Shown here: positions 1 to 64,000 of the stretch, piece after piece
Numbering within the stretch: position 1 is the stretch's first letter
Layout of the letters: every line of letters begins with the position of its first letter
DNA from: Candidatus Roizmanbacteria bacterium
GTDB lineage: Bacteria; Patescibacteriota; Microgenomatia; UBA1406
NCBI GenBank assembly: GCA_024654535.1
Contig: JANLHL010000016.1
Coordinates: 160,626-224,625, forward strand
Length of the DNA stretch: 64,000 bases
Direction of reading: 5' to 3'
Notes under the pieces: model-generated
Databases searched by the model: none
What the model saw: only the letters and a program-made list of their open reading frames with translations
Told to the model about the DNA's origin: nothing
Position numbers and translations under genes: made by a program

Positions 1-210
1 ATTTTTTGTAATCCAATCATTTAATTCTTTACAGTGAGAGCAGGTCGAACCCCAAAAGTAGATAAAATCACTCTTTTTCAAATTATGCGTAGTAACAGTG
101 GTTGTTGATGTAGAAGTACTTTGATCTTTTGCAGTGAATGAATATGCCGCATACGTAATACCTAACAGCAAAAAGACAGCCGCTGCACCTATGATAAATT
201 CTTTCTTCAT
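1..210 (-). CDS. Thioredoxin-fold thiol:disulfide oxidoreductase-like protein, membrane anchored (N-terminal part only, runs off left edge)
   Basis: Not in ORF track because there is no stop in the window. Reverse complement of 1-210 reads MKKEFIIGAAAVFLLLGITYAAYSFTAKDQSTSTSTTTVTTHNLKKSDFIYFWGSTCSHCKELNDWITKN. This is an N-terminal hydrophobic anchor followed by FWGSTCSHC (CxxC), typical of the Trx/DsbA/TlpA fold. TAGACT box (rc of 217-222) lies 6 nt before the ATG. Confidence 0.65.
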   Translation of the reverse strand, partial: MKKEFIIGAAAVFLLLGITYAAYSFTAKDQSTSTSTTTVTTHNLKKSDFIYFWGSTCSHCKELNDWITKN

Positions 211-241
211 ATTGGGAGTCTAGCGCATAACTCAGAAAAAC

Positions 242-1603
242 TCAACAGCCGTTTTTCTTGTAGACTCTGTAATATGTGTTCTTGTAATACAACATCGACA
301 TGAAACGCAATACTCCTTCTTGCTCTGCTGGTTCTATATAACCAGTTATGATATAACACGAAGATTTGTTGCTGTAGTCACGATAGATTCGCTTGTTTAG
401 TAAATAAGATAGCTCTGGCGCGTTATGCCAACCAATACCAGATATCGTTTTATCCTTCAATACGTGAACTATATTAAGCTGGTCTTTCAAAAGTGTGTCT
501 TTCGAAAAAGTGGGTACGCGGCGATATTCAATAAATAAACTGTTCTCAATAAGAAAACTTGGATTACTATATAGTTTTCTTTGCCCTATCAACCCACAAC
601 TCCATAAAAAGATAGAGAACACGATCACGAAAAACCCAAATCGAGATTTGCTCCAATAGGGGAGACAAACGGCTGCACTTAAGAGAATTGGGAAAAAAGT
701 TCGATAAAAGGTATTAGGCCCAAGAAATAGATAATACAACCCATAGAAAACGCCGTAGAGAGCGATATAGAAACCAACTAATGTTCCAAAGCGAAGTGCT
801 CCTATGAAAGCAAAAACGAGAAATAGAATCAGTAACAACGGAGAAAACCCAACTATCTCTCCAAGAATTTTAAATCTACTTACAATAAGATCTACGTGTA
901 CGTGCGTCTGAGAATGAACAAAAGTCGTGTAGTTTGACACATTCTGTATATATGCTTGTACAGATCCTAACGAGCTAAAGCGAACTATCTCTCCAAGCAC
1001 AATAGGAATAAGTAAAAAAATGAAAAAACGGATACTGCTACGCAGAGAGACATGCTTCGACGTATCTGAAATTATCATGGATAAGACAAGTGGTACCAGT
1101 GCGAATACGGCACTATTTTTAGTAATGACAGCGAGGCCAATACAAATGCCAGCTTGTTGAAATCGTTTCTTTTCAAGTAAAATATAACCAGCAGTCATCC
1201 ATACAAATGCTGGTAGTTCACCGAGGATATGTGTCGAAAATAAATTTGATAGCGGTATGAGGCTAAACATAATCAGAAACACCATAAATTGAGTGAGAGA
1301 CGTATACACATACCGTACTAGTAGCCAAAAGAGTACCAACGTATATATGAGGATGACAAGACGAGGTGCCCACCACGAGAAATGTACAAGTAATGCTGCG
1401 GGCAATAGTACTGGCCACCCAGTGGTTATATGGCTATCGAAAACGGCATCGAACGTTGCATACATACCCTTTGTGTGAAGGAGTAGCGGAACTTGCAGAT
1501 TGTACCCTTCGTCAAATACTAAATGCGAAAATAGAATATTTGAACAAAGCATGAGAAACACATATACAAAGATTGTGACTGCAATCACCTTACTCAATCG
1601 CAT
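242..1603 (-). CDS. Polytopic membrane glycosyltransferase, GT-C fold (ArnT/PMT, GT39-like)
   Basis: 453-aa ORF with many hydrophobic helices. Acidic first-loop motif VFDEGYNL as in ArnT/PMT-type enzymes. TATGAT box (rc 1610-1615) 6 nt before ATG. Confidence 0.6.
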   Translation of the reverse strand: MRLSKVIAVTIFVYVFLMLCSNILFSHLVFDEGYNLQVPLLLHTKGMYATFDAVFDSHITTGWPVLLPAALLVHFSWWAPRLVILIYTLVLFWLLVRYVYTSLTQFMVFLIMFSLIPLSNLFSTHILGELPAFVWMTAGYILLEKKRFQQAGICIGLAVITKNSAVFALVPLVLSMIISDTSKHVSLRSSIRFFIFLLIPIVLGEIVRFSSLGSVQAYIQNVSNYTTFVHSQTHVHVDLIVSRFKILGEIVGFSPLLLILFLVFAFIGALRFGTLVGFYIALYGVFYGLYYLFLGPNTFYRTFFPILLSAAVCLPYWSKSRFGFFVIVFSIFLWSCGLIGQRKLYSNPSFLIENSLFIEYRRVPTFSKDTLLKDQLNIVHVLKDKTISGIGWHNAPELSYLLNKRIYRDYSNKSSCYIITGYIEPAEQEGVLRFMSMLYYKNTYYRVYKKNGC

Positions 1604-1686
1604 GGAGCAATCATACGTTACAGAGTATATATTTCAGTCGATTATAGTCTATATATAGACGGGTTTAGGCTGTTCGAATAGTAAAA

Positions 1687-3096
1687 TTATCGACCTACAC
1701 CTAACACTGCATGTGCAATATCTTTCATACGTTGTACGAATGGCAAATAAACCCTAAATTCTGGTACTGGTGTAGCAGTTGGCGGTACAGGGGTATCGGT
1801 TGGTGGAACAGGAGTTGCAGTATCGGTTGGTGTCGGTGGAACAGGAGTTGCAGTATCGGTTGGAGGTACTGGCGTTTCGGTGTCTGTCGCAGTGGCCGTT
1901 GCAGTGGCAGTATCTGTGGGCGTAGGTGTTGGCGGTGGGTCAATAAGACTATATTCTACAGCAATCATATGCATGAAACCTTCGAGATTAGTAAATTCAC
2001 CATCTGCATTATTACCATACTGCGCAATTAACTCTTTCATTCGTGCGATTGGTATTATTGCAGCGCCATCTGGTCGCAAACCTTGAGCCATTTGCATAAT
2101 CGCTGCCATTTCAGAAACCGGTATGTGCGGACCAGCCACATAATTTATGTCGTTAGGATTTACATATCCCCAGATTTGCCCTGGTAATAGCACATCGCTA
2201 TGCCCAGAATCTGCTGGATTTTGAGATGATCCCGCAATAATTACGTGTTGAGCAATATCCGGGTCGTTTGCGAGGGTGGTTCCTGGAGCAAACACGATGG
2301 TGACACCTTTCCCAGCAGCTTTAGCTATATCTGCTTTTAGTAAATTTGAGGGCTCTGTATAAGCACCATCTACAGCTACCACCGTAATACCTTTAGAATC
2401 TTTTGCAACCAAACTCATAGCAGATGCTACGGCATTAGTTTGATCCAGTAAAGACGTGTCACTTCTTGTTCTTATGACACCCGGGATGACCATACTGGCG
2501 ACTGGTGAAATTCCCGTAAGTCCCATACCGTTATCTGGTAATGAAAATGGGCTTACCATTCCGTTAGAAGCTTGATTATCAGCAAAGACTGTAAAGGTAT
2601 TATCTCCACCTTCATTCCAGTCTCGTGAATAAGGATGATTCGCAGTTCCCCTAACGACAATGGTATCTATATCTACAGGATCATTTGGGTCATAGCCAAT
2701 ACCACCGCCTAGTAGTAACACAGCATTTTGTGGGTCTGGATTGGGGTTGTTTGGATCGTACACGTATCCAGGGTGTGCTAATACGTATAATTCATTGTAT
2801 CTCGCTATGGCACTAAGGTAATCTTGCTCAGTTCCACCTGCTATTGCAGCTAATTCTGGAATCTGATGGAAATATTCTGGATCAGTTGGGACTAGCAAGT
2901 TCAACGCATCGGGTATACGATATAATTGAGCATCAGCATCTATCCCAACAGGAGCAACAGTGGCAGCTTGAGCTACTGGAGGTCTAAAGAATCTAGCTAA
3001 CCAAGGGAATGCGGCAATTGTTGCAAGTGCAGCTGCTCCAACAGAAGTATCTCTTATCAATTCACGTCTCGTTATTCCAACTCTATCTTTATCCAT
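1687..3096 (-). CDS. Secreted protein of unknown function with twin-arginine signal and Thr/Pro-rich C-terminal linker
   Basis: N-terminus MDKDRVGITRRELIRDTSVGAAALATIAAF (RR + hydrophobic core). C-terminus PPPTPTPTDTATATATATDTETPVPPTDTATPVPPTPTDTATPVPPTDTPVPPTATPVPEF followed by a 22-aa tail RVYLPFVQRMKDIAHAVLGVGR. TGtTACAAT (rc 3103-3111) 6 nt before ATG. Confidence 0.75.
   Translation of the reverse strand: MDKDRVGITRRELIRDTSVGAAALATIAAFPWLARFFRPPVAQAATVAPVGIDADAQLYRIPDALNLLVPTDPEYFHQIPELAAIAGGTEQDYLSAIARYNELYVLAHPGYVYDPNNPNPDPQNAVLLLGGGIGYDPNDPVDIDTIVVRGTANHPYSRDWNEGGDNTFTVFADNQASNGMVSPFSLPDNGMGLTGISPVASMVIPGVIRTRSDTSLLDQTNAVASAMSLVAKDSKGITVVAVDGAYTEPSNLLKADIAKAAGKGVTIVFAPGTTLANDPDIAQHVIIAGSSQNPADSGHSDVLLPGQIWGYVNPNDINYVAGPHIPVSEMAAIMQMAQGLRPDGAAIIPIARMKELIAQYGNNADGEFTNLEGFMHMIAVEYSLIDPPPTPTPTDTATATATATDTETPVPPTDTATPVPPTPTDTATPVPPTDTPVPPTATPVPEFRVYLPFVQRMKDIAHAVLGVGR
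1765..1950 (-). repeat. Coding low-complexity Thr/Pro/Ala/Asp linker with exact 29-nt direct repeat
   Basis: ggtggaacaggagttgcagtatcggttgg occurs at 1802-1830 and again at 1835-1863 (33-nt period). The surrounding sequence encodes the PT-rich linker of ORF 1687..3096. Confidence 0.85.
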
Positions 3097-3131
3097 ACTG
3101 TTATTGTAACATATAGGTTTTGTACGAAAAC

Positions 3132-4076
3132 TTAAGTCACCATTGTTCTTATCGTTGCTATTCGTCTAAGTATCATATCGTGCGTTGGCGCATGGTTTGC
3201 AGCCCCATATACCTCTACTGCAAAGCTAGCGAGCGCATTCGCCTGAATGATACTTTCCTCAATCGAAATGTTTTGGGCTATCCCTGCCAAAAAACCCGCC
3301 CGCCACGCATCGCCACCGCCACTGGGATCTACAACCTTCTTGACCGAATACGCAGGTATCGTGTATGTATTATTTTTATCTTGATATCGAGCGCCGCGTG
3401 CGCCAAGTGTCGTTATGAGCGCTATGCCTTTGTGTACTAATGCTTGGGCAGTGGTATTAAGACGTTTTAGTATTTGGGTAACCTCATACTCATTACCAGA
3501 GACGTAACGAGCGTTTAAAACCCCACGCTTTAAATCTGTGTCCGTCAACCACGACAAAGACATGCCTGAGTCATATAAATAATCGACATGTAGTGCAACA
3601 GCCTCGTTCTGAAAGTGTAAAAAACTTTTGGGGTGATTTGCCAAAATAACTACTAAACTGTGTGCGTCTATACAGGGTTTCAGTGAAATTGAACTTGATT
3701 TTTCAGATGCACCGTAATAAAAATTCCATACTTGGTTTCCGTCGAGATCGGTTACTACTGTGCCATTCGCACTATATAATGTGGTATCGCGCAAAATGTG
3801 CGTTGTTGAAAGCCTGTGTTTTTTATAGAACTGTAAAAGCTCAGCACCGTCTTTACCCACAGCACCCAATATAGTCACTTTTTCAGGGCAAAGAAACGAT
3901 AAATTATAGGCAACGTTTGTGGCAGTACCACCGAAGCGTTTTTCCATCTTGTTTGCAACAAACGACGTATTTAGCTTATCCAAATGGCGTGGATCAATGA
4001 CACTCTTAAATCGAGAAGGGAAGTGCATAATAGTATCGTACGAAATCGACCCCGTCACGATAATGGATGTATACAT
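3132..4076 (-). CDS. PfkB-family carbohydrate/nucleoside kinase (ribokinase/adenosine-kinase-like)
   Basis: C-terminal PfkB signature DPSGGGDAWRAGFLAG. N-terminus MYTSIIVTGSISYD is typical. The track ORF starts at TTG 4115, but ATG 4076 gives the canonical N-terminus. Confidence 0.8.
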   Translation of the reverse strand: MYTSIIVTGSISYDTIMHFPSRFKSVIDPRHLDKLNTSFVANKMEKRFGGTATNVAYNLSFLCPEKVTILGAVGKDGAELLQFYKKHRLSTTHILRDTTLYSANGTVVTDLDGNQVWNFYYGASEKSSSISLKPCIDAHSLVVILANHPKSFLHFQNEAVALHVDYLYDSGMSLSWLTDTDLKRGVLNARYVSGNEYEVTQILKRLNTTAQALVHKGIALITTLGARGARYQDKNNTYTIPAYSVKKVVDPSGGGDAWRAGFLAGIAQNISIEESIIQANALASFAVEVYGAANHAPTHDMILRRIATIRTMVT

Positions 4077-4127
4077 TATTGGAGGTATAGTACTATATTG
4101 AAGTTTAAAAATCAAAATTAAAATGTA

Positions 4128-5132
4128 TTAACGCACGCCATACATGGTGTCGGCGAGTGAATGAATGGTACTTATCAATTCTGAGTTTTTAAGTACAGAC
4201 TGTAGCGTACCTTCTGGCATGATTGGCTTGCCAGAGCGCATCCAATTGTTCGTTAGTGTATCTATGGTTCTCTCTATTTGTGGCGTTTTCTGAGCTGCAC
4301 TGGCAGCCATATATAAATACTGATCTCCGTGACTAGACTGCCATGGCGCCTCATTAGCAAATATAGCGTTGGCAAAAGAATTACCAACAACAAGTAATGG
4401 GAATACATCGAATATGCGCCATAGATCGCTCGTTGCATTCGTCATTTCATTTATTGCAATTGATGCACCAATTTTCTGAAGAACAGAAGTGTTCGTAATT
4501 GCTTGATTATCTGAGCTTTGAAAAGTCATTCCATCTTCTCGTAATATATTTATCAGATCCCTCTGCATTCTAAAACCAAACGCGTGTGATACATATTCTT
4601 TCGCTAAAAACTGTGCAATAATAAAATCCGTGTTCAACGTTAATTGCTCTGTTCGCCCAAGATTTATGCCAAAATACAGTGAGCTAAATGGCTTACCGGT
4701 GTGGACACTCTTATCAGGCATAGTGTATATAAATCCAGCGTTAGGATCTTGTTCCCAACTTTCGATACCAAGTGCAGCCAAAGACGCATTGTTTCTATCT
4801 GTCATTATAGGCATCGGAAATGATCCCTCGTTCACATAATCTGGAAAATCTGCTGGTCGCGAACGCGCAGTTGCTAATGCTTGGATCTGGTCAGCTGCAA
4901 ATCCATAAAAGGGGACTCTACTCCCTTTTAGATTGGCTAAGTATTTTTCCAAATCTACTTCGGCAAGGAAATCTTTACCAACAAGCCCAGGTATGTGTGA
5001 CACTGCTTCGGGATTGTATCCAGGAATAACAGCGTTTGCTCCTTCTCCTGAAGCACATGCAGCAAGCACAAGACCTAATACCGCAGCGGGTGGAATCAGG
5101 CAAAAGGCTCTCCTTGAAATATCTGTTTTCAT
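4128..5132 (-). CDS. Putative Tat-exported lipoprotein, unknown function
   Basis: MKTDISRRAFCLIPPAAVLGLVLAAC: SRRxFxL Tat-like motif plus lipobox LAAC. No recognisable catalytic motif. Confidence 0.65.
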   Translation of the reverse strand: MKTDISRRAFCLIPPAAVLGLVLAACASGEGANAVIPGYNPEAVSHIPGLVGKDFLAEVDLEKYLANLKGSRVPFYGFAADQIQALATARSRPADFPDYVNEGSFPMPIMTDRNNASLAALGIESWEQDPNAGFIYTMPDKSVHTGKPFSSLYFGINLGRTEQLTLNTDFIIAQFLAKEYVSHAFGFRMQRDLINILREDGMTFQSSDNQAITNTSVLQKIGASIAINEMTNATSDLWRIFDVFPLLVVGNSFANAIFANEAPWQSSHGDQYLYMAASAAQKTPQIERTIDTLTNNWMRSGKPIMPEGTLQSVLKNSELISTIHSLADTMYGVR

Positions 5133-5142
5133 TGAACTAATT

Positions 5143-5171
5143 ATTATAGGATATTTTTAGCATGTATACAA
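5143..5171 (-). promoter_or_regulatory. Sigma70-like promoter TTGTAT-17-TATAAT for ORF 4128..5132
   Basis: On the minus strand, TTGTAT (rc 5166-5171), exactly 17 nt, then TATAAT (rc 5143-5148), then 10 nt to ATG 5132. Confidence 0.45.
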
Positions 5172-5207
5172 GCCTAAGTGTGTAATGTAGTAAAAATATA
5201 TTTGTAT

Positions 5208-5330
5208 TTTTTGACATTTGAACTTTGACATTCAATTGGCATTTGACATTGAGATTTGGTCATTTATTTGTCATTAGAACTTTGTCATTTGACATTAATT
5301 GGATATTTGATATTGGATATTGGATATTTT
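5208..5330 (+). repeat. Heptamer array, forward orientation (TTTGACA/TTTGAAC/TTGGATA words)
   Basis: Reads tttgaca tttgaac tttgaca ttcaa ttggca tttgaca ttgaga tttggtca tttat ttgtca ttagaac tttgtca tttgaca ttaa ttggata tttgata ttggata ttggata. Same vocabulary as the nine other intergenic sites. Confidence 0.9.
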
Positions 5331-5347
5331 CCTATATACTTGTATCC

Positions 5348-6604
5348 ATGAAGCTCCGCTTTAAAAACTTCCTGGGTAACAAGTTTGTAAAAGGGGGACT
5401 CGTGTTTACTCTCGCAAATATATTCGTCAGTCTATTCAACTACCTTTTCAATTCTCTCTCTGCAAAAGCGCTTGGCCCACAGGGGTATGGCGAAATTGCT
5501 GCTTTTTTTGCCTATCTCGTAATAGTTTCTGTTCCACTGGGAATAATTTCAACACTTATTATTCAAAAGTTGGGAAGTGTCGGAGAAAATAGGGCTGTAT
5601 ACGCTCTGTCTTTTGACTTGTGGTTTCGATCGCGCATCCGTAAATGGTGGTTTCTATTCTTACTACCTATACTGGCTATCCCACTAGTGCCTCGCATTAC
5701 TAACCTCAGCCTTGTCGCGTCTATTGGCTTATCGAGTATCATAAGCATTACCATGCTCACCGGTGTGTACATAGCGCTCATACAAGGACTCCAACTCTTT
5801 ACCACTTTTAGCTTGCTGTCGGTGTCTCAAACGCTTATAAAACTTGTTGGGGCACTCTTGGTGTTTTGGAAACTTGGTAATTTGTCGACAATCATATTTT
5901 TTATTGTCGTTGGTAATGTCACGACGTACGTACTCGCGCGCATGCGTATTACTCGTTTACAAAGCGCGTTTAGTGCATTTAAACACATAACATTTGACAA
6001 TCGCATAGTACATATACTACAGAGGAAGCAAACCATAATAGCCGTATGTTCACTCATCAGCATAACCTTACTGAGCAATGCAGATATAATTTTTGTGAAG
6101 AAATTCTTTGATCCTGTCGATGCAGGGCTCTACGGTGTATGGAGTTTGTTTGCAAAAATAATTATGTATATTGCTGGTCCGCTTATATCGGTTCTCTTTA
6201 TCTTTTTTGCAGATAGTCAGGAAAAACGCATGCATGGAAAACTTCTCGTTGCAGTCACGGCGATTTTTTTGCTCGGCACGCTATGTTCATTTGCCGTCTA
6301 CCAACTATATGGAAATATTCTTCTTAGTCTTATCGCAAGTAAGGCATACAGCCCGGTACTGACGTATTTACCCATGGCTGCACTGTTTGGCGGATTGTAT
6401 GGGCTTATTACAATCTATAACAACTATTTCATAGCCCAAAATAACAAAGGGGCTCTCATAAATACATTCACTGTACCACTCTATATAGCTTCACTCTTCT
6501 TATTCGGCCACACGTTAGAAAAGGTAATTTGGGTAAATATTTACTATGGCATGTTTGTTGTCTCAATAACATGGGTATGGTTGCTTGCGTCATCAAAAGA
6601 ATAA
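5348..6604 (+). CDS. Oligosaccharide/polysaccharide flippase (Wzx-like, MOP superfamily)
   Basis: About 12 TM helices, N-terminus MKLRFKNFLGNKFVKGGLVFTLANIF typical of Wzx/RfbX proteins. Track start 5225 (TTG) translates the heptamer array, so ATG 5348 is preferred. TATACT 5335-5340 lies 7 nt upstream. Confidence 0.7.
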   Translation: MKLRFKNFLGNKFVKGGLVFTLANIFVSLFNYLFNSLSAKALGPQGYGEIAAFFAYLVIVSVPLGIISTLIIQKLGSVGENRAVYALSFDLWFRSRIRKWWFLFLLPILAIPLVPRITNLSLVASIGLSSIISITMLTGVYIALIQGLQLFTTFSLLSVSQTLIKLVGALLVFWKLGNLSTIIFFIVVGNVTTYVLARMRITRLQSAFSAFKHITFDNRIVHILQRKQTIIAVCSLISITLLSNADIIFVKKFFDPVDAGLYGVWSLFAKIIMYIAGPLISVLFIFFADSQEKRMHGKLLVAVTAIFLLGTLCSFAVYQLYGNILLSLIASKAYSPVLTYLPMAALFGGLYGLITIYNNYFIAQNNKGALINTFTVPLYIASLFLFGHTLEKVIWVNIYYGMFVVSITWVWLLASSKE

Positions 6605-6634
6605 ATGTGTTTTGCATAGTGTATACTTTCACTT

Positions 6635-7375
6635 ATGAAGCAAAGTGGACATTTTTTAAGCCTCATCATTCCCGTCTATAAACAAGAGAGTACTGTTGTC
6701 AAAAATGTTCAGGAAATTCAAAAAGTACTCGACACTATCCGCTACGACTACGAAGTACTTATTGTAATAGATGGGCTAGTCGATCAATCACACGAACTGT
6801 TAAAAAAAGCTCATATACCAAAAACAAGGATCATTTACTTTAAAAAAAATCAGGGAAAAGCTTTTGCAATACGCACCGGTATGGAAAAAGCAAAAGGCGA
6901 CTACATAATGTTTATGGATTCGGGTATGGAGATAGACCCAAATGGCATTTCTATGTTACTTGAGCACATGGAGTGGTACAACGCAGACATTATAGTGGGG
7001 AGCAAGCGTCATCAGGCGTCGCAAGTGCAGTATTCCAGACAGCGCAAAGTATTAAGTTACGGCTATTACTATATTGTGAAACTCATGTTTGGTATAAAGG
7101 TTACCGATACGCAGGCTGGTATAAAAATATTTAAGAAAAATGTACTCAAAAAAATACTTCCCAAGCTTGTTGAAAAAAAATTCGTCGGCGATCTTGAAAT
7201 GCTCGTTGCTGCAAAAAGCTTAGGGTTCGACAGAATCTACGAAGCACCTATTAAGCTCAGCTATGCCATTGGCCCGCTCTCGAGCGCAGCAACGGTACAG
7301 TCTATAGCAGGAATTCTTCTCGATACGCTTGCTATTTGGTACAGGGTGTTTATTCTGAAGTGGTATACCAAATAA
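6635..7375 (+). CDS. GT2 glycosyltransferase (polyprenol-phosphate sugar transferase-like)
   Basis: LSLIIPVYKQESTV, IVIDGLVDQS and FMDSGMEIDP (DxD-type) motifs of GT-A/GT2. Confidence 0.8.
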   Translation: MKQSGHFLSLIIPVYKQESTVVKNVQEIQKVLDTIRYDYEVLIVIDGLVDQSHELLKKAHIPKTRIIYFKKNQGKAFAIRTGMEKAKGDYIMFMDSGMEIDPNGISMLLEHMEWYNADIIVGSKRHQASQVQYSRQRKVLSYGYYYIVKLMFGIKVTDTQAGIKIFKKNVLKKILPKLVEKKFVGDLEMLVAAKSLGFDRIYEAPIKLSYAIGPLSSAATVQSIAGILLDTLAIWYRVFILKWYTK

Positions 7376-7407
7376 AAGCACACATATCCTTATTCTAATA
7401 ACCGCTA

Positions 7408-7416
7408 TGCTATACT
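7408..7416 (+). promoter_or_regulatory. Extended -10 box TGcTATACT, 6 nt before ATG 7423
   Basis: tgctatact at 7408-7416, spacer tttcac, then ATG. No SD. Confidence 0.45.
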
Positions 7417-7422
7417 TTTCAC

Positions 7423-8499
7423 ATGGTGAAAAAGACCCGCTATTGTTTTTTTGTTGGCACACAAGCCGAGCTTATAAAACTTCTCCCCGTTATCCGTGAA
7501 TTTGAAAAAAGAAACATACCCTTTACCTTTATTTCTTCAGGGCAAAATGAACTATCAAAAGAACTTTTAGGTAACGCACACGTCGATATACAGCTTCACG
7601 AAAAAATATTATTTCCCCACATGATTTGGGTAATCGTGTGGTTTTTCCAAACGATGTTGCGAGGTTTTTTTATCATTAATAAACGCATCAAACGATCTGA
7701 ACGCGGCATAATGCTAATCCATGGTGACACTATTTCAAGCCTTATGGGTGCACTGCTCGGTAGGGCACTCGGCTTTAAAATCGCACACATAGAGGCAGGT
7801 CTCCGATCATTTAAACTAACGTCTCCATTTCCTGAAGAGATAGATCGCCTTATAATCTCAAAACTTACAACCTACCATTTCTGCCCAAATAAATGGTCAT
7901 GTGACAACCTTAAGCAAACACGAGGAATAAAAATAGACACAGAGCAAAATACACTGTGGGAACAATATCAAAAAGCTTCCATGAAAAAAATCGCATTAGA
8001 TACTACCCTACATAAACCTTATTTCTTATTCGTTATTCACCGGCAAGAAAACCTTTATAACAGGGAACTGGTGACTTCATTAGTCTCTGAAATTGTTAAA
8101 CAATCTGATCAACTCAACGCAGTATTCATACTGCATGAGCCGACAAAAATAGCACTTATACAATACAACCTCCTAGACACGTTGAAGAAAAATAAAAACG
8201 TTATTCTTCTCCCTCGTCAAGATTATTACCTATTTTCAAAAATCATTGAAAACAGCCAGTTTATGGTCACCGACGGTGGCAGTAACCAAGAGGAGTCGTA
8301 TTACATGGGAAAGCCATGCTTAGTATTGCGAACAGTTACTGAGCGTATCGAAGGCTTAGGAGAGAACGTCGTTATGAGCAATAATAAACTCGAAACAATT
8401 CATGATTTTTTTGTTCACTATAAAAAATATGTGAGAAAACCCCTGGTGACTGCGGCAAAACCGAGTGAAATAATCGTTGACTACTTACAAAACATATGA
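7423..8499 (+). CDS. UDP-N-acetylglucosamine 2-epimerase-like (WecB/MnaA family)
   Basis: GTQAELIKLLPV, IHGDTISSLMGALLG, AHIEAGLRSF and PFPEEIDRLIISKL match the HGDT / EAGLR / PEE-NR signatures of non-hydrolysing UDP-GlcNAc 2-epimerases. Confidence 0.8.
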   Translation: MVKKTRYCFFVGTQAELIKLLPVIREFEKRNIPFTFISSGQNELSKELLGNAHVDIQLHEKILFPHMIWVIVWFFQTMLRGFFIINKRIKRSERGIMLIHGDTISSLMGALLGRALGFKIAHIEAGLRSFKLTSPFPEEIDRLIISKLTTYHFCPNKWSCDNLKQTRGIKIDTEQNTLWEQYQKASMKKIALDTTLHKPYFLFVIHRQENLYNRELVTSLVSEIVKQSDQLNAVFILHEPTKIALIQYNLLDTLKKNKNVILLPRQDYYLFSKIIENSQFMVTDGGSNQEESYYMGKPCLVLRTVTERIEGLGENVVMSNNKLETIHDFFVHYKKYVRKPLVTAAKPSEIIVDYLQNI

Positions 8500-9515
8500 C
8501 AAATCCCACAATAAGCGTAGTTATGCCCACGCTGAATTCTGAGAAAACTCTGGAACAGTCACTTATATCGATAACGAATCAAACATTCTCACAAGATCGG
8601 ATAGAAATACTCGTTGTAGACGGTGGTTCAACAGATACAACTATTTCAATAGCCAAAAAATATAACTGCACCATTCTAAAAAACTTGCGCAAACTTCCAG
8701 AATTTGCAAAACACATTGGCATACGACGTGCTCGTGGACAGTACTGCGTGTTTCTCGATTCAGATGAAGTGCTGACAAACAAAGAGTCACTCAAAACAAA
8801 ATACGAACTCATGGAGCAAAATAGTACCATAAAAAATTGCCTCATCGGTGGGCTTGTAAATCCTTCTCACTATCCATTTATAAATGAGTATGCAAGCCAT
8901 ATTGGCGATCCATTTTCATATTTCATGTACGGTATCGACGCTGGAAATTATAGGCAGAGTTTAGAAAGTAAATTTAAATCAAAGACGAGGCACGACAGGT
9001 ACATACTCTATACAGTTACTAATGAAACGCTACCAATCTGCGACGGTGGGGGACACTTCTTTGATCTGTCTTACCTAAAAAATAATTTCGATATACGAAA
9101 TGAAAAAATTGTCTCTACTATCTTTGAACGCATGGTAGGCAAAACAAAACACTTTGCGATTGTGAAAAATGATTTTGTGCTGCACTATTCAAACACGAGT
9201 GTACGAAAATACTTAAGCAAGATTAGATGGCGAGTCATTGGAAATATACATTACTCGAAAGAAAACATTACCGGATTTTCAGAAAGAGAAAAATCACAAA
9301 CGCTCCTTTTCAGAATCAAAAAATTATTATTTATTCCACTATCTATTTTTCTTATTTGGCCTATCTATTCTTCTGTCATACTTATGAATAAAAATAAAAA
9401 TATTTTATATGCAACCCATATACTGTTTTCAATCTACACAGCGATACTTATTTTATTTTATTACGCATTACGATTTTTAAATATAAAACCAAGAATATCA
9501 GTCTACGGAAAATGA
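8496..9515 (+). CDS. GT2 glycosyltransferase with C-terminal membrane helices
   Basis: ISVVMPTLNSEKTLEQSL, VVDGGSTDTT and FLDSDEVL motifs. Start overlaps the previous stop (ATGA). Confidence 0.8.
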   Translation: MTNPTISVVMPTLNSEKTLEQSLISITNQTFSQDRIEILVVDGGSTDTTISIAKKYNCTILKNLRKLPEFAKHIGIRRARGQYCVFLDSDEVLTNKESLKTKYELMEQNSTIKNCLIGGLVNPSHYPFINEYASHIGDPFSYFMYGIDAGNYRQSLESKFKSKTRHDRYILYTVTNETLPICDGGGHFFDLSYLKNNFDIRNEKIVSTIFERMVGKTKHFAIVKNDFVLHYSNTSVRKYLSKIRWRVIGNIHYSKENITGFSEREKSQTLLFRIKKLLFIPLSIFLIWPIYSSVILMNKNKNILYATHILFSIYTAILILFYYALRFLNIKPRISVYGK

Positions 9516-9519
9516 TAAT

Positions 9520-10395
9520 ATGTATTCAACAATTATCCCAGAGTTAGTTTCTATAGATACAAATACCACCAAAATACCAGGGTTTTATTTATCTGAAAAA
9601 CTGCACTTCTATCCTCAGTCTAAGAAAAAAAGTAGATTCCACTATACCATTAAGCAAGATAATTCAATTATCATCCCACAAACATTTGACACGCGCAGCG
9701 GCTATTATTTGAGCCACAATAATAGTTGGTATTACGAACGCCGAACGCCGTTTGGAACGCTAAAGTTTCATTACAACACGGATAAAAAAGAATTTTACTT
9801 TAATAAACTGTACTCATTCATACCCATTGAAATAGGAAATATTTTTCCTGCTGGCCGTCATATTGCCAATCTTATTGGGCTCGAGCTTTTTCTTTCCGGT
9901 TTCATAATTATTCGTGCCTGTGCATTTTCTAAAGATGGCATTACATACCTACTCATCGCACCCGGACTGAATGGAAAGACAAGTATCGTAAATGCTGCTA
10001 TACAAAATAATGGAAACTATGTTGCAGAGGACTTGGCAGTATTTGATTTCTCACACAAGTGCATCTATCCAACATCACCAAAAACAAATTTTGGTAGAAC
10101 TATAAATGACAGCTTATTAAAAACGTTAGATGTAAATCAAACGACTCAAATAAAAAGCAAGGCCAATACAATAATTTTTTATCAAAAAAGTCACACGGAA
10201 GTTGCAAATACAAAAACGTTCCTCGATTATGTATTTATGAATTCACTTTTATTTCTCAGTAATCCATTTATACGCTCCTACATAGCAGAGAATTCTTTGT
10301 CGAATAAGGTACTCAGTAGTATGCAGAAAATTCAAAAAACTGATCTTCAATCAGTGTCTATAAGTAGTAGTATATTTGAATTAAACAATGACTAA
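9520..10395 (+). CDS. Hypothetical P-loop protein, HPr-kinase-C-terminal-like (HprK-related) pattern
   Basis: IRACAFSKDGITYLLIAPGLNGKTSIVNAAIQNNGNYVAEDLAVFD resembles the HprK-related kinase core (H/A-A-S..G..L.G.SG.GKS...A......G..L..DD). Homology not verified. Confidence 0.4.
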   Translation: MYSTIIPELVSIDTNTTKIPGFYLSEKLHFYPQSKKKSRFHYTIKQDNSIIIPQTFDTRSGYYLSHNNSWYYERRTPFGTLKFHYNTDKKEFYFNKLYSFIPIEIGNIFPAGRHIANLIGLELFLSGFIIIRACAFSKDGITYLLIAPGLNGKTSIVNAAIQNNGNYVAEDLAVFDFSHKCIYPTSPKTNFGRTINDSLLKTLDVNQTTQIKSKANTIIFYQKSHTEVANTKTFLDYVFMNSLLFLSNPFIRSYIAENSLSNKVLSSMQKIQKTDLQSVSISSSIFELNND

Positions 10396-11125
10396 ACAAA
10401 CAATCAACGAAAACTACTGGGACAAATATAATAAAGGCTACGGCAAAACGTGGAATGTAAAAACGCGCGCGTTGCTTTCAAAAAAAGAACTCGGATTTAT
10501 ACAAAAATATATTCCTGATTTACAACGTGCAACCATTCTAGATGTTGGGGTAGGTACCGGAAGAATTCTGAACTTCCTAATAAATAAATCAAAAAAAGAT
10601 GCATCCATATACGGCATTGATGTATCACAAAAAATGGTTGACTATTGCAAAACTATATTTGGGAAACAAAAAAAAATAAAAGAGATCAAACGCATTTCTC
10701 TCTCGAAGAAAAAAGGCTACATATTCAACGGAGTGAAATTCAGTCTTATCTCCGCAATCAGAGTATTGAAATATAATGCAGACTGGAAACAGTACATACA
10801 TACATTTAAAAATAATCTTGATAGAAATGGAGTTATGATTTTTACCATGCCAAATCGCGAGTCTCTCAATAAATTTGCACACTACACAATCCCATTTTAT
10901 AAATCAGATTATAAAGAAATACAGTCGGTTCTCGATACGAATAATTTAGAACTACTCGATATACAAACGTTTACACGGATACCCGATATTTTTTATGAAC
11001 TACCGCATCTGAAAAACACAAATTGGTATGCAACGCTTATAAATAGCACTGAGAGACTACTCAAGAGTATATTTGGCGCTCATAGATTCGGACGAATATT
11101 ATTTATCGCAGCCAGAAGAAAATGA
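10388..11125 (+). CDS. Class I SAM-dependent methyltransferase
   Basis: Motif I ILDVGVGTGRIL and overall Methyltransf_11/23-like layout. Confidence 0.8.
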   Translation: MTKQTINENYWDKYNKGYGKTWNVKTRALLSKKELGFIQKYIPDLQRATILDVGVGTGRILNFLINKSKKDASIYGIDVSQKMVDYCKTIFGKQKKIKEIKRISLSKKKGYIFNGVKFSLISAIRVLKYNADWKQYIHTFKNNLDRNGVMIFTMPNRESLNKFAHYTIPFYKSDYKEIQSVLDTNNLELLDIQTFTRIPDIFYELPHLKNTNWYATLINSTERLLKSIFGAHRFGRILFIAARRK

Positions 11126-12126
11126 AAATACATATTTCAATAATCATACCGGTTCGCGAAATAAATGATTATGTTACAAATGAAAATTTGCCTGCATTTG
11201 TACATCAAACGTACAAGAATTTCGAAGTTATAGTACTACCAAACGAATTGAGAAAAGAAGACAAAGCCCTTCTTACGAAGTATCCATTTTTGCGCATCAT
11301 CCCAACCGGTAACATAACGCGCCCTGCACTAAAAAGAGATATTGGGGCAAAGCACGCAAACGGAACTATTTTGGCCTTTATCGATGACGACGCTTATCCG
11401 AAAAGCGACTGGCTCAAACATGCTGAAACATTATTTACTAAAAAAGATGTTTCATGTGTTTGTGGGCCAGGGGTATTGCCAAAAAATACAAACATATGGG
11501 AAAAAGTATTTGATGAAATTCTTGTGAGCCCAGTAGGGAGTGGGGGATACGGGTATCGCTTTACCCCAAAAGAGACACGCTTTGTCGATGATTACCCTTC
11601 GATGAATTTTCTCATAACCAAAAAATTATTTACCCGTATCGGCGGATTTAATAATAATTTTTGGCCAGGAGAAGATAGTAAACTCTGTAACGATATTGTC
11701 TATAAAGAACACGAAAAAATTCTCTACTCTCCCAACGTTATCATCTATCACCACCGCAGAAATAGCCTCGTACCGTACTTACGCCAGCATATGCAATATG
11801 GATATCATAGAGGTGCGTTCATTGCTGTTGGCGATAAAAATTCACTTAAGATTAATTACTTTTTGCCACTATTTTTTCTATTATACTGCCTTTCTTTACT
11901 CGTACTTTTACCCTTTTTTACCCCACTATATTTTGCGCCACTTATTGCATATCTATTGTTAAGTGTTGTAATAGCAGTGCGTGCATTTTTAAAATACAAA
12001 AATATTTTTTATATAGTAGCTATTCCGAGTGTCTTATTTCTTACTCACATGCTTTACGGTATGTCTTTTCTGAAAGGTTTAGTTGTAGGTTTTATAAAAA
12101 GGGATAAAATATATGGGAATGAATAA
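11122..12126 (+). CDS. GT2 glycosyltransferase with C-terminal TM region
   Basis: ISIIIPVREINDYV, FIDDDAYP and WPGEDSKL motifs. ATGA overlap with the upstream gene. Confidence 0.8.
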   Translation: MKIHISIIIPVREINDYVTNENLPAFVHQTYKNFEVIVLPNELRKEDKALLTKYPFLRIIPTGNITRPALKRDIGAKHANGTILAFIDDDAYPKSDWLKHAETLFTKKDVSCVCGPGVLPKNTNIWEKVFDEILVSPVGSGGYGYRFTPKETRFVDDYPSMNFLITKKLFTRIGGFNNNFWPGEDSKLCNDIVYKEHEKILYSPNVIIYHHRRNSLVPYLRQHMQYGYHRGAFIAVGDKNSLKINYFLPLFFLLYCLSLLVLLPFFTPLYFAPLIAYLLLSVVIAVRAFLKYKNIFYIVAIPSVLFLTHMLYGMSFLKGLVVGFIKRDKIYGNE

Positions 12127-12200
12127 TATCCAATATCAAATATCCAATATCCAATAAAGTTCAAATGTCAAATGTCAAAATCAGATACTTGTCATTTGCA
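12125..12200 (-). repeat. Heptamer array, reverse orientation (TATCCAA/TGTCAAA words)
   Basis: aatatccaatatcaaatatccaatatccaataaagttcaaatgtcaaatgtcaaaatcag is the reverse complement of the vocabulary at 5208-5330. Confidence 0.9.
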
Positions 12201-12214
12201 TATAGGCTATAAGT

Positions 12215-12478
12215 TTGATTGAATATACGCTCATGGATAAAGCAACACTATATAAAAAGGGTGACATGGAGATTCGGGTACTGAGAAGCACCTGTATCGG
12301 AGCAGCAACATGTGTGGTGTACGCACCCAGCACGTTTGATCTTGATGATGACAGCATAGCGATAGTTAAAAATGGGCAGTGGGATAGCTTAGAAAAGATT
12401 ATTGCAGCTGCGCAGTCGTGCCCCGTTGTCGCAATCGAGGTATATGTGAAGGGTAAAAAAGTGTACCCCAAAGGGTAA
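12215..12478 (+). CDS. Small single-cluster ferredoxin
   Basis: MEIRVLRSTCIGAATCVVYAPSTFDLDDD...AAAQSCPVVAIEV: C-x2-A-x2-C ... C-P pattern of mono-cluster 3Fe/4Fe ferredoxins. Real start uncertain (TTG 12215, ATG 12233 or ATG 12266). Confidence 0.7.
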   Translation: MIEYTLMDKATLYKKGDMEIRVLRSTCIGAATCVVYAPSTFDLDDDSIAIVKNGQWDSLEKIIAAAQSCPVVAIEVYVKGKKVYPKG

Positions 12479-12573
12479 TATCCAAGTTCAAATATCCAAC
12501 TCGCCTGCCGGCGAGGCAGGTAAATGTCAAAGTTCAAATGTCCAGTTCTGATATTTGATATTGGGTATTGGAT
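12477..12573. repeat. Compact palindromic heptamer element (reverse words - GC hairpin - reverse words - forward words)
   Basis: aatatccaagttcaaatatccaa | ctcgcctgccggcgaggcagg (12500-12520) | taaatgtcaaagttcaaatgtccag | ttctgatatttgatattgggtattggat. The GC core CGCCTGCC...GGCGAGGCAGGTAAA is shared with 37175-37220 and 44464-44529. Confidence 0.85.
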
Positions 12574-12576
12574 CTT

Positions 12577-12604
12577 CCTTTATTGCAGACTGCTGCAATA
12601 AAGG
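12577..12604 (+). promoter_or_regulatory. Perfect 12-bp hairpin (cctttattgcag-actg-ctgcaataaagg)
   Basis: 12577-12588 pairs perfectly with 12593-12604 around a 4-nt loop. The 3' arm overlaps AAGGAG (12601-12606). No U-tract follows. It sits between the ferredoxin and the promoter of the radical SAM gene. Confidence 0.6.
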
Positions 12605-12607
12605 AGA

Positions 12608-12636
12608 TTGACACTTCACCCTCCATTTGCCATACT
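12608..12636 (+). promoter_or_regulatory. Sigma70-like promoter TTGACA-17-CATACT for radical SAM gene
   Basis: TTGACA 12608-12613, 17-nt spacer, CATACT 12631-12636, then 6 nt to GTG 12643. In-frame TAA at 12637-12639 excludes an earlier start. Confidence 0.55.
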
Positions 12637-12642
12637 TAACCC

Positions 12643-14331
12643 GTGACTAAAACAAAGAAAAAGACTGTCAAAAATCCAAAAACTGCCACTATCGTTGTTG
12701 GCTACTTGCCAATAGAATCCAAAAAGGGGACACCTCTTTTGTCACAAAACAGGCAGTTTCAATATTTTAATGCTGCTACTTATATTTACCCCATGGTACC
12801 CGCATATGCAGCTTCAAATTTGCAATTTCATGGCTACAAAACGTACTGGATGGACGGCATTGCTGAGCAAAAAAAATATGAACAATGGATGGAAGAATTT
12901 GCCAAAACAAAAGCAGACTATTTACTCGTAGAAACAAAGTCTCCCGTTATAAAAACACACTGGAAACAAATTAATGATCTAAAAAAACGTTTTCCAAAAG
13001 TAAAACTTATTTGGGTAGGTGACCACGTAACTGCGTTTCCGGTTGAAACATTTGAAAATAGCAACATTGACTACATAATTACTGGTGGCGACTACGACTT
13101 TATGGTGGTCAATTTACTCAACCACATTCATAAAGGCGAAGAACTAGAGGGTGGCGTGTACTTTAGAAAAGGGGACTCACTCATAAACGCAAAACCAAAA
13201 ACTACCCACACGTTAAAAAATAAAAAAGTAGTCTATTCTACCGGCGCCTCATCGTTGAAACACAATTTAGACTCCCTCCCATTTGTCGATCGCGACCTTA
13301 CCAAATGGCAGCTCTACGCATATGAAAACGGCAATTACAAATACACGCCGGGCACGTACATGTACAGTGGGCGCGACTGTTGGTGGAATCGCTGCACTTT
13401 TTGTGTGTGGGATCACACGATAAACCCTATTGGATCCTATCGAAGCTTCACACCAGAGAGGCTTTTCGCAGAAGTAAAACACGTCGTAGATAACTATGGC
13501 ATCAAAGAAATATTTGACGATGCAGGCACCATGTTTATTGGGCCAAAGTTAAAGAAATTTTGCCAGCTCCTCATAGATAGTGGCTACAATAAAAAAGTAC
13601 GCTATGGCTGCAATATGCGTTTCAATGCTATAAACCAAGAATACTACGACCTTATGGGCAAAGCAGGTTTTCGCTTCATTCTGTACGGTATGGAGTCGGG
13701 GAATCAAAAAACGCTTGATAGGCTCGATAAAGGCACCAAAGAAGCAGACGCTATAAATGGCCCACGTATGGCCAGAAACGCCGGACTTGACCCACATATC
13801 ACCATTATGCTTGGGTACCCTTGGGAGAGCTATGAAGACGCCAGGCGCACGATAGAAATAGCAAAGTACGCTTTTAAAAAAGGCTACTATGAAACCATGC
13901 AGGCAACTATAGTGATACCATACCCTGCAACCCCACTCTGGAAACAGTGCAAAGACAACGGTTGGCTCTTGACCGAAGATTACGATAAATACGACATGCG
14001 CGAGCCTGTCATGAAAACGCCGTTTCCAAAAGAAAAAATCTTAGAGCTAGAACAAGACTTATATTCGGCATTTATGACCCCACAGTACATCACCCGCAAG
14101 ATCCTAGGAATACGAAGTGTGCACGACTTTATGTATTTGTTTTATATGGGTAAAAAACTTATGGGTCATTTATTGGACTTCGACCCAAACCAAACAAAGG
14201 TAAACTATTTTTCATACGGCTTTATAAAGAATGCAAGCGGTAAGCTATTTGGCCACTTCTTTAAATCAAAAACCTCGGTAGATGCAGAGAAAGACGCCAT
14301 AAAACTAGTCGATAGCGCAGTAAACTTGTAG
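12643..14331 (+). CDS. B12-binding-domain radical SAM protein (class B rSAM-like)
   Basis: N-terminal Rossmann-like B12-binding-type region (ADYLLVETKSPVIKTHW...KLIWVGDHVTAFPVETFENSNIDYIITGGDYDF). Cys cluster GRDCWWNRCTFC. Later rSAM motifs IFDDAGT and GMESGNQKTLDRLDKG. Confidence 0.75.
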   Translation: MTKTKKKTVKNPKTATIVVGYLPIESKKGTPLLSQNRQFQYFNAATYIYPMVPAYAASNLQFHGYKTYWMDGIAEQKKYEQWMEEFAKTKADYLLVETKSPVIKTHWKQINDLKKRFPKVKLIWVGDHVTAFPVETFENSNIDYIITGGDYDFMVVNLLNHIHKGEELEGGVYFRKGDSLINAKPKTTHTLKNKKVVYSTGASSLKHNLDSLPFVDRDLTKWQLYAYENGNYKYTPGTYMYSGRDCWWNRCTFCVWDHTINPIGSYRSFTPERLFAEVKHVVDNYGIKEIFDDAGTMFIGPKLKKFCQLLIDSGYNKKVRYGCNMRFNAINQEYYDLMGKAGFRFILYGMESGNQKTLDRLDKGTKEADAINGPRMARNAGLDPHITIMLGYPWESYEDARRTIEIAKYAFKKGYYETMQATIVIPYPATPLWKQCKDNGWLLTEDYDKYDMREPVMKTPFPKEKILELEQDLYSAFMTPQYITRKILGIRSVHDFMYLFYMGKKLMGHLLDFDPNQTKVNYFSYGFIKNASGKLFGHFFKSKTSVDAEKDAIKLVDSAVNL

Positions 14332-14334
14332 TAC

Positions 14335-15237
14335 TTACTTCTCAAAACCATAGTGATCGCGCCTATGATTAGTTACATCTATTGGATACACATATGTATC
14401 CGAAGATTTGTTATCTCGTACATATATAGCAGCTCCGTTATGATCTAATTCAACCGCAGTAAATGCATCTATGTCAAAATCTAGAGAGAAGGTCTTCACT
14501 ACACTAAATACTGCTTTACGTTCCAATGGATGTACGACTGGAAGATACACTAGTCTACCTGTTCCCTTATCTTGAATGAGGAACGAGGTTGCATGCCTCG
14601 GCCTGTCATGTTGATCTAGATGCGTAGGTGCATCAGTATCTTCAAAATAGTCAGATGTGCCACTTATTGCTTTTATACCTTGCGAGTTTGAGAGAGCGTG
14701 CCATTTTTCTGCATCATTTACCAAACGTACGACACCATTTTTATAAACAACAATTGCGCCTCTTCTTTGACCAAGAGGGTCAGTTTCCATGAATGGATTT
14801 AATACATCTCCTTCATACGTAAACCCATTATTTGGAACTCGATCATCATGTGCATGCTCTCTGTGCGTTGGGCCGAAGAAACTTGAAACAATTCCTTTAT
14901 TATATCCCATATATTCTTTAGTACTTATCGAACTAGAAGTTAAGCCAATGTTAAATTTCCAAGATTCTGGAAACATAAAAAAACGAAAATTGATTTTATA
15001 AGTCGAGATCTTGGCAAGTGCAGAGGGCATTCTATATAAAGCTACCGTTAAGGATTCATGACCTAAGAAATTATCTTGAACATACGGACCAGTAAGCTCA
15101 GGAACCTCTACCGAGGGAGTAACTATTAGTTTGGCAATTTGCTCTGCTCCACGCCGTAAAGTAGCAGGGTCAAAATTACCATCCAAAATGTGACGAATTA
15201 TTCTTGGACCTAACGCGGAACTATTGTCTACTCCCAT
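14335..15237 (-). CDS. Hypothetical protein (weak phosphodiester-glycosidase/NAGPA-like pattern)
   Basis: 300-aa ORF convergent with the rSAM gene, 3 nt apart. RHATSFLIQDKGTGRLVYLPVV and AVELDHNGAAIYV faintly resemble NAGPA-family motifs. TATAAT (rc 15243-15248) 5 nt before ATG. Confidence 0.55.
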   Translation of the reverse strand: MGVDNSSALGPRIIRHILDGNFDPATLRRGAEQIAKLIVTPSVEVPELTGPYVQDNFLGHESLTVALYRMPSALAKISTYKINFRFFMFPESWKFNIGLTSSSISTKEYMGYNKGIVSSFFGPTHREHAHDDRVPNNGFTYEGDVLNPFMETDPLGQRRGAIVVYKNGVVRLVNDAEKWHALSNSQGIKAISGTSDYFEDTDAPTHLDQHDRPRHATSFLIQDKGTGRLVYLPVVHPLERKAVFSVVKTFSLDFDIDAFTAVELDHNGAAIYVRDNKSSDTYVYPIDVTNHRRDHYGFEK

Positions 15238-15390
15238 GTAGTATTATACAAAATAATGACAAATAAATATATTATAGGGTATTATAAGATATCATTTCCC
15301 TCCACAAATGCATTTTTTATATATTCTCATTGTATTATTGCACGCAAACTCGATTGTAACGAAGTGAAGTACATGATAAGCTGAAAAAAG

Positions 15391-16896
15391 ATGCAAAATA
15401 AGTATAAAAGCCTGATTGTATACGCACTCTTAACCGGTATAGTCATTGCCGGATTCATCTTTCGCCTTCAGGGTATTATTGACAACCATTCATTTTGGTC
15501 AGATGAAGCATATGTTGCAACATTAGGTAGAGACATTGTTACAAGCAAAAGGTCTATTCCAGAAGCTATCAAATTACTAAATTATCAACCTCTACACGTG
15601 CTTACAACAGCACTATCTATGAAACTATTCGGATTTAATGAATTTTCAGCACGACTCCCAGTTGTTTTATTTGGAACGCTTGGTATTATTGCAGCATTTT
15701 TATTGGCAAAAAAATTATCCAATGCTTATGGGGGACTATTAGCAGCATTTTTATACGCAATTTCTCAATTGAACTTAGCAAATAGTACTCAAGCGAAACC
15801 AAACACAGCAATTCAGACTATATTCATATTTAATATTTATTTGCTATCGCTTTTGTATGAAAATAAAAAAAATGTATATTTACATACCATCATAATTGCA
15901 CTCTCTTGTATTGCTACTCTGTTTCATTTTATAGGTATTTTAGTATTTATCCCATATTTTATATTTATAATTACAAATATAAATTACAAAAATATTTTTG
16001 TAGACTCAAAAAAAATTATATATTTCTTACTATTTTCCGTATTTTTTATGCTTGTTTTTTTCTTATCTTCAGGAAAAAGTAGGTTTGAAAATCTTTTTAA
16101 TCCAACAAATATCAAGGACTCCGTCTTTTTGCACAATATATCTTTACTAAGAGAACTTTTGTGGAAAAATTATTCATTTATTACTTTGCCAGCACTATTT
16201 GGATTAATACTTTCGTATAAAAGAAAGAGGGTACTAACTGCAACCATTATCACTTATGTCGTGATACTAATATTTTTTTGGGTGTTCTACGCGTTCGGAA
16301 ATATACGCTATGTCTTGCCCATAATAGCTCTTATGTTTATGTATTTCGCTGTATTTTGGAGTTATATTGGCGAAAAAATTTTGATGAATAAAAGTTGGGC
16401 AGTATGCTTACTGGTCGCAATTGCTATATATTTGGGAGGCAATAAGATAGTACGGATTCCGCAGAACTACTACAGTCCAAATGAAGATCTTTATGGAGAC
16501 GTTCAGTTTGCCGATTACAAAAACACATATAAATATATAGGGTATAAATATCCAAATCTTTCTAAAGTTGCAATATTTAATGACTGGCATGAAGCTCAGT
16601 ATTGGTACTTACCTAACAAGCTTCCAAATGCGTACTTTATTAAAAACGAGAAAAATAACTCAGAACACTGGATAGATAAACAGCCTGTCTATAATACATT
16701 GAGTCACTTTTTGAATGCGATGTCAAAATATGATAGTGGCATTCTTATTGTTGAAGATTGGGATAGTTTACTACCAAATGATATAAAAAACTATGCAAAA
16801 TCAAATCTCAAACTAGAATTTAGATCTAGCGCAATATCACAGGCTGTAAATGATCCTTGGCCAGTAGAAATATATAGTTGGCATTCAGAGAAATAA
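15391..16896 (+). CDS. GT-C membrane glycosyltransferase (ArnT/PMT, GT39-like)
   Basis: Polytopic. First-loop motif HSFWSDEAYVATLGRDI (DE). Very AT-rich coding. Confidence 0.7.
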   Translation: MQNKYKSLIVYALLTGIVIAGFIFRLQGIIDNHSFWSDEAYVATLGRDIVTSKRSIPEAIKLLNYQPLHVLTTALSMKLFGFNEFSARLPVVLFGTLGIIAAFLLAKKLSNAYGGLLAAFLYAISQLNLANSTQAKPNTAIQTIFIFNIYLLSLLYENKKNVYLHTIIIALSCIATLFHFIGILVFIPYFIFIITNINYKNIFVDSKKIIYFLLFSVFFMLVFFLSSGKSRFENLFNPTNIKDSVFLHNISLLRELLWKNYSFITLPALFGLILSYKRKRVLTATIITYVVILIFFWVFYAFGNIRYVLPIIALMFMYFAVFWSYIGEKILMNKSWAVCLLVAIAIYLGGNKIVRIPQNYYSPNEDLYGDVQFADYKNTYKYIGYKYPNLSKVAIFNDWHEAQYWYLPNKLPNAYFIKNEKNNSEHWIDKQPVYNTLSHFLNAMSKYDSGILIVEDWDSLLPNDIKNYAKSNLKLEFRSSAISQAVNDPWPVEIYSWHSEK

Positions 16897-16980
16897 GTTG
16901 GAAAGAATGAAAAACGCAAATAATATATAATTATATTCCATTAATATCTATCAGTATTTATTTTATACACACAATACAAA

Positions 16981-17706
16981 ATGAGCATCAAAGCATATGC
17001 TTCTCATCTATTCAGACAGTGGGCAAAGGACGATCTAGAATGTGTATACAGCTATCTAGAACCAAATAAAAATATTAAACTACTAGATCTTGGTTGCGCG
17101 GAGGGTACACTTACAAAAAAATTTGCTGACTATTGCAATGCGGAAGAAGTAGTTGGTATTGATGGTGTGAAAAGTAGAAATTTAAAAGGAATAAATATAA
17201 TACAGGCCAACCTGAATGATGAATTTCCTTTACCCAAAAACCATTTTGATGTAGTAATAAGTCATTATAGTTTCGAACACTTATATAACCCTGGATTGTT
17301 TATAAGTGAAATATATCGTGTGTTAAAAAAGGGTGGATATTGTATTATTGCTACTGATAATCTTTCATGCTGGCCAAACATACTTGCTCTAATTATGGGT
17401 TGGCAACCTTTTTCAACCACAGACGGTGTAGGATCAAATGCAATTGGCAATCCTTTCGCAATACACACACGCAGACATAAAGGGGAAAAAGCATTTGAAA
17501 AAAAATATCTAAAACAAGGGATTTTCGAACACAACAAAGTAATGGCTTACCAAATGTTAATAGATTCCTTTACCTATTTTCATTTTAATATCGAACGCAT
17601 AAAAGGCGTTGGCTATTTCCCACTTTATGGTTATTTTGCAAAACTAATGAACAAAATTGACATTCGGCATAGCCATTTCCTTATTATAAAGGCAAGAAAA
17701 ACTTGA
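16981..17706 (+). CDS. Class I SAM-dependent methyltransferase
   Basis: Motif I LLDLGCAEGTLT and post-I/II motifs (VVISHYSFEHL, LKKGGYCII). Confidence 0.8.
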   Translation: MSIKAYASHLFRQWAKDDLECVYSYLEPNKNIKLLDLGCAEGTLTKKFADYCNAEEVVGIDGVKSRNLKGINIIQANLNDEFPLPKNHFDVVISHYSFEHLYNPGLFISEIYRVLKKGGYCIIATDNLSCWPNILALIMGWQPFSTTDGVGSNAIGNPFAIHTRRHKGEKAFEKKYLKQGIFEHNKVMAYQMLIDSFTYFHFNIERIKGVGYFPLYGYFAKLMNKIDIRHSHFLIIKARKT

Positions 17707-17783
17707 ATAACAAGCAGATTAAATAGAAAAAACTCAGTTAAGTTTACAGTAATTATTTCGTAGGTTGCTGATCGATAAAGTTA

Positions 17784-18806
17784 CTATTTGCTAGCAAATA
17801 TGCTCTTTATATTTTTAGTAAAAATACTAATACCATACCCTACTAAAAAAATCCAGCACATAAACGGATGTAAAAACCATGCTATATCTTTCACTTTGCG
17901 ATAACCTTTAATACTTAAAAATATAGGTTGAATAAACGTTATCGTATAAAACACGAACAGTATTAAACTAATTTTATCTACACTAGAAGTTGTGTCAAAG
18001 ACTAGATAACGCCTTTCATTTTTTCTAGTCTCATAATGTAAATTCATATATCTAATCCTCTTAATGATCGTCTCTGCGAAATTAGAGGCTGTTGAATGAA
18101 ATACAGAATTTTTGACGATCGCGTACTTATCAAAGCCCTGCCGTACCATGTCCTGAACAACATCTATGTGAAAAAATGAATTTTCATCTTTCGCGTATTG
18201 TTTATATGTACTTGCTCTAAAAATCACTCCATTGCAACCCATTGTGGGTATAGTCCTATTAAATTCTACTTCAAAATAGTTTCCCATATCCTTGAATTGA
18301 TTATTAAAAATCCATTTATTTTCATAATGCGGTATCCTGTCGGCTTTATGTAAATAAAAAGCAACTGGATCATTAAAACCAAAAAGCCCAAAGTATCGAT
18401 TTAAAATCGTCGTTTTCTTCTCGTAACTGTAATGCAGGGTTTGAGACCCCGCCAGTCGAGTATCTGATTCTAATGGTTCAATCATATTTTTCAACCAGTT
18501 TTTGTCAGTAAGAAAGACGTCTGGATCAATAGAACAAATATATTTACCTCTTGCATTCTGAATACCTATAGCTCTTTTAGGCTCCTGATCTTTAATTTTA
18601 GTTTTAATAATACGAAAACACGGAATCTTCCTTCTATATTTTTCAATAATTTGAAATGTGTAATCACTACTTCCACCATCAACAAATACTATCTCCATAC
18701 TGTTAGTGGGATAATTTTGTTTCGAAATATAACTAAGACACTCATCTAGTTTCCCTGCACTGTTCCATGTAATAATGACTATAGAAAGCCGTTTTTTGTT
18801 TCGCAT
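17784..18806 (-). CDS. GT2 glycosyltransferase
   Basis: LSIVIITWNSAGKLDECL, FVDGGSSDYT and SIDPDVF motifs. TATAAT (rc 18814-18819) 7 nt before ATG. Confidence 0.85.
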   Translation of the reverse strand: MRNKKRLSIVIITWNSAGKLDECLSYISKQNYPTNSMEIVFVDGGSSDYTFQIIEKYRRKIPCFRIIKTKIKDQEPKRAIGIQNARGKYICSIDPDVFLTDKNWLKNMIEPLESDTRLAGSQTLHYSYEKKTTILNRYFGLFGFNDPVAFYLHKADRIPHYENKWIFNNQFKDMGNYFEVEFNRTIPTMGCNGVIFRASTYKQYAKDENSFFHIDVVQDMVRQGFDKYAIVKNSVFHSTASNFAETIIKRIRYMNLHYETRKNERRYLVFDTTSSVDKISLILFVFYTITFIQPIFLSIKGYRKVKDIAWFLHPFMCWIFLVGYGISIFTKNIKSIFASK

Positions 18807-18847
18807 AATAAGTATTATACTGGGTACGTATTTAAAATTGGTACAAT

Positions 18848-19798
18848 ATGATGATGACTAATTATTGGAGTGGTAAAAAGGTGCTCATTACAGGTGGTAA
18901 TGGATTTATCGGAACTCATTTCATCAAGACACTTAATAATTTGAATGCTACAACAATTAATGTTTCACTCCACAAAATAAGACGCCCCATTGCTCATAAA
19001 AATTATTATGTAAATATAGAAAACTGCCATACGTTTGATAATATCGATGAGAAGATTGATGTTATTATCCACTGTGCAGCAATTGATGGAAATTCAGAGT
19101 TTAAAGAAAAAAATTCGGTACTTATATTCGATTCAAACACCAAGATGGTTTCTAACGTATTAAATTATGCAAAAACTAATAACATTTCCGATGTAGTCCT
19201 TATGAGTTCTGCCGAAATATATACTCCTAATACAAAAAGCCCAATATCGGAAAACGGAAATGGTAGCGTGAATTACTCTACTCAAAATGGGTATATACTT
19301 TCTAAAATAGTGACTGAAATGTATGGAGAAATTTACTCTAAGCAATGCGACATGAGAGTCTTTACCCCCAGACCAACAAACACATATGGACCAGGGGACA
19401 ACTTTGGGACAAATAACAACAGGGTAGTTCCTAGCTTTATAAAAAAAATTGACAACGGTGTTCCTCTAGAAATTTGGGGTAACTGTAAGAAATATTTTAA
19501 TTTCATATATATTACAGATCTAGTAGAGAGTATTCTAAGAATGGTCGAGACAAGAAAATATCGAACCTTGAATATAGCAAATGAAGAACCTATATCTTTA
19601 GAAAAACTTGCGCTAAATATTGGACTTATATTTGGTAAAGACGTAAAAGTGAAAATTATTCATAAGCCTGTTTTAAACTCTAATGGGCGAATACTAAATA
19701 TAGAAAAATTAAAATCTATCCTGAATACAAATCTTATATCTATGTCAGATGGATTAAAAAAAACAATAGATTGGTACAAAAATTATACGCGAATATAG
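18848..19798 (+). CDS. NAD-dependent sugar-nucleotide epimerase/dehydratase (extended SDR)
   Basis: VLITGGNGFIGTH (GxxGxxG) and catalytic YILSK (YxxxK). TGgTACAAT 18839-18847 abuts an ATGATGATG start run. Confidence 0.85.
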   Translation: MMMTNYWSGKKVLITGGNGFIGTHFIKTLNNLNATTINVSLHKIRRPIAHKNYYVNIENCHTFDNIDEKIDVIIHCAAIDGNSEFKEKNSVLIFDSNTKMVSNVLNYAKTNNISDVVLMSSAEIYTPNTKSPISENGNGSVNYSTQNGYILSKIVTEMYGEIYSKQCDMRVFTPRPTNTYGPGDNFGTNNNRVVPSFIKKIDNGVPLEIWGNCKKYFNFIYITDLVESILRMVETRKYRTLNIANEEPISLEKLALNIGLIFGKDVKVKIIHKPVLNSNGRILNIEKLKSILNTNLISMSDGLKKTIDWYKNYTRI

Positions 19799-19815
19799 AC
19801 ATTGTTTTTATTTTT

Positions 19816-19845
19816 TTGATTTGCTATTAATAATTAATATATAAT
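19816..19845 (+). promoter_or_regulatory. Promoter TTGATT-18-TATAAT, 6 nt before ATG 19852
   Basis: ttgatt 19816-19821, 18-nt spacer, tataat 19840-19845, spacer aacact, then ATG. Confidence 0.5.
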
Positions 19846-19851
19846 AACACT

Positions 19852-20961
19852 ATGAAAAAAATACCACTTTTCTTACCCTTCATGTCAAAGGAGGCAGTTA
19901 AAAATGCAAGCGCAGTTTTACAAACTCCATGGATTGGTGAAGGGCCTAAAGTTAAAGAATTTGAAAAAAAACTAGTACCTTGGGTTGGGTCAAACAATGT
20001 TTTGACAGTAAACAATGCAACGTCTGCTATCCACATAGCACTACGGTTAGCTAATGTACGAGGTGGAGAAGTAATATCTACACCAATGACTTGCACTGCG
20101 ACTAATGAACCGATCATTAATGAGGGGGGTCATATTGTATGGGCAGATATAAATCCGAATAGTGGAAGTATAGATCCTGCAGACATAGAAAAAAAGATTA
20201 CCAAAAAAACAAAAGCAATAATGATCGTACACTGGGGCGGAAACCCTTGTGATTTAACTAAAATAAATAGTATAGGTAAAAAATATGGTATTAAAATTAT
20301 TGAAGACGCAGCGCAAGCGCTCGGGTCTACCTATAAAAGCAAACCAATTGGTAGTTATTCTGACTATGTGTTTTTCAGCTTCCAGGCAATTAAAATTATT
20401 AATACAGTAGATGGAGGTGCACTAATTACAAGAAATAAAAGTGATTGGTGGAAAGGTAAAGAATTAAGGTGGTATGGAATCGACAGAGATAAAAGAAAAG
20501 TTCAAGATACATATTGGGATTATCCTATTAAAGTTGCGGGTTACAAATTCCATATGAATGATGTAACAGCAGCAATAGGATTAGGTCAGCTACCTTATTT
20601 AGATGGACTCCTTAAACAAAGACGGGAACAGGCTGCTATATATAGAAATGCAATAAATGAAAGTAAAACTTTAAAAACAGTGGAAGTCCTTTCTGAAGCA
20701 AAACCAAATTGGTGGATGTTCACGGTACTTTGTGGGTCTAAAGAAAGCAGATTGAAACTTTGGAAAAAACTTAGTGAAAATGGAATAGATAGCGGTGAAG
20801 CACACATTAGGAATGACCTGTATCCAGTCTTTAAGAACTCAAAAAGGGATAAATTAGATGGAGTTACAAAATTTAACAACGAGAAACTATGTATTCCAAT
20901 AGGTTATTGGGTAACCAAAAGTGATGTTAGAAAAATTTCTGATATTTTGGCTTCGTTTTAA
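19852..20961 (+). CDS. DegT/DnrJ/EryC1/StrS-family PLP-dependent sugar aminotransferase
   Basis: Family layout with FSFQAIKIINTVDGGAL (PLP-lysine region) and N-terminal IPLFLPFMSKEAVKNA. Confidence 0.85.
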   Translation: MKKIPLFLPFMSKEAVKNASAVLQTPWIGEGPKVKEFEKKLVPWVGSNNVLTVNNATSAIHIALRLANVRGGEVISTPMTCTATNEPIINEGGHIVWADINPNSGSIDPADIEKKITKKTKAIMIVHWGGNPCDLTKINSIGKKYGIKIIEDAAQALGSTYKSKPIGSYSDYVFFSFQAIKIINTVDGGALITRNKSDWWKGKELRWYGIDRDKRKVQDTYWDYPIKVAGYKFHMNDVTAAIGLGQLPYLDGLLKQRREQAAIYRNAINESKTLKTVEVLSEAKPNWWMFTVLCGSKESRLKLWKKLSENGIDSGEAHIRNDLYPVFKNSKRDKLDGVTKFNNEKLCIPIGYWVTKSDVRKISDILASF

Positions 20962-20970
20962 AGTCGTGAC

Positions 20971-21726
20971 ATGAAAGCTGTGTATGAAAATGGCTACGCG
21001 AAGATGAAGCGTATAAAAAACCATCCACGGCTTATGAAAACCCTAAATGTTGCGCGTGGATTATTCAAACCGAACGATAAGCTAAAAGTATTAGACATAG
21101 GATGTGGCGATGGTTTATTTGCAATAGAATTAGGGAAAGTGCTACATACAAAATCGCTTTATGGTACTGATATATCTAATAAAGCAGTTACACTGTCAAA
21201 TAAAAATAACGTTGAAACATATCTAATTGATACTGACAAAAATAAATTACCATTTAAATCTGGCTATTTTGATTTAGTATTTTGTGGAAGCGTAATTGAA
21301 ATAGTTGATAATCCCGATAAACTACTTATAGAATTAAACAGGGTAGTGAAAAAAAAAGGCTATGTCATTGTAACTTTCCCAAATCATAGTGCATGGTTAA
21401 GTAGAATTGCAGTACTTTTTGGATATCTACCTTTTTACTACAGATTATCTACTAAGTTTGAGCTTGGAAAAATGTTCGGAACAACTCAAAAGGGTAATTC
21501 ATCAGGTTTTATACGTTTATTCAATTCAAATTCGTTTAAAATACTAGCTCAAAAATATGGTTTTGAAAATATAAAAATTACCGGTTCACAAGAAAATGCA
21601 CTACCTAGATTTCTTAAACCATTAGATACGATTCTATCTAAAAGGCCATCTCTAGCTTTCCAAGTTATTGTATTAATGACAAAAAAAAATAAATCAAACT
21701 ATGAAAACACTATACAAAGCATGTAG
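20971..21726 (+). CDS. Class I SAM-dependent methyltransferase
   Basis: Motif I VLDIGCGDGLFA, plus DLVFCGSVIE. Confidence 0.8.
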   Translation: MKAVYENGYAKMKRIKNHPRLMKTLNVARGLFKPNDKLKVLDIGCGDGLFAIELGKVLHTKSLYGTDISNKAVTLSNKNNVETYLIDTDKNKLPFKSGYFDLVFCGSVIEIVDNPDKLLIELNRVVKKKGYVIVTFPNHSAWLSRIAVLFGYLPFYYRLSTKFELGKMFGTTQKGNSSGFIRLFNSNSFKILAQKYGFENIKITGSQENALPRFLKPLDTILSKRPSLAFQVIVLMTKKNKSNYENTIQSM

Positions 21727-22318
21727 TGATTACATAAAAACATACAGTAAGAATTACAATAAGAAGCGAATTCTTGACTTAGGTTGTGGTGAAGGATATT
21801 TCACTTCTCTATTTGGATTACGAAACAATGTCATTGGAATTGATTTGCAAAATATTGTTCCAAAAAAATATAAAAATTTTATATATCGTAAAGCAGACGT
21901 CACAAACTTGCCTTTTAAGTCAAGTTCCATGGATTTGGTAATTTCCTTCGACGTGATAGAGCATATTCAAAATGATAAAAAAATGCTTGATGAAGCATAT
22001 CGAGTATTAAAAAAAGGCGGCCACATCCTGTTTGGTACGCCTAATAGAAACAGATTAGCAAACACGATTCTCAAAATATTCGGAAAACCAAGATCCTATC
22101 CATGGCTTATCGGAGACGATAAAGTTCTGGGTAAAATGATACATGTCCGCGAATATGACTACAAAGAATTATCTAACATATTAAAATTAGTTGGATTTAA
22201 GAAAATAAATATAACACCATTCTGGTTTGGTTCTCCATTCTTTAAATATGGTTTTGTGAAGGTTTTTGAATTTAGTAAAAGATATTGTCAATACTATTTC
22301 TTTGAGGCAAGTAAATAA
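21701..22318 (+). CDS. Class I SAM-dependent methyltransferase
   Basis: Motif I ILDLGCGEGYFT, plus DLVISFDVIEHI and LKKGGHILF. Confidence 0.8.
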   Translation: MKTLYKACSDYIKTYSKNYNKKRILDLGCGEGYFTSLFGLRNNVIGIDLQNIVPKKYKNFIYRKADVTNLPFKSSSMDLVISFDVIEHIQNDKKMLDEAYRVLKKGGHILFGTPNRNRLANTILKIFGKPRSYPWLIGDDKVLGKMIHVREYDYKELSNILKLVGFKKINITPFWFGSPFFKYGFVKVFEFSKRYCQYYFFEASK

Positions 22319-22334
22319 ATACAACGTAAATGAA

Positions 22335-23381
22335 ATGATTATCATAGCTTCACATGTATTTTCTCCTGGTACTTCACAAGCGCTATATGGTTACTGTAAG
22401 CATAACAATATTGATGTACAATTTATTGGTCATCGACTCTTCGGAAATTATTTTTCATGGAGTTTTGGATTTATAGATACAATATACAGAGTGCTTAAAA
22501 ATAAAAGGAGTGCAGATATATTCGTTGGCTTTAACAATCTAAATGCACTTGCAGGAATTATCTTACAAAAGACTGGAAAGGTAAAAAAAACTGTCTACCA
22601 TACAGTTGACTATAGCCCTAGGCGTTTCAATAACAAGCTACTAAATAAATTCTATCATTGGTTAGATCATTTTTGTGTAAAAAATTGTGATATCGTTTGG
22701 AATTCATCATCCATAATGAAAGTTGACCCTATAATGAAAGCTCGAGAAAAAGCAGGTTACAACATATGTTTAAGAAAAAAACAAATTCAAGTGCCCGACG
22801 GTTGCGACAAATTTCCAGTGATTCCATTTAGCAAAATAAATAGAAATCTAGTTGGTTATGTAGGTCACATTAAGGAAGACATGGGAGTAAACCTGATGAT
22901 TGATGGATTTATTGAAGTACTCAAGAACTTCCCAAATGCTGAATTATTAATAATAGGCAGTGGCCCTTTAGAAAAGGTACTAATGAAAAAGGCAGAAAAA
23001 TTTAAAAATATTAAATTCATTGGATATGTAGGAGAAATAGAAACCGTATATGAAAAACTCTCAACCTGCGCATTTGCTGTAGCACCATACAAACACGGTG
23101 GTATTTCTCAATATAGCGATCCTGGAAAAGTTAAAAACTACCTCTCAGTAGGTCTACCAATTATAATTACCGACGAACCTATAATAGCACGTGAAATCGA
23201 AAAGGAAAGATGTGGTTTGGTTATAAAGGACAATAAAAAGCAATTTGTTCAAGCAGTTACGAAACTCCTGAAAAATAAAAAACTTTTGGTAAATTTACGC
23301 AATAACACCAAAACTTTAAGGAAAAAATACAGTTGGGATACTATCTTCGACAAAGCTCTTCGAATTACAAACAAAGTATGA
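22335..23381 (+). CDS. GT4-family (GT-B) glycosyltransferase
   Basis: C-terminal half shows the GT4 layout (LVGYVGHIKEDMGVNLMIDGF..., PYKHGGISQYSDPGKVKNYLSVGLPII). ATG 22335 is preferred over track start 22266, which overlaps the upstream gene. Confidence 0.7.
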   Translation: MIIIASHVFSPGTSQALYGYCKHNNIDVQFIGHRLFGNYFSWSFGFIDTIYRVLKNKRSADIFVGFNNLNALAGIILQKTGKVKKTVYHTVDYSPRRFNNKLLNKFYHWLDHFCVKNCDIVWNSSSIMKVDPIMKAREKAGYNICLRKKQIQVPDGCDKFPVIPFSKINRNLVGYVGHIKEDMGVNLMIDGFIEVLKNFPNAELLIIGSGPLEKVLMKKAEKFKNIKFIGYVGEIETVYEKLSTCAFAVAPYKHGGISQYSDPGKVKNYLSVGLPIIITDEPIIAREIEKERCGLVIKDNKKQFVQAVTKLLKNKKLLVNLRNNTKTLRKKYSWDTIFDKALRITNKV

Positions 23382-24559
23382 AAATATTATATATAGCTTG
23401 TGGCAGTGGAAGCGATCCTACAATGGGAGGAAGCTTACTTAGAACCGTGGAAGTTGCTAAAAAAATGAGCATAAAAGGCAATATTCTACTTCTAACAACA
23501 TCAGGAGGTAAGAAGGCAGCAAAAAAATATATACAGCCTGAATCATTTATTGAAATAAAAACAAATGTTAGCAAGTCCGATGGGGAAAAATTCCATTTAT
23601 TAAAGCTATTTGTAAGTTATCTACTTCTGTTTATTAAGATCCCAAATGCTATTAGCAAAATACCACACGTTGATATTGTTTATCTAGACAGCGATGGTAT
23701 TTGGGATATTATTCCAGGATTATTGTATAAGTTGCGGAACAAGAACGTAAAAATTATTTCAATGAATCACCACATAATATCTATAAGAAAAGACAATCTA
23801 GCAGGATATTATTCTTCAATCATAAATGTCATTCTTCAAAAAATAGGTCAATATCTAATTGCAAAAATTGCTGACGGAATATTCATACTTGATACTGATA
23901 TGGGGGGGGAAATAAGTAGACTATATATAAAAATAGGGTACAGAGGTACTTTTTACAAAGTAAGAAATGGAATAGATTTCAAGTGCATCGAAAACATTCC
24001 AAAACAATCAATAAAATATGATGCTTGTTTTTTTGGATATTTAAGACCAAGTAAAGGCTTACATCAGATAGTTCCAATTTGGAAGAAAGTTGTTGCATTT
24101 AGCCCGCATGCAAAACTAGTAATCATTGGGGGAATGATGGAAAGCTACAAAAGAATACTACTTGAAGAAATCAAGAAGGAGAGTTTAACAGAGAATATTA
24201 TTCTTACCAATTATTTGATAAACAAAAATGATGCAATTAAACTTGTTAAGTCATCTAAAATATGTATAAGTCCTAGTCAAGAAGAGGGGTGGGGAATAGC
24301 AATAATTGAATGTATGGCAGCTCAGCTGCCTTGTGTAGTATGGGATTTAAGTACTTTCAGTAGAATTCTAAACAAAGGGGTAATTAAAATTAAGAAATAC
24401 GACAAAACAGCATTTTCAGATGAAATATTGCATCTCATAAAAAATGATGCAGAGAGAATAAGATTTGGAAAGGAAGCAAAGATAAGTGTGGAAAAATATG
24501 ATTGGGCTAATATAGCAATGCAAGACTTTAAATACTATAATGAGGTTATATTATTATGA
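23378..24559 (+). CDS. GT4-family glycosyltransferase
   Basis: MKILYIACGSG... and C-terminal SPSQEEGWGIAIIECMAAQLPCV (E-x7-E-like GT4 motif). ATGA overlap with the previous stop. Track start 23333 is an upstream extension. Confidence 0.75.
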   Translation: MKILYIACGSGSDPTMGGSLLRTVEVAKKMSIKGNILLLTTSGGKKAAKKYIQPESFIEIKTNVSKSDGEKFHLLKLFVSYLLLFIKIPNAISKIPHVDIVYLDSDGIWDIIPGLLYKLRNKNVKIISMNHHIISIRKDNLAGYYSSIINVILQKIGQYLIAKIADGIFILDTDMGGEISRLYIKIGYRGTFYKVRNGIDFKCIENIPKQSIKYDACFFGYLRPSKGLHQIVPIWKKVVAFSPHAKLVIIGGMMESYKRILLEEIKKESLTENIILTNYLINKNDAIKLVKSSKICISPSQEEGWGIAIIECMAAQLPCVVWDLSTFSRILNKGVIKIKKYDKTAFSDEILHLIKNDAERIRFGKEAKISVEKYDWANIAMQDFKYYNEVILL

Positions 24560-25608
24560 AAGCATGTTACTTTTTCTCTAACTACTATTTATCATATATT
24601 ACTGGTCAAGCAGGTTTGATGAATAAAGTAGCACAAGAAACCGCAAAAAATTCAATCGATACTTACGTTATCTCAAACGGTTTGGAAAAAAAGGAATTCA
24701 TGAATAACAATGTGCACTATGTTATTCATGAGGGTAAAGGAAATATAATTACATACATCAGAAATTTATTTCCAATCGTTTTTCAACTATCTCATATTAA
24801 GCCAGACATAATTAATACACACGGCGTTCTATATACACTATATATTTGGTTTATAAATAGACTTTATAATTATACTCACTATGTTACTATTTCAGAATCC
24901 CTAGATCAGTTTGGATCTTTCACTAGTCGTATATTTACTTACTGCATACATAGAACGAAACATATATTTGTTACTAGTAATTTTATAAAAAATCAATTAA
25001 TTAATAATGGGGTTTCAAGTGATAAAATAACAATCATAAAAATTGGCTTAGATAAAAAATTTACCATATTTAAAAGCAAAGACGAAAGAAACTACATACT
25101 GTATTTCGGCGATGCAAACAAGGAGAGAGGTTTTGATAAGATTGTACAACTCTCCAAAATAATGCCAAATATGAAATTTTTGATATTACTCCGAAAGTAT
25201 GAAAAAAATAACATTCTTATAAAATCGACTATAGAATCTCAGAACATTACGACTCTATATTATCCATATAGAAAGAGCTTAATTTCTATGATAAGCCAAG
25301 CCAAACTTATACTACTTCCGTTCCAATGGATGAGTGTAAGACCCCCAATTTCAATTATAGAAAGTATGGCACTTGGCAAGTGTACGTTAACTTCAAATAT
25401 GAAAGGAAACGATGAAATAGTAAGTAATGGTGAAAATGGATATTTGTGTGATTTCAACAAAATTGAATCTGTTGTAAATCTTATTAATAATTTACATAAA
25501 AATAATCATCTTAGACTTAAAATAGGCAAGAGGGCAAAGAAAGATATACTTAAAATATACTCCAACACAGAGTATTCTAAAATCTTAAAAATATATAGTT
25601 CGATTTAA
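24556..25608 (+). CDS. GT4-like glycosyltransferase
   Basis: GT-B layout with ILYFGDANKERGFDKIV and SVRPPISIIESMALGKCTLTSN. ATGA overlap. Confidence 0.65.
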   Translation: MKACYFFSNYYLSYITGQAGLMNKVAQETAKNSIDTYVISNGLEKKEFMNNNVHYVIHEGKGNIITYIRNLFPIVFQLSHIKPDIINTHGVLYTLYIWFINRLYNYTHYVTISESLDQFGSFTSRIFTYCIHRTKHIFVTSNFIKNQLINNGVSSDKITIIKIGLDKKFTIFKSKDERNYILYFGDANKERGFDKIVQLSKIMPNMKFLILLRKYEKNNILIKSTIESQNITTLYYPYRKSLISMISQAKLILLPFQWMSVRPPISIIESMALGKCTLTSNMKGNDEIVSNGENGYLCDFNKIESVVNLINNLHKNNHLRLKIGKRAKKDILKIYSNTEYSKILKIYSSI

Positions 25609-25612
25609 TTCC

Positions 25613-26440
25613 ATGTTAAAGCTATCAACTGCAGATTCAGAAATAAATGAGGCATGTAATAAAATATATAATAAAAATATCGTAGCGTCACTGTTACGTA
25701 ATAATCCAAAAAAAACGTATATTGAACGTTTCGTAGAAGAAAATAGACTTGAATGTCTATTACCAACTCTGACTAATCCTCTTTACAAAAATGAATGTAG
25801 TAAATATATGAAAAACTTGATGAATGTTTTGGAAGTATTCAAAAAAATGGTAGGCAAAAAAAAATTTATAATAATAAAAACGCTTTCTTCATATCCACAT
25901 ATTACTAGTGATATTGATATTGTAATGGAAGAGAGAGAAGATGTTCTTGAAATATCAAAAAAAATTTCTTTTCTCAAACTACCTATTGAAGTTGATATTA
26001 ATTCTGTAATATCCTGGACTCCGAGCCAAGAAATTAGTAAAAGATTTATATGGAATAACATTCAATATCATTATCTCGATGGAGAAAAGTACCTAGTTCC
26101 GAATCCTAATCTCGACACACTTATTCGTATTGGACATGTACCTTTTGAGCTAGCAGAAATTAGATTGGGCGAGCTGCTACATATATTTTCACAGATGTCA
26201 AAAATAGATATGTCAGCGTTGAAAGTTGAGGCGAAGAAAATGGGTTGGATAAACACCTTTAATAATATGGTCTTTATAATCAATTCTCTTTATAAAAGTC
26301 TCTACTCTGAAACAGGTAGATATATCTCGTTTCCTTACAAATTATCGTACCTGACACTTTTTAAAGCAATGGTAGAAAAAAAAGCTTGGTATAAAATATG
26401 GGGTGCTCGTTATATTATTAGAGACAGACTAGGTATATGA
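25613..26440 (+). CDS. Hypothetical protein, nucleotidyltransferase-like (NTP_transf_5-type pattern)
   Basis: SSYPHITSDIDIVMEEREDV resembles the [GS]-x-D-[IL]-D-[LIV] nucleotidyltransferase motif of the uncharacterised NTP_transf_5 family. Weak call. Confidence 0.4.
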   Translation: MLKLSTADSEINEACNKIYNKNIVASLLRNNPKKTYIERFVEENRLECLLPTLTNPLYKNECSKYMKNLMNVLEVFKKMVGKKKFIIIKTLSSYPHITSDIDIVMEEREDVLEISKKISFLKLPIEVDINSVISWTPSQEISKRFIWNNIQYHYLDGEKYLVPNPNLDTLIRIGHVPFELAEIRLGELLHIFSQMSKIDMSALKVEAKKMGWINTFNNMVFIINSLYKSLYSETGRYISFPYKLSYLTLFKAMVEKKAWYKIWGARYIIRDRLGI

Positions 26441-27012
26441 GTACAAAAGAAAATTTCTTGATAGTCTTATGCGGGATGGATGGAACTGGAAAAAGTACTC
26501 TTGCAAAAAAACTGGCTGAGTACTATGAAAATAGAAAATTCGCTGTCCATATTAAACATGCGCACACATATACCATTTCACCAAACAGCTTCGCAGTAAA
26601 CGACTCAAACATAGATAAATACAAATGGTTTTTTTCCTTACTTGTTCCTTTTGCATATTTTGACAATCTATTCACCTATTGGTATAAATATAGGAAAGAA
26701 TTTGTAGATAAAATATTGATTTGCGACCGATACTTTTATGATAAGGTTGCGCACCTGATATACTACGGAATTTGTAGCAAACCACTAGCCAAAATTTACC
26801 TTCGCTTACTACCCAAACCGAAATATGCTCTATTCCTAGATGCACCTCCAGAAAAAGCAAAGAATAGAAAAAAGGAACATAGTCTGAAAGAACTAACAAG
26901 GTATAGAGAAATTTATAGTTATATTGCTAGCACGATTAATGCGCCCATTATTAAAACTGATGTTTCCATTCAGAATTCATTTGAAGAAATTCTTTCATAT
27001 GTTTCTCGATAG
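26437..27012 (+). CDS. Thymidylate-kinase-like P-loop NMP kinase
   Basis: LIVLCGMDGTGKSTLAKKL (Walker A in Tmk context), CDRYFYD, FLDAPPEKAKNRKKE. ATGA overlap with the upstream gene. Confidence 0.55.
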   Translation: MSTKENFLIVLCGMDGTGKSTLAKKLAEYYENRKFAVHIKHAHTYTISPNSFAVNDSNIDKYKWFFSLLVPFAYFDNLFTYWYKYRKEFVDKILICDRYFYDKVAHLIYYGICSKPLAKIYLRLLPKPKYALFLDAPPEKAKNRKKEHSLKELTRYREIYSYIASTINAPIIKTDVSIQNSFEEILSYVSR

Positions 27013-29353
27013 ACTAAAAAAAAATAAGTCTACCGCTATATATATAGCGGTATTGTTTTTTATGTCACTATTTATTACCTTAATCAACCTAGGATTTAAA
27101 AAGGATTTCATAGGTGAGGATTCTGGTTTAATTTATTTTTTTCATAATGGTCTGTCAAAGTATGCATACTACACATGGGATAATATGTGGGCCCCTGGCA
27201 AGATTTCAATCACAACTTTGTTTGGATTCATTTGGACAAATATTTTACTTTGCTTACAGAGAATTGGATTAAGTTACTTTTTTATACAACGAATCCTTTT
27301 CTTTTCTTTTCTCTTCGTATCTTCCACTGGCATGTTTTATTTATTTAAGACATTAATACCGTTACATGGAAAAGTAAAAAATAGAGAAAGCCTCTATTTT
27401 GGTGCTTTTTGCTCAAGTTTACTTTACTTATTAAACCATTATGTTGGGTATATGATAGGTTTTCCCATTATTCCTTTTCATATAACGTATATGATACTAC
27501 CTTGGTTACTACTGTATTTCATTAAAAATCTATATATAAAATCGAGTTTTACAGACACCCTTATATTTTCACTCCTTGTATTATTATTTATAGGTGGCAA
27601 TCCTGCATCTACCCTGCTTTCGGCAATAATGTTAGCTGGATATTTTATATGCTTTTTTCGTGATTTCATAAAATCAACTGCACAGAAATATAAATTCATT
27701 ATTATCTCCGCTAGCTTGGTATTATTGCTGTCACTTTTTTTAACGTTACCTATTATTATGATGGGGTCAAATCCATACGGAGGGGATACCTCACTGCTTG
27801 GAAATTACGTACAATCTTTCGAGTTTAACAGTATGCATACTTCCTTACTCAACTTGTTCATCTTGGGCGGTACTGTTGGATGGCCTAATTCCACGTTCTA
27901 CACACTATATACTGCCAATCCCGTATACATTTTCTTGGGTTACATATTAACGTTAATAATATTCACCACTCTTATAAGCAAAAAGGATATGAAACTCAAA
28001 CTATTCTTCTTGATTATTATAGTAATTTCATTCTTTTTCGCAAAAGGATTACACGAGCCTCTTTCTGGAATTAATGCCTTCTTGTACGACAAGATAGCAC
28101 TTCTTAGAATTTATCGGGCAGTGTATAACAAATTTATGTTTCTTTCGGCATTTTCTTATTCGATACTTATAGGTATTTCTGGTTTTTATGTACATAGAAT
28201 ATTTTCACAACGTACAGGAAAAGGGAAGCACATAGTGCTTTTTCTTCCGATTATTATTGTCTTATATGGGCTACCGTTTTTTTTAGGCGGTATTATTCCA
28301 AACCTATTTTTAACTGAGCTTCCAAAAGAATATAAAAATCTCACGTCTCAAATTAGTGATAATTCTGATTATAAAATACTCAGTATACCTCCTACTCCTA
28401 ATGGAGGAGGTCCACTTCTTAACTGGAAAAACGGAAATAAATACATTGGCCCTCAAATGGAAAGTTTTGTTTTAGGTAAGCCTGTTTTAGATTCATATTT
28501 TTTTATCAAAGAAGGTTTAAATGGCTTAGGCCCCAGCGACTCATGGACAACAAAAAAATTTATAAAAAGCTTTCCAAAAGTCCTTGAATACTCAAATATA
28601 TTTAACATAAAATACGTATTTCTACATAAAGACTACTTGACAAGCTACAAATTCAACAAATCCGGAGACGCTTTAAAAATAGGCTCAAAGAATGATTATA
28701 AATCATATACCAGGATTCTAGAAGATAAGTATGGGTATGCAAAAGTTATATCTACAGAATTTTATGAACTATATAAAGTTCCAAACTTAAACTACTTAGA
28801 TCATTTTTACATTCCTGAAAAAATTATATATTCAAAGGACCAAAAAAAGACATTATATAGTTTTAGGCAAAAAGAGAAAATAAATAGCTACGCGATAATT
28901 TCAAAAAATAAGTACATAGATAAAAAGACATCGTATTCTCCTGCCAGTTTATCTATAAACAAAATAAATCAAACGAAGTATATACTTAAAATAAAAAACG
29001 CAAAATCAAAACACTTAATTGTATTTTCGGAAAGCTACGACGTAAACTGGAAATTATATATACTGAATAAAGACAGTACGGATAATAGCTTCTTTAGTAT
29101 ATTTAGACAATCCGTAGATGAGTCAAGACATATACTTGCAAATGGATATGCAAATGCTTGGATTATTGATACGGATAATATATGTAACAATATAACTAAG
29201 TGTACTAAAAACAAGAATGGGAATTATGATTTCACTACGGTTGTTGAATTCGCTCCACAAAAGTATTTTCATTTAGGCTTACAGATAGGTTTGATGGCAT
29301 TTATCTTAACTTCCAGTTATCTTTTCTATCTGAAGTTAGTTAAAAAAACATGA
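26999..29353 (+). CDS. Large polytopic membrane protein, GT-C-like (AftD/DUF3367- or YfhO-like)
   Basis: About 785 aa with many TM helices in the first 450 aa, then a soluble C-terminal domain (SESYDVNWKLY...ANGYANAWIID) and a terminal TM helix. ATG 26999 preferred over track start 26924. Confidence 0.5.
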   Translation: MFLDRLKKNKSTAIYIAVLFFMSLFITLINLGFKKDFIGEDSGLIYFFHNGLSKYAYYTWDNMWAPGKISITTLFGFIWTNILLCLQRIGLSYFFIQRILFFSFLFVSSTGMFYLFKTLIPLHGKVKNRESLYFGAFCSSLLYLLNHYVGYMIGFPIIPFHITYMILPWLLLYFIKNLYIKSSFTDTLIFSLLVLLFIGGNPASTLLSAIMLAGYFICFFRDFIKSTAQKYKFIIISASLVLLLSLFLTLPIIMMGSNPYGGDTSLLGNYVQSFEFNSMHTSLLNLFILGGTVGWPNSTFYTLYTANPVYIFLGYILTLIIFTTLISKKDMKLKLFFLIIIVISFFFAKGLHEPLSGINAFLYDKIALLRIYRAVYNKFMFLSAFSYSILIGISGFYVHRIFSQRTGKGKHIVLFLPIIIVLYGLPFFLGGIIPNLFLTELPKEYKNLTSQISDNSDYKILSIPPTPNGGGPLLNWKNGNKYIGPQMESFVLGKPVLDSYFFIKEGLNGLGPSDSWTTKKFIKSFPKVLEYSNIFNIKYVFLHKDYLTSYKFNKSGDALKIGSKNDYKSYTRILEDKYGYAKVISTEFYELYKVPNLNYLDHFYIPEKIIYSKDQKKTLYSFRQKEKINSYAIISKNKYIDKKTSYSPASLSINKINQTKYILKIKNAKSKHLIVFSESYDVNWKLYILNKDSTDNSFFSIFRQSVDESRHILANGYANAWIIDTDNICNNITKCTKNKNGNYDFTTVVEFAPQKYFHLGLQIGLMAFILTSSYLFYLKLVKKT

Positions 29354-30366
29354 CTAAATTACTAGTAACATTGTTTCGGTTAGTCAGTGCACAAATAAGG
29401 AAGTACAGAATATATTACTTACTTATCTGCATTTTATTATTACCCATATATTTTTTATCTCCAATAAAAATATATACAGTACTATTATTGATATTTCTAT
29501 TTTGGTTTCTTTCAATAGCAAACTATCGTGTTGCGCATTATATTTCCTTTACTCCAGTATTACTATTTATTTCTCTTTGTCCAATTTTTCTTTTATTTGG
29601 GAATAGCGTTGCGGCAGAAAAATCCTCAATATTAGCGTATCTTTTATTGATCTCCGGACTTGTCTATTCGTTGACAATCCAATTATTTTATACTAATGAA
29701 ATTATAGAATATGATGAACTTATAACAGAGTTTATGCGCAGTACTAAAGCACTAGTACCTATCAAAGCTGAATATAATAAACTCCAGAGAATTATTAGCA
29801 AAATTTTAAAAAAATTACTAAATACAAATCCACAAACCGCACTTGATTACATACTAAACTTGATGAAAATTATACTGTTACTGTCAGTAACAGTATTTGT
29901 TTTATCTTTTTCAGCAAATATAATTAGTGGGTTCATAAAATATGCACTTGTCATACAAAGAGCTGAACAAAAGAGAAATACCAGGCTATCACTTAATCCA
30001 AACATAGACAAAGTTGAGCCATATTTGGTATATTCTGGAAATAAAGTAATTATTTATGGAAAAAGATTTGGTTGGAAAGGAGGTGAAAATGTTTTACTTA
30101 CAAAGGGAAATGAAACTATTATTACCGAACTTTGGACTGATACAAAAATAATTTTTACTGTCCCTTTGGGGTGGAAGCCGGGAAATATTCCGTTAGTTAT
30201 TAGAAAGCAAATACATTGGGAAAGAAAAAATACTTATGCAGAGAGCAAAAAAGTGTCAATTAAATTATTGAAAAGTACTGGTAAAATTAATACAGATGAC
30301 GACGCTTATTTTGAGCAACTCAAAACATTGTCACCTGAAACGTTAAAAATGAATGGCTATGAATAA
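29350..30366 (+). CDS. Membrane protein with C-terminal IPT/TIG-like beta domain
   Basis: Several N-terminal TM helices. C-terminus VEPYLVYSGNKVIIYGKRFGWKGGENVLLTKGNETIITELWTDTKIIFTVPLGWKPGNIPLVI matches the IPT/TIG pattern. ATGA overlap. Confidence 0.5.
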   Translation: MTKLLVTLFRLVSAQIRKYRIYYLLICILLLPIYFLSPIKIYTVLLLIFLFWFLSIANYRVAHYISFTPVLLFISLCPIFLLFGNSVAAEKSSILAYLLLISGLVYSLTIQLFYTNEIIEYDELITEFMRSTKALVPIKAEYNKLQRIISKILKKLLNTNPQTALDYILNLMKIILLLSVTVFVLSFSANIISGFIKYALVIQRAEQKRNTRLSLNPNIDKVEPYLVYSGNKVIIYGKRFGWKGGENVLLTKGNETIITELWTDTKIIFTVPLGWKPGNIPLVIRKQIHWERKNTYAESKKVSIKLLKSTGKINTDDDAYFEQLKTLSPETLKMNGYE

Positions 30367-31177
30367 AATACCACCACTATCAATAATCATTGCAACCTAT
30401 GGGCGGGGAAAAGATGCATATGTTCTTGCCCAAAAATGCATAAATGCAGTACCAAATTGTGAAGTTATAATTGTTGAACAGCCAGTAGGTGATAGTTATT
30501 CGCTCCTAGAAAAATCAAGTGAAAATGTGTGTATAGTTCATCAAGAAAAAGCCAATCTACCCGCAGCACGAAATAGGGGAGTGCGTTTAGCGAAGTCAAA
30601 CATTGTTCTTTTTTTAGATGATGATGTTCAGATATCAAAACAAGCGCTACAAGCGCATATAGATGCATACAAAAAAGACAATAAACTAGGTGGCGTTGCT
30701 GGGCGAGTACTGAATGAAAATGATCCAAAAGATTCACCCATAGCTCCAGTTGGCACAGCGAACAATTCGGGAACTATATTTCATCAAAACTTTTACAGTA
30801 CGAAAAAACAAAACGTACAGTTTGTCTACGGATGTAACATGTCATTCAAAAAAACAGCAATAGAAAAGGCAGGTTACTTTGATGAAAAGTTTCCACCGCT
30901 TTTTGAAGAAATAGACTTATCAGCGCGAATTAGTAAAAACTCTCCAATACTTTTTGAGCCAGAAGCACTTGCTATACACTTAAAAAAACAGACTGGCGGC
31001 GTACGGCAAGATAGCTCGAAAGTGTTTACAATGTACTATCAGGCTTACGGGCGATTTGTTAAGAAACATGTTTCATATGTATTACTTTTTTATACAGTTC
31101 CTGTGGTAATTATGCGCGCTTTTCGGGAAAGCGGGAGTAGGGGAGTAATGGCATTTATAAACGGCTTATTGAACTAA
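30353..31177 (+). CDS. GT2 glycosyltransferase
   Basis: LSIIIATYGRGKDAYVL, ARNRGVRLA and FLDDDVQ motifs. Confidence 0.8.
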   Translation: MAMNKIPPLSIIIATYGRGKDAYVLAQKCINAVPNCEVIIVEQPVGDSYSLLEKSSENVCIVHQEKANLPAARNRGVRLAKSNIVLFLDDDVQISKQALQAHIDAYKKDNKLGGVAGRVLNENDPKDSPIAPVGTANNSGTIFHQNFYSTKKQNVQFVYGCNMSFKKTAIEKAGYFDEKFPPLFEEIDLSARISKNSPILFEPEALAIHLKKQTGGVRQDSSKVFTMYYQAYGRFVKKHVSYVLLFYTVPVVIMRAFRESGSRGVMAFINGLLN

Positions 31178-31269
31178 TACACAAACATCTGCGCATCACT
31201 CTGATTATTATTTCGTCGGCTATTTTTGTAACATCTCTTATTCTTCATTTCCACAATGCGCTTCTGTAT

Positions 31270-32418
31270 ATGCCAAACCATGGCTTTGACGGATCAGGGC
31301 ATGTGTACTATGCGCAGTACATAGCACAACACGGCACACTACCCGATCCAAACCACTGGGAAACACATCAACCACCGCTGTACTATATAATAGGTGCAGC
31401 ATTTATGCGCATGGGCGCAATGAACATAAAAGCCTTGCAATTTGTAAACCCACTTTTGTTTTTCATACTTGTGTACGTTTCTTTTTTAGGTCTGAAAAAA
31501 ACCTTTGGCATGACTGCGCCAACATACATAGGTACACTTGCCGTAGTAGCACTGCCCATGTTAAATATCTTTCCCCCCATGGTAACGAACGAATTTTTAA
31601 ATGCGCTTTTGATAACCGCAAGTTTCACAACAGCACTCTACATAGCACATGCAAAAAGTAAACAAGATTTTTGGCGACTGCTTATGCTTTGGATAGTTAT
31701 TACAACGCTAGGGTTTTATACAAAGATAAGCATTTTCACGGCAATTCCATCACTCGTTGTTGCACTTTTTATACAAGCACGGGATAAAAAACCAATGTAC
31801 TCTATGAAAAAATTCATCGTCTTCTGTATTCTGAGTATCAGCTTTGTATGTGCAATTGCATACCCGATTTATCTTCGCACTCCAAAAAATTCTCCGACCA
31901 ATGTAGCAAATGTGGCATCTATAAAATCGCGAAGACCCCTAAGCTTCTACTATCGCATGGACTGGCTAGGACGCGTTGACATGTTCAACGCGCAATACTA
32001 TTCTTTTATAGGAGGGAGCTGGAACAGCTTTTGGCAAGACGGTCACAACGCCATTACTCCTTTTGTTTCTTTTCATAAAAAAGTTCTTGTGTTATGGAGT
32101 CTTGGTTTTATTTTGTTTCCACTGTCGCTCTATGGATGGCATGTTCTGTGGAAAAAACATCGTACAGCCGCACTGGTGATAGGGAGCTACGGTGTAACTG
32201 CCTTGGTGATATATACGCTCTTCAATACACGGGGAAGCCACTACTCAGCTGTTCGCTTAACCTACGTTATGCCTATTGCAATTGTGTATGCGTTTGGTAT
32301 TGCTGGTGCCGCGACACATAAGAAGCTTCGCTGGCTGCTAACAGTACTGCTGTTTATTCAATATGCGGTTATGGTAAGCCATTTTTGGATACAACCCTGG
32401 TGGCATGTAACAAGGTAG
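31270..32418 (+). CDS. GT-C-like membrane glycosyltransferase; N-terminus probably lies upstream of the annotated ATG
   Basis: Polytopic ORF. The same frame is open from 31141 and encodes KRLIELIHKHLRITLIIISSAIFVTSLILHFHNALLY (a typical first TM helix) with no ATG/GTG/TTG codon. Confidence 0.55.
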   Translation: MPNHGFDGSGHVYYAQYIAQHGTLPDPNHWETHQPPLYYIIGAAFMRMGAMNIKALQFVNPLLFFILVYVSFLGLKKTFGMTAPTYIGTLAVVALPMLNIFPPMVTNEFLNALLITASFTTALYIAHAKSKQDFWRLLMLWIVITTLGFYTKISIFTAIPSLVVALFIQARDKKPMYSMKKFIVFCILSISFVCAIAYPIYLRTPKNSPTNVANVASIKSRRPLSFYYRMDWLGRVDMFNAQYYSFIGGSWNSFWQDGHNAITPFVSFHKKVLVLWSLGFILFPLSLYGWHVLWKKHRTAALVIGSYGVTALVIYTLFNTRGSHYSAVRLTYVMPIAIVYAFGIAGAATHKKLRWLLTVLLFIQYAVMVSHFWIQPWWHVTR

Positions 32419-32426
32419 GAATAGGG

Positions 32427-32488
32427 AATATCCAATTTCAAATATCCAATATCCAATAAAATCAAAATGACCAAATTAAAATGTCCAA
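32427..32488 (-). repeat. Heptamer array, reverse orientation
   Basis: aatatccaatttcaaatatccaatatccaataaaatcaaaatgaccaaattaaaatgtccaag. Confidence 0.9.
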
Positions 32489-32588
32489 GAAAACTAATAA
32501 TATAAAAGGTCATTGGAAAAGGGCAGAAGAGTAATTTTGTAGAGCATATGCGATAGTCTGTGTTTAAACTACATGTAAACTAAGAATC

Positions 32589-32921
32589 ATGTATGACCTG
32601 GAATCGAGAACAACTACGCTTGGACAAAATATAGTCGCATTCGTAAAAAAGCTTCCACGTAATCAGATTACCGATTCATTACTGATACAACTTATTCGTG
32701 CAGGAACTAGTATTGGCGCAAACTACTGTGAAGCAGATGGCGCAATGACAAAGGCTGATTTTAAAAATAAGATAACAATCTGTCGCAAAGAAGCAAAGGA
32801 GACTCGCTACTGGCTACGCGTAGTATGTTCAACATATCCTGGTCTTGAGAATAAGACAGATCTCCTTATACAAGAAGTTAGAGAATTGATATTCATATTC
32901 TCCGCGATTCTTAAAAAGTAA
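32589..32921 (+). CDS. Four-helix-bundle protein (23S rRNA intervening-sequence protein / Avd-like family)
   Basis: 110 aa. LLIQLIRAGTSIGANYCEADGAMTKADFKNKITICRKEAKETRYWLRVV is the hallmark core (S-x-x-A-N-I-x-E-G ... E-x-x-Y-W-L) of this family. TAAACT 32576-32581 lies 7 nt before ATG. Confidence 0.85.
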   Translation: MYDLESRTTTLGQNIVAFVKKLPRNQITDSLLIQLIRAGTSIGANYCEADGAMTKADFKNKITICRKEAKETRYWLRVVCSTYPGLENKTDLLIQEVRELIFIFSAILKK

Positions 32922-32925
32922 CTTT

Positions 32926-33067
32926 TTATTGGAAATTGGATATTGGATATTTATTGGGCTTTGGATATTGGATATTGGGTATTAACTTGATATTTGTCAT
33001 TGGGATTTTGTCATTCAATTGCCATTTGTCATTTGAACTTGGACATTTATTAGATATTGGATATTGG
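32926..33067 (+). repeat. Heptamer array, forward orientation
   Basis: tttattggaaattggatattggatatttattgggctttggatattggatattgggtattaacttgatatttgtcattgggattttgtcattcaattgccatttgtcatttgaacttggacatttattagatattggatattgg. Confidence 0.9.
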
Positions 33068-33072
33068 CTTTG

Positions 33073-33134
33073 CCCGCCGAAGCTCGACGAAGCGAATCTC
33101 GCCTACGCACAAGGCATCGGCGAGCGAAGGCGGG
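33073..33134. repeat. GC-rich imperfect hairpin appended to the heptamer array
   Basis: cccgcc (33073-33078) ... ggcggg (33129-33134), with inner ctcgcc (33098-33103) / ggcgag (33119-33124). Shares the words CTCGCC/GGCGAG/CGACGAAGC with the other GC cores. Confidence 0.7.
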
Positions 33135-33163
33135 ATATTGGGGTTTCTCTATCTATCCCATAG

Positions 33164-33172
33164 TGTTATAAT
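33164..33172 (+). promoter_or_regulatory. Extended -10 box TGtTATAAT, 5 nt before ATG 33178
   Basis: tgttataat at 33164-33172, spacer atctc, then ATG. No SD. Confidence 0.5.
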
Positions 33173-33177
33173 ATCTC

Positions 33178-34278
33178 ATGGCAACACCCGATAATGGCAG
33201 CGAACTCGTAACGCATCTCACAGATAAAGACTATATTCGATATGCACGCCATGAACTCGCATTGTTCGAAAAAGCAGCAATAGCTTTAAAAGGTAATCTA
33301 AATATCTTTGATCTGACGCATGCTACTACAGATCATGAGCTTGATGCAGCTTTGCTGTGTCATAGAGCAGCTGCTCGCTTTTTGCCGCCAGCAAGGAAAG
33401 GTGATGTATTTTTTGGAGAAGACTCGATAAATTTACTATCGTCAGAAATGTATACGACAGCTCAAATGTACAGATTACGTGGCTATCCATTTCCCATAGC
33501 AGGAAATATAGGGCTTATAGGTTCGGGAACAGCGATTCCAGAAGTTATTGGATTATCAAGACAAATTCAAGTTAGGGATCCATCCCTATTTCAGTTCGCT
33601 CTCAGTAATATCGCACAAGCATATAGGGATGCTCATCCTGCATACCTGTTTGACGAAAACTTTTTTAGAACGACTGATGAGGTTTCACAAACTGTTGGTT
33701 TAACCGCCACAACAAATAGAAGGCTCAATTTTTTTGCATTTGATCCTGGTCAATCTCAACAAACAGTGGGGGAACTAAGACGCAAATTTGCACCTGGCCA
33801 AAGAGTGGAATTTAAACGTGAAACGTTAAATTGGTTTCTCAATTCTCAAAAGTCAGGGTTTTCCGGCCTTGTTTGGAATAGAGCAGACCCAGCAGTACTT
33901 TTTAATGGAGAAAGTTTTGGTAGAAAAACAACTGGAATATTGTCTGTAAAGAATCCAACACCAGCGCTTTTTGGAGCGATATTTTCTGAAGAACTAATAA
34001 CGGTAGATAGACTTGTGACTAATCTCATGCGAAAGCTACTTCCTGGTGGTGCCTGCTATATTACTGTTGGTCTGGGTAATCTTATAGATAGTGATGTCGA
34101 ATATGATATGCGGAGGATTTTTACATCACTTTTAGTAGGTGCTGGTCAATCTAGTCAATATTGCAGTGTGGCAGAAATGTTTCCCATTACCAAAAATAAC
34201 GAAATACGAAACCTCATGCCCCAGGCAAGTACATGGTGCGCATATCTACAAAAACCAAGCCGTCCTCCAAGAAAATAG
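33178..34278 (+). CDS. Hypothetical protein (possible divergent Rossmann/methyltransferase-like fold)
   Basis: 366-aa ORF with no clear family. NIGLIGSGTAIPEVIGL, FFAFDPGQS and LLPGGACYITV loosely resemble methyltransferase motifs I, II and post-III. Confidence 0.6.
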   Translation: MATPDNGSELVTHLTDKDYIRYARHELALFEKAAIALKGNLNIFDLTHATTDHELDAALLCHRAAARFLPPARKGDVFFGEDSINLLSSEMYTTAQMYRLRGYPFPIAGNIGLIGSGTAIPEVIGLSRQIQVRDPSLFQFALSNIAQAYRDAHPAYLFDENFFRTTDEVSQTVGLTATTNRRLNFFAFDPGQSQQTVGELRRKFAPGQRVEFKRETLNWFLNSQKSGFSGLVWNRADPAVLFNGESFGRKTTGILSVKNPTPALFGAIFSEELITVDRLVTNLMRKLLPGGACYITVGLGNLIDSDVEYDMRRIFTSLLVGAGQSSQYCSVAEMFPITKNNEIRNLMPQASTWCAYLQKPSRPPRK

Positions 34279-34305
34279 TTCGACTTATCGCTCGTGTATT
34301 CTGAT

Positions 34306-34405
34306 TAATATTTGATATTTGACATTGGGATTTGGACATTTATTTGATATTTGACATTTGAACTTTGACATTTGACATTTATTTGATATTGGTTATTGGA
34401 TATTT
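34306..34405 (+). repeat. Heptamer array, forward orientation
   Basis: taatatttgatatttgacattgggatttggacatttatttgatatttgacatttgaactttgacatttgacatttatttgatattggttattggatattt. Confidence 0.9.
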
Positions 34406-34421
34406 AGTTTATAATTACCCT

Positions 34422-35714
34422 ATGCACAAACGCTCCGCATTCATTATCACCCTCATATTTGGCCTTACCTCTGTCGCAAATATTGCTGCACAAATAGTCA
34501 TTGCGCGCGTATTTGGTATTTCACTCGAACTCGATGCATTTTTAATCGCAGTAGCACTGCCAACGATGATAATAGCTGTTTCATACGCCAGTATAAACGA
34601 TACATTCCTACCGCAATATAGCACAGCAAAGCACACAGACGAAGCACGCAAAGTTGCAGGTTCATGGGTACGCACAATAGCCGTACTAGCAGCAAGCTTG
34701 AGCTTGCTCTTCTTTCTTTTCCCACGTGAAATACTGACCCTCTTATTTTCGACAGTATCAGAGCAATCGTACCAGTACCTTCAGATACTTGCGCCTGCGT
34801 GTTTCTTTGGCATGCTGACGGCATTGTTTATGAGTATTAGCTACAGTCATAAGCATTTCTTACTACCTCCTCTCGTACAGCTTGTGGGGGCCACTATAAA
34901 TATTGCCCTTATTTGGTTCTTATTCCCATATGTTGGAGGGCTTGCGCTCCCTTTTGCTTTTGTTGGCAACTATGTGCTCCAATTTCTCTTCGTTGTCAGT
35001 AACATACGCTATGCAAATTTAAAAGCAAGCCTCGTATCATTTCCTCAACTATTGCCGCTTTTTATACTTTTTGGCACGTATTTGCTCATGCGCACCGACA
35101 CGCTGCTCTTACGATTCGCAAGCGTAGGCTTGGGTACAGGGGCTGTGAGCTTGGTAAACTACAGCGCGCGCATGATGAGCATGCCCAGCGGTCTTATAAC
35201 CTCGGGTATAAAAGTTATTTTACTACCACTCTTGGCCGAAACAGTGCGCAATAACAATACGAGTCGCTTTTCTTCTCTCTATACAAAAGCAATACTTTTT
35301 GCACTACTACTGACAATTATTGCTGTCGTTACAATGGTAATCATCTCACTGCCGCTTCTTAAAATTCTCTTTGTCAGAGGTAAGTTTACCTTTGCTGACG
35401 CGATACAGGTGAATACTCTTATACCGTGGTTTATACCTGCAGCACTTGGCTGGGGACTCTTTGAAATTGCAAGCGCTCCTTTTTTTGCAGTGAAGAAGTA
35501 TGTACCAGTTGCGCTTACCACTACATGCAGTTTTCTCATATCACTCGCAGTTATTTTTCTATTCAAGCAAACACTCGGTGTGTATACAGCAGCTCTCGCA
35601 ACGGGGAGCTTATTGGGAGTCAATACCGTTTTGTTACTTGTGGTATGGCAGGTAAATAAGGGGAAATACATGGAGGAGAAGAATATCCAATATCAAATAT
35701 CCAATGTCAAATAA
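34422..35714 (+). CDS. murJ: Lipid II flippase MurJ (MviN family, MOP superfamily)
   Basis: N-terminus SVANIAAQIVIARVFGISLELDAFLIAVALP matches the MurJ signature (R..G....DAF..A..lP), with about 14 TM helices. ATG 34422 preferred, because track start 34365 translates the array. TATAAT 34410-34415 lies 6 nt upstream. Confidence 0.8.
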   Translation: MHKRSAFIITLIFGLTSVANIAAQIVIARVFGISLELDAFLIAVALPTMIIAVSYASINDTFLPQYSTAKHTDEARKVAGSWVRTIAVLAASLSLLFFLFPREILTLLFSTVSEQSYQYLQILAPACFFGMLTALFMSISYSHKHFLLPPLVQLVGATINIALIWFLFPYVGGLALPFAFVGNYVLQFLFVVSNIRYANLKASLVSFPQLLPLFILFGTYLLMRTDTLLLRFASVGLGTGAVSLVNYSARMMSMPSGLITSGIKVILLPLLAETVRNNNTSRFSSLYTKAILFALLLTIIAVVTMVIISLPLLKILFVRGKFTFADAIQVNTLIPWFIPAALGWGLFEIASAPFFAVKKYVPVALTTTCSFLISLAVIFLFKQTLGVYTAALATGSLLGVNTVLLLVVWQVNKGKYMEEKNIQYQISNVK

Positions 35715-35760
35715 ATGACAAAGTTCAAGTGACAAATGGCAAATAAATAAGAAAATCCAA
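35682..35760 (-). repeat. Heptamer array, reverse orientation
   Basis: aatatccaatatcaaatatccaatgtcaaataaatgacaaagttcaagtgacaaatggcaaataaataagaaaatccaa. Overlaps the last codons of murJ. Confidence 0.9.
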
Positions 35761-37131
35761 ATGGCAAAAATAATCAAAAAATACCTACCTATAACCTTAA
35801 TATTACTGGCTGCTACATTTCTGCGCTTTTATCGCTTGAAAGATTTTTTTCCGTACACCATCGATGAAGAATACTTGTCGCAACTTGCCTGGACAATTGT
35901 GCACGATTTCCATGTTATTTGGATCGGAGTGAGCGCAGGCAGTACAAACTTTTATTTAGGCCCTGGATATATATATGTCACCGCATTTCTCTTGTGGATA
36001 GGGAGGGGGAATCCACTCGCACTTGCATACTGGGTATCGTTTATTGGAGTTGCAACGGTTTTCAGCATGTGGTGGATAGTGAAAAAAGCTATAACACCGA
36101 AAGCCGCTCTTATCGCTTCATCGATCTATGGTTTTTCATACTTTATTGCTCTGTATGACCGCCATTTCTGGCCACCAATCGTAAGTTTCACACTACTGTG
36201 GATGGCGTATTTTTTATGGGAAGCGCGCAAGGATACACGCTGGCTTATACCATTTTTTTTCGTTCTTGGAGTAAGTTTACATTTGCATTTATCACTTTTC
36301 GTTTGCGCCCCTATCGCACTATGGGTAGTTCTACGAAATAGAAAACAACTACGTCTTAGCACGATACTACTATATGTCATAAGCTATGTACTGGCAGTAA
36401 GCCCGCTTATTGTCTATGATTTTGTCCACAATTTCGACAATCTGCGAGCACCTTTTTTAATGCTTTCTCATAGTTCAGGTGGTTCTCTCAACCTAGTCCC
36501 TCGACTTTCTACTATGTTGATTGTTGTGAGTAAAATAGTAGATCCAGCCACTTCAACCGTCTTTTTGGGAACGATACTTGTTCTGTTTTGTGCACTAGGA
36601 GTCTTTGCTCTTCGAAAAAAAATACCCAGCTTTATTGCACTTTCTCTAGCAACGTTCGGTTTGTTAACAGTACTTTTTTTCATCTACCCAGGGCGAGTTG
36701 AAGAATACTATCTTATCGGCACGTTTCCATTCATAGCAGTTCTTTTTTCCTATGTATTACAAAGCTTCGTTCCACAGAAACCACTCATCTTTTTGCTTAG
36801 CATATTTCTCGTCTCAAGTATTTTTATGCTCGCGACCACAAAACCTCTTTACAACGCTTACTCACAGAAAGAAAAAGTAATTGAAGCAATTAAAAAAATA
36901 ACAAAAAATGAGCCTATACTTTTAAATACTAAAGGCCCTTACGTATTCGACGGAGGGTGGCATTTTCTCTTTACACAAGCAGGTATTCCGGTTACACAAG
37001 GATCCTCAAGCGAAATGTACAACTGGATATACACACAGTACTATACCCCTCCAACAAGAGCTGTCTACACAGTGATTCTAGAAAATAAAGATGGAGGAGT
37101 AAAGTATACGATAAACCCAAATATCCAATAA
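35761..37131 (+). CDS. GT-C membrane glycosyltransferase (ArnT/PMT-like)
   Basis: Polytopic. First loop FPYTIDEEYLSQLAWTI (DEE). The 3' end runs into the next array. Confidence 0.7.
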   Translation: MAKIIKKYLPITLILLAATFLRFYRLKDFFPYTIDEEYLSQLAWTIVHDFHVIWIGVSAGSTNFYLGPGYIYVTAFLLWIGRGNPLALAYWVSFIGVATVFSMWWIVKKAITPKAALIASSIYGFSYFIALYDRHFWPPIVSFTLLWMAYFLWEARKDTRWLIPFFFVLGVSLHLHLSLFVCAPIALWVVLRNRKQLRLSTILLYVISYVLAVSPLIVYDFVHNFDNLRAPFLMLSHSSGGSLNLVPRLSTMLIVVSKIVDPATSTVFLGTILVLFCALGVFALRKKIPSFIALSLATFGLLTVLFFIYPGRVEEYYLIGTFPFIAVLFSYVLQSFVPQKPLIFLLSIFLVSSIFMLATTKPLYNAYSQKEKVIEAIKKITKNEPILLNTKGPYVFDGGWHFLFTQAGIPVTQGSSSEMYNWIYTQYYTPPTRAVYTVILENKDGGVKYTINPNIQ

Positions 37132-37398
37132 CCAATATCCAATAAATGTCAAATGACAAAGTCCTAATGACAAACCCGCCTGCCCGCTTCGACGCGAGGC
37201 GAGCCGGCGAGGCAGGTAAAGTTCAAAATCCCAATATCAAAAATAGTCGTCATTGCGAGGAACCCGCCTAAGGCGGGGACGAAGCAATCTAATCTGGAGA
37301 GATTGCCACACTCAACTTCGTTTCGCTCGCAATGACAAGGTTATTGGGCATTGGAACTTTGTCATTTATTTGATATTGGATATTTGAACTTTGACATT
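37119..37398. repeat. Composite palindromic element A (reverse heptamers - GC hairpin - reverse heptamers - GTCATTGCGAG hairpin - forward heptamers)
   Basis: Layout: 37119-37173 reverse words, 37175-37216 cccgcctgcc...ggcgaggcagg, 37217-37245 reverse words. 37248-37338 forms a stem tcgtcattgcgag / ctcgcaatgacaa enclosing cccgcc-taa-ggcggg (37263-37277) and gcaatct / agattgc (37284-37290 / 37300-37306). 37339-37398 carries forward words. Homologous to 44437-44726. Confidence 0.9.
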
Positions 37399-37450
37399 AA
37401 CAAGTTATTTGTTTTTCACAGCTTTTTTCAGTCTATGATAGACTAGTTTT

Positions 37451-38209
37451 ATGACAATAACAGCCCTCGTTCCAGCACGCAAACAAGATGATACGTATTT
37501 AAAACAGTGTATCGAAAGCTTAAGCTGGTGCGATAGTATCGTAGTGTTGTGGATGGGCGGGGAAAAGCCACTATTTTTACAAAATAAAAAAATAGCTATT
37601 ATTGAAAAAGCGTGGGAAGGAACACCATTTATTCGCGTACAAAAAGCTATAAACTGGGCTATTAAAAACGTTGAATCAGATTGGTTTCTAAGAGTCGATT
37701 CAGATGAAATAGTTACCCCCGAGTTAGCGAATGAAGTACAAAAAATAATACAACAAAACGATACGTTTGATGCATACGGAATTCCTCGAAAGCAATTTTT
37801 TTGGGGAGATTTTCTCAAAGGAGGGGACTGGGCATTTGACCGTTTAGTTCGATTATTCAAAAAGGGGAAAGCTCACTACAGTGAAAAAAATAGTGTTCAC
37901 GAACAGTTCGCTGTGAACGGAAAGACAGGGTATATAAAAAATACACTACTTCATTATTCCCATCCGACACTCGCTGTAGCCGTAGAAAAATTTAATACAT
38001 ACACGAGCCTCGAAATAAAAAATATACATACTTCGGTAGTCAATGCATATGTGCACATGTTTTTTTTGCCACCATATATATTTTTACGATGGCTGCTGTG
38101 GCACCACGGCTACCGCGATGGTATGCGCGGAATCGTAGCCGCGTCGATGCGCGCATGGTACGAGTTTCTATTGTGGTCTAAATATATTGAGTCAAAAAAA
38201 TTAGCGTAA
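37451..38209 (+). CDS. GT2 glycosyltransferase (LPS-core KdtX/WaaE-like subgroup)
   Basis: ITALVPARKQDDTYLKQCIESL and RVDSDEIVTPEL motifs. C-terminal amphipathic/TM tail. Confidence 0.75.
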   Translation: MTITALVPARKQDDTYLKQCIESLSWCDSIVVLWMGGEKPLFLQNKKIAIIEKAWEGTPFIRVQKAINWAIKNVESDWFLRVDSDEIVTPELANEVQKIIQQNDTFDAYGIPRKQFFWGDFLKGGDWAFDRLVRLFKKGKAHYSEKNSVHEQFAVNGKTGYIKNTLLHYSHPTLAVAVEKFNTYTSLEIKNIHTSVVNAYVHMFFLPPYIFLRWLLWHHGYRDGMRGIVAASMRAWYEFLLWSKYIESKKLA

Positions 38210-39634
38210 GAACTGCTGAGCATCAATAGTGTAACTATCTACTCTTGGCGTATCTTTATACCCGTAGAGCACGGTTATTTTTTTTCCAGGAAAATAAAAA
38301 TCCACAAAGTCTTGTCCGTGGAGTGTTGTCTCCAACTTTCTTGACCATCCCCACGCATCGGGTTTTCTATCTGGATCTTTAAAGTAAATACTTGAATGAC
38401 GAGCACTATTTATTTTATGCGTATTCATATAGGATTCCACATTTCGCGATATTGAGCTCTCATACATATAGTTACTCGTTCGCTCATGAACACGCACTCC
38501 AAAAAAATTCCACGTTATATATAGGAGTATCAAGAATAGAGAGGCTATCCGCAATCGACTATTTTGCATGGCCTTCAAAAGAACATACGCTTGTATGAAC
38601 GATACAAAAATAAGCGGCACTGTTAAACGTACCATCCACTTGTGGATAATAAGCACCGTCGGCGAAATAAATAGCAGAAAACTAAACAACAAAAATAACA
38701 ACATTCGTATATTCATTTTTCTAACGAGTGTACGATACTGTGCTATTATCATGCCAATAAATGTTGCACTATACAGAAGTAAACTTCCCATATATATTTT
38801 TGCATCTGTGCTTTCAAAATATGCCCAGACCGCAGGTAGTGGAGGTCTCAAAATACTCGTAAAGTAATCTGGCAAAAAATTTGGTAAACCGACCGACCAT
38901 AGGCTGTACCACATTGTATTATTCACTATCAATCGAGGATTCAGTTGTAACGCATATGTTTCTTCATGTATCACAACACTTGAGCTTCCTGATCTATAGA
39001 GAATAAGAGCTATAACGGAAAGTAAGATATACATTATATATACTTTTTTGCTGTGGTGACCAAATTGAGGTATTTTAAAAAAACTGCCAATGACCAAAAA
39101 AATTGGGAATAATACCGCGCTCTCTTTTGACAAAAGCGCACATACAAAAAATAGAAAACTTACTCTATAACTCTTATTAAGAAATGTATAAAAAGAAATG
39201 ATGAGAAAGGTAAACGCAAATACTTCCTGTGCAGTACCCAGATAATAGAGTTGAAAAACATGGGTGAAATGTAAAGAATACAATAGTATTGCAAGATACG
39301 ATAATGTACTACTACTTGTCATCTTAACTATCGCTTTATACAGAAAATATATTCCTATGAAAAAAAGTATAAAAACAAGAGCGTGTGCAAACAAAATAGA
39401 CTCGTGAAAAATATGTGTGTAAAAATAGAATACCTCTGATGAGAGTGGACGATAAAAAAAAGTCTTTAGAGGGGAAAAAAAATCTATAAAACCTTGCATA
39501 TTCGATATACGAGAAATTCTTAAAAAAAAGAAATCATCTTGAAAATAAAAAGTGTTAAATGCGTGAAAAAAAAATGCAAACACGAGAACGAACAAAAGAG
39601 AAAACTTTGCTCGTATCGATGACAATATTTTCAT
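38201..39634 (-). CDS. Polytopic membrane protein, GT-C-like partner of the upstream polyprenol-P GT2
   Basis: 477 aa with many TM helices and an acidic first loop FYFQDDFFFLRISRI. ATGA-type overlap with the GT2 gene at 39631-39634. Confidence 0.55.
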   Translation of the reverse strand: MKILSSIRAKFSLLFVLVFAFFFHAFNTFYFQDDFFFLRISRISNMQGFIDFFSPLKTFFYRPLSSEVFYFYTHIFHESILFAHALVFILFFIGIYFLYKAIVKMTSSSTLSYLAILLYSLHFTHVFQLYYLGTAQEVFAFTFLIISFYTFLNKSYRVSFLFFVCALLSKESAVLFPIFLVIGSFFKIPQFGHHSKKVYIMYILLSVIALILYRSGSSSVVIHEETYALQLNPRLIVNNTMWYSLWSVGLPNFLPDYFTSILRPPLPAVWAYFESTDAKIYMGSLLLYSATFIGMIIAQYRTLVRKMNIRMLLFLLFSFLLFISPTVLIIHKWMVRLTVPLIFVSFIQAYVLLKAMQNSRLRIASLFLILLYITWNFFGVRVHERTSNYMYESSISRNVESYMNTHKINSARHSSIYFKDPDRKPDAWGWSRKLETTLHGQDFVDFYFPGKKITVLYGYKDTPRVDSYTIDAQQFLR

Positions 39635-40368
39635 GAAGAGAAAGATGTTTTAAGAATTACCCACAAGGCATATAATCCGTCTTTCCAGCCAATTTTCTTT
39701 CCTTCTTCATACGTTCTGCCTTGGTACGATATGCCCACTTCATATATTTTTACTTTTTTTATCTTCGCAATTCTTCCCGTTATTTCTGGCTCAAATCCAA
39801 ATCGTGAGCACGATAGCTTTGGTGCAATTTTGCGTATAAGTGTTCCTTTAAATACTTTATAACCGGTTTCCATATCGGTTAGATTAAGGTTAGTAAACAT
39901 ATTTGAAAACATTGTCAGTGCTACGTTGACTGTATAGTGCCAATAATATAGAACCCTGTGTGGTCTATTTGAAATAAATCGTGACCCAAAAACAACATCT
40001 GCTTGATAATCAAAAAATGGCTCCAAAAGAGTGGGGTAATCGTGTGGGTCATATTCAAGATCCGCGTCTTGCACAAGCACAATGTCTCCCGTGGTCTTTA
40101 GAATACCTGTTCGCAATGCCATACTTTTTCCCATATTCTTTGCATGCTCCACTATGATTATGCTTACAGTAGGGTATTTTTTCAGAAAAAGTTTAGGTAC
40201 TTTTCGAATGACATTAACAGTTCCATCGGTCGAACCATCATCAATCACTACTATTTCTTTCAACATTCCTTTACTATCGGCCTGAACAACCCTTATGAGA
40301 GTTTCCAAAATATAATCATGTTCGTTATATACTGGGATAACTATTGATAGTATTCTCTGTTTGAGCAT
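39631..40368 (-). CDS. GT2 polyprenol-phosphate glycosyltransferase (DPM1/GtrB/ArnC-like)
   Basis: LSIVIPVYNEHDYILETL, VIDDGSTDGT, QDADLEYDP and FGSRF motifs. Confidence 0.85.
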   Translation of the reverse strand: MLKQRILSIVIPVYNEHDYILETLIRVVQADSKGMLKEIVVIDDGSTDGTVNVIRKVPKLFLKKYPTVSIIIVEHAKNMGKSMALRTGILKTTGDIVLVQDADLEYDPHDYPTLLEPFFDYQADVVFGSRFISNRPHRVLYYWHYTVNVALTMFSNMFTNLNLTDMETGYKVFKGTLIRKIAPKLSCSRFGFEPEITGRIAKIKKVKIYEVGISYQGRTYEEGKKIGWKDGLYALWVILKTSFSS

Positions 40369-40374
40369 AGCAAA

Positions 40375-40409
40375 ATTTTAGCACACAAATACGACTTATG
40401 TGCTAGGAT
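40375..40409. promoter_or_regulatory. Back-to-back divergent extended -10 promoters in a 47-bp intergenic region
   Basis: Minus strand: TGcTAAAAT (rc 40375-40383), 6 nt before ATG 40368. Plus strand: TGcTAGGAT (40401-40409), 6 nt before ATG 40416. Confidence 0.5.
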
Positions 40410-40415
40410 TGCTAT

Positions 40416-41888
40416 ATGATAAAAAGTGCCGCAATTACTCGGCTATTTCTATTTACCCTTCTTACCGGGTTTTTACTTCGTATACTTTGGCTGTCTCATT
40501 TTCCTGTGTTTACCGATGAGGCTATATATGCACACTGGGCTCAAGGTCTTGTCAATGGAACACTCTCGCCATTTATTTCAATATCCGACGGTAAAACACC
40601 ACTTTTTATTTGGGCAATAGCAGCAGTCGTTAAACTTGGCATTCCATACACGTTAGCAGGAAGAATACTATCGGCATGTGGATTCATTGGGACTGCACTC
40701 TTTATATATTTGCTATCAAAAAAAACTATGAAGGGTTTTTGGATTGTAGTTCCAACATTTCTCTATGCACTGTCACCCTTCACTCTTTTTTTTGAACGAA
40801 TGGGCCTCATGGATTCGTTGCTTACTTTTTTTTCTACTGGCTTTCTGTATTTCACCTATCTGTTTTTAACCAAGAAAAATTCAATGTATAGAGTGCTTTT
40901 AGCGAGCTTATTTCTATCTCTTGCATTTATGACAAAACCTTCAGCTCTGCTTTTTGTCTATACCAGCACACTTATTCCGCTTCTATATATTTTTATAGAC
41001 AAGAAGAAAGCTTTGTATTCGTTATTACTCGTAATACCAACATTGTTTATTTTGTTTTTACTATCTCGTTCAAGCGGATTCAGTGCTTACAGCTTTAAGA
41101 ATATGGAGTTTACATACCCTCTGACAACAGACTGGCAGATACTCTTGAACAACCTCATTATGAATATCAAAACTTTAGCCCCTGCATTCGCACTCTATTT
41201 TTTACCAGTTCTTATTCTCTTTCCATTTGCTCTCTATTATCTAACAACTGAGAAACAGTATGAATTGCTCCTACAGATTCTTCTCTATATGCTCATTCCT
41301 GTTGGTATCGTCATGGTGTTTGGTCGTATAGTTTTTTCTCGCTATTTTCTTTCATTCGTTCCGTTAATCTTTTTTGCTCAAGGATACACACTTATGCATA
41401 TATCCAACGCAAAAAACAGTTTGGTTAAAAGGGGACTACTCGGTATTAGCCTATTTGGAACACTACTATACTTTGCCTATGGATCGAGTATGACTTTGAC
41501 AGACCCTTCTCATGCATTCTTATCCAAACAAGATCGATGGCAATACATAACCAGTACTGCGTCTGGTTTCGGGATGACAGAATCGATAGATTTTATTAAA
41601 AAAATGCAGACAGAAGCAACAATAGTCACTACTCAAGATTTTGGTAACTTACCATATATTTTTGATTTTGCATTTGAGCATGAACCCAAAATAACCATAA
41701 AAGGAACATGGACCCAAAACCCAAAAACAATACAATCTGAAATGAGCAATATAGATACCCCGTTATACGTTGTCTATAATCTACCTTTAAAAGATATGCC
41801 CAAATCTTCAACAACATTAAAACAGCTATTCGCATATACTCGGCCAGGAAATATAAGCGGGATACGTATATTTGAGCTTATTCGTTAG
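40416..41888 (+). CDS. GT-C membrane glycosyltransferase (ArnT/PMT, GT39/83-like)
   Basis: Polytopic. First loop FPVFTDEAIYAHWAQGL (DE). Confidence 0.75.
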   Translation: MIKSAAITRLFLFTLLTGFLLRILWLSHFPVFTDEAIYAHWAQGLVNGTLSPFISISDGKTPLFIWAIAAVVKLGIPYTLAGRILSACGFIGTALFIYLLSKKTMKGFWIVVPTFLYALSPFTLFFERMGLMDSLLTFFSTGFLYFTYLFLTKKNSMYRVLLASLFLSLAFMTKPSALLFVYTSTLIPLLYIFIDKKKALYSLLLVIPTLFILFLLSRSSGFSAYSFKNMEFTYPLTTDWQILLNNLIMNIKTLAPAFALYFLPVLILFPFALYYLTTEKQYELLLQILLYMLIPVGIVMVFGRIVFSRYFLSFVPLIFFAQGYTLMHISNAKNSLVKRGLLGISLFGTLLYFAYGSSMTLTDPSHAFLSKQDRWQYITSTASGFGMTESIDFIKKMQTEATIVTTQDFGNLPYIFDFAFEHEPKITIKGTWTQNPKTIQSEMSNIDTPLYVVYNLPLKDMPKSSTTLKQLFAYTRPGNISGIRIFELIR

Positions 41889-43489
41889 GGTGTAGCAACT
41901 CTATACACGGTTACATCTCTATTGCTAAATACAGAGTGCAAAAATGAATAGTGCGGTAATGTCCCGAGCTTTTTTTCATCCGATCCATAGACAACATACT
42001 CTATGTTATTGTTCTTCAAAAATTCAAATGCCTTAGCCTTTGTTTCACTACCAGAATAAAACGAACTAACGAGTATAAACTTTTCATAAAATTGAGGCGT
42101 CTGAATTATGTGACCAAAATATACTTTTGAACCAGTAAATGGAGGTATATGGCTTGACGTTACATAGGCAGCTAACACATTCGCAGGAGTTTTTTTTGAA
42201 AGAAAAGCGTACATATCACGCGTTGTATTTGGCTGATAATACCAAACATTCTCCTCCGGAATTTCATCAACCCTACGCTGGTATACAGACAGCGTCGACA
42301 GTGGAACTAAAAACAACAAGAATATGGTGACAATAGTTCTCGACATTCCCCATGTCTTTTTTTGCGAATATATAAAAATAAGGACACTTACAACAATCGG
42401 GAAGAAAAGTCCTCGTAAAAAAAATCTATTAATACCTAATGGTGCGAAGTTCAAAGCAATACTCGTGAGTACCCATAGATTGAGAAAAATATACCTACTA
42501 TCTCGTAAAGCCTTTTTACTGAAAAGCTGGAGGATATACAAAACTCCAAGAATGCCATATCCGAATATAATATGAACTATGGTTACTTGACTCAACTGTT
42601 GTGTGGCAACAGACGCAAAGCCTGCATTTTTTAGCGACAGATAATAATAAATATCAACAACTCCCAATATTGCATAGCCAAATAAAAACAAAGCGACAGA
42701 TATTTTATCTTTTTTCTGCAATAATATAAATATAAACCCAATAATGCCTATGCTCAGTAGGTAGTACGGATAGAAAATCATAAGAAAAAAAGATGATAAT
42801 GCAAATAGAAATATACGTTTTCTGTTTGTTGTAAGCGACACAAACAGAGACACGAGCGAAGTAAGATATAGCATAGTGCCAATAGCCTCATGACCCCTTT
42901 GGATAGAACTATGAAAAGTAAAACTGGTTACAAACATATCGGCGGATCCAAATGCACCAGAAACTATCCAACCCATTCCTCCACCAAATAGTATGAGAAA
43001 AAAAGCGAGCAAACGTACCTTATACGATTGAATAAAATAACCAATCAGCCAGTATATTGCCATACACAGAAAAAAACCAGCTACAGTACTGACCACATGG
43101 AACAGTACGAATGGATCGACATGGGGAAAACTATACCCGACAAATGTATAAATTGGGTAGAGCAAAGCTCCTCTCGTAGCATCGACTGTATAAAAATTCT
43201 GCAACAATAAATGTCCCTGTTGCCCTGAGCGTATTGCCGTTACATAGACATTAATATCCCATGGATCAAAATACGCAGCCTTACCCATATACATAAATCC
43301 GGGGGGGGTTTTTAAATATGCTAAATAATCAGGAAAGTGTACATCGAACAACATAAAAAAGGCTATGAATAATGCAATGAATAAAGCGACGTAGCGCTTA
43401 TGTTTTACGATTCCCAACCATGCGGATGATCTTTGTACCATAGGGTTAATGAATGAATACTTTGTTGAAGAGATCGTTTCGGACTCCAA
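41885..43489 (-). CDS. Polytopic membrane protein (GT-C-like, unassigned)
   Basis: 534-aa ORF with more than 10 hydrophobic helices and a C-terminal soluble domain. The track start overlaps the galE 3' end by 85 nt. Alternative ATG 43441 (MVQRSS...) overlaps it by 37 nt. Confidence 0.5.
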   Translation of the reverse strand: MESETISSTKYSFINPMVQRSSAWLGIVKHKRYVALFIALFIAFFMLFDVHFPDYLAYLKTPPGFMYMGKAAYFDPWDINVYVTAIRSGQQGHLLLQNFYTVDATRGALLYPIYTFVGYSFPHVDPFVLFHVVSTVAGFFLCMAIYWLIGYFIQSYKVRLLAFFLILFGGGMGWIVSGAFGSADMFVTSFTFHSSIQRGHEAIGTMLYLTSLVSLFVSLTTNRKRIFLFALSSFFLMIFYPYYLLSIGIIGFIFILLQKKDKISVALFLFGYAILGVVDIYYYLSLKNAGFASVATQQLSQVTIVHIIFGYGILGVLYILQLFSKKALRDSRYIFLNLWVLTSIALNFAPLGINRFFLRGLFFPIVVSVLIFIYSQKKTWGMSRTIVTIFLLFLVPLSTLSVYQRRVDEIPEENVWYYQPNTTRDMYAFLSKKTPANVLAAYVTSSHIPPFTGSKVYFGHIIQTPQFYEKFILVSSFYSGSETKAKAFEFLKNNNIEYVVYGSDEKKLGTLPHYSFLHSVFSNRDVTVYRVATP

Positions 43490-44412
43490 TTAAGAACCGT
43501 ATGAGCTCGTGTTATATCCGCAACCATTTTGGCGTATTCACCTTCACGTGCAGTTGTTTTTTTTAGATCGAAATGAACATTTGTCTCCTTTTGTACAGCA
43601 TTGACTATTTCAAGTACTGAGTTTCCCGTGCCCGTACCAAGATTAATTGTTACCGGCTTTCCATCGTGCATCAAATATTCAAGAGCTTGTATGTGTGCCT
43701 CGTTGAGATCAACGACATTTATATAATCACGGATAGGTGTTTTGTCTATCGTATCTACTGTAGGACATGTTAAATAAAATGGCTCTATTCCCAGTGCACC
43801 ACGGACTGCATTTTGCACCAGTAAGACTGATGGTTTTTTTGAATCACCAATGACTCCATCGTCACTCGCGCCACACACATTAAAATAACGCAAAACAACA
43901 TAAGTCAATCCTTTTGTTTGTGCATACCAATCAAGAATTTTTTCAACCATTTTTTTCGACTCTCCATAGGGGTTGGTTGGATTCGTTGGATGCATTTCAT
44001 TTATCGGCAATTTCTGAGCCTCGCCATAAACAGCACAGGTCGACGAAAAAACAATTTTGCGTATATTGTGCTTGTTCAACTGCTCGATAAAGTTGAGCGA
44101 TCCATAAGTATTGTTGTAAAAATACTTATGGGGATTTTTCATAGATTCATCGACCAAACACGATGCAGCATAATGAATGACTACATCTATTCCGCTCTCA
44201 CGTCTTAATATTGAAGATAAATCGTCGTGCAAATCTGCCTCATAGTATGAAAGTTTGCTTTTCCCAAATTTCTTCTGCATGAATTCAAGAGGAGCTTTAT
44301 ACCCTGTTGTGAAATTATCCACTCCAACCACCCTATATCCCTTTTCAAGAAGTAAATAGGTAGCCACAGATCCAATATATCCACCGGCCCCAGTAACAAG
44401 AATTGTGCTCAT
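43405..44412 (-). CDS. galE: UDP-glucose 4-epimerase
   Basis: ILVTGAGGYIGSV, catalytic YGESK and the overall GalE layout (NVCGA, PIRDYI-V-DL). TGcTATACT (rc 44419-44427) 6 nt before ATG. Confidence 0.88.
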   Translation of the reverse strand: MSTILVTGAGGYIGSVATYLLLEKGYRVVGVDNFTTGYKAPLEFMQKKFGKSKLSYYEADLHDDLSSILRRESGIDVVIHYAASCLVDESMKNPHKYFYNNTYGSLNFIEQLNKHNIRKIVFSSTCAVYGEAQKLPINEMHPTNPTNPYGESKKMVEKILDWYAQTKGLTYVVLRYFNVCGASDDGVIGDSKKPSVLLVQNAVRGALGIEPFYLTCPTVDTIDKTPIRDYINVVDLNEAHIQALEYLMHDGKPVTINLGTGTGNSVLEIVNAVQKETNVHFDLKKTTAREGEYAKMVADITRAHTVLNWSPKRSLQQSIHSLTLWYKDHPHGWES

Positions 44413-44436
44413 TTTACTAGTATAGCATGTAAGAAA

Positions 44437-44726
44437 ATCAAATATCCAATATCAAATGTCAAACCCGCCTGCCCGCTTCGACGCGCCTACGTCGACGCAG
44501 GCGCGAGGCGAGCCGGCGAGGCAGGTAAAGCTCCAAATCCCAACGCCAAAAACGATCGTCATTACGAGGTGGTAATTTAGTTTGTCGTTGCAAGGAGCGA
44601 AGTGACGAAGCAATCTTGTCAAAAGACAGGGGATTGCTTCGCTACGCTCGCAATGACAGGGTTATTGGACATTGGAGCTTTGTCATTTATTGGGTATTTG
44701 AACTTGGATATTGGATATTGGTTATT
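44437..44726. repeat. Composite palindromic element B (homologue of element A)
   Basis: Same order of parts as 37119-37398. The GC hairpin (44464-44525) is about 20 nt longer and contains the near-perfect palindrome gcgcctacgtcgacgcaggcgc (44483-44504). Core stem tcgtcattacgag / ctcgcaatgaca, with gaagcaatc / gattgcttc (9 bp). Forward words at 44660-44726. Confidence 0.9.
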
Positions 44727-44753
44727 CTCAGCTGCGTTCTTACCGCGGTGGAG

Positions 44754-47192
44754 TTATATTAACGAATTTTGCAGATGGTAGTAGGCAGGTTTGTTCTTAT
44801 ACCGTTTTACTGTCAGACGAATTATTTCCTCCAAAAAGTCTCCATAGTTAAATCCCTCTATTTCAGCTACCTTAGGAATACAATCCATCGTATTTATTGA
44901 TGGGTTCGGATTCAATTCAAGCACATATGGATTCCCAGCACTGTCAACCCTCACTTCCACTCTACCGTAATCATGACAATTGAGTATATTGTACGTATCC
45001 AAAGCTATTTCTGAAATCACTGTTAGCAACTTTTGGCTGACACTCTTGGGCGGTCTCTGGATAATTATTTTGCTATATTCAGATGCTGCTCTATTCCATT
45101 TTGCATCATATGCAAACACATGCCACATACCTTCTGGCATCTTAGTAAAAATAGAACGGGACAACGGCAACACACGCAAATCATCATCCTGACTTCCGAT
45201 TATAGATACGTCATATTCGTCTCCTTCTATATATTCCTCTACCAAAGCAGGATTATGTAAACCGTTGATAACACGATCCATTTGCTCAAGAAGATCTTTT
45301 TTATTCGTTACAACAGAGTCATTGGTAATCCCAATAGAATTGTCAGAGTTTGCCGGTTTCACAATTAACGGATAACGTAAGTCTTCATTGATCTCATCAT
45401 CAAGTGTATAAGCGTAATCCCAACGAGGTGTAGGAATATTGTGGAAATTCAAAAGTTTTTTCACCTTAATTTTATCGATACAGAGCGCAAGCGTGAGTGG
45501 ATTAGAACCGGTATAGGGAACACGCATAATATCAAATATCGATGCTGCATGAGGCTCAAGTAGGCTTGAGTTATTTATTCTCTCGCAAACATTAAATACC
45601 AAATCTATATCAGATCGCATGAGATGAGAAAGAGTAGGGGAGAGCTTATTAAAATCTAAAAACTCTGTTACATAACCCCTACTTTGAAGTGCGTGCTCTA
45701 TATTCTTGCCAACGTTCATAAGATCTTTCTCAACAGCATTATTCGACTCCTTTTCACTTTCATACACGTTGCAGGCAATGCCTATTTTGAGTTTTCGTAT
45801 GTTGGCTACATCTAAACGCCTTAGGCGCTCAATTTTCTCACTACCTTGATGCTTCCCGAGTATTAACGCAGAAGAAAACTTATTTTTACGCTGCGTTTTT
45901 CCAAGTGTAGAAGTTGCTTTAAAAGGTGTCACCTCAATATCTATTACTTTCTCCACCTCTTCAATGGCTCGGTCAGCATCGGCATAAGTATCACCCTTTA
46001 CCAAAACCCACCCTATGTAATCGTAACCATCGGGAGGGATGAGTATTTTATCACCGACCTGCTTTGAAACGAGAAAATCGACTACAGATGGATTGCTTTT
46101 TAGGCCTTCGAATCCACGCAGTTTAGTGATTACCCCCGAATCATCTGGAATAAAGAATTTCCCAACAATACACGAGTCGGTTTTTTTTACTGTATTATGT
46201 ACGTGAACACCAAGAGCTATGTAGCACGCCGCTTGAATCAAATCAAAATCATGCACTTCTTTCACAGCTCTAAAGGTATAATCACCTCCCATACGAGAGG
46301 CAATTTCTATTATTTTTACTCCTTCTTCTGTAAGTTTTAGTTCTGCATGCGCCAAACTATTTCGGACTCCGAGTACGATGAGTGCGGACTCAACAGCATC
46401 TTCTATAGAGTCAATGTCTTCTTCATCTATGCGTGGTGGTAAATAGTCACCCGTCTCCATAAAGAAGGGAAGGCTCATAGCTGTTTTTTCATGAATACCA
46501 ACCACATGAGGTATGCCATGCTGGATGTAACATTCAGCACTAAACTCCGGACCATCTATATAGCTTTGATACACAAACTTTCCCTCGTTATAAATATAAA
46601 TAGGATCAAATTCTGGCGTACAGTTTTTTCTTATGTATGCGTACGCATTTTTGGCTTCATCAACATTGTTAACCCGAACAACAAATTGACTGAGCGATCC
46701 CCCGACCGGTTTAATTATTGCTGGGAATCCTATCTTATCTATTGCTACGGTAAGATCTTCTTCATTTGTGAGGAGATGCTCTCTGATGGCTGGTAATCCT
46801 GCACTATTCATAACCTCTTGCATAAGATACTTACTGCGGGTATTTCTCGCTGCTTCGAGTGAATTTCCAGTAAAACCAAACTTCGCACACACTTTAGCCA
46901 GAAGCTCGATACTATCTTCCCAAAAAGTTAGCGCGCCATCTATATGAACACTCGGATTTTCCGCTATAAAAGTTTCGATAGCAGAAAGTACATTAGCATG
47001 TCTATACGTATCTGCAATAATCCAATGATCTACATAGTAATTAGCCCAGTTTTTAACCTCATTGACAACGACGATTTTCAATCCAAGCTTCTTAATACGT
47101 TGATAAACAAAGCGTTTTTGAATGTACCCAGTATTGAGTATGAGGATTGTTTTCCCTCTAAGAGGATTTTTTATCATTGTATTTGTATGCAT
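44754..47192 (-). CDS. Fusion of two ATP-grasp ligase modules (N-terminal L-amino-acid-ligase-like + C-terminal D-Ala-D-Ala-ligase-like)
   Basis: N-terminal half: FPAIIKPVGGSLSQFV, EFSAECYI, HAELKLTEEGVKIIEIASRMGGD. C-terminal half: DLVFNVCERI, LCIDKIKVKKLLNFHNIPTPRW, YPLIVKPANSDNSIGI, EEYIEGDEYDVSIIG, GRVEVRVDSAGNPYVLELNPNPS. Confidence 0.7.
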   Translation of the reverse strand: MHTNTMIKNPLRGKTILILNTGYIQKRFVYQRIKKLGLKIVVVNEVKNWANYYVDHWIIADTYRHANVLSAIETFIAENPSVHIDGALTFWEDSIELLAKVCAKFGFTGNSLEAARNTRSKYLMQEVMNSAGLPAIREHLLTNEEDLTVAIDKIGFPAIIKPVGGSLSQFVVRVNNVDEAKNAYAYIRKNCTPEFDPIYIYNEGKFVYQSYIDGPEFSAECYIQHGIPHVVGIHEKTAMSLPFFMETGDYLPPRIDEEDIDSIEDAVESALIVLGVRNSLAHAELKLTEEGVKIIEIASRMGGDYTFRAVKEVHDFDLIQAACYIALGVHVHNTVKKTDSCIVGKFFIPDDSGVITKLRGFEGLKSNPSVVDFLVSKQVGDKILIPPDGYDYIGWVLVKGDTYADADRAIEEVEKVIDIEVTPFKATSTLGKTQRKNKFSSALILGKHQGSEKIERLRRLDVANIRKLKIGIACNVYESEKESNNAVEKDLMNVGKNIEHALQSRGYVTEFLDFNKLSPTLSHLMRSDIDLVFNVCERINNSSLLEPHAASIFDIMRVPYTGSNPLTLALCIDKIKVKKLLNFHNIPTPRWDYAYTLDDEINEDLRYPLIVKPANSDNSIGITNDSVVTNKKDLLEQMDRVINGLHNPALVEEYIEGDEYDVSIIGSQDDDLRVLPLSRSIFTKMPEGMWHVFAYDAKWNRAASEYSKIIIQRPPKSVSQKLLTVISEIALDTYNILNCHDYGRVEVRVDSAGNPYVLELNPNPSINTMDCIPKVAEIEGFNYGDFLEEIIRLTVKRYKNKPAYYHLQNSLI

Positions 47193-47220
47193 TGCAATTA
47201 TAGGGTTGTTGCAGAAAAAG

Positions 47221-48558
47221 TCAATGCGAAATATACATAACTATCACGCCACGATAATCTTGGTATTGCGTAACGGCAAACTCTTTCATGGTATTAATCC
47301 CATAGATATCAGTGGTATAGGGGAAAACGATGAACGTCTTTGGTGCAGTTCGCTTCTGAAGTGTACGGATATCTTTCACCTGAATATCTGGCCTGTAATA
47401 GGTCAGTGCATCCATAGATGAAGGAACGCCATAGACAACCGTATGCGCTGGGATAGCCTGAGCAGCACTTTTCCAGTCTTCACGATGAAAGCGTGGAAAA
47501 CATACGTACAGCCCTGAAAAAAATATAAATCCAAGCACAATGCCGTAGGCACTTTTCTTACCAGATATCCCACTTGCAAGAGAAATACTTATTGGAATGA
47601 GAAGGTATATAAATCGAAAATAAGACAGAAGTGGAGAAAAAAATGAAAATAGTATACCCAACAATAGTGGGATAGTACTTAATACCAGCAATTTCTTCTG
47701 TACTACAAATCCTTTTACTACCATAAACCATACTATTACTCCCCATATGCCACTTAGTAACCAATAGAACCACTTCGGTTCAAAACTTATCCTGCCCACG
47801 ATAAACTTAAGCGGAATAAGTAGGATGTTTTTAATTGTCACAGTCCCCAACACACTGCTCCATGTGGAGACACTTGAAAGTGCAGTTCGGGAATGTATAA
47901 ATTGGGAAATAGTAAGTGGTGAAAGCAACAGTACCATTATTACAGTGCACAATGACACAACAAACAGCGCTCTATATCTTCTACGTAATAGAAGAAGTAA
48001 CAGTATGCCAGACATATAAAAGATAGATCCGTAAAACACTGCAAAACTCGCCGATAATAACAGGCCAAGATATATTTTTGTTTTCAGCTGTGGCATTCGC
48101 TCATCTGCAAAGAAATAATACGTTGCCATCGATAGCAAACATACTGCAAACATATACATGCGTGCTTCCTGACTGTAATAGACAATTAATGGGTTGAACA
48201 AAAATAACGCAGATGCCAATGGTGCCTTTTTTTTATCGACAACATACAGCGCTGTTTTATATATAAAATACCCAGCGACGAGAGAAAAAACAACCGAAGG
48301 TAATCGAAGCGCAATTTCAGAATAACCCGCAATTGTCGTCCATGTTTTCATAAACAAATAATACAATGGCGGATGAAAATCAAACGGTGCAAACTGTCGA
48401 ACGAGCTCAACCAATGTATACTCTTTTACGACTCGAGCAGTTGTCGCCTCGTCCAGCCATACTGACTGATTAAGTCCGATAAGTCGAATAAAAAACGCGC
48501 TGAAGAAAAGAAGTTGGATACGGTATTTTGAAATCAATAAGATAAGGTACTGTTTCAT
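47221..48558 (-). CDS. GT-C membrane glycosyltransferase (GT39, ArnT/PMT_2-like)
   Basis: IGLNQSVWLDEATTARVV (DE loop), polytopic. ATG 48558 preferred, because track start 48624 translates the GTCATTGCGA repeat remnant (MLAMTGG...). Confidence 0.75.
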   Translation of the reverse strand: MKQYLILLISKYRIQLLFFSAFFIRLIGLNQSVWLDEATTARVVKEYTLVELVRQFAPFDFHPPLYYLFMKTWTTIAGYSEIALRLPSVVFSLVAGYFIYKTALYVVDKKKAPLASALFLFNPLIVYYSQEARMYMFAVCLLSMATYYFFADERMPQLKTKIYLGLLLSASFAVFYGSIFYMSGILLLLLLRRRYRALFVVSLCTVIMVLLLSPLTISQFIHSRTALSSVSTWSSVLGTVTIKNILLIPLKFIVGRISFEPKWFYWLLSGIWGVIVWFMVVKGFVVQKKLLVLSTIPLLLGILFSFFSPLLSYFRFIYLLIPISISLASGISGKKSAYGIVLGFIFFSGLYVCFPRFHREDWKSAAQAIPAHTVVYGVPSSMDALTYYRPDIQVKDIRTLQKRTAPKTFIVFPYTTDIYGINTMKEFAVTQYQDYRGVIVMYISH

Positions 48559-48586
48559 TGCTCTATTGTTAAAATCAATTGCTCTT

Positions 48587-48639
48587 TTGTCATTGCGATC
48601 ATTCCCTCCTGTCATTGCGAGCACAAGCGAAGCAATCTC
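48587..48639. repeat. Remnant of the GTCATTGCGAG / GAAGCAATC repeat (half element, no complementary arm)
   Basis: gtcattgcga at 48589-48598 and again at 48611-48620, followed by gcacaagcgaagcaatctc. No heptamer words and no inverted partner nearby. Confidence 0.7.
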
Positions 48640-48640
48640 A

Positions 48641-49771
48641 TCACTTTTTACTTTTTATTTCCGATGTTACTATTGGAGTTTCGACTACTTTGTTGATAAA
48701 AGAGTGCACACCGGACCAAGTATTCATCCCGCTTCTCGGAACGAGAATATACTGCCCGTCATCGGAATATGTATCCTTCAATACATTATCGAGTGATAAA
48801 ACTACTCTTTGTGTCGAATAATCTCTCATAGAAAAAAATTCTTTACCAAACTTCTGCATTTCTGTTAACGCTATATCAGTTTTAACGTGGTTACTTACTT
48901 CATCCAATAAAGGCAACAATTTTGGTACAGAACCGATAGCTAATGCTTTCTTTGCAACCGCTTCCATGAAGAGTTGTTGTCGTGCCGACCTTCCAAAATC
49001 GCTCCCATCTTGCAACGAATGACGTGAGCGTACAAATTTTAAAGCAGTTTCACCATTCATCGTTGTCAAACCTTTATCGAAGTGTAAATGTTCATATCGA
49101 CAGGGAAAAGCCAACTCGGGCGATTCTGTTGCTATTTTTTCTAGTTCAGGCAAATCCTCTGGCTGTTTACCGCATAGATCCGTCTCTTTACCATCAACCG
49201 GATACTCATAATCATCAAAAGTCACGGCAACGTTGACGTCAATACCGCCAAGTAGGTCCACAACTTTAGTAAAACCATCAAAATCTATTGCTACATATCT
49301 ATCAATAGAGAATCCTGTCACACTAGATAAGATTCGTTTCACGAGTTGGGCACCTGGCTGTTCAACTTTTGGAGCAAAAGCAACGTCGGGATAATTCTTT
49401 GTGTATAAACCCATTTGATAGACCGAGTTTATTTTAGAATAATAAGGCTTCTTCGATTTCGTCGGTACCTTTACCCACAGATCGCGGGGTATGGAAATAA
49501 GTTGAGCACTTTTTTCAAGCGTATTAACATGAACAATCATTATAGAGTCGGTGAGAAACGTCCCTTCGTGAACCCCACCGCCATACCCAAGTAACGCAAT
49601 GCTGTATTCTGTTTTTTTTAGGGGCACTTGAGTAACGGTATTTGACGTATATACTTTTGAGTAAATTTTCACGACTCGCGAGAAGACAAAATAAACCAAC
49701 ATACCAATACAAATGGCAAGTACTATAGCCGTTTTTGATAGTAACCTATTTCCTGTCCTTGACGTATACAT
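48641..49771 (-). CDS. LytR-CpsA-Psr (LCP) family cell-envelope glycopolymer transferase
   Basis: N-terminal TM anchor then LLGYGGGVHEGTFLTDSIMIVHVNTLEKSAQLISIPRDLWVKVP (LCP core motif). ATG 49771 preferred over 49828. Confidence 0.85.
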   Translation of the reverse strand: MYTSRTGNRLLSKTAIVLAICIGMLVYFVFSRVVKIYSKVYTSNTVTQVPLKKTEYSIALLGYGGGVHEGTFLTDSIMIVHVNTLEKSAQLISIPRDLWVKVPTKSKKPYYSKINSVYQMGLYTKNYPDVAFAPKVEQPGAQLVKRILSSVTGFSIDRYVAIDFDGFTKVVDLLGGIDVNVAVTFDDYEYPVDGKETDLCGKQPEDLPELEKIATESPELAFPCRYEHLHFDKGLTTMNGETALKFVRSRHSLQDGSDFGRSARQQLFMEAVAKKALAIGSVPKLLPLLDEVSNHVKTDIALTEMQKFGKEFFSMRDYSTQRVVLSLDNVLKDTYSDDGQYILVPRSGMNTWSGVHSFINKVVETPIVTSEIKSKK

Positions 49772-50108
49772 TGAGTATTTTATCGAGCTTACCACTAAAG
49801 GCTCGCTCCAAATCGACACGCATAACATTTGCCAGGGTCATAACCGCAAGTAAAACATCGGCAAACTCCTCATACATATTGAGCTTGCTGAATGCATTCA
49901 ATTTTGATTTCCTTTGTAACGAAAGCGTAGCCAATATATCGTTTGATAATTCTCCGACCTCTTCTGAAAGTTTCACCGTTTTAACTAAGATATCTTTTTC
50001 TCGTTTCGTTAGCGTTGAAAAAGTAATACGCATATCTTTTTCTTTACTTTTCAATACGGTTTGCAATTCTCTCAGACTATATCCGCGTAAGGATTTTTCT
50101 TCAGCCAT
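49746..50108 (-). CDS. MazG-like nucleotide pyrophosphohydrolase (small all-alpha NTP-PPase)
   Basis: 120 aa. LSEEVGELSNDIL ... EEFADVLLAVMTLANVMRVDLE is the EExxE...ExxD pattern of the MazG family. Confidence 0.7.
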   Translation of the reverse strand: MAEEKSLRGYSLRELQTVLKSKEKDMRITFSTLTKREKDILVKTVKLSEEVGELSNDILATLSLQRKSKLNAFSKLNMYEEFADVLLAVMTLANVMRVDLERAFSGKLDKILNVYVKDRK

Positions 50109-51102
50109 TTGATTTTTGAATGTTTTTGAGTCTTTTTAAATCTGCTTCAACCATTATTGAGACTAAAGATATAAAAGATGTCTTAGGTTTCCACTTGAGT
50201 ACTGTATGTGCTTTATCAGCTCTACCTCTCAGCGCTGGTACTTCTGCTGGGCGTTTAAAGCGAGGATCTATCTTCACATACTTTTCCCAGTCGGTAATTC
50301 CTACAGTCTTAAAGGCTTCAATAACAAACTCTCTAACAGAATGTGTTTGTCCTGTAGCAACTATATAATCATCCGGCTTTTCCTGCTGCAACATTGCATA
50401 CATTGCCTCAACATAGTCTCCGGCAAATCCCCAGTCACGTTTGCTCTCTAAATTTCCCAATCGAAGCTCCTTGGCCATCCCCAGTTTTATACGCGCAACA
50501 CCATCTGCAATTTTTCGTGTTACAAACTGTATACCTCGGATAGGGGACTCGTGGTTGAATAATATTCCATTCGAAGCGTACATATTGTATGACTCGCGAA
50601 AATTTACTGTCATCCAATACGCGTATACTTTTGAAATACCATATGGGCTTCGTGGATGAAAAGGAGTATCTTCACCCTGAAAACCATCCGTGTGTGACAA
50701 ACCATACATTTCGCTTGTTGATGCTTGATAAAAACGCGTTGATGGAGAAAAAAACTTAAGAGCCGTTAACAAACTCAGCACGCCAAGTGCATTTATTTCT
50801 GTTGTTACTTTCGCCTGATCCCATGAGTTACCAACAAATGACTGTGCAGCTAGATTATAGACCTCATTCGGATATATATTTTTTATAATACTTATGAGTG
50901 AAGCCTCGTCGGTCATATCACCTTCAACATACTCTATCTCGTTATGTATCCCAAGATACTCTATGTTGGAGTAGTCCGGTGTCGAATGCCTGCGGATCAT
51001 ACCGTACACTTTGTAGCCTTTTTCGAGCAACAATTTTGCTAAATAAGGTCCATCTTGACCCATGATTCCGGTAACTAATGCCGACTTACTCATACTATTC
51101 AA
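50101..51102 (-). CDS. gmd: GDP-mannose 4,6-dehydratase
   Basis: ALVTGIMGQDGPYLAKLLLEKGYKVYGMIRR and SPYGISKVYAYWMTVNFRESYNMYASNGILFNHESPIRG closely match canonical Gmd motifs. Confidence 0.9.
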   Translation of the reverse strand: MNSMSKSALVTGIMGQDGPYLAKLLLEKGYKVYGMIRRHSTPDYSNIEYLGIHNEIEYVEGDMTDEASLISIIKNIYPNEVYNLAAQSFVGNSWDQAKVTTEINALGVLSLLTALKFFSPSTRFYQASTSEMYGLSHTDGFQGEDTPFHPRSPYGISKVYAYWMTVNFRESYNMYASNGILFNHESPIRGIQFVTRKIADGVARIKLGMAKELRLGNLESKRDWGFAGDYVEAMYAMLQQEKPDDYIVATGQTHSVREFVIEAFKTVGITDWEKYVKIDPRFKRPAEVPALRGRADKAHTVLKWKPKTSFISLVSIMVEADLKRLKNIQKSNG

Positions 51103-52081
51103 AATAAATTTGTAATGCTTTTAATACCTCCAACTCTTTTCTCAAAAACCGTGCCTGAAACGACTTAGGCAACGTACTCATCATAACAAGAGCATCTTTT
51201 CGCAAATCAGATGCATCACGTACTGATTCTACTATATTACCTACATTTAACCCAATTGTTTTGATTGTACCAAGTTTTGCCATACGAGCCAATTGCAATT
51301 GAGGATACAGACTGCGCACGTCGATGCGCGTAGATATCAATAAAGGCTCACGAGTCAATATACTAAGCACAAATCGGATGCAGTTCTTAATTGCAATTAA
51401 GCACAGGATACGCATAAATACTAACTTTGAAGCCCCGGTTCGTGGACGGGGAATTTTGAATACGTTGTACCAAAATAAGTGAAGAGGCCGCGGAAACCAC
51501 GAGAGAGTTCGTTCAGAAACATCAATAAATGCAAGATCGTCACCCATAAATTCATACCCATCGACTATGCACGCATTCAGTGCAGATGTCGTTTTTCCTG
51601 CACCTCCATGACCTGCATAAGCCGTTACAATACCTTTTTTACTTATCGAAGAAGCGTGGAGTAAGTACTTTTTTGAAAAAACCATACAAATATAGAGTAG
51701 TGGCTCAAGTACATTCGTCTGTATAAAAGGGCCCACTGCATTCATATAGAAAGTGCTCAAAAAATGGCGCTTGATGTACAAACGTACCGGTTCTTTCCCA
51801 TTTGATTTCGTATATGCTCCAAAGTCGAGCAAGTACTCAAACCAAAACAGCTTTTTGAAATGAACTCTTCTATAGACACAAAGTCTATCTTTTTGTTTTG
51901 CCGTTCCTAAAGAGTCAACAATAGCACAGACAATAAGTGGCATATTGTTTTCCTTTTTTTTGGCAAACCAATACTCTTTGTCAAAATAGCGAATGTACTC
52001 TTTCCAGTGGGAGGTTAGCGCTATTGCAACATTCAATTTCTGCCCACGGATAGGATTCATAAATTCGTAGTATCGTTTCAT
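51095..52081 (-). CDS. Hypothetical P-loop protein, HprK-related-kinase-like (second paralogue)
   Basis: LLHASSISKKGIVTAYAGHGGAGKTTSALNACIVDGYEFMGDDLAFID follows the HprK C-terminal pattern. Same architecture as ORF 9520..10395. Confidence 0.4.
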   Translation of the reverse strand: MKRYYEFMNPIRGQKLNVAIALTSHWKEYIRYFDKEYWFAKKKENNMPLIVCAIVDSLGTAKQKDRLCVYRRVHFKKLFWFEYLLDFGAYTKSNGKEPVRLYIKRHFLSTFYMNAVGPFIQTNVLEPLLYICMVFSKKYLLHASSISKKGIVTAYAGHGGAGKTTSALNACIVDGYEFMGDDLAFIDVSERTLSWFPRPLHLFWYNVFKIPRPRTGASKLVFMRILCLIAIKNCIRFVLSILTREPLLISTRIDVRSLYPQLQLARMAKLGTIKTIGLNVGNIVESVRDASDLRKDALVMMSTLPKSFQARFLRKELEVLKALQIYFE

Positions 52082-52109
52082 AGAAATTTAAATTTTTCCT
52101 TTTTCTCTT

Positions 52110-53291
52110 TTAATAATGTATTAATTCAATATATTCTTTGATCAACCGATCCCATCTATACCGTGCTAGTGTTATTCGCTTATTAGTCGTTGTATGTAAG
52201 CAACCACGCAGTATTGTAGCAAACTCATCAACATTTGCGGGATTTTTTATTAACTGTACCTGTTTTTTTATTGTATTCCATTCAGGAAGTAATTCTATAT
52301 TCGTATCCCTGCTTGCAACTACGCCTGTCCCTGCAACTAGAGCTTCTAATAATACCACCGGTAAACCCTCAAAGTCACCTTTCGCTACCAAAGAGGGGAG
52401 TACCACATATCGAGTCTTGCCTAGTAAAACTTCTTTTTCGCGTGATTGAACAAACCCTACGTATTCTGCATTTTTTACTTGGGCGATGCGGCGTACATAG
52501 TGTTCATTCTGAGGCCCTCCAGCGATGGCGACTGTTGGAAACTGGCCGTGTTTATTCAAGTTAAGAAGTGCGTCGAGGAAAAAGTCGAGCCCTTTTTTAG
52601 CAACAAAGCGGCCAATAAAGGCAAAATCATAACGAATAGAACTGCCTATTGGCACTTCAATCGAGACACCCATCGGCATGGTATATACCTCGGGCTTTTT
52701 CGCTTTCATATTCAATACGATAGAATTAATCTCTTCAGTAAGTTTTGTATTAACACAAAAAATAATGTCTGCGCAGCTTACCAGCGCGCGTAGTATGACT
52801 AGGCCAAATAGGGGTATTTTTTTGAGCAACGCAACGTCTGAAGAGTGGTTATGAATAACAAATCGTAAACGCTTCGAGCTGTATAGCTTGTGAATCATTA
52901 GCACTATATATGCGCTTATTCCCTGCGGTACAAACCAATGTGCGTAGAGAGTATCTATGCGTTCAGTACGCAACAAATTTAAGATGGAGAATATTTGCGA
53001 AACAATATAAAAAGGAATAAGTGCGATGAGTAAAAAGTTTGCACGAATATTTGGCAAAAGAGCCGGGTAGGCAAGCTTTTCAAAAAACGTTGGAAACATA
53101 TAACGGAAACGGTGCACCACAACGCCATCTATTATCTCAAATGTTTTTGCTCCTCTGTCGTGTGGCGCAAGGATATGGACGTTATCTGTGGGTTGAGCTT
53201 TCTTCCACGCCACTGCCTGTTCAAGTACAAACGGCGACTGTGTATCGTTCTTAAAGCGGGGAAAGGTAGAGGTAAGAAATAATATATTCAT
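52110..53291 (-). CDS. GT4-family glycosyltransferase
   Basis: MNILFLTSTFPRFKNDTQSPFVLEQ and C-terminal PSLVAKGDFEGLPVVLLEALVAGTGVVAS (E-x7-E). Confidence 0.85.
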   Translation of the reverse strand: MNILFLTSTFPRFKNDTQSPFVLEQAVAWKKAQPTDNVHILAPHDRGAKTFEIIDGVVVHRFRYMFPTFFEKLAYPALLPNIRANFLLIALIPFYIVSQIFSILNLLRTERIDTLYAHWFVPQGISAYIVLMIHKLYSSKRLRFVIHNHSSDVALLKKIPLFGLVILRALVSCADIIFCVNTKLTEEINSIVLNMKAKKPEVYTMPMGVSIEVPIGSSIRYDFAFIGRFVAKKGLDFFLDALLNLNKHGQFPTVAIAGGPQNEHYVRRIAQVKNAEYVGFVQSREKEVLLGKTRYVVLPSLVAKGDFEGLPVVLLEALVAGTGVVASRDTNIELLPEWNTIKKQVQLIKNPANVDEFATILRGCLHTTTNKRITLARYRWDRLIKEYIELIHY

Positions 53292-53306
53292 ATATAAGTT
53301 GCATAT

Positions 53307-53382
53307 TGAGCGAGAATATCTATTTTGAGCATATGTCGTGGGTCCCTTTGGGTGACGACGCGAAAAATAGATATCGAGCTCA
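53307..53382 (-). other. Long intercistronic hairpin between two co-directional genes
   Basis: atatctatttt (53316-53326) pairs perfectly with aaaatagatat (53364-53374). The stem is extended imperfectly by tgagcgag / cgagctca. Inner small stem gtcgt (53335-53339) / acgac (53355-53359). No U-tract. Confidence 0.5.
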
Positions 53383-53399
53383 AAGTTACAATACTAAAA

Positions 53400-54305
53400 C
53401 TACTTACTCTGTTTTTTTGCATATATCTTCATAAAATACCAACTGATTCCAAAAACCACAATATCACGAATAAGCGTCAAGACCCTTTGTACGAGTGATA
53501 GTGAAAATCCTAGTATAAACGCTTTTTCTATATTTTCCAAAAAAATGCCGAGTAAATATTCGCGTATACCCAAACCCGACGGCGCTGGTAAAAATAGAAA
53601 ACCACCAATCCAACTTATGACATAGCTTGCGCTTACGTACAAAAATTGACCGATAGTAAAGTGAACAGTATTATAAGCATAGAGAAGCAACGCAAAAGAA
53701 AAACCGGTGACAACCCAGAATGCTAGATTGTAGAAAGCTAGACGTACAAAAGATGAAATTGAATAGACATAGAAAAATGGGTAGCGACGCAATATATAAA
53801 ACGAAAGAACGCCACCAATAACAACTACCAAACATGCCCATACATACGAAAGAGGAGTGGGCAGAAAAATTGCGACGAGCGGTGCAGCCATAAATGGACC
53901 AAAGAAAATAAGACCAAACACTATACGCCAAAACATCTCGACAAAAATAAGCTTTGTCGATCGCAGTAGTGAAGCTTGGCTATTTTTATTTAACATAACC
54001 ACTGCGTCCAACTGATTCCATATGCCACCAGGTACATATTTCAAGAGTCCGTTGTGTGCCAAAATATACAATTGAGTAGGAGAATCTATTACAAGTTTGA
54101 GGCTTTTTACAAGAACCTCTCTGCTCTTATATTGAAACCAAAAGGACGGAAATAGCAAAAAAAGTGATAGGCCAAGCAACATTGGATTCTTTACGTTAAA
54201 AAAGCTGACGATACTATTTTTATTTGCATACAAAAAGTATGCTATAAAAGCCCACGTTACAATAAAAAAAACCGACTGGGCATATTTTAATACGCTCTTA
54301 AGCAT
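53400..54305 (-). CDS. Membrane protein with lysyl-PG-synthase-TM / flippase-like domain (UPF0104-type)
   Basis: About 8 TM helices. FLPAPSGLGIREYLLGIFL resembles the conserved P-G-G-x-G-x-x-E motif of that family. ATG 54305 preferred, because track start 54434 translates the array. TATACT (rc 54312-54317) 6 nt upstream. Confidence 0.55.
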   Translation of the reverse strand: MLKSVLKYAQSVFFIVTWAFIAYFLYANKNSIVSFFNVKNPMLLGLSLFLLFPSFWFQYKSREVLVKSLKLVIDSPTQLYILAHNGLLKYVPGGIWNQLDAVVMLNKNSQASLLRSTKLIFVEMFWRIVFGLIFFGPFMAAPLVAIFLPTPLSYVWACLVVVIGGVLSFYILRRYPFFYVYSISSFVRLAFYNLAFWVVTGFSFALLLYAYNTVHFTIGQFLYVSASYVISWIGGFLFLPAPSGLGIREYLLGIFLENIEKAFILGFSLSLVQRVLTLIRDIVVFGISWYFMKIYAKKQSK

Positions 54306-54342
54306 ATAAATAGTATACAGCCCTGGACCATATGGTGCAGGG

Positions 54343-54476
54343 AATATCCAATAGCAAATAAAGTCCCAATTCCCAATGTCAAAGGTCAAATGACAAATGT
54401 CAGAATTGGACATTGGAACTTTGTCATTTGTCATTCGTCATTCGTCATTCATTTGACATTGGATATTGGATATTGG
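54343..54476. repeat. Palindromic heptamer element C (reverse half then forward half, no core)
   Basis: 54343-54404 holds reverse words (aatatccaatagcaaataaagtcccaattcccaatgtcaaaggtcaaatgacaaatgtcag). 54405-54476 holds forward words, including the exact 7-nt register TTTGTCA TTTGTCA TTCGTCA TTCGTCA TTC (54421-54450) and TTGGATA TTGGATA. Confidence 0.9.
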
Positions 54477-54482
54477 AAACTT

Positions 54483-54498
54483 ACCTGCGCAAGCAGGT
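54483..54498. repeat. Minimal CCTGC/GCAGG hairpin with GCAA (GNRA) loop
   Basis: acctgc-gcaa-gcaggt is a perfect 6-bp stem. It has the same stem words as the CCTGCC...GGCAGG cores at 12500, 37175 and 44464. Confidence 0.7.
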
Positions 54499-54525
54499 TG
54501 GATACTTCTACCCTCCACATTCCTC

Positions 54526-54555
54526 TTGACAATACCTTGAGAGATGATCCATACT
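54526..54555 (+). promoter_or_regulatory. Candidate promoter TTGACA-18-CATACT
   Basis: TTGACA 54526-54531, 18-nt spacer, CATACT 54550-54555. Same hexamer pair as the rSAM promoter at 12608. It would start a roughly 170-nt leader ending at the 54729 terminator. Confidence 0.4.
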
Positions 54556-54604
54556 GTAATCTCTTGCAATTCTAGTAGTATAAATAGTAAAATATATAAC
54601 TAAT

Positions 54605-54676
54605 ATGTATAAAGACGTTTTGAGAACCGTTATTTTCAGCATCCTCCTCCTTGCAAAAGCGAGGGCGGATGTTTGA
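54605..54676 (+). CDS. Candidate 23-codon leader peptide MYKDVLRTVIFSILLLAKARADV
   Basis: ATG 54605 to TGA 54674-54676. The Ile-Leu-Leu-Leu run (54641-54652) lies on attenuator segment A. The ORF ends just after segment B. TATATA 54593-54598 lies 6 nt upstream. Too short for the ORF track. Confidence 0.3.
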   Translation: MYKDVLRTVIFSILLLAKARADV

Positions 54677-54729
54677 TGGTTTTCAAGACTTCCAGAAAAT
54701 ATCCGCCCGCTAGCCGGGCGGATTTTTTT
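54640..54729 (+). promoter_or_regulatory. Four-segment terminator/antiterminator (attenuator-like) structure
   Basis: Four segments: A CATCCTCC (54640-54647), B GGGCGGATG (54663-54671), C ATCCGCCCG (54701-54709), D CGGGCGGAT (54715-54723) followed by T-run to 54729. A:B pairs 7 of 8, B:C is 8 bp perfect, C:D is 9 bp perfect plus the U-tract, which makes an intrinsic terminator. B and D are direct repeats competing for C. Confidence 0.6.
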
Positions 54730-54761
54730 ATAAGTTAAAACAGGAATGGAGATGAATATAT

Positions 54762-54959
54762 ATGCCAGATATAGATACACAAACAGGTACTGAATATGTA
54801 TTACCAGTAACAGTAGATACCGCAGTCATAGCAATAGGAACAGCTGCTACAGTATCTGCTGTAGAAGCGCAACGACTGTTATTAGAACAAGTCCATGCAC
54901 AGTATGGTACCGATCCTAGACAAATAGCTGCAGCATTTCAAAATTCAGGAATGCAATAA
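54762..54959 (+). CDS. Small hypothetical protein (65 aa)
   Basis: MPDIDTQTGTEYVLPVTVDTAVIAIGTAATVSAVEAQRLLLEQVHAQYGTDPRQIAAAFQNSGMQ. One of the few starts with a GGAG (54748-54751) 10 nt upstream. Bracketed by the attenuator and a strong terminator. Confidence 0.55.
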   Translation: MPDIDTQTGTEYVLPVTVDTAVIAIGTAATVSAVEAQRLLLEQVHAQYGTDPRQIAAAFQNSGMQ

Positions 54960-54974
54960 TTACTACACAAAATC

Positions 54975-55016
54975 AAAATGAGGCCACATTTGATCGGGTG
55001 TTAGTGGCCTCATTTT
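54975..55016 (+). terminator. Strong hairpin terminator (13-bp perfect stem)
   Basis: aaaatgaggccac (54975-54987) pairs perfectly with gtggcctcatttt (55004-55016). The 3' arm ends in TTTT. The hairpin is symmetric, so it could act in both directions. Confidence 0.7.
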
Positions 55017-55087
55017 CGCTCTGTATGATAGAATATAGACAAGCACGATATCTGTCTTTATACAAGTAAAGAAGAAGTGCATCAATA

Positions 55088-55504
55088 ATGTCAGTAGATA
55101 ACTTAAGACGTCGCTTCACACACATATTTTTATCGGCAATGATCGCGCTGACCATATCTAGTTGCGTTGATAGGCAAAATTCATTAGACGAGGCCACTCC
55201 ACCCTGCTTGCCCGTAGAATGGGTTCAATTGATCCCTCGGGGAGATTTTACATACATAGGTTCAGTAATAGTAATGAATAGTGGAGGTGAGCTTATTGTA
55301 GATCCAAATACACGAAATCAACCGACTGTAAAGGACGGGAATATAGTAATGACAACAAATGATGGGGTACAAGTTGCTGTTAATCCAGATAATAACTTGA
55401 TGTTATTTAATCAAGGTCTTGCACACTATTTCATTTATCCCCAACAAGAACCATACGACTCTATCAGAGCTACTGTTATTAAAACATGTGATCAAGCAAT
55501 TTAA
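55088..55504 (+). CDS. Small putative lipoprotein
   Basis: MSVDNLRRRFTHIFLSAMIALTISSCVDRQ: signal peptide plus lipobox ISSC. No family recognised. Confidence 0.6.
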   Translation: MSVDNLRRRFTHIFLSAMIALTISSCVDRQNSLDEATPPCLPVEWVQLIPRGDFTYIGSVIVMNSGGELIVDPNTRNQPTVKDGNIVMTTNDGVQVAVNPDNNLMLFNQGLAHYFIYPQQEPYDSIRATVIKTCDQAI

Positions 55505-55534
55505 ATAAAAGCTTATTCGTTACTTTTATTCTTT

Positions 55535-55559
55535 ATTTGTACATATTTTATGTACAAAT
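55535..55559. promoter_or_regulatory. Perfect 11-bp-arm AT-rich palindrome (TGTACA half-sites) upstream of tdk
   Basis: atttgtacata-ttt-tatgtacaaat. Lies 31 nt after the lipoprotein stop and about 65 nt before the tdk -10 box. It could be an operator or a weak terminator. Confidence 0.45.
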
Positions 55560-55637
55560 AGTCTCTCTTCGTTAGTGCTTTCTATAGGATACACACATAT
55601 ATTGCGTATATTGTACGTTCACGTTACAATTGGTCGT

Positions 55638-56234
55638 ATGAATACCTCACTTACCGTAATAACAGGCCCTATGTTTAGCGGGAAAAGCGAAGAGTTGGTA
55701 CGACATCTGCGGCGATATGCCATTGCAAATATTCCAGCAAAAGTATTTAATCACGCTCTCGACATACGCTATGGCAAAAAAAAGATTATTTCACATTCGA
55801 AGGAATCGTGGGATTCAATTCCGATAAAAACAGGGGCACAAATACTTTCTCAAATAACGGCTGACACAAAAGTCGTTGTCATAGACGAGGTACAATTTTT
55901 TAACGAAGACGTTATTATGGTTATTTCCCATATGCTCTACCGTAACATAAATGTTATTGCTGCTGGACTCGATACCGACTTTCGCGGTGAACCTTTTGGC
56001 CCAATAGGATCGCTACTATGCATGGCAGAAAAGATCATAAAATTAAAGGCAGTCTGTAGCGTATGTCACGAATGGAACGCAACTCGTACGCAACGACTAC
56101 TAAATAATGGGGAACCAGCACCCTACACTGATCCGCTCATAAAAGTGGGCGCACTCGATTCATACCAGGCTCGTTGTCATAGTCATCATGATCTTCCGGA
56201 AGCCCCATTCAATACTATTTTACAAAAAAAATGA
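55638..56234 (+). CDS. tdk: Thymidine kinase
   Basis: LTVITGPMFSGKSEEL (P-loop), VIDEVQFF, zinc-ribbon cysteines CSVC ... ARCHSHH. ATG 55638 preferred over track start 55575. TACAAT 55625-55630 lies 7 nt upstream. Confidence 0.9.
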   Translation: MNTSLTVITGPMFSGKSEELVRHLRRYAIANIPAKVFNHALDIRYGKKKIISHSKESWDSIPIKTGAQILSQITADTKVVVIDEVQFFNEDVIMVISHMLYRNINVIAAGLDTDFRGEPFGPIGSLLCMAEKIIKLKAVCSVCHEWNATRTQRLLNNGEPAPYTDPLIKVGALDSYQARCHSHHDLPEAPFNTILQKK

Positions 56235-56812
56235 AACGACTATTTTCATACATACCGTCAATCTCAACACTAGAAAGATACATACTCCCAAGCTTACTAA
56301 TACTTTTTTTTATCCAATTTCACTACTATAAATTTTATGCTCAAAAATTCGGTGAAATTGCACACTACACAGATACGTCGAAACCAAATATGTACGAACA
56401 AATTCAAAACCAACACCAATACGCAGAGCTCTATCAGCTTGCCAACAAATATAGAAATACCAATGTTCAATTATTTCTTGTAACAACTCTCCAGGAAAGG
56501 GAATATCTCGATTATGTGACTACCTACTATCAAAATCAAAATAGTAATCAAAAAAAAACTCCCGTATACCTCACTGAATTAAAATTAATGACAAACTACT
56601 TCTTCTATCCGAGAGTAGTACGCAGTTATTCGCTTCGTCAATTTAAGAAACTAAAACCTATTCCCAATTCAATCGTCATAGCAGATCTAGATTTACGATA
56701 TTCTTTACCGATACAATCCACACTTGTCCAGATACCGACTGGACCAAAGCAATATATTATGAATATTAAAAAAGTTCCAAAGCCATATTATTTATTTAAT
56801 GTAACACAATGA
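56231..56812 (+). CDS. Hypothetical membrane-anchored protein
   Basis: 193 aa with one N-terminal TM helix (LPSLLILFFIQF). ATGA overlaps on both sides (tdk upstream, membrane protein downstream). Confidence 0.6.
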   Translation: MKRLFSYIPSISTLERYILPSLLILFFIQFHYYKFYAQKFGEIAHYTDTSKPNMYEQIQNQHQYAELYQLANKYRNTNVQLFLVTTLQEREYLDYVTTYYQNQNSNQKKTPVYLTELKLMTNYFFYPRVVRSYSLRQFKKLKPIPNSIVIADLDLRYSLPIQSTLVQIPTGPKQYIMNIKKVPKPYYLFNVTQ

Positions 56813-58188
56813 GAGAGTGGATATTTATCGCTAGTTGTTTCATCCTTTTTCAATATGTCATAGGATATATTTTTTTATCTTTTCTGTGGAAAAATTACAA
56901 AATAAGTATGCTCATATATGTACCCATTGCGTGGGTTATCGGGAATGCCCTCAGTATACCGCTACTCTATTGTTTGGCTTTTTATAATTTACTCGGTTAC
57001 ATTACCCCCTTTACTGGCTTAGTTGTCTTCACGCTCTCATGTTTCGTAGCCATAGCCGTTACAGTATCTAACAAAAATGCCGTTCACATTTCTAAACGTC
57101 ATATTGTACTACTGAGCGTGGTCTTGCTGTTTTTTTTCCCGCTCATAAAAAATAGTGTTTTTTCATTTCTCATAGAATGGGATGCTGTTGCTGAGTGGTT
57201 TATGAAGGCGCAGTCATTTTTCTATTCACCTGGAATTTGGGGAAATCAACTTTTTCAAAACAGTGCTTTTCTGTATACAGAGCGTTCATATCCCTTAGGA
57301 GGTTCTTTACTCATTTCTGTTTTTTACCGATTGGTCGGCTTTGTAAATGACCAAACAGTGCAGCTATACTTGCTTTTTTTCTACTTAAATAGCGTCATAC
57401 TTGGACTCGGTTTTCTAAACGATAGAATTCGTAACATTTCTCTATTAAGCGTGCTACTTATAGTCCTTAGCTTTTTCATTAGTCCATTGTTTATCTTCTT
57501 CTCACACAATGGCTATATGGATATGGTTATTGCCAACGTATTCATAAGTGTAGTTGTGCTCTATATTTTTCTTCTCGAAGATAAAAAACAACGCATAGCC
57601 CAATACCTTATACCCATAACGCTCATCGCTGGTGCTGGAATGTTGATTAAAAACGAAGGAGTTCCTTTATTTATTCTGAGCATTATTTTTTCGTATCTCA
57701 CCGCACTGTTCAAATACAAGAGAATGAAACCCGTAGCTATATCTGGAACTGTACTCATATATCCTCTTTTAGCTAAGACCATGTGGGAGTATTATAAATC
57801 GGCAAGTAATATCAATTATTATTTCAATCCTATCGGATTTGAAGATATCCGTAGTCGGACAACATTAATAGTCTCTCACTACTTAAATACACTGCAGTAC
57901 ACACCCACACAAGGCGTTACGCTTATACTTGCGTTCTTTTTACTCATTATTTTTACCACTATACTTATCGCTAAACGCCAATATATAACACTCTTACCCC
58001 AACTATTGCTTCTTTTACAGCTTGGGTCATACACATATTTTTATCTCGTTACATCACTCCCTCTCGATATACAATTACCCGCTTCATTTGATCGGCTTGT
58101 ACTTCAGCTTCTGCCAGCGTTATTTGTGGTGTTGGTGTATCAGGGAGAAAAAGTAACAAAAATATTTTCTAATAAGCAGTTTGTATGA
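56809..58188 (+). CDS. Polytopic membrane protein (GT-C-like, unassigned)
   Basis: 459 aa with more than 10 hydrophobic helices. No clear acidic-loop motif (IEWDAVAEWF). Confidence 0.5.
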   Translation: MREWIFIASCFILFQYVIGYIFLSFLWKNYKISMLIYVPIAWVIGNALSIPLLYCLAFYNLLGYITPFTGLVVFTLSCFVAIAVTVSNKNAVHISKRHIVLLSVVLLFFFPLIKNSVFSFLIEWDAVAEWFMKAQSFFYSPGIWGNQLFQNSAFLYTERSYPLGGSLLISVFYRLVGFVNDQTVQLYLLFFYLNSVILGLGFLNDRIRNISLLSVLLIVLSFFISPLFIFFSHNGYMDMVIANVFISVVVLYIFLLEDKKQRIAQYLIPITLIAGAGMLIKNEGVPLFILSIIFSYLTALFKYKRMKPVAISGTVLIYPLLAKTMWEYYKSASNINYYFNPIGFEDIRSRTTLIVSHYLNTLQYTPTQGVTLILAFFLLIIFTTILIAKRQYITLLPQLLLLLQLGSYTYFYLVTSLPLDIQLPASFDRLVLQLLPALFVVLVYQGEKVTKIFSNKQFV

Positions 58189-58287
58189 TTTGTGAGTGAT
58201 CACTACTCTCGTTTGCGGATAATCTAAGTTGGTTCGATCACGAACAAATTATAATAACTGCGAGTAATAATAACTTAATTCAATTGT

Positions 58288-59412
58288 TTACTTATTGATT
58301 TTTTCATTGAGCGCTTTGCTCAACGCTACGCTTTCCTGACTCATCCTAACAACCGAATCCCACATGAATAAATCATCTTGAGACATAGTTGAGTTACTTT
58401 CTAAACGAGAAATGAGCGTTTCGCAGAAAACTATTTGTCTATTCAAAGAATCTATGAGTGGATCAACTTCTTCACGCGAAAGGTAGTCGTATCCTTTTTC
58501 CCAACTTGTTCTGGCATCCTTGACTTGAGAAAGATACTTCTTCAGTACATCAATATCTAACTGTGCTTTTGCTTCAGGAACATCGATACTTTCGACCTGG
58601 CTTTGTGAACTGCTTTGTGAAGACGCAACCTGTGTAACATTTGGAATTGTGGTATCTTTCCCTTCGGCAATAAGGTTATTTACCAAGGGAGCGACCAAAT
58701 GAGATGAAAGTGCGTTTCCCAAGCCTTCGAGTGGTCGAGGTAATTTTTCATTTGACCAGCTCTCTTTTGCAGTCACCACTCCAATGACACCGCATTTATT
58801 GACTAATGGACCGCCTGAATTGCCAGGATTCAAAGGTGCATCTGTTTGTATAAATTCAAGCCCACTTTCATAATGATTTATGCGCGAGAATATTCCTTTT
58901 GTAATCGTTGAGTCGCCACCAGGCTCATTGGGCCATCCTATGGCATATAGGCTTTCGGCTAGCGCAAGGGTCGATGAATCTTGCCATGTGCACGTTGGTA
59001 TCAAACCTGATTGTGGTAATTTCAAAACAGCAATATCGAATGTAGGGGAGTAGTTCCATAAGCTCACTTTTTGCTTTTGGCCAGCTGTAATTATATAGAG
59101 ACTGTGCGCACCTTCAATAACGTGTTTATTAGTAACCACAAACCCATCACGAATAGAAAACCCTGTTCCATGACCACCATCGTCGCGCAACACCATGACC
59201 GTGCATCGTTTTACTGTAGTAAGCATATTTTGCTCATTGCATGAAGACGTGTCTGTTTCTAGTATAGGCGCAGGTTTTTTTTGTGAAGATGAAGAAGTGG
59301 AATCTGAATTATGAATATTTTTGGGCAACAAAAATCGTATATCTAATCTTGCAATCATCAAACCCAAAATGACTGCAGCGATAATGAGCAATAGTGCTGT
59401 AATAAATTTCAT
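58288..59412 (-). CDS. Membrane-anchored trypsin-like serine protease (S1C/HtrA-like, no PDZ seen)
   Basis: Catalytic triad contexts VVTNKHVIEG (His), DIAVLKL (Asp), NPGNSGGPLVN (Ser). N-terminal TM helix. Ser/Gln-rich linker and helical C-terminal extension. Confidence 0.85.
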   Translation of the reverse strand: MKFITALLLIIAAVILGLMIARLDIRFLLPKNIHNSDSTSSSSQKKPAPILETDTSSCNEQNMLTTVKRCTVMVLRDDGGHGTGFSIRDGFVVTNKHVIEGAHSLYIITAGQKQKVSLWNYSPTFDIAVLKLPQSGLIPTCTWQDSSTLALAESLYAIGWPNEPGGDSTITKGIFSRINHYESGLEFIQTDAPLNPGNSGGPLVNKCGVIGVVTAKESWSNEKLPRPLEGLGNALSSHLVAPLVNNLIAEGKDTTIPNVTQVASSQSSSQSQVESIDVPEAKAQLDIDVLKKYLSQVKDARTSWEKGYDYLSREEVDPLIDSLNRQIVFCETLISRLESNSTMSQDDLFMWDSVVRMSQESVALSKALNEKINK

Positions 59413-59509
59413 AATGCAATTTTTTTTATTCTACTTCAACTTATCGCTTGTTGCAACAAGATCCTTTGTCGTTTCCATACTGGTGAAACTACTAAAATTT
59501 TCTGCTGCC

Positions 59510-59737
59510 TTATACAACGAGGCGGTAATACGTACCTGTTTCATCGACGCCATAATCGATAGAGTGAAAAATTCCACCACCAAATTCTTCCCTTGCCCAT
59601 CTATGAAACTGCTGTTTCAAAACTTGTATCGCACCAGGTGTTAATTGATCGCTCCGCAACAAAACCCAGCCCTCTTCTGCACAATAAATCTCACTAATCT
59701 TACCTTGGACTGGTAACGGTAAATCTGGAGATGACAT
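59510..59737 (-). CDS. Small hypothetical protein (75 aa)
   Basis: No competing ORF. Own extended -10 TGgTATAGT (rc 59743-59751) 5 nt before ATG 59737, matching the window-wide start architecture. Confidence 0.55.
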   Translation of the reverse strand: MSSPDLPLPVQGKISEIYCAEEGWVLLRSDQLTPGAIQVLKQQFHRWAREEFGGGIFHSIDYGVDETGTYYRLVV

Positions 59738-59790
59738 AGTGTACTATACCACACACTTGTCTGAGCTTGAGTGAATCTCACTATAATTAT

Positions 59791-60567
59791 TTATTTCTGC
59801 AAAACTCCCTCGAGCAAAAGCCTCATGCGAGATGACGCTTTGGTCGCCTGAAATAATACCTGCTTATGATCGTGTTTTACAAACGCCAGATTAGTGACAA
59901 AAGACAAACCCAATACCCTCATGCGTAGTGATTTCGCCATGAGCACTTCTGGAACCGTGCTCATACCAACAACGTCAGCCCCTAAAAACTTCAGGGCCAT
60001 TTTATCGGCAGGAGTTTCATAATGAGGACCGCGTACATAACTATACACGCCTTCGTGAAATGAAAAGTTATTTTCTACACATACTTCTTTTGCTTTTTTT
60101 GCAAGCTCAACATCAAAAACGCTGCTCATATCGACAAAATTCGCTCCGAAAAGAGGGTTGTAACTTCCCAGAAAAAGAGTGAGTAGGTCTGAAAGAATTA
60201 TAATATCACCGACAGCATATTTTTCGTTTAAAGCGCCACTCGCAGACGTTATGATGAGTGTTTTAGCAGAAGCTTTTTGAAATAGTTTAATTGGAAGAGT
60301 AGCATCGATACCTGAATGACCTTCGTATGTATGAAAACGACCAGACATACACGCAACTTTTCTTCCACCAATATCGACTATAACTAAACGGCCCTCATGA
60401 CCCGGAACGGTTGACGCAGCGCCAAACAAATCACTATAACCTATGTCAATGATTCGCGTTTTTCCATCGACTATAGAGTTCCAACCGCTGCCGAGCATAA
60501 GCACGGTATCTGGAAAGTGTGGTATAGCTTTTTTCAATATGGCGAACGACTTCTCAAGCGTAAACAT
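59791..60567 (-). CDS. Purine nucleoside phosphorylase (trimeric PNP/MTAP family)
   Basis: VPGHEGRLV, SGRFHTYEGHS and GADVVGMSTVPEVLMA signatures. ATG 60567 preferred. TGtTACAAT (rc 60574-60582) 6 nt upstream. Confidence 0.85.
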   Translation of the reverse strand: MFTLEKSFAILKKAIPHFPDTVLMLGSGWNSIVDGKTRIIDIGYSDLFGAASTVPGHEGRLVIVDIGGRKVACMSGRFHTYEGHSGIDATLPIKLFQKASAKTLIITSASGALNEKYAVGDIIILSDLLTLFLGSYNPLFGANFVDMSSVFDVELAKKAKEVCVENNFSFHEGVYSYVRGPHYETPADKMALKFLGADVVGMSTVPEVLMAKSLRMRVLGLSFVTNLAFVKHDHKQVLFQATKASSRMRLLLEGVLQK

Positions 60568-60574
60568 AGGTGCA

Positions 60575-60604
60575 TTGTAACAAAACTTGCGCAAGAGGTA
60601 TACT
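60575..60604 (+). promoter_or_regulatory. Promoter TTGTAA-18-TATACT, overlapping the divergent PNP promoter
   Basis: ttgtaa 60575-60580, 18-nt spacer, tatact 60599-60604, then 6 nt to ATG 60611. The same 43-bp region carries the minus-strand TGtTACAAT. Confidence 0.45.
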
Positions 60605-60610
60605 CATACC

Positions 60611-60787
60611 ATGACCCAAAAAACCTTTACTATGGCAGGCTTTACCATAGGATCGCTTTTAGGTTCATACATTCCAACACTTTTTGGCGCAGGTATGTTA
60701 TCGTACACTTCTGTGCTCGTTAGCGGTGTAGGTGGTATCGCTGGGATATACATTGGTTATAAACTGGGCTCTAGCTTCGGAAACTAA
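60611..60787 (+). CDS. Small glycine-zipper membrane protein
   Basis: MTQKTFTMAGFTIGSLLGSYIPTLFGAGMLSYTSVLVSGVGGIAGIYIGYKLGSSFGN: two hydrophobic Gly-rich helices. Confidence 0.55.
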   Translation: MTQKTFTMAGFTIGSLLGSYIPTLFGAGMLSYTSVLVSGVGGIAGIYIGYKLGSSFGN

Positions 60788-60818
60788 TACATACAACCTG
60801 ATATACTGAAGCTCGCAC

Positions 60819-62498
60819 ATGAAAAACTTCATAAAAAAAGCGAAAGAAAAACTACACGCTGATTTACCCTTTCTCTCTATCCTTTTCATTTTTATTGTAC
60901 TTTCATCATATCCAGTGTTCAAATCAGGATTTTTTCGCACTATAGATGATATTACCCCCGTAAGAATAGCGTATTTAACGAGGGAACTCATGCATATCGA
61001 TTGGGTCAATCAATTTCCAGTACGTTTATCTGGCGAACTAGCTCATGGATTTGGGTATCCTCTTTACCTATTTTATGCACCGTTGACATACTATGCAGGC
61101 GCTGTCATAATGCTCATTTTGAAAGTAAATAGTATCATAGCAACAAAGGCAGTCTATGTTTTCCCCCTTATTGTAGGACCAGTACTATGCTACTGGGCGG
61201 CACGACAAATACTAAAGCCACTTCCTGCACTCGTTGTCGCTTGTCTATACACACTATTCCCATTCAGAGGATATGACTCATATATTCGGGGAGGCGTAGG
61301 AAAAGCATGGGCTATGGCATTTATACCTGGAGCGTTTGGTGGGATTTTCCTTTCACAGAAAAATAAACATAGTACAGATCGATCAAATGAATTAGGATTT
61401 TTGTTGTTCAGTTTGTTTCTAACTCTCGCAATAATTTCTCACAATATTAGCACCATACTTTTTATACCCCTTTTCTTTCTCTACGGCATCGTTTTCCTTC
61501 TTTCAAAAAAACAGTATTGGTTCTATTTTTTCCTCACCCTCGGCTTGTCTGCTTTTTTTTGGCTTCCTTCTGCGTTCTATCTTAATATAGTAAAAGTTAA
61601 TTACTCAAATCAGAATACCGGCCAACTACTCAATTTCATAGAACCAGTCTCAAATTTATTTCGTGTTACAGTGCCCTATAGAGGCGATGATAGGTATTCT
61701 GTACTTTTTATTCTTTACTACCTTGTTGTATTTACCGCACTCACAATAAAAAAAGACGCACTATCTATTAAACAGAAAAGGGGTTTCATATTTTTTGCAG
61801 TCGTAAGCACTCTTGGATTTGTTGTACTCTTTAAACCTGCGCAAGGATTGTGGGAATTTACTTTGCCCATAACACGGCTTTTGCAGTTTCCATGGCGAAT
61901 ACTTATTATCCTTTCTTTTACCCTGCCACTTTCTTTAGGTTTTGTATTACAAAAAATATCCAGCCGAACGATACAAATCGTATTGGCATTTGTACTTATC
62001 ATAACGAGCCTGTATCACTTAAGTGCATTCAAACCAAAAGAATACTCATTCTTTTTTGAATACAAAGCCGAAGACACGGGCCCGTGTGCAACCAGTTGGG
62101 GAGATGAGTATTTACCAATATGGGTAAAGGATTGCGTAAGTAATCCCTCTACCACAATCGCTTATTTCGACAATCAAAAAAATAGTATTTCCTCATCGCA
62201 CGGTAATTCCACCAATATAACAGTAGTTACCGACTCAAAACAAAAAGCCACCCTTTTTGTAAATAAATATTATTTTCCCGGATGGAAAGCAACGGTAGAC
62301 AACTCTCCCGTGAGTCTCGCGCACCCAAGAACAGTTCACGGCATTTTCTCATTGATAGTACCCAAAGGCAAACATACCACACATATTTTCTTCTCGAAAA
62401 CGCCTATTATGCTTTTGGCAGATCTTGTCTCACTTTTTTCACTCGTATATTTTCTCTTTCGCCTCAAGGTTATTTCTAGACGAAAAATCAACCCCTAG
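60819..62498 (+). CDS. Polytopic membrane protein, PTPS-related/YfhO-like GT-C candidate
   Basis: FRTIDDITPVRIAYLTRELMHIDWVNQFPVRLSGELAHGFGYPLYLFYAPLTYY and C-terminal YYFPGWKATVDNSPVSL resemble PTPS-related/YfhO-type membrane proteins. TGaTATACT 60799-60807 lies 11 nt upstream. Confidence 0.55.
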   Translation: MKNFIKKAKEKLHADLPFLSILFIFIVLSSYPVFKSGFFRTIDDITPVRIAYLTRELMHIDWVNQFPVRLSGELAHGFGYPLYLFYAPLTYYAGAVIMLILKVNSIIATKAVYVFPLIVGPVLCYWAARQILKPLPALVVACLYTLFPFRGYDSYIRGGVGKAWAMAFIPGAFGGIFLSQKNKHSTDRSNELGFLLFSLFLTLAIISHNISTILFIPLFFLYGIVFLLSKKQYWFYFFLTLGLSAFFWLPSAFYLNIVKVNYSNQNTGQLLNFIEPVSNLFRVTVPYRGDDRYSVLFILYYLVVFTALTIKKDALSIKQKRGFIFFAVVSTLGFVVLFKPAQGLWEFTLPITRLLQFPWRILIILSFTLPLSLGFVLQKISSRTIQIVLAFVLIITSLYHLSAFKPKEYSFFFEYKAEDTGPCATSWGDEYLPIWVKDCVSNPSTTIAYFDNQKNSISSSHGNSTNITVVTDSKQKATLFVNKYYFPGWKATVDNSPVSLAHPRTVHGIFSLIVPKGKHTTHIFFSKTPIMLLADLVSLFSLVYFLFRLKVISRRKINP

Positions 62499-62558
62499 AT
62501 ATTGAACACAGACACTTGAGAATAATTAATGGACTTGAAGCTCAAAACAGGATAGTAA

Positions 62559-62849
62559 TTAGGGAGTAGGAGTTTGCATTGCTTCGATCTGACTATATAC
62601 ATCTCCAAGTTTTCTTGCTGCCTCAGTTGCAACTGCTCTATATTCCTCATCAACAGCTTTTGCTTGATCGGCTGTTAATGTTGCTGCAGGAGTTGGTGTT
62701 TCATACACTGGTACAGGTATTTTCGAATCGTTTGAATCGCACCCGCTCACAAACAACATAGCAAGTATCAAACTCGTTGCAATAGAATTTCTCATTGTGT
62801 GGTGTTCGTTACCAAAAGCAGAGAAGGGTGTATACTTCAAGATATCCAT
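62559..62849 (-). CDS. Small putative lipoprotein
   Basis: MRNSIATSLILAMLFVSGCDSNDS (lipobox VSGC) begins at internal ATG 62795. The track start 62849 has TGaTATTAT (rc 62855-62863) 5 nt upstream, so the start is ambiguous. Confidence 0.55.
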   Translation of the reverse strand: MDILKYTPFSAFGNEHHTMRNSIATSLILAMLFVSGCDSNDSKIPVPVYETPTPAATLTADQAKAVDEEYRAVATEAARKLGDVYSQIEAMQTPTP

Positions 62850-62936
62850 ATCCTATAATATCATAAACCGAACAGTATGTCTACTTCATTGTGTTCTATT
62901 GTCAAAACAGGATCAATACAAATCTATAAACTAATC

Positions 62937-63800
62937 TTAGTTTGACATTTCGTGAGGGAGTGAAAAGACATGGATTCCGCTATCAGTTATCCATTCTTCA
63001 CGTTCTCCAAAAAGCAACGCTGGATAATTTGGCTTAACTTCTTTAGCCAAACATAAATTGAAGCTTAAATCACCGGCGGCCAATCTCAAAGTGGCAGCTT
63101 GTGCAGTATCGGTGAAAGTTGCTTTAATTCCAGCTCTCTGTAATTGTTCGTATGAAAATGGATCACCTACCACCTCCCAACCTGTATTCATTGGAACGAC
63201 TTTGTCTGGGAGAAAAATAAGAATTGGTGGGCTACTGTCACCACTTTGTATCCCTAATCGTCTTGCTATCTGATTATCTTGAGTTATCAAACTTCCATAA
63301 GATATGTCACCCATTACGTCCCGACGATTTAGAACATCGCGACTTACCGAGAGAGTTTCCACTACTGGCGAAACGTCCTCTGGCAAATGGAGTAACTTAA
63401 CCTGACTTTCTAATCTTCCATTACCACCATTTGGTGTAGCGTAGATAAATTTATATTCAGTAGACCCGGCAGGTTGATTACTCTGCGATAAATAAGGATG
63501 GCGCGTACACAACTCTACAAAGTCAGGCATGATTAATTGACTTGATCCGCCAAGAGCGTCTGCGCCTATTTTCATTTCTGTAGTATGAAAATCAATATTC
63601 CTGCCTTCACGATTTCTATATCTAAAATATGAAATATCTCCTTCTGAACAAGAACTACAAACTCTTTGGTCTTGGTCTAAAATATTAAGTAGACTACGAT
63701 CAAACTGAAGCGATGGGCGAGCAGCTTTCATAATATAATTTTCTCCATTTGAAAGAGGGGGTTGATTCAGATATCCTGTGTATATATCTACCTTACTCAT
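62937..63800 (-). CDS. Hypothetical protein
   Basis: ATG 63800 (MSKVDIYTGYLNQ...) is preceded on the minus strand by TTGACT (rc 63831-63836), 17 nt, TAGAAT (rc 63808-63813), then 7 nt. Track start 63836 (TTG) lies inside that promoter. Confidence 0.6.
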   Translation of the reverse strand: MSKVDIYTGYLNQPPLSNGENYIMKAARPSLQFDRSLLNILDQDQRVCSSCSEGDISYFRYRNREGRNIDFHTTEMKIGADALGGSSQLIMPDFVELCTRHPYLSQSNQPAGSTEYKFIYATPNGGNGRLESQVKLLHLPEDVSPVVETLSVSRDVLNRRDVMGDISYGSLITQDNQIARRLGIQSGDSSPPILIFLPDKVVPMNTGWEVVGDPFSYEQLQRAGIKATFTDTAQAATLRLAAGDLSFNLCLAKEVKPNYPALLFGEREEWITDSGIHVFSLPHEMSN

Positions 63801-64000
63801 GAATGTAATTCTACAATAAATATATGTAATAGTCAAATACTATAGGAGTATATTTAGACGTACGCTTTTAATACCTTCTTGAATAAAGGGTATAGAAAGG
63901 AGACAAGAAGAGATTTACATATAACTACAGGATAAGTTATATATCACTTTTTGCAAAAATAAAGGGTTGCTGTTGTTTAAGTGATTATTAGTTCAATCCT

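Follow-up and report, generated by a model that had tools for sequence, protein, structure and literature searches.

The window, that is, the whole stretch of 64 kb analysed here, has a GC content of 37% and covers a region of genes for cell-envelope glycopolymers. It comes from an ultrasmall bacterium of the CPR/Patescibacteria that is uncultured and has its relatives among the Peregrinibacteria/Peribacteria. Its bacterial genes include LCP, MurJ and Ddl, and Peribacteria/Peregrinibacteria MAGs are its best genome-level matches. All values given below refer to this sample, which represents a single functional gene class, and the whole genome may differ. A preliminary description had listed 23 promoter -10 boxes in front of start codons; every one was recovered in place, with its hexamer, TGn extension or -35/-10 pair present and the start codon 4-7 nt downstream, while three equally good cases (18854, 37451 and 47192) had been omitted. 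In the following list, numbers between motifs are gaps in nt, the position of the start codon is given in brackets and a TGn triplet denotes an extended -10 box.

208-222, minus: TAGACT-6-ATG(210); partial ORF that leaves the window at its left end, product with a signal anchor and a CxxC thioredoxin-like N-terminus
1601-1615, minus: TATGAT-6-ATG(1603)
3094-3111, minus: TGtTACAAT-6-ATG(3096)
5335-5350, plus: TATACT-7-ATG(5348); a heptamer-repeat array adjoins the box on its upstream side
6622-6637, plus: TATACT-7-ATG(6635)
7408-7425, plus: TGcTATACT-6-ATG(7423)
12608-12645, plus: TTGACA-17-(TGc)CATACT-6-GTG(12643); radical SAM protein, perfect -35, non-canonical first base of the -10, sole GTG start of the set
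15235-15248, minus: TATAAT-5-ATG(15237)
18804-18819, minus: TATAAT-7-ATG(18806); member of a divergent pair
18839-18856, plus: TGgTACAAT-6-ATG(18854); third ATG of ATGATGATG
19816-19854, plus: TTGATT-18-TATAAT-6-ATG(19852)
32576-32591, plus: TAAACT-7-ATG(32589); 110-aa ORF
33164-33180, plus: TGtTATAAT-5-ATG(33178)
34410-34424, plus: TATAAT-6-ATG(34422); MurJ-like flippase
37436-37453, plus: TGaTAGACT-6-ATG(37451)
40366-40383, minus: TGcTAAAAT-6-ATG(40368); faces the 40416 promoter across a 47-nt intergenic region
40401-40418, plus: TGcTAGGAT-6-ATG(40416)
44410-44427, minus: TGcTATACT-6-ATG(44412); product begins MSTILVTGAGGYIGS, a canonical Rossmann-fold epimerase N-terminus (GxGxxG)
47190-47224, minus: TTGACT-16-TATAAT-4-ATG(47192)
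54303-54317, minus: TATACT-6-ATG(54305)
55625-55640, plus: TACAAT-7-ATG(55638); product begins MNTSLTVITGPMFSGKSE, a thymidine-kinase-type P-loop N-terminus
59735-59751, minus: TGgTATAGT-5-ATG(59737); 75-aa ORF (59510-59737)
60565-60582, minus: TGtTACAAT-6-ATG(60567)
60575-60613, plus: TTGTAA-18-TATACT-6-ATG(60611); 58-aa hydrophobic ORF (60611-60787)
62847-62863, minus: TGaTATTAT-5-ATG(62849); 96-aa ORF
63798-63836, minus: TTGACT-17-TAGAAT-7-ATG(63800)

The box of 18854 touches the first ATG (18848) of its ORF, which makes the third ATG the probable site of a leaderless start. Since the 60611 promoter opens the 58-aa ORF, the 559-aa gene at 60819 would be internal to the same unit. A palindrome (54321-54342) lies immediately upstream of the 54305 box.

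The positional motif scan proposed in the preliminary description was run on motif-blind starts, for which the first in-frame ATG was taken from each of 58 long ORFs delimited by stop codons. TANNNT ended 5-7 nt before 23 of these 58 ATGs, compared to 142 of 2235 (6.4%) for all other ATGs of the window (binomial p ≈ 3e-13), a mean of 7.6/58 for other 3-nt offset windows and 7.7 ± 2.5 (maximum 17; z = 6.1) in 2000 dinucleotide-preserving shuffles of the 45 nt upstream. TATAAT-like hexamers are thus not equally frequent at all offsets: the gap between box and ATG peaked sharply at 6 nt (13), followed by 7 nt (7) and 5 nt (4), and it measured 6 nt, the canonical distance from the -10 box to the transcription start site (TSS), in 15 of 25 boxes. 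As a negative control, 42 annotated E. coli K-12 starts carried the motif in two cases and a Shine-Dalgarno (SD) core in 24. It could be argued that the pattern reflects chance in AT-rich intergenic DNA combined with a selection of fitting starts, because the window is indeed low in GC and a generic -35/-10 consensus scan of positions 1-20000 found 54 matches compared to 75 ± 10 in shuffles, indicating that promoter-like strings are common here. This explanation is hardly credible and was rejected, as it is refuted by the shuffles, the comparison with other ATGs, the E. coli control and the conservation of boxes in relatives (see below).

The boxes are concentrated at operon heads (TANNNT at 23/36, compared to 4/22 internal genes; Fisher p = 7e-4) and resemble promoters in several respects. 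Extended TGn was found on 11 of 25 boxes (44%; background 4.7%, p = 6.5e-9), -35-like matches of at least 4/6 occurred at the right spacing in 10 of 25 (background 13.7%, p = 1e-3), and hexamer position 4 was an A in 22 of 25. A pyrimidine preceded the ATG in 23 of 26 cases (p = 8.7e-5), placing a YAT "start element" exactly 7 nt past the -10 box. Transcription normally starts 7 nt after the -10 box, preferably at a YRY start element (PMC12641261), and by this rule the A of the ATG is the preferred start position. In divergent pairs, both -10 boxes are located within common intergenic regions of 41-47 nt, which leaves no room for leaders. Together, these features support sigma-70 promoters that are predicted to fire at the A of the ATG. 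Alternatively, the TA-rich hexamer could be a translational signal on leadered mRNAs, a non-SD ribosome- or S1-binding site as in Bacteroidota (group B of GeneMarkS-2), whose motifs likewise lie a few nt before starts (PMC6028130); the missing SD sites and the A/T-rich upstream regions would fit. We consider this very improbable, as group B motifs precede internal operon genes as well, unlike most of the boxes here, the TGn, the -35 hexamers at 16-18 nt and the TAnAnT-type preferences are sigma-70 features, the divergent pairs have no space for an upstream promoter plus leader, and at 47192 the -35 and -10 are conserved in both close relatives while the spacer between them has diverged.

These relatives, L081 and L082, are metagenomic and share 76-89% nucleotide and 93-95% protein identity with the window. 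TANNNT was kept 4-7 nt before the same ATG at all eight alignable heads, two of them by turnover or shift, while spacers diverged; the -10 hexamer was 85% identical, on a par with codon positions 1+2 (86%) and above both the spacer (60%) and codon position 3 (59%). The 44412 box is kept in both relatives and those of 40416, 54305 and 55638 in L082, the last despite a diverged upstream sequence. In L082, 34422 is identical in box, spacing and first 11 residues, 40368 has TGtTAGAAT-7-ATG, and 37451 has its ATG preceded by another box (TATACT-7-ATG); a distant orthologue of 37451 in L154 carries TGgTATAAT-6-ATG. The orthologue of 60567 in Woesebacteria locus L067 has GGAGG-4-ATG on a leader instead of the box. 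Among the next-closest relatives (56-63% identity, mostly of higher GC), a crude start-agnostic test, possibly too weak, found no sharp peak, and the leaderless trait may be lineage-restricted.

Of roughly 36 candidate heads of transcription units, about 26 conform to the leaderless pattern, or approximately 26 of 30 if genes located 25-108 nt behind a same-strand neighbour are counted as co-transcribed. The preliminary description had called the architecture window-wide; this holds for most transcription units but not for all, as about 10 of the 36 candidates lack the box (5132, 16981, 31270, 35761, 48615, 52081, 53291, 54762, 55088 and 59412). A leader is predicted for at least one of them:

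55026-55090, plus: conserved exception, extended -10 TGaTAGAAT (55026-55034) approximately 53 nt upstream of ATG(55088), predicting a transcript with a leader and without SD

A further explanation is that the boxes are real promoters, but that many annotated ATGs are not starts or that TSSs scatter, giving short leaders with downstream initiation that is SD-independent and favoured by low structure and A/U-richness. Boxes 10 and 15 nt upstream (5132 and 59412) imply leaders of 4-9 nt, and the -10-to-TSS distance is unusually variable in N. lyticus, the one CPR species with TSS data (PMC12641261). At 47192 the 4-nt gap is short, which makes the second ATG (47177), 15 nt downstream and on a short leader, a possible alternative start, and alignments with distant homologues do not begin before residue 6-14. 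As a general account this is nevertheless unlikely, although less so than a translational signal. In the ORFs as proposed, codon-periodic conservation sets in as early as codon 2 (over codons 2-11, positions 1+2 are 87% identical and position 3 is 61% identical; p = 3e-6), most genes match the relatives from residue 1-2 onwards in tblastn, and several proposed ATGs yield canonical N-termini (Rossmann GxGxxG, thymidine-kinase P-loop, signal anchor), in addition to the tight gaps and the pyrimidine at -1.

The near-absence of SD sites, also claimed earlier, was borne out: GGAG, GAGG or AGGA with a 3-14 nt spacer occurred at 3 of 57 starts (~5%), at the level of control offsets (2 versus 3 in a second comparison) and far from the 24/42 of the E. 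coli control. The one exception that had been singled out is present, is conserved in L082 and is the only conserved SD-like site of the window:

54748-54764, plus: GGAG (54748-54751)-10-ATG(54762); 65-aa ORF (54762-54959)

It hints that anti-SD pairing may still operate in this organism; no rRNA was found in the window or in the loci of the close relatives. All 12 stop/start overlaps previously attributed to internal cistrons exist, nine of the ATGA type and three of 8 nt:

8496-8499, plus: ATGA overlap
10388-10395, plus: 8-nt overlap ATGACTAA
11122-11125, plus: ATGA overlap
23378-23381, plus: ATGA overlap
24556-24559, plus: ATGA overlap
26437-26440, plus: ATGA overlap
29350-29353, plus: ATGA overlap
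39631-39634, minus: ATGA overlap
50101-50108, minus: 8-nt overlap ATGGCTGA
51093-51102, minus: junction TTGAATAGTATG, identical in L081 and L082; the start is TTG (51102), overlapping by 8 nt, or else ATG (51093), 1 nt past the stop
56231-56234, plus: ATGA overlap
56809-56812, plus: ATGA overlap

Immediately upstream of internal genes, A is enriched and G depleted, the last 6 nt being A-rich.

Overall, the positional, head-specificity, promoter-feature, conservation and codon-periodicity tests support the leaderless interpretation put forward initially, and we consider it likely that in most operons of the window the promoter lies within a few nt of the start codon, so that the predicted mRNA would begin at the AUG without a 5' UTR. 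In the mechanism that we propose from these sequence features, housekeeping sigma-70-type promoters with the consensus TGnTATA(A/C)T and a weak or dispensable -35 would have a -10 hexamer whose final T lies 6 nt (range 4-7) ahead of the start codon. The polymerase would initiate 7 nt past the -10 on a purine, favouring the sequence Y(-1)R(+1)Y(+2), and this spacing and preference would together set the start at the A of (C/T)ATG and give an mRNA without a 5' UTR. The 5'-terminal AUG of the first cistron would then be recognised directly by a ribosome carrying initiator tRNA, without SD pairing, and terminating ribosomes would re-initiate at downstream cistrons, either at the ATGA/8-nt overlaps or across very short A-rich spacers.

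Leaderless transcription is known in other bacteria, with Actinobacteria and Deinococcus as well-established examples of a -10 box placed at the start; we found no report for the present group. The closest counterpart is group C of GeneMarkS-2 (Mycobacterium tuberculosis, Streptomyces, Corynebacterium, Deinococcus deserti), in which a Pribnow box 6-8 nt before first-in-operon starts, absent before internal genes, makes the ATG/GTG the mRNA 5' end (PMC6028130). The window resembles group C in its most frequent gap (6-7 nt) and in the specificity of the box for heads, whereas the remaining genes of group C use SD, which is at chance level in all gene classes here; the host is a low-GC CPR bacterium rather than a member of the Actinobacteria or Deinococcus-Thermus, and the extended TGn is prominent (44%). 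The predicted leaderless share of heads (~70-85%) matches or exceeds the upper limit of the 25-50% prediction for group C and is higher than the measured value of 167/262 for D. deserti (PMC6028130). A very low SD share is also seen in SD-scarce lineages (Peribacter riflensis, SR1, some Parcubacteria). Ca. Peribacter riflensis has an SD at 7% of its genes, compared to ~5% in the window, and lacks a conserved CCUCC (PMC10783764); Peregrinibacteria are frequently without bS21 (PMC9297842). In the portion of the study on SD-scarce lineages consulted, the bacterial group is described in terms of SD/anti-SD loss, without mention of a -10 box at the start or of leaderless transcription (PMC10783764). 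Flavobacteriia differ in that their mRNAs have leaders and a non-SD context rich in A (group B). Archaeal leaderless regimes (Haloferax, Halobacterium, Sulfolobus; GeneMarkS-2 group D) show the same overall division of labour, with most transcription units leaderless, internal cistrons that often overlap and SD pairing minor or absent, but they rely on a TATA box ~26 nt upstream, recognised by TBP/TFB, while the window has a bacterial -10/extended -10 and no signal of similar strength is seen near -26 in the position table of its heads. Termination-reinitiation coupling at ATGA-type overlaps is a general prokaryotic phenomenon, of which Huber et al. 2019 is said to be an example study, and the overlaps at the internal cistrons of the window resemble it. 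Re-initiation is helped in most bacteria by an SD located within the upstream gene, whereas the overlaps of the window have no such SD and are preceded by an A-rich hexanucleotide.

All 23 promoter motifs that the preliminary description had quoted upstream of start codons were found in place. To guard against circularity, starts were picked blind to motifs, as the first in-frame ATG of 58 long stop-to-stop ORFs. A -10-like hexamer (TANNNT) ended 5–7 nt before this ATG in 23 of the 58 ORFs, compared to 6.4% of all other ATGs of the window (p ≈ 3e-13). Other offsets held a mean of 7.6 hexamers per 58 ORFs, and 2000 dinucleotide-preserving shuffles of the upstream 45 nt gave 7.7 ± 2.5 hits (maximum 17). 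The positional excess over shuffled controls, proposed earlier as a check, was thus confirmed within the window, and hexamers are not equally frequent at all offsets. In identical tests on 42 annotated starts of E. coli, the motif was found at 2 and a Shine-Dalgarno (SD) core at 24 (57%). A start-agnostic scan of every ATG opening at least 100 codons also displayed a peak at a gap of 6 nt (20 versus ~10), which was drowned by internal ATGs, and the first-ATG test and a comparison of first and internal genes took its place. Among 25 hexamer-anchored starts, the gap between hexamer and start codon was 6 nt in 15, 7 nt in 6, 5 nt in 3 and 4 nt in 1. A generic -35/-10 consensus scan of positions 1–20000 found fewer matches than dinucleotide shuffles (54 versus 75.2 ± 10.2), and therefore cannot pick out such promoters where the DNA is AT-rich; the positional test alone is informative here. 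The shortfall could reflect selection against spurious intragenic promoters where little beyond an extended -10 is needed.

The hexamer has the character of a promoter element and is specific to genes that open a transcription unit. Starts with a divergent neighbour, or with an upstream gap of 25 nt or more, were taken as candidate first-in-operon starts (heads); with hexamers counted at gaps of 4–8 nt, 23 of 36 heads carried one, compared to 4 of 22 internal genes (Fisher p = 7e-4). The hexamers follow a TATA(A/C)T consensus, and their fourth base is A in 22/25. The extended -10 element TGn lies one base upstream in 11/25, versus 4.7% of all TANNNT in the window (p = 6.5e-9), and a -35-like hexamer with at least 4/6 matches occurs at 16–18 nt in 10/25, versus a background of 13.7% (p = 1e-3). 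The boxes thus have the make-up of sigma-70 extended -10 promoters, namely TGn and TAnnnT with an optional TTGACA-like -35 at 16–18 nt. A pyrimidine directly precedes ATG at 23 of 26 starts (background 52%, p = 8.7e-5), giving Y(-1)A(+1)T(+2). In an analysis of 49 species, bacterial transcription starts lay mainly 7 bp past the -10 element and were centred on a Y-R-Y ‘start’ triplet (PMC12641261); with a 6-nt gap followed by (C/T)-A-T, +1 falls on the A of ATG. Two divergent gene pairs, 18806/18854 and 40368/40416 (named by their start-codon positions), hold both -10 boxes inside intergenic regions of 41–47 nt, so that space for leaders is absent:

40369–40415, both strands: divergent intergenic region with two extended -10 boxes in opposite directions
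18807–18853, both strands: divergent intergenic region with two extended -10 boxes in opposite directions

The -35 zone of each divergent promoter overlaps the -10 box of its partner, which suggests that they compete or are coupled in transcription. The opposed boxes of the 40368/40416 pair also form an inverted repeat, TGTGCTA...TAGCACA, at 40375–40409.

The architecture was compared with two close relatives from the metagenome scan, L081 (95% aa identity) and L082 (93% aa identity), which are syntenic with the window over 34.4–57 kb at 76–89% nucleotide identity. Eight leaderless-type heads could be aligned with one or both relatives, and all eight have a TANNNT 4–7 nt before the same ATG. 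The same box is retained at six; the box of 37451 is replaced (TAGACT-6 in the window versus TATACT-7 in the relative) and that of 40368 has moved by one nucleotide (TGcTAAAAT-6 versus TGtTAGAAT-7). Ungapped identity was 85% for the hexamer and 60% for the promoter spacer, compared to 86% at codon positions 1 and 2 and 59% at third positions. At 47192, all three sequences share the same TTGACT and TATAAT but differ in the 16-nt spacer between them. The start codons themselves are also supported: identity over codons 2–11 past the proposed ATGs is 87% at positions 1 and 2 versus 61% at position 3 (p = 3e-6), and tblastn matches in relatives begin at residue 1–2 for most genes. Canonical N-termini are encoded at proposed starts, including MSTILVTGAGGYIGS of a Rossmann epimerase, MNTSLTVITGPMFSGKSE of a thymidine-kinase P-loop and a signal anchor at 210.

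Position, promoter features and conservation together support, without proving, the leaderless reading of the start architecture, and we consider it quite likely that most of the listed units have a leader of 0–2 nt. The sequence-level steps of this model were directly observed, and its 5′ ends, initiation route and cistron coupling are drawn from established knowledge of leaderless systems. By that analogy, extended -10 promoters would fire at the A of ATG to yield mRNAs starting 5′-AUG, the terminal AUG would be recognised by ribosomes with initiator tRNA and no involvement of SD pairing, and ribosomes would get to downstream cistrons by terminating and re-initiating at overlaps or at short A-rich gaps. 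Such a mechanism is ordinary among bacteria using leaderless starts, and no new mechanism is revealed.

The pattern had been described as window-wide, which holds for most units, but about ten candidate heads have no correctly placed box. Six of these may be co-transcribed with the gene upstream:

16981, 31270, 35761, 48615, 52081 and 53291: boxless heads, 25–108 nt behind a same-strand gene

For two others, good boxes lie 10 nt (5132) and 15 nt (59412) upstream, which implies leaders of 4–9 nt, and a conserved TGaTAGAAT ~53 nt upstream of 55088 would give this gene a leader, one with no SD. The set also grew, as 18854, 37451 and 47192 are leaderless-type cases beyond those first listed. Two small ORFs, whose starts were among those first listed, are plausible genes:

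60611–60787, plus strand: 58-aa glycine-rich hydrophobic peptide (MTQKTFTMAGFTIGSLLGSYIPTLFGAG...) with a textbook leaderless promoter
59510–59737, minus strand: 75-aa soluble protein with a textbook leaderless promoter, start at 59737

With the first of these opening at 60611, 60819 becomes an internal gene. Both were missed at an 80-aa length cut-off, and both lie outside the stretch shared with the close relatives.

SD sites had been described as almost absent, and the counts agree. GGAG, GAGG or AGGA with a 3–14 nt spacer precedes 3 of 57 starts, the chance level seen at control offsets, versus 24/42 in E. coli; this frequency of ~5% with a core 4-mer is low, as in SD-scarce organisms (class iv of PMC10783764). 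Sequences preceding internal genes are poor in G and rich in A (A at -5 in 15/22). All 12 stop/start overlaps listed between genes are real, nine of the ATGA type and three of 8 nt, each joining consecutive same-strand genes as in termination-reinitiation coupling. The GGAG noted as an exception before 54762 is likewise real (54748–54751, 10 nt spacer); it is conserved in L082, precedes a 65-aa ORF (54762–54959) and is the only conserved SD-like site of the window. Among 160 related loci inspected for 16S 3′ ends, these were seen in distant loci only, with no rRNA in the L081 and L082 loci. Distant loci with a 16S gene (L023, L035, L123, L136 and L140) all carry the canonical anti-SD CACCTCCTTTCT. 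In three of them (L035, L123, L136), the -10 signal is strong and SD nearly absent, and the adjacent 16S gene nevertheless has a canonical anti-SD.

Several further elements were noted:

5211–5329, 12125–12198, 12477–12570, 32427–32475, 32936–33066 and 34319–34405, intergenic: degenerate 7-nt repeat arrays
35682–35723, 37120–37175, 37331–37400, 44680–44727 and 54343–54475, intergenic: degenerate 7-nt repeat arrays, continued
54321–54342, read on the minus strand: palindrome CCCTGCACC-ATAT-GGTCCAGGG, adjoining the -10 box of the 54305 promoter upstream
54526–54729, plus strand: conserved non-coding stretch, followed by the GGAG and 65-aa ORF at 54748–54959

The 11 heptamer arrays have units TTGGATA, TTGACAT or TTGTCAT in either orientation (e.g. 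ATTGGAT x4.4). Several stop a few nt upstream of a leaderless -10 box (5348, 34422), and others lie up to ~100 nt upstream (33178, 37451) or just beyond gene ends. Spurious TTG-started ORF extensions arise from them. Clusters of these heptamers were found only in the window, L081 and L082 among 161 sequences compared. They could be -35/UP-like sequence or protein-binding arrays, and we take them to resemble the cyanobacterial heptameric STRR repeats. The palindrome is probably an operator for a dimeric regulator; its L082 counterpart, CCCTACACC-ATAT-GGTGTAGGG, is perfectly palindromic, the two arms having changed in a paired manner. The non-coding stretch is ~90% conserved with L082 (by eye from the alignment), compared to ~76% for flanking genes. 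Its promoter, TTGACA-18-CATACT, is conserved in both boxes but not in the spacer; the predicted transcript of ~165 nt folds to -62 kcal/mol, long hairpin included, and is closed by an intrinsic terminator at 54703–54729. One stem displays a compensatory change (CCTTGC/GCGAGG in the window versus CCTTAC/GTAAGG in L082). The element had no Rfam match and an nhmmer match in L082 only, and is a candidate for a new sRNA or attenuator-type leader. A minus-strand ORF, 54508–54780, considered as an SD-led gene with AAGGAGGAGG-ATG (54642), was dropped because its SD is not conserved in the L082 alignment and because a conserved non-coding element occupies the region on the plus strand.

The window (37% G+C) encodes ~60 genes of bacterial type, in which cell-envelope glycopolymer functions predominate. 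Products include GT-C/PMT_2 mannosyltransferase-like membrane proteins, glycosyltransferases, an LCP transferase, a MurJ-like flippase, a radical-SAM protein and an HtrA protease. Long ORFs under code 11 and ATGA at nine junctions indicate that TGA is a stop codon. Scans of the 64-kb window for tRNAs and Rfam families found no tRNA, rRNA or Rfam-recognisable RNA. Identical sequences were sought for three of the encoded proteins, and none was found. An 812-aa fusion of an L-amino-acid-ligase-like ATP-grasp module and a D-Ala-D-Ala ligase is encoded at 44754–47192 on the minus strand; its best labelled genome matches are Peribacteria, Peregrinibacteria and ‘Patescibacteria group’ MAGs (57–59% identity). 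By this one protein, the source may be a CPR bacterium within or close to that lineage; the window holds no marker genes. Relatives of the fusion protein at 44–63% identity occur in hundreds of contigs labelled CPR, DPANN and Elusimicrobia, and in several CPR loci, those with the canonical anti-SD, the 16S rRNA gene lies a few kb from the fusion gene. Many MAG contigs titled ‘uncultured Gammaproteobacteria/Pseudomonadales’ (L007, L008, L010, L012, L013 and others) also carry the CPR-type fusion gene. Their titles are probably taxonomic mislabels; identity is 45–57%, the same range as in CPR-labelled contigs, and GC is similarly low.

A similar signal was found in 138 other non-redundant loci carrying the same fusion gene, mostly from CPR. 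Pooled, they display a TANNNT peak 6–8 nt before first ATGs (128, 100 and 111 hits versus ~57 at far offsets), and the share with TGn is 30% at a gap of 6 nt and 19% over gaps of 5–8 nt versus 8% at 12–39 nt (p = 3e-9). SD cores are only weakly enriched in these loci. The window ranks 7th of 101 loci for excess -10 signal, which correlates negatively with SD frequency across loci (rho = -0.25, p = 0.012). Individual orthologues differ: that of 37451 in the related locus L154 has TGgTATAAT-6-ATG, and that of 60567 in a Woesebacteria MAG is leadered, with GGAGG-4-ATG. The nearest labelled relatives (56–63% identity, 41–59% GC) gave no sharp peak in a crude test, nor did higher-GC relatives (L001–L005 and L083–L100) by the first-ATG heuristic; either the trait may be absent there or the heuristic may fail at 45–59% GC. 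That the lineage has abandoned SD-guided initiation altogether, in a haloarchaeon-like regime of bacterial parts where nearly every unit is leaderless from an extended -10 and every internal cistron is re-initiated, a trait maybe CPR-wide and unrecognised, is a bolder proposal that we regard as conceivable but rather doubtful. A CPR-wide leaderless trait would possibly be linked to reduced ribosomes, for example to the loss of bS21, a protein frequently missing in Peregrinibacteria (PMC9297842).

For annotation, SD-tuned gene callers will misplace starts in such genomes, where the longest ORF, as here, often extends into upstream repeats, and will also overlook small leaderless genes such as those at 60611–60787 and 59510–59737. 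The -10-to-ATG rule offers an independent means of fixing starts in CPR metagenome-assembled genomes. CPR genetics is only at its beginning, and the rule suggests a design for expression cassettes: TGnTATAAT, 6 nt and ATG, with no RBS. If the leaderless reading is true, one more lineage, with small genomes and reduced ribosomes, relies mainly on leaderless translation, which bears on the link between ribosome simplification and the loss of SD pairing, and on the view of leaderless initiation as an ancestral or default pathway. We rate the interest as moderate, owing to the lineage of the host and to SD being completely absent; it mainly concerns CPR annotation and engineering and the relation of reduced ribosomes to SD-independent initiation.

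Leaderless mRNA as a subject in a CPR lineage was not found in the literature searched, where absence is no proof; in the matching CPR-related papers examined, ‘leaderless’ occurred only in passing or in a reference list. Among known systems, an archaeal ‘group D’ pattern would place a TATA box ~26 nt upstream; the heads of the window have no such signal and the genes are bacterial. In a position table of the 36 heads, no column around -26 to -30 rose above 0.22 bits, not exceeding blurred -10 columns. Unlike ‘group B’, the Bacteroidota-type non-SD RBS before first and internal genes alike, the motif is head-specific and has promoter features. The architecture is that of ‘group C’ of GeneMarkS-2, in which first-in-operon genes have a Pribnow box 6–8 nt before their start, as is the rule for Actinobacteria and Deinococcus-Thermus (PMC6028130): similar to group C, the -10 box lies near the start of such genes, with a gap of mostly 6–7 nt, and is rarer before internal genes. 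However, group C has an SD-type RBS on leadered and internal genes, whereas the remaining genes of the window follow no SD model. In this respect the window resembles haloarchaea and the ‘SD-scarce, CCUCC-lacking’ class, in which PMC10783764 already places Ca. Peribacter riflensis, with 7% SD genes.

Follow-up and report, generated by a model that had tools for sequence, protein, structure and literature searches.

Heptamer arrays occupy intergenic DNA of the window

We analysed a stretch of 64,000 nucleotides (hereafter the window) from a Candidatus Roizmanbacteria (Patescibacteria) genome, in which a first-pass annotation had described ten sites built from degenerate, head-to-tail words of about 7 nt. 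All ten sites are present at the coordinates given below, and Tandem Repeats Finder detected period-7 arrays at each of them (10/10). Across 12 array segments (1023 bp, i.e., 1.6% of the window), base identity was 0.62 at a lag of 7 nt versus approximately 0.27 elsewhere, and it fell to 0.53 and 0.38 at lags of 14 and 21 nt, respectively. The word TT[TG]G[ATG][ATC][AC] formed 6 forward and 5 reverse clusters (11 in total, each of at least 4 words), while mononucleotide shuffles yielded about 0.1 (0.06 forward and 0.12 reverse). An assembly artefact was considered and ruled out, as orthologous positions carry the same arrays in independent NCBI, JGI, ENA and Logan assemblies.

Every array in the window is intergenic, as had been claimed; among the 13 intergenic gaps that measure 140 nt or more, 9 hold arrays, and the low-GC island (15.3-30.4 kb) and 55-64 kb are free of them. 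The proposed non-random orientation was borne out as well. Specifically, reverse words precede forward words at all five composite sites, and the forward-left/reverse-right bounding ascribed to “most” gene blocks holds for 5 of 7, the exceptions being 33178-34278 (forward/forward) and 35761-37131 (reverse/reverse). TTGGATA-type words adjoin genes, with TTTGACA/TTTGTCA words more distal. Given the mostly reverse-then-forward order, the sites form imperfect palindromes, and these are indeed large (arms of 39-59 nt, 71-77% complementary). The TTGACA words, as previously remarked, are not placed at -35 spacing: we found 13 sigma-70-like promoters where 16 were expected, i.e., no excess.

Sites with a gene, sites without a gene and lone arms

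Two genes are enclosed by inverted arms. One encodes an Avd-like four-helix-bundle protein of the 23S-rRNA-IVS family (32589-32921, + strand; PF05635, E = 3e-14; TIGR02436, E = 8.8e-20), the product of which matches a Candidatus Roizmanbacteria protein at NCBI with 100% identity. It lies between a reverse (5') arm (32427-32488, -), kept in the relative L119 with point substitutions, and a forward (3') arm (32926-33067, +) that begins 5 nt past the stop codon. The two arms pair in a fold of 32415-33180, with the 28-nt segment 32434-32461 being 89% complementary to 32924-32951; taken alone, the reverse arm (32420-32495) shows less structure than its shuffled versions (z = +1.9). A GC-rich hairpin (GCCCGCC ... 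GGCGGG; 33071-33135) is nested inside the forward array and is about 35 nt longer than its version in the L119 group. The other gene encodes an 87-aa single-cluster 4Fe-4S ferredoxin (12215-12478, +; Pfam Fer4_13, E = 1.6e-10), meaning that the cargo between inverted heptamer arms need not be the four-helix-bundle gene. This palindrome has as its outer left arm a reverse array (12125-12200, -) that sets in at the stop codon of gene 11122-12126, and the array segment 12125-12144 is 95% complementary to 12550-12569. The latter falls in a composite (12477-12573; -37 kcal/mol, z = -4.3 versus shuffles) of reverse words, a basal GC hairpin CGCCTGCC-GGCGAGGCAGG (~12500-12520) and forward words.

Three further composites contain no gene and also fold far better than shuffles. 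The five-piece site at 37119-37398 (-102 kcal/mol, z = -7.5) comprises a reverse arm (37119-37174), GC hairpin A (37175-37217), the loop of which holds a nested 21-nt hairpin (37182-37202), then reverse words (37218-37243), hairpin B (GTCATTGCGAG ... CTCGCAATGAC; 37246-37336) and a forward arm (37340-37398). The four-piece site at 44437-44726 (-127 kcal/mol, z = -7.7) comprises a reverse arm (44437-44463), hairpin A (44464-44526), hairpin B (44558-44657) and a forward arm (44660-44726); here hairpin A carries a 21-nt insert in which a further 18-nt hairpin is nested. The site at 54343-54476 is a plain reverse/forward palindrome without an insert (59-nt arms, 7 nt apart, 71% complementary; z = -2.5), and includes the previously noted exact 7-nt run TTTGTCA TTTGTCA TTCGTCA TTCGTCA.

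Three lone arms fold no better than shuffles (z = -0.2 to -0.8). A forward half-array in a divergent gap (5208-5330, +; TTTGACA/TTTGAAC ... TTGGATA; z = -0.8) stops ~20 nt short of the TATACT-N7-ATG start of a gene (5348) and has no partner arm nearby. The other two adjoin murJ, namely a forward half-array upstream (34306-34405, +; z = -0.2) and a reverse half-array over the stop codon (35682-35760, -; z = -0.6), a short version of which occurs in L120.

Arrays change by whole words among close relatives

Comparison with close relatives showed that slippage by 7 nt lengthens and shortens the arms, and that words are exchanged between copies. Among these relatives (at ~84% DNA identity) we found exact 7-nt indels, word swaps, gain and loss of sites, and GC hairpins nested in hairpin loops. 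For example, alignment of L135 with L136 revealed an exact 7-nt indel in the array 32926-33067, and larger word-scale indels were seen among close relatives. The array upstream of murJ has approximately 14 words in the window, 4 in relatives with a 90% identical MurJ and 3 in a relative with a 74% identical MurJ, and the alignment indicates the gain of a block of about 53 nt; the last TTGGATATTTA word and the following TATA(A/C)TTACCYTATG are invariant down to the 74% identical relative. Likewise, the site 37119-37398 is 93% identical to that of a relative over ~350 nt, yet two adjacent words differ at 4 positions, and L121 shares the site without the 21-nt insert. The L119 group has no composite at this position and carries an unrelated hairpin instead (-44 kcal/mol, z = -6.9), so that conservation at this gene boundary extends to a stem and not to its sequence. 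Finally, the four-helix-bundle unit (~760 nt) is absent from L120, where a 39-nt spacer takes its place.

Arrays adjoin four-helix-bundle genes across phyla

We then considered about 20 homologues of the four-helix-bundle gene, picked from 7 phyla by protein alone, and found heptamer arrays directly adjoining the gene in all of them, with significantly inverted flanks in most. In a first set (WOR-3, Moranbacteria, Thermoguttaceae and four other Patescibacteria loci), inverted heptamer arms were present at every locus (z = 2.9-16.5 versus shuffles), and array density was ~24-fold higher beside the gene (14 in 2.1 kb versus 11 in 38.8 kb elsewhere). The arms of the WOR-3 cassette consist of TTGGTCA words, which are rare within the window. 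A second set comprised ten finished plasmids of cultured strains (two of Nostoc, and one each of Anabaena, Planktothrix, Pseudanabaena, Gloeocapsa, Chlorohelix, Chondrinema, Bernardetia and Treponema), and arrays flank the gene in all ten. Inverted-arm z-scores reached 23 and were at least 2.6 in 8 of the 10; the signal was weak in Chondrinema (1.7), and the Bernardetia arrays are direct (0.5). The upstream neighbour has the same orientation as the gene in ~17 of 19 loci, and the downstream neighbour in ~18 of 20; the operons hosting the gene are RND adaptor|permease, ABC ATPase|permease and, in two phyla, DUF1156|HEPN. Two paralogues on one contig (L153) have different heptamer words, and at an “empty” site (L154) a short array of other words remains.

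When loci were selected by array, the gene was found at 3 of the 118 TTGGATA-array loci among the matches listed, which indicates that most arrays lie outside intact cassettes. An 18-mer of the TTGGATA array occurred in at least 118 stretches versus ~17 estimated by chance (596 Gb, both strands), and this AT-rich array is found in GC-rich Anaerolineae and Gemmatimonadaceae genomes. In other phyla the same word often has the opposite orientation and lies just upstream of start codons, and the arrays of distant Microgenomates consist of very different words.

Arms and gene travel together in Nostoc

In Nostoc, the inverted heptamer arms and the four-helix-bundle gene travel as one discrete unit. 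Three plasmid copies align only between the outer ends of (AATTCGC)4 and (GCGAATT)4, beyond which the flanks are unrelated; the arms are 100% identical among the three copies, and the enclosed gene is ~12-15% diverged. One of the copies splits an ORF for which another strain has the uninterrupted form, and the whole stretch is missing from three strains. No target-site duplication was found at the Nostoc junctions. Nostoc MS1 and UHCC 0302 also contain reverse/forward pairs of these arms without a gene, and in one pair a GC hairpin is nested within an arm, like in the window. In a Trichormus variabilis copy, the reverse arm is followed by a different small ORF.

Interpretation and alternative explanations

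We propose that the arrays are the inverted arms of small, widespread intervening cassettes, IVS-like and MITE-like, whose usual cargo is a PF05635 gene, a reading in which we place about as much confidence as doubt. A complete cassette would consist of a reverse heptamer array, cargo and a forward heptamer array, the cargo typically being a four-helix-bundle gene of ~110-125 aa (PF05635/TIGR02436), a family encoded in 23S-rRNA intervening sequences and related to Avd of diversity-generating retroelements. In the window, 32427-33067 and 12125-12573 would then be gene-carrying copies, 37119-37398, 44437-44726 and 54343-54476 gene-less copies with centres that are nested GC hairpins or empty, and the half-arrays at 5208-5330, 34306-34405 and 35682-35760 lone arms. 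The arms may pair in the transcript or in single-stranded DNA, joining the cassette ends by a long stem. By analogy with the rRNA IVS stem cut by RNase III, this could allow the insert to be tolerated between cistrons of co-oriented operons, where the stem might act as a processing or termination boundary. For cassette movement, the candidate step that we find most attractive is binding of the heptamer arms by the four-helix-bundle protein whose gene they enclose. Pairing cannot be the role of the three lone arms, as these have no structure of their own. Several observations speak against such cassettes: the four-helix-bundle gene is found at only 1 of the 10 window sites, the window arms are long, degenerate and imperfectly complementary while those of Nostoc are perfect, the “empty” L154 site keeps a short array, and the word often has the opposite orientation in other phyla. 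With most arrays lying outside intact cassettes, the arrays could also be older than the insertions and simply attract them. No transposase, reverse transcriptase or target-site duplication was seen with the cassettes. If correct, the cassette reading may help explain the patchy occurrence of heptamer repeats across bacteria.

An alternative that we consider unlikely, albeit deserving serious weight, is neutral or selfish slippage, whereby 7-nt units accumulate in intergenic DNA, palindromes arise via template switching and via gene conversion among copies, with small genes and hairpins settling in arrays only because insertions there are harmless. Replication slippage favouring 7-nt units has been put forward by Mrazek, and heptamer over-representation is general in bacteria (PMC4679880, PMC4692102). 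The 7-nt indels, fast expansion and contraction and site turnover in close relatives agree with this, as do the different words in distant Microgenomates, the unstructured lone arms and the lack of a four-helix-bundle gene at 115 of the 118 array-selected loci among the matches listed. Slippage leaves unexplained, however, how identical arms came to surround a diverged gene in Nostoc, why homology ends exactly at their outer ends, the enrichment beside four-helix-bundle genes and the AT-rich array in GC-rich genomes; the excess of the 18-mer over chance also argues against it. Less probable is that the heptamers are iterated DNA or RNA sites for an oligomeric protein. This could be the Avd-like protein with the four-helix bundle, Avd being a pentamer, or else a regulator or nucleoid protein. 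Each cassette having its own word (including the two L153 paralogues), the perfectly conserved Nostoc arms and the invariant last word before the murJ -10 box would fit this explanation, for which the cholera-toxin (ctxAB) promoter offers a precedent, its TTTTGAT heptads being bound by ToxR/H-NS and its heptad repeats recruiting regulators (bioRxiv 10.1101/2021.05.14.444153). By contrast, the word mixture in the window is very degenerate, neighbouring sites at a 7-bp spacing do not face the same side of the duplex, and array length varies several-fold among close relatives with no obvious consequence.

We find it more doubtful still that the arrays are outward-facing Rho-loading or insulator tracts that stop read-through at block borders, with composites being two borders back to back. 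Transcripts leaving a block on either strand would meet reverse-type words (AAUAUCC, AAUGUCA) first, and these are C-containing, G-poor and unstructured and could therefore terminate read-through. The bounding of 5 of the 7 blocks, the low structure of the reverse arm 32420-32495, reverse arrays starting at or over stop codons and the lack of enrichment of canonical hairpin-plus-U terminators are all compatible with this role. However, the 7-nt YC spacing differs from that usually quoted for Rho sites, the reverse arm before the four-helix-bundle gene would end transcription ahead of the cargo, and the orientation differs in other phyla. A very remote prospect is that TTGACA/TTGGAT words serve as -35 or UP-elements of the leaderless-type TATA(A/C)T-N6-7-ATG promoters that follow forward arrays. 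Forward arrays do end 15-40 nt before TATACT/TATAAT-N6-7-ATG at 5348, 34422, 44412(-) and 54305(-), and a TTG every 7 nt puts a -35-like triplet within reach of nearly any -10 box. Against this, sigma-70-like hexamer pairs show no excess, the invariant TTGGAT before murJ is just 8 nt from the -10 box, reverse arrays at 3' ends would aim promoters back into genes, and L120 and the L119 group keep the same promoters with few or no words.

Relation to known repeats and mobile elements

The first-pass annotation had recognised no named repeat class. This remains correct for CRISPR, REP/BIME and IS ends, but tandem repeats of heptanucleotides in intergenic DNA have been described as a class before; the word set and host are new. 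Heptanucleotide long simple-sequence repeats (SSRs), described by Mrazek in 2007 and summarised in PMC4679880 and PMC4692102, have a patchy phyletic distribution and include cyanobacterial STRR (CCCCAGT, TTGGTCA, CAACAGT; Calothrix/Nostoc), GGGGA(T/C)T of Nostoc, TAACTGA (Beggiatoaceae, Cyanobacteria, Bacteroidetes) and GGGAATC (Xanthomonas). Like the window arrays, they are tandem 7-nt, intergenic repeats at many dispersed loci per genome with strain-variable copy number, sometimes in inverted pairs (noted for Xanthomonas; PMC4692102). The window differs in its patescibacterial host, its words (TTGGATA/TTTGACA/TTTGTCA/TTTGAAC), its strongly degenerate but ordered units, and its systematic reverse-then-forward palindromes with nested GC hairpins. 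In the literature searched we found no paper linking heptanucleotide repeats to PF05635 genes.

The S23p/PF05635-encoding 23S rRNA IVS of Coxiella and Leptospira (and CPR rRNA insertions; PMC11270868) share with the cassette the cargo protein family, a terminal inverted-repeat stem around the ORF, gene-less forms and co-orientation with the host transcript. In the Coxiella IVS, RNase III cuts the terminal inverted repeats, and the ORF is preceded by GACAGAT heptamers in variable number (PMC4990558). By contrast, the cassette lies between protein-coding genes rather than in helix 25 or 45 of 23S rRNA, its arms are wholly heptamer arrays and can be far longer, and RNase III cleavage would apply to it by analogy. 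REP/BIME and REPIN of proteobacteria are also intergenic imperfect palindromes between co-directional genes, present in many copies per genome, composed of short modules in alternating orientation and reportedly targets for other insertions (cited in PMC3116915); the window arrays differ in lacking a conserved 20-40-nt REP unit and in having a 7-nt periodicity and gene cargo, and no RAYT transposase was seen for them.

Of the three functions guessed at earlier, a MITE-like mobile palindrome comes closest, considering the arms and gene moving as one unit in Nostoc and the gene-less copies. Cassettes share inverted ends, gene-less derivatives, dispersed copies and presence/absence polymorphism between strains with MITEs, but are not classical MITEs, because they have no target-site duplication (at the Nostoc junctions), no fixed length (their arms vary) and no transposase as cargo. 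Finally, the small dispersed repeats of Nostoc (Elhai et al. 2008) are reportedly tiny palindromic units inserted one inside another. The 21-nt hairpin in the loop of hairpin A, with an 18-nt hairpin in its own loop, resembles this arrangement, although the sequences and host differ and the window hairpins may either be mobile units or grow in place.

Periodicity, placement and folding of the arrays

At all ten intergenic sites that the first-pass annotation had described as head-to-tail runs of degenerate 7-nt words, the sequence was as it had stated, and Tandem Repeats Finder detected period-7 arrays at every one of them. Specifically, lag identity in the 12 array segments (1023 bp in total, or 1.6% of the window) was 0.62 at lag 7, 0.53 at lag 14 and 0.38 at lag 21, compared with ~0.27 in the rest of the window, and the degenerate word of that annotation formed 11 clusters (6 forward and 5 reverse) vs. 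~0.1 in shuffled sequence. The dominant words were TTGGATA, TTTGACA, TTTGATA and TTTGTCA (i.e., the forward type; their reverse complements are the reverse words), and TTGGTCA occurred just 3 + 6 times in the window. The arrays were intergenic at 10 out of 10 sites and occupied nine of the 13 gaps that are 140 nt or longer, and a survey of the window gaps bore out the earlier statement that there are none in the low-GC island or at 55-64 kb.

The claim of a non-random orientation also held: reverse words preceded forward words in all five composite sites, making each an imperfect palindrome, and five of the seven gene blocks were bordered by a forward array at the left end and a reverse one at the right. 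Arm pairs of 39-59 nt were 71-77% complementary, and composite sites folded with z-scores of -7.5, -7.7, -4.3 and -2.5 relative to shuffles; lone arms folded no better than shuffles (z = -0.2 to -1.5, with one reverse arm at +1.9). The window contains one copy with a four-helix-bundle gene (32427-33067), one ferredoxin copy (12125-12573), three gene-less composites that enclose nested hairpins or nothing (37119-37398, 44437-44726 and 54343-54476) and three lone arms (5208-5330, 34306-34405 and 35682-35760).

The low-GC island (15300-31200; GC ~30%) is tightly packed with glycosyltransferase and polysaccharide genes and free of arrays, and a close relative (L135) has different methyltransferase and glycosyltransferase genes in its place; it is probably a swapped surface-glycan island. 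A role of the arrays as the border of this variable island was ruled out, as synteny with L135 breaks at ~31.2 kb, ahead of the arrays.

Four-helix-bundle genes mostly lie between inverted heptamer arms

The gene at 32589-32921 (+), which stands between the reverse and the forward arm of its cassette, belongs to PF05635/TIGR02436 (the 23S-rRNA-IVS protein family, Avd-like), and its neighbours encode a PMT_2-like protein, an unknown 366-aa protein and MurJ. When the whole unit is folded, its two arms pair with each other, and the flanking segments 32434-32461 and 32924-32951 reach 89% complementarity. We sampled homologues by protein alone, and found heptamer arrays physically coupled to the PF05635 gene in ~20 independently sampled loci from 7 phyla, with an inverted stem in most of them.

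The first set comprised metagenomic and MAG loci (WOR-3, Moranbacteria, Thermoguttaceae and four other Patescibacteria contexts). Inverted heptamer arms were present in every one of these loci (arm complementarity z = 2.9-16.5), their words were lineage-specific (AATGACC/GGTCATT, TTTCTAA/TTAGAAA, AAATGAC/TTCGTCA, ATTTCAA/TTGAAAT and ATTTCCA/TGGAAAT), and array density beside the gene was ~24x that elsewhere in the same loci. The second set comprised finished plasmids of cultured strains (30 matching records, mostly Nostoc), of which ten were examined, and arrays flanked the gene in all ten of these plasmids. The two arms read (AATTCAA)4 and (TTTTGAA)4 in N. flagelliforme (z = 20), (AATTCGC)4 and (GCGAATT)4 in N. 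punctiforme (z = 23), and AATCCCC/AATCGTA and CGATTTA in Planktothrix (z = 18). Inverted-arm z-scores were 3.8-8.6 in Gloeocapsa, Chlorohelix, Treponema and Pseudanabaena, weaker in Anabaena (2.6) and not significant in Chondrinema (1.7), and in Bernardetia (0.5) the arrays were direct rather than inverted.

The gene shared the orientation of the upstream neighbour at ~17 of 19 loci and that of the downstream one at ~18 of 20, and it often splits operon partners (RND adaptor and permease, ABC ATPase and permease, DUF1156 and HEPN). On Anabaena cylindrica pANACY.01 (L159) it lies between cas2 and cas1, on the opposite strand. In a diversity-generating retroelement, a reverse transcriptase and a template/variable repeat pair would accompany the Avd-like gene; the gene tables of the sampled loci contained no reverse transcriptase. 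At one locus (L153) a second four-helix-bundle gene is present that is absent from L154, where the ‘empty’ site has a short array of other words. Contigs carrying homologues were mostly very short, which suggests that the arms break assemblies.

Defence loci with the gene were seen in L159, in Pseudanabaena (L162) and on the Chlorohelix and Gloeocapsa plasmids (L163 and L166), at positions that include the one directly 5' of cas1. The order DUF1156 protein, four-helix-bundle gene, Swt1-family HEPN protein was found in two different phyla; it may represent a fixed, functional position and not random insertion.

Arms and gene as one unit in Nostoc

In an alignment of three Nostoc cassette copies from three strains and unrelated contexts, similarity spanned only the stretch from the outer end of the reverse arm to that of the forward arm. 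The arms were 100% identical among the three copies and the enclosed ORF was ~12-15% different. One copy breaks an ORF that is intact in Nostoc C052, and three other plasmids lack the whole stretch. No target-site duplication was found at the three junctions (AAAA...CTTG, AAAG...GTTC and GAAT...GTTT). Nostoc MS1 (L174; here a GC hairpin is nested in an arm) and UHCC 0302 (L175) have gene-less reverse/forward pairs built on the same (AATTCGC)n arms, and a Trichormus variabilis copy has a different small ORF after its reverse arm. Near-identical copies in Nostoc flagelliforme were uninformative on the cassette ends because they are parts of larger duplications. Judging from these alignments, the arms in Nostoc belong to the gene, and arms and gene move as one unit. 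The array set of the window mirrors this repertoire, with gene-carrying, other-cargo and gene-less copies.

Array change among close relatives

The first-pass annotation had raised the possibility of an assembly artefact. Arrays were found at matching positions in syntenic contigs that had been assembled independently (NCBI, JGI, ENA and Logan), and are therefore not such an artefact. MurJ of the window (34422-35714) shares 88% identity with a protein of ‘Candidatus Roizmanbacteria bacterium CG10_big_fil_rev’ and 90% and 74% with two metagenomic proteins, and the four-helix-bundle protein of the window matches a protein of an NCBI Roizmanbacteria MAG at 100% identity.

We found that array copy number shifts in 7-nt steps, by slippage. 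In the cassette region, an exact 7-nt indel separates L135 from the otherwise near-identical L136, L137, L119 and L123. Ahead of murJ the window array counts ~14 words, vs. ~4 in relatives whose MurJ is 90% identical and ~3 in the one whose MurJ is 74% identical, and the final TTGGATATTTA word and the TATA(A/C)T-N6-ATG start of murJ are invariant.

L121 has the composite at 37119-37398 at 93% identity, without the 21-nt hairpin that sits in the loop of GC hairpin A and with differences at 4 positions in two neighbouring words; the 366-aa gene between the two forward arrays of the window is also missing from L121. At the same boundary the L119 group, where a clean empty site was sought, has no array and instead an unrelated strong hairpin (-44 kcal/mol, z = -6.9), because of which the insertion boundaries of this composite cannot be defined. 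The composite at 44437-44726, to the right of the epimerase gene (43405-44412), carries an extra 18-nt hairpin inside the 21-nt hairpin. Another relative (L120) has a 39-nt spacer where the window has the ~760-nt four-helix-bundle unit, and distant Microgenomates have period-7 arrays built of other words.

Nesting of hairpins within loops reaches three levels (basal CGCCTGCC-GGCGAGGCAGG, then the 21-nt and then the 18-nt hairpin; 37175-37217, 44464-44526 and 12500-12520 in the window, 2750-2775 in L121), one of which varies between orthologous sites. The arrangement is reminiscent of the nested small dispersed repeats of Nostoc that were reportedly described by Elhai et al. in 2008. A partial copy of GC ‘hairpin B’ (GTCATTGCGA ... 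GTCATTGCGAGC ... CGAAGCAATC) lies at 48589-48640, where genes 47221-48624 and 48641-49828 meet, and is not surrounded by heptamer arrays. Given that the GC-hairpin motifs GTCATTGCGAG, CGAAGCAATC and GGCGAGGCAGG showed no clear enrichment in cross-phylum loci, we took them as lineage-specific.

The TTGGATA-type word across bacteria

An exact scan for TTGGATATTGGATATTGG (one genome per species, 596 Gb, both strands) matched at least 118 stretches vs. ~17 estimated by chance. Hosts among the matches listed included Anaerolineae, Saprospiraceae/Chitinophagales, Patescibacteria, Gemmatimonadaceae, Nostoc, a spirochaete, Verrucomicrobiota and others, and in several GC-rich genomes among them the AT-rich array was conspicuous. 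The 807 kb of these listed loci held 360 period-7 arrays, with related words such as AATATCC, AATACCC, AATCTCC, AACATCC and AATGTCC, and same-word inverted neighbours were arranged reverse-then-forward 10 times vs. 4 times forward-then-reverse. Among the 118 listed loci, which were selected for arrays, the four-helix-bundle gene was detected in 2 by single-query tblastn and in 3 by jackhmmer, meaning that arrays are not generally found beside an intact copy; the association is strong only when one starts from the gene and looks for arrays. A crude and unreliable ORF-based test of array orientation in the 118 loci placed 59 of 142 matches ‘inside ORFs’, an effect of the TTG starts and missing stop codons of the arrays, and the remainder was weakly biased in the direction opposite to the window.

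Ten of the 118 listed stretches came from Candidatus Haliotispira prima (L009, L027, L048, L049, L061, L077, L095, L110, L118 and one more). In L049 (chromosome positions 1984001-1992000), tandem paralogues of ~245 aa each have an (AATATCC)5 array (e.g., 3650-3685) ~130 nt upstream, at an array spacing of ~1.3 kb, possibly for copy-number-dependent promoter control. In GC-rich Anaerolineae loci (L019, L024, L039, L042 and L043), the reverse-orientation word stands directly 5' of Shine-Dalgarno sequences and start codons, e.g., (AATATCC)n-AACAGGAGGAGAGAAATG, and the related words AATCTCC and AACCTCC look like the anti-Shine-Dalgarno sequence. Two other Patescibacteria contigs carry a perfect (CCCTAAC)6 array (L151, 3911-3962) and a gene-less reverse/forward palindrome of TTGGATA words as in the window (L149, 1558-1660). 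A Chitinophagales MAG (L096, 140-1000) has the order forward array, four-helix-bundle gene, reverse array, opposite to the window, and long, tandemly repeated GC-rich hairpins (GGTGCGGGTG ... CACCCGCACC) adjoin its arrays on both sides.

Relation to known repeat systems

Heptanucleotide repeats in cyanobacteria were reportedly described by Mazel et al. in 1990. As cited in PMC4679880 and PMC4692102, Mrazek (2007) found that in many bacteria no other long simple-sequence repeats are as abundant as heptamers; known cases include the Calothrix/Nostoc STRR, the TAACTGA repeats of Beggiatoaceae, Cyanobacteria and Bacteroidetes, and the GGGAATC repeats of Xanthomonas, for which inverted pairs were noted (PMC4679880, PMC4692102). 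Heptamer repeats are statistically enriched in many bacteria, yet they have been called uncharacterised (PMC4692102), and their distribution across phyla has been called unexplained (PMC4679880). The window arrays share with heptanucleotide SSR/STRR-like repeats the head-to-tail 7-nt units, the dispersed intergenic loci and the strain variation in 7-nt steps, but differ from strict cyanobacterial STRR (CCCCAGT, TTGGTCA and CAACAGT, in heterocystous hosts) in their Roizmanbacteria host and their dominant words. Rfam has nothing for these sites (no family and no rRNA at gathering thresholds in the whole window). The first-pass annotation, which recognised no named repeat class in them, had overlooked the heptanucleotide SSR class, which was already described.

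The PF05635 ‘IVS protein’ has been described as functionally uncharacterised (PMC11270868), and in Coxiella a 23S IVS encoding this family ends in inverted repeats at which RNase III cuts, with GACAGAT heptamers in varying number ahead of its ORF (PMC4990558). The window cassette likewise has a terminal inverted-repeat stem around an optional PF05635 ORF; however, rRNA IVS sit in 23S helix 25 or 45, whereas the window sites lie between protein-coding genes and the window contains no rRNA. Inverted ends, and gene-less derivatives with the ends of a gene-carrying element (in Nostoc and in the three window composites), are shared with MITEs, which by contrast have a fixed-length target-site duplication, whereas the Nostoc junctions show none and arm length varies. 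REP/BIME elements have a 20-40-nt palindrome unit, whereas the window shows mosaics of 6-8-nt words with no fixed unit, and no RAYT transposase was found among the 20 window proteins scanned against Pfam. A CRISPR array (23-47-nt direct repeats with unique spacers), already dismissed in the first-pass annotation, was ruled out by contiguous 7-nt units in both orientations. The repeats themselves thus belong to a known class; what appears new is that STRR-like heptamers act as the arms of IVS-like cassettes outside rRNA, a link for which our literature search found no precedent.

Interpretation and alternatives

We conclude that the arrays are inverted arms of discrete cassettes, with a PF05635 gene as typical cargo, and that gene-less derivatives of these cassettes exist. 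The first-pass annotation had suggested a protein-binding array, a boundary or insulator, or a mobile palindrome; the last comes closest, as arms and gene form a unit in Nostoc, and its interpretation is partly supported overall. Against the cassette interpretation, only one window site has the gene, the lone arms are unstructured and the window arms are degenerate, the gene occurs in just 3 of the 118 listed array-selected loci, and arrays might pre-exist and attract insertions (cf. the short array at the ‘empty’ site of L154). An alternative is that the arrays are neutral slippage DNA, which conflicts with the perfectly conserved Nostoc arms and the sharp ends of homology. A reading as promoter modules conflicts with the promoter scan and with the spacing at murJ. 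The scan of 32-38 kb found 13 sigma-70 promoter sites vs. 16.1 expected and 8 intrinsic terminators vs. 5.1 expected, none of either at arrays; the arms are AT-rich with no T run after them, and at murJ only 8 nt separate the invariant TTGGAT from the -10 box. With no enrichment and no sites at arrays, classical promoter and terminator roles are rejected, in agreement with the earlier remark that the TTGACA words are not spaced as -35 boxes. Protein-binding arrays and outward-facing Rho-type insulators are further candidate explanations.

If the arrays are cassette arms, the arms would pair in RNA or single-stranded DNA. By analogy with rRNA IVS, the arm stem could act as a processing or termination boundary, and insertion between cistrons would be tolerated; the four-helix-bundle protein may recognise its own arms. 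A much broader reading, which we consider unlikely, is that the heptamer arrays of many phyla (Cyanobacteria, Bacteroidota, Chloroflexota, Patescibacteria, Spirochaetota, Planctomycetota and others) belong for the most part to one ancient PF05635 cassette family, as its cis-acting arms or as remnants of it that have decayed or been amplified. The protein of this family would recognise its own heptamers, and the cassette would spread into rRNA and transcribed intergenic DNA, possibly via an RNA stage, and be tolerated through excision or processing of the arm stem. An RNA stage would fit the co-orientation with host operons and the link of Avd to reverse transcriptases. Were this reading true, it would provide an origin for STRR/heptamer repeats and a function for the ‘IVS protein’. 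The coupling in ~20 loci from 7 phyla, the movement as a unit in Nostoc and the gene-less derivatives turn two loose ends into one testable question, which is experimentally accessible since Nostoc punctiforme is cultivable and has a textbook copy, located at 59135-59506 of the pNPUN02 record of strain PCC 73102. For compact Patescibacteria genomes, it means that ~1.6% of the window is dynamic repeat DNA marking the borders of transcription units.

Gene starts after TATAAT-type boxes

Many genes begin 6-7 nt past a TATAAT or TATACT box and have no Shine-Dalgarno sequence (e.g., TATACTtgtatccATG and TATAATtaccctATG), which suggests that leaderless transcripts are common in this Roizmanbacteria lineage. 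Such starts lie at 5330-5350, 34395-34424, 33155-33180, 44412-44436 (-) and 54305-54330 (-) in the window and at 6420-6445 in L119, and at murJ the TATAAT-type start motif is invariant in five relatives.

Follow-up and report, generated by a model that had tools for sequence, protein, structure and literature searches.

The window, the whole 64,000-nucleotide stretch of a Candidatus Roizmanbacteria contig analysed here, contains at positions 32589-32921 on the plus strand a gene for a four-helix-bundle (4HB) protein of 110 amino acids with a pI of 9.2. To our knowledge, the PF05635/TIGR02436 family, Avd apart, has no assigned function. Profile searches showed that the 32589-32921 ORF matched PF05635 with 53.6 bits (gathering score 33.8) and TIGR02436 with an E-value of 8.8e-20 (71 bits, cut-off 24), while PDB 2RLD was found as a sequence-level match. 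The AlphaFold model of the protein had four helices with a pLDDT of 96.3, and its TM scores were 0.88 for 2RLD, 0.87 for 2GSC, and 0.70-0.77 for bAvd (4DWL, 8UB7), although the sequence identity to Avd was only 10-15%. Thus, the profile searches and the structure matches confirmed the IVS/Avd-like four-helix-bundle identity given in the preliminary description. The conserved motif R-x3-S-x3-N-x2-E reported for the family (PMC3936711) was present in the protein as R37-AGT-S41-IGA-N45-YC-E48, and in alignment A1 Ser-41 and Asn-45 were invariant and Glu-48 nearly so. The family is large, with 6,889 clusters (at 50% identity) matching the 110-aa protein at E <=0.001; the exact sequence of the protein had no database record, and the 64-kb window contained no second PF05635-type ORF. 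The solved relatives 2RLD and 2GSC each have five chains in the crystal. The HEPN 'LA2681' family was considered as a home of the 4HB proteins and dropped; the HEPN-superfamily paper makes no mention of them.

The gene lies within a cassette at 32419-33157, delimited by synteny with a related locus without the cassette (L087); it begins at the base after the stop codon of the upstream gene and ends immediately upstream of the conserved promoter of the following gene. The left arm (32427-32488) is a reverse heptamer array with AATATCC-type units outside and AAATGAC/AATGTCC-type units inside, as shown by Tandem Repeats Finder (TRF; period-7 AATATCC array at 32427-32458, running on to 32488), inverted repeats I1-I12 and unit clusters. 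Between the left arm and the start codon is a leader of about 100 nucleotides on the plus strand (32489-32588), which was recognized by alignment with loci L088, L001 and L099 and is kept in the cassettes of relatives, including a copy at another genomic site. The right arm (32926-33067) consists of forward heptamer arrays in the order TTGGATA-type, TTTGTCA-type and TTGGATA-type again (TRF, inverted repeats and unit clusters; TATTGGA arrays at 32927-32983 and 33048-33067). It also contains a GC-rich hairpin module (33073-33134; -30 kcal/mol, z = -2.8), followed on the 3' side by a last forward unit, GGATATTGGGG, read from the sequence at 33133-33143. Two related strains (L001 and L002) have a shorter and different hairpin at the position of this module, and the numbers of heptamer units differ among the window, L001, L002 and L087. 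The inverted-repeat search found arms spanning the ORF that were 100% complementary over 18 nt, 89% over 28 nt and 71% over 56 nt. Taken together, TRF, the inverted-repeat search and folding bore out the described arrangement of a reverse array to the left of the gene and forward arrays plus a GC hairpin to its right. The gene had also been placed between two glycosyltransferase genes. This holds for the upstream neighbour, which is glycosyltransferase-like (PMT_2 at 25.1 bits, just below the 26.1 cut-off), but not for the downstream gene of 366 amino acids, which had no match in Pfam.

Heptamer units are not confined to the cassette. TTGGATATTGG with at most one mismatch occurred 35 times in the window versus 1.7 expected, a count reached by no shuffle, and the window had 11 clusters of at least three units versus 0.1 in first-order Markov simulations that kept the dinucleotide frequencies. 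Arrays were present in about 10 spacers, squeezed tightly between stop codons and promoters. Two ORF-less palindromic elements, at 37118-37400 (reverse array, two GC hairpin modules, forward array; fold z = -7.0) and at 44437-44726 (reverse array, GC hairpins, forward array; unit clusters, direct-repeat search and folding), have hairpin modules of families D2, D4 and D5 in common, and the former is missing from the corresponding spacer in strain L001. Because both elements are ordered as reverse array, GC hairpins and forward array, the 4HB gene takes the position of their core, as had been proposed. A third ORF-less element without a GC core (54345-54477; unit clusters) has a reverse array followed directly by a forward array. 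The region 12125-12573 has a reverse array (12125-12179), a ferredoxin gene (12233-12478), and then a reverse array, a GC hairpin and reverse plus forward arrays (12478-12573). Unit clusters also revealed solitary arrays: a forward array upstream of a plus-strand gene (5210-5328), another forward array before murJ (34308-34405), with about 14 units compared with only about 3 in L087, and a reverse array overlapping the murJ stop codon (35682-35760). The unit type of the ORF-less arrays of a genome was that of the arrays around its 4HB gene.

Neither rRNA nor a retroelement was found around the gene, in agreement with the preliminary description. No Rfam family reached its gathering score in the window and no tRNA was found, and a conserved 23S motif was absent in 86 of 86 loci. 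Among ORFs of at least 150 amino acids, the reverse transcriptase motif Y/F-x-DD occurred only at 30353-31174 and 11086-12123, both on the plus strand; the former, which was the one checked against Pfam, is a glycosyltransferase family 2 gene. A search for a template repeat/variable repeat (TR/VR) pair found none in the window, in which direct repeats of at least 45 nt were heptamer arrays and hairpin modules only. These results bear on the idea that the gene is a remnant or accessory of a diversity-generating retroelement (DGR), namely an Avd gene left after loss of the reverse transcriptase. The fold resembles that of bAvd, and no family is commoner near DGRs than PF05635 (PMC10053308), but the low sequence identity to Avd and the 64 kb without a reverse transcriptase motif or a template/variable repeat pair argue against it, and the inspected homologous loci were flanked by housekeeping or unrelated operons. 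We therefore regard a DGR origin as highly improbable.

To compare the window with other genomes, we used the 80 best relatives together with 12 plasmid loci and 2 phage-contig loci, which came mostly from metagenome-assembled genomes, in which repeats can be mis-assembled. A strict lag-7 identity scan, which missed most arrays because the units vary, was dropped for an adjacent-unit regular expression and an arm-to-arm alignment. In 81 loci, adjacent reverse-type units had a density of 3.39 per kb within 250 nt upstream of the 4HB gene, and adjacent forward-type units one of 4.32 per kb within 250 nt downstream of it, compared with 0-0.3 per kb elsewhere and 0.15-0.25 per kb for the wrong orientation beside the gene. 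Correctly oriented units were thus enriched about 40-fold beside the gene in 80 homologous loci of many lineages. Period 7 was dominant in the flanks, and inspection of the 20 loci missed by the regular expression showed that they, too, have inverted arrays, with units of other types. The arms also fitted their own partners: the median alignment score was 42 for the arms of the same locus, 27 for arms of other loci and 17 for displaced controls (Wilcoxon p = 7e-14), and the own-arm score was above every control in 60 of 78 loci. The complementarity of the arms therefore exceeds that expected from shared low-complexity words.

The gene with its arrays was found in 15 or more bacterial phyla or candidate phyla, with the association present for copies in Cyanobacteria, Bacteroidota, Chloroflexota and Spirochaetota. 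The same architecture was found on plasmids of Nostoc, Planktothrix, Anabaena, Chondrinema, Chlorohelix, Treponema and Bernardetia and in two GC-rich phage contigs, so that other 4HB copies are indeed bracketed by arrays. In Xanthomonas, a published table places a GGGAATC array across the start codon of XCC0516, the gene of the protein in PDB 2GSC. It could be argued that slippage produced heptamer repeats in many spacers and that a resident small gene happened to lie between two of them, as the arrays in about 10 spacers of the window, including those flanking murJ and the ferredoxin gene, might suggest. However, such a coincidence is very hard to reconcile with an orientation-specific enrichment beside homologous genes in unrelated lineages, with arms that fit their own partner better than other arms, and with arrays that stay with the gene in GC-rich phage contigs and within a Nostoc ORF. 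We give it almost no credence, all the more as the related locus L087 has neither the gene nor the arrays.

Locus L087 is syntenic with the window and represents an empty site. It keeps the orthologue of the PMT_2-like gene (87% amino acid identity) but has only 38 nt between the two genes, compared with about 760 in the window, and homology resumes at ATAGTGTTATAAT. The spacer has diverged, which obscures the junctions in the window. In locus L099, the cassette with its leader is at a different genomic site, and positions 182-711 of L099 and 32427-32951 of the window are 77.7% identical over 533 nt. The flanks of L099 and L097 are 93-97% identical, while their 4HB genes are only 72% identical and inverted relative to each other. 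In Nostoc punctiforme, the cassette is inside a 138-codon ORF that is intact on the sister plasmid of Nostoc sp. C052, and homology between the two stops at the outer ends of the arrays. This is the single case in which the junctions could be resolved; no target-site duplication was seen there, and about 270 nt of the target are missing. Three near-identical copies in Nostoc flagelliforme are within larger segmental duplications and so provide no cassette boundaries. Thus, gain, loss and exchange affect the cassette as a whole, up to the outer edges of the arrays. Its sites are short spacers that separate co-oriented genes, in many cases within operons, and occasionally the interior of a gene. 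The earlier suggestion that the unit could be mobile is strongly supported by the empty site, the second genomic site, the cassettes in opposite orientation and the disrupted Nostoc ORF.

The paralogues L020 and L028 have the arrays and the gene alone in common. Their identities are 92/95/60% at the three codon positions and 82-90% in the arrays, which exceeds the synonymous level. The 4HB protein is under strong purifying selection, and it is therefore not a mere passenger. Loci L059 and L078 have kept a 4HB copy at the same site in different species, which is as compatible with a retained host function as with a parasite.

These observations raise the possibility that the arrays are cis-regulatory operators, through which an oligomeric 4HB protein, bound to the tandem units as DNA or RNA, would regulate its own gene and, in trans at the ORF-less arrays of other spacers, adjust how strongly the adjacent genes are expressed; the cassette would then be a putative host module and not a parasite. 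The conservation of the L020/L028 arrays above synonymous sites, the orthologous retention in L059 and L078, the agreement in unit type between ORF-less arrays and those around the gene, and the tight packing of the window's arrays between stop codons and promoters would all be expected from operators; the five-chain crystals of 2RLD and 2GSC, and the action of Avd within a ribonucleoprotein, point in the same direction. On the other hand, a host regulatory module would not readily break an ORF as in Nostoc, the close relative L087 does without the cassette, different cassettes in opposite orientation are found at the same site in L099 and L097, and most of the 80 genomes have few arrays outside the surroundings of the gene. 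We consider the operator function possible but doubtful. It is compatible with the insertion-cassette explanation described below.

The 4HB gene has the same orientation as both neighbours in 56 loci and is opposite to both in only 1, and cassettes were located within atp, cas and RND operons. No promoter matching the sigma-70 consensus and no terminator of its own was found for the 4HB gene. When the cassette was folded, the arrays paired around the ORF in both the minimum free energy (MFE) and the centroid structures (z = -3.0), as had been suggested for the transcript. However, mismatches between the arms showed no G.U bias on the sense strand (125 sense versus 160 antisense, with 564 other mismatches across loci) and were mostly transversions; the sense and antisense duplex energies did not differ (p = 0.91), and GC-rich coding controls folded equally well. 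The pairing is thus predicted from folding, with no sense-strand signal in G.U pairs or duplex energy, and RNase III processing is proposed only by analogy with the rRNA intervening sequences (PMC4990558). Another idea is that the cassette acts as an mRNA intervening sequence, in which a stem cut by RNase III would uncouple the stability or translation of the flanking cistrons and the 4HB ORF would be a passenger. The predicted closing stem around the ORF, the strong co-orientation with the operon neighbours, the location within operons, and the cleavage of the rRNA versions by RNase III are in line with it. Nevertheless, the predominance of transversions without a sense-strand excess of G.U-compatible mismatches, the equal duplex energies of the two strands and the strong purifying selection on the 4HB protein speak against such a role, and we think it rather unlikely.

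We propose instead that the locus is a self-contained insertion cassette, the non-ribosomal counterpart of the 23S intervening sequences, and consider this explanation as a whole to be probable. The cassette consists of short tandem repeats, usually of 7 nt, as the left arm, one PF05635 gene, and a right arm reverse-complementary to the left one; GC hairpin modules have been added to it in this genome. The cassette would be transcribed by read-through from the host operon, and its arms may pair into a long stem like those of the rRNA versions; by analogy, this could open the way to RNase III-type processing, so that the insertion could be tolerated. The conserved, basic and probably oligomeric 4HB protein may bind the arrays as DNA or RNA and thereby serve the maintenance or spread of the cassette, and the scattered ORF-less palindromic arrays may be non-autonomous derivatives of the same element. 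As for how the cassette moves, no recognized transposase was found among the neighbours in annotated or inspected loci, which are unrelated host genes, and the 4HB gene is the only ORF of the cassette. We know of no strand-transfer chemistry for a 110-aa helical bundle. Since there is no transposase, integrase or reverse transcriptase nearby either, the exchange could be recombination and not transposition.

Intervening sequences in 23S rRNA genes of Leptospira and Coxiella burnetii and insertions in the rRNA of candidate-phyla bacteria contain an ORF of the same family as that of the window (for the candidate phyla, PMC11270868). The Coxiella intervening sequence has a 28-bp terminal stem, is cut by RNase III, and has been proposed to be of mobile origin (PMC4990558). 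As in the cassette, the ORF of the rRNA intervening sequences is enclosed by terminal inverted repeats for which a long closing stem is predicted; their distribution is likewise sporadic, and a mobile origin has been suggested (PMC4990558, PMC11270868). Unlike them, the cassette of the window lies between protein-coding genes, and its arms are tandem heptamer arrays instead of a single 28-bp repeat. Avd of the DGR of Bordetella phage BPP-1 (4DWL, 8UB7) is also a small basic protein with a four-helix-bundle fold of the same superfamily, but the gene in the window has no adjoining reverse transcriptase, template repeat or variable repeat. MITEs and REPINs with their autonomous partners resemble the window in having short palindromic non-coding copies beside a gene-bearing copy and in their presence/absence polymorphism between strains; they differ from the cassette, which has no transposase or RAYT-type gene and has tandem-array ends, and for which no target-site duplication was seen at the Nostoc junctions.

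Arrays of heptamers, known since 1990, occur more often than expected in many bacteria and still lack an explanation (PMC4692102, PMC4679880). The cyanobacterial STRR, the Xanthomonas GGGAATC and the Nostoc GGGGAYT arrays (PMC4692102) are intergenic tandem 7-nt units as in the window, and the TAACTGA repeats of Beggiatoaceae, cyanobacteria and Bacteroidetes (PMC4679880) are likewise comparable. As in the cassette, the published arrays are often inverted pairs within operons with strain-variable copy numbers, and the 4HB genes of Nostoc, Planktothrix and Chondrinema are flanked by arrays of the STRR-like heptamer kind. Both papers (PMC4692102, PMC4679880) discuss the arrays on their own, as G-quadruplex formers or translational signals, and do not mention the 4HB gene, and in the open-access literature we found no stated link between the PF05635 family and heptamer repeats. 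In a broader and tentative form of the explanation, which may well not hold, the PF05635 proteins would be the trans-acting partner of the heptamer arrays and would form with them a new class of mobile elements, with a helical bundle of about 110 amino acids, for which no transposase chemistry is known, as their sole protein. A putative ring oligomer would recognize the tandem units, ORF-less arrays (STRR, GGGAATC, TAACTGA and the window elements) would be non-autonomous progeny, the rRNA intervening sequences would represent a special insertion site, and the DGR Avd would be a domesticated offshoot.

Regardless, the consistent physical link joins the PF05635/TIGR02436 family with the unexplained heptamer arrays and provides a testable hypothesis for both, which can be tested in the culturable Nostoc punctiforme and Xanthomonas campestris, the latter with the structure 2GSC available. 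Annotators should be warned that N-terminal extensions annotated on 4HB proteins are translated repeat arrays. The 4HB genes described as 'associated' with cas operons (PMC3936711) can be re-read as insertions, and the cassettes would be a non-ribosomal reservoir from which the rRNA intervening sequences could have come. If the 4HB protein mediates the movement of the cassette, it would be a new kind of mobility factor.

The 110-aa ORF at 32589-32921 (forward strand) is a member of the PF05635/TIGR02436 four-helix-bundle (4HB) family of 23S rRNA intervening-sequence and Avd-like proteins, as the preliminary description had claimed, with profile-search matches of 53.6 bits to PF05635 (cut-off 33.8) and E 8.8e-20 to TIGR02436. 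A 100% identical protein encoded on a 356-kb contig places the source organism in Candidatus Roizmanbacteria, of the candidate phyla radiation. The AlphaFold model, made with 47 homologues as input, had four helices and a pLDDT of 96.3. Its closest folds were two pentameric crystal structures, 2RLD and 2GSC (TM 0.87-0.88); next came bAvd, the Avd protein of a diversity-generating retroelement (DGR), both on its own and within the DGR ribonucleoprotein (TM 0.70-0.77, 10-15% identity). The protein is basic (pI 9.2) and probably oligomeric. The 4HB genes of two paralogous loci in one genome (L020 and L028) are 92/95/60% identical at the three codon positions, which therefore places the protein under purifying selection.

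The gene was confirmed to lie between inverted heptamer arrays and a GC hairpin. The left array (32427-32488) consists of AATATCC-type and then AATGNCC-type tandem heptamers, the right array (32926-33067) carries the reverse-complement units TATTGGA and TTTGTCA, and a 62-nt GC hairpin (33073-33134, -30 kcal/mol) is followed by one further unit. The arms share an 18-nt stretch of 100% complementarity; for 28 nt the figure is 89%, and for 56 nt it is 71%. Across the window, 35 matches to the unit words were observed versus 1.7 expected and 11 clusters versus 0.1 expected, and about ten spacers of the 64 kb carry such arrays. Their polarity is fixed, with TTGGATA-type units outside and TTTGACA/TTTGTCA-type units inside. 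In a complete element a reverse array comes first, then the core, then a forward array. Two ORF-less elements (37118-37400 and 44437-44726) follow this order with GC hairpin modules common to both as their cores, and the 4HB gene indeed takes the hairpin-core position. The fold of the entire 37115-37405 element had a z of -7.0.

The arrays abut or overlap stop codons and finish immediately ahead of promoters. Reverse arrays provide the final codons and the stop of murJ (35682-35714, ...NIQYQISNVK) and of a 456-aa gene (37118-37131, ...INPNIQ). A ferredoxin gene (Fer4_13, 12233-12478) within 12125-12573 is likewise bracketed, by a reverse array to its left and by a reverse array, a hairpin, and reverse and forward arrays to its right. 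The GC-rich hairpin module CCGCCTGCC...GGCGAGGCAGG is repeated at 37176-37222, 44462-44532 (with an additional nested palindrome) and 12496-12524, and at about 705-730 of a relative's cassette locus (L099); present in the cores of separate elements and in that cassette, it has the look of a small mobile hairpin in its own right that targets the arrays. A second core module (37243-37340 and 44556-44660), limited by GTCATTGCGAG...CTCGCAATGAC, folds strongly (z = -5.3 and -5.8), and its two copies have conserved stem ends but different interiors.

The window arrays are dynamic. The element at 37118-37400 is wholly absent from strain L001, L087 (a syntenic relative) has about 3 units versus about 14 at the matching window array, and beside the 4HB gene both the unit number and the hairpin of L001 and L002 are unlike those of the window. 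In L087 the gene order is the same and the orthologue of the upstream PMT_2-like protein is 87% identical, but the next gene begins 38 nt past the PMT_2 stop, with neither arrays nor a 4HB gene, and the promoter ATAGTGTTATAAT beyond the insertion point is kept. Thus, window positions 32419-33157 constitute one indel, hereafter the cassette.

A related cassette is found elsewhere. The L099 cassette is 77.7% identical to that of the window over 533 nt spanning the left arm, the leader, the ORF and the beginning of the right arm, and is placed between two genes quite unlike those at the window site. When L099 was compared with L097, the flanks were 93-97% identical while the 4HB genes were only 72% identical and oppositely oriented relative to the flanks; this is replacement or independent insertion rather than simple inheritance. 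Between L020 and L028, homology is confined to the stretch from one outer array end to the other. Plasmid pNPUN02 of N. punctiforme has a cassette within a 138-codon ORF whose counterpart in Nostoc sp. C052 is uninterrupted; homology ends at the outer array edges, the ORF has lost about 270 nt, and no duplication of the target was visible at this insertion. The empty site, the second site and the disrupted ORF strongly support the earlier suggestion of mobility, and show that the gene plus its arrays behaves as an insertion unit. Sister plasmids either have or lack the 138-codon ORF (L104 773-1189 versus L091 1375-1960, L102/L103), and the plasmid spacer holding it is a hotspot of small indels.

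To assess generality, we used 80 loci with 4HB relatives (47-56% identity) from species-representative genomes of Patescibacteria lineages, Omnitrophota, Cloacimonadota, Planctomycetota, Verrucomicrobiota, Chloroflexota, Nitrospirae and others. Read by eye, the flanks had reverse-type arrays directly upstream and forward-type arrays directly downstream. With a strict pattern of two adjacent units, reverse-type dimers within 250 nt upstream of the gene reached 3.39 per kb and forward-type dimers within 250 nt downstream of it reached 4.32 per kb, versus 0-0.3 per kb in all other bins to 3 kb and 0.15-0.25 per kb for wrong-orientation dimers beside the gene. The 20 loci missed by this pattern had inverted arrays of other units, such as the 9-nt CTAATTnnn/nnnAATTAG or CGAAT/ATTCG. 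Among 69 strongly periodic flanks, 52 had period 7 and 10 had period 9, while only 15 of 300 control segments were periodic. The arms could have matched merely through shared low-complexity words. However, the median local score was 42 for arms of the same locus versus 27 for arms of other loci, 19 when the arms were compared without inversion and 17 with displaced segments, and own arms exceeded every control in 60 of 78 loci (p = 7e-14), so this explanation fails. Taken together, the results show the gene-plus-arrays architecture and its generality. In L058 (Verrucomicrobiota), a 4HB cassette occupies the atpG-atpD spacer, and the other spacers of this atp operon (~2034, 4870-4884) carry arrays of a different unit (CCGATTA/CCAATTA) right before start codons.

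Searching plasmids by tblastn located the family chiefly in Nostoc and other cyanobacteria. The 4HB flanks are (AATTCAA)x4/(TTGAATT)x4 in Nostoc flagelliforme, (CAATTCG)x4.5/(CGAATTG)x4.5 in N. punctiforme, and AATCCCC and AATCGTA/TACGATT in Planktothrix. Heptamer arrays also accompany the gene in Treponema and Bernardetia, between cas2 and cas1 in Anabaena cylindrica, between two defence-type genes in Chlorohelix and, as TAACTGA-type units, between the two genes of an RND efflux operon in Chondrinema. Only two relatives were found among 2.9 million viral contigs, both with AT-rich inverted 7-mer arrays against a GC-rich background. On the Candidatus Chlorohelix plasmid (L094), a composite palindrome of ~100 nt (forward array, core, reverse array) is found in direct orientation on either side of the 4HB gene (1189-1557), and the stand-alone palindrome in that genome has the forward-to-reverse order, opposite to the window's. 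The Treponema saccharophilum plasmid (L095) has about 40 GAAAGnn units and then an inverted CTCTCCG array upstream of the gene at 1192, and its downstream arm is oriented like the inner upstream arm, which departs from the reverse-gene-forward order. For Xanthomonas campestris, published tables place GGGAATC arrays within operons as inverted pairs; one array lies 6 nt past accB (bccP) and overlaps the start codon of XCC0516. XCC0516 is the 2GSC protein; the paper on these arrays makes no mention of the 4HB family.

The 4HB gene is co-oriented with both neighbours in 56 loci and opposed to both in one. In most loci the reverse array extends into the start codon, and genes are often called from a start within it, so that the predicted proteins carry N-terminal extensions encoded by repeats; the window cassette instead has a conserved 100-nt leader between the left arm and the start. 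No consensus promoter or terminator was found for the window gene. These features suggest that the gene is expressed when transcription of the host operon reads through it. The arrays of L020 and L028, at 82-90% identity, far exceed the synonymous level and so are constrained or homogenised.

The preliminary description had proposed that the arrays could pair in a transcript. The predicted fold of 32419-33160 pairs the arms in both the MFE and centroid structures (z = -3.0), and the window arm duplex is more stable in the sense than in the antisense strand (-57.9 versus -38.3 kcal/mol). Across loci, however, there was neither a sense-strand G.U bias in arm mismatches nor a difference between sense and antisense duplex energies, and the arms may therefore owe their symmetry to a role at the level of DNA, for example as element ends or as sites of protein binding.

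The cassette was also described as lying between two glycosyltransferase genes. The upstream neighbour is glycosyltransferase-like (PMT_2 just under threshold), but the downstream 366-aa protein (33178-34278) had no Pfam match. The latter shares only 47% identity with its orthologue at the syntenic locus (L087 6001-7113), against 87% for the adjacent PMT_2-like protein, and just four relatives were found in 5.8 billion sequences, so the gene is very fast-evolving and lineage-restricted. An extended -10 box TGTTATAAT (33160-33180; L087 5980-6003), kept in L087, lies only 5 nt ahead of its ATG, which suggests a leaderless or near-leaderless mRNA. A TATAAT sits at a similarly short distance upstream of murJ (34410-34424).

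The interpretation in the preliminary description was largely right. No reverse transcriptase, TR/VR pair, rRNA or transposase was found near the cassette, in line with its remark that neither rRNA nor reverse transcriptase was in view. The cassette is not a DGR component, and because it is outside rRNA it is not an rRNA intervening sequence, although it may work like one. Its arms are heptamer arrays of the kind known as STRR, GGGAATC and TAACTGA repeats, and it is similar to an autonomous element accompanied by MITE-like derivatives, but has neither a transposase nor a target duplication. Following the rRNA precedent (PMC4990558), the arms would pair in the transcript and be cleaved by RNase III; the basic, probably oligomeric 4HB protein might bind the tandem units and promote maintenance or spread of the cassette, and the ORF-less palindromes could be its non-autonomous derivatives. 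The gene family and the arrays are each covered by published papers, and no published link between them was found in the literature open without subscription. It seems rather unlikely that the cassette stands for a truly new class of system, mobile or regulatory, with the 4HB protein at its centre; it is the local case of a widespread, as far as we found previously undescribed, association between 4HB genes and arrays.
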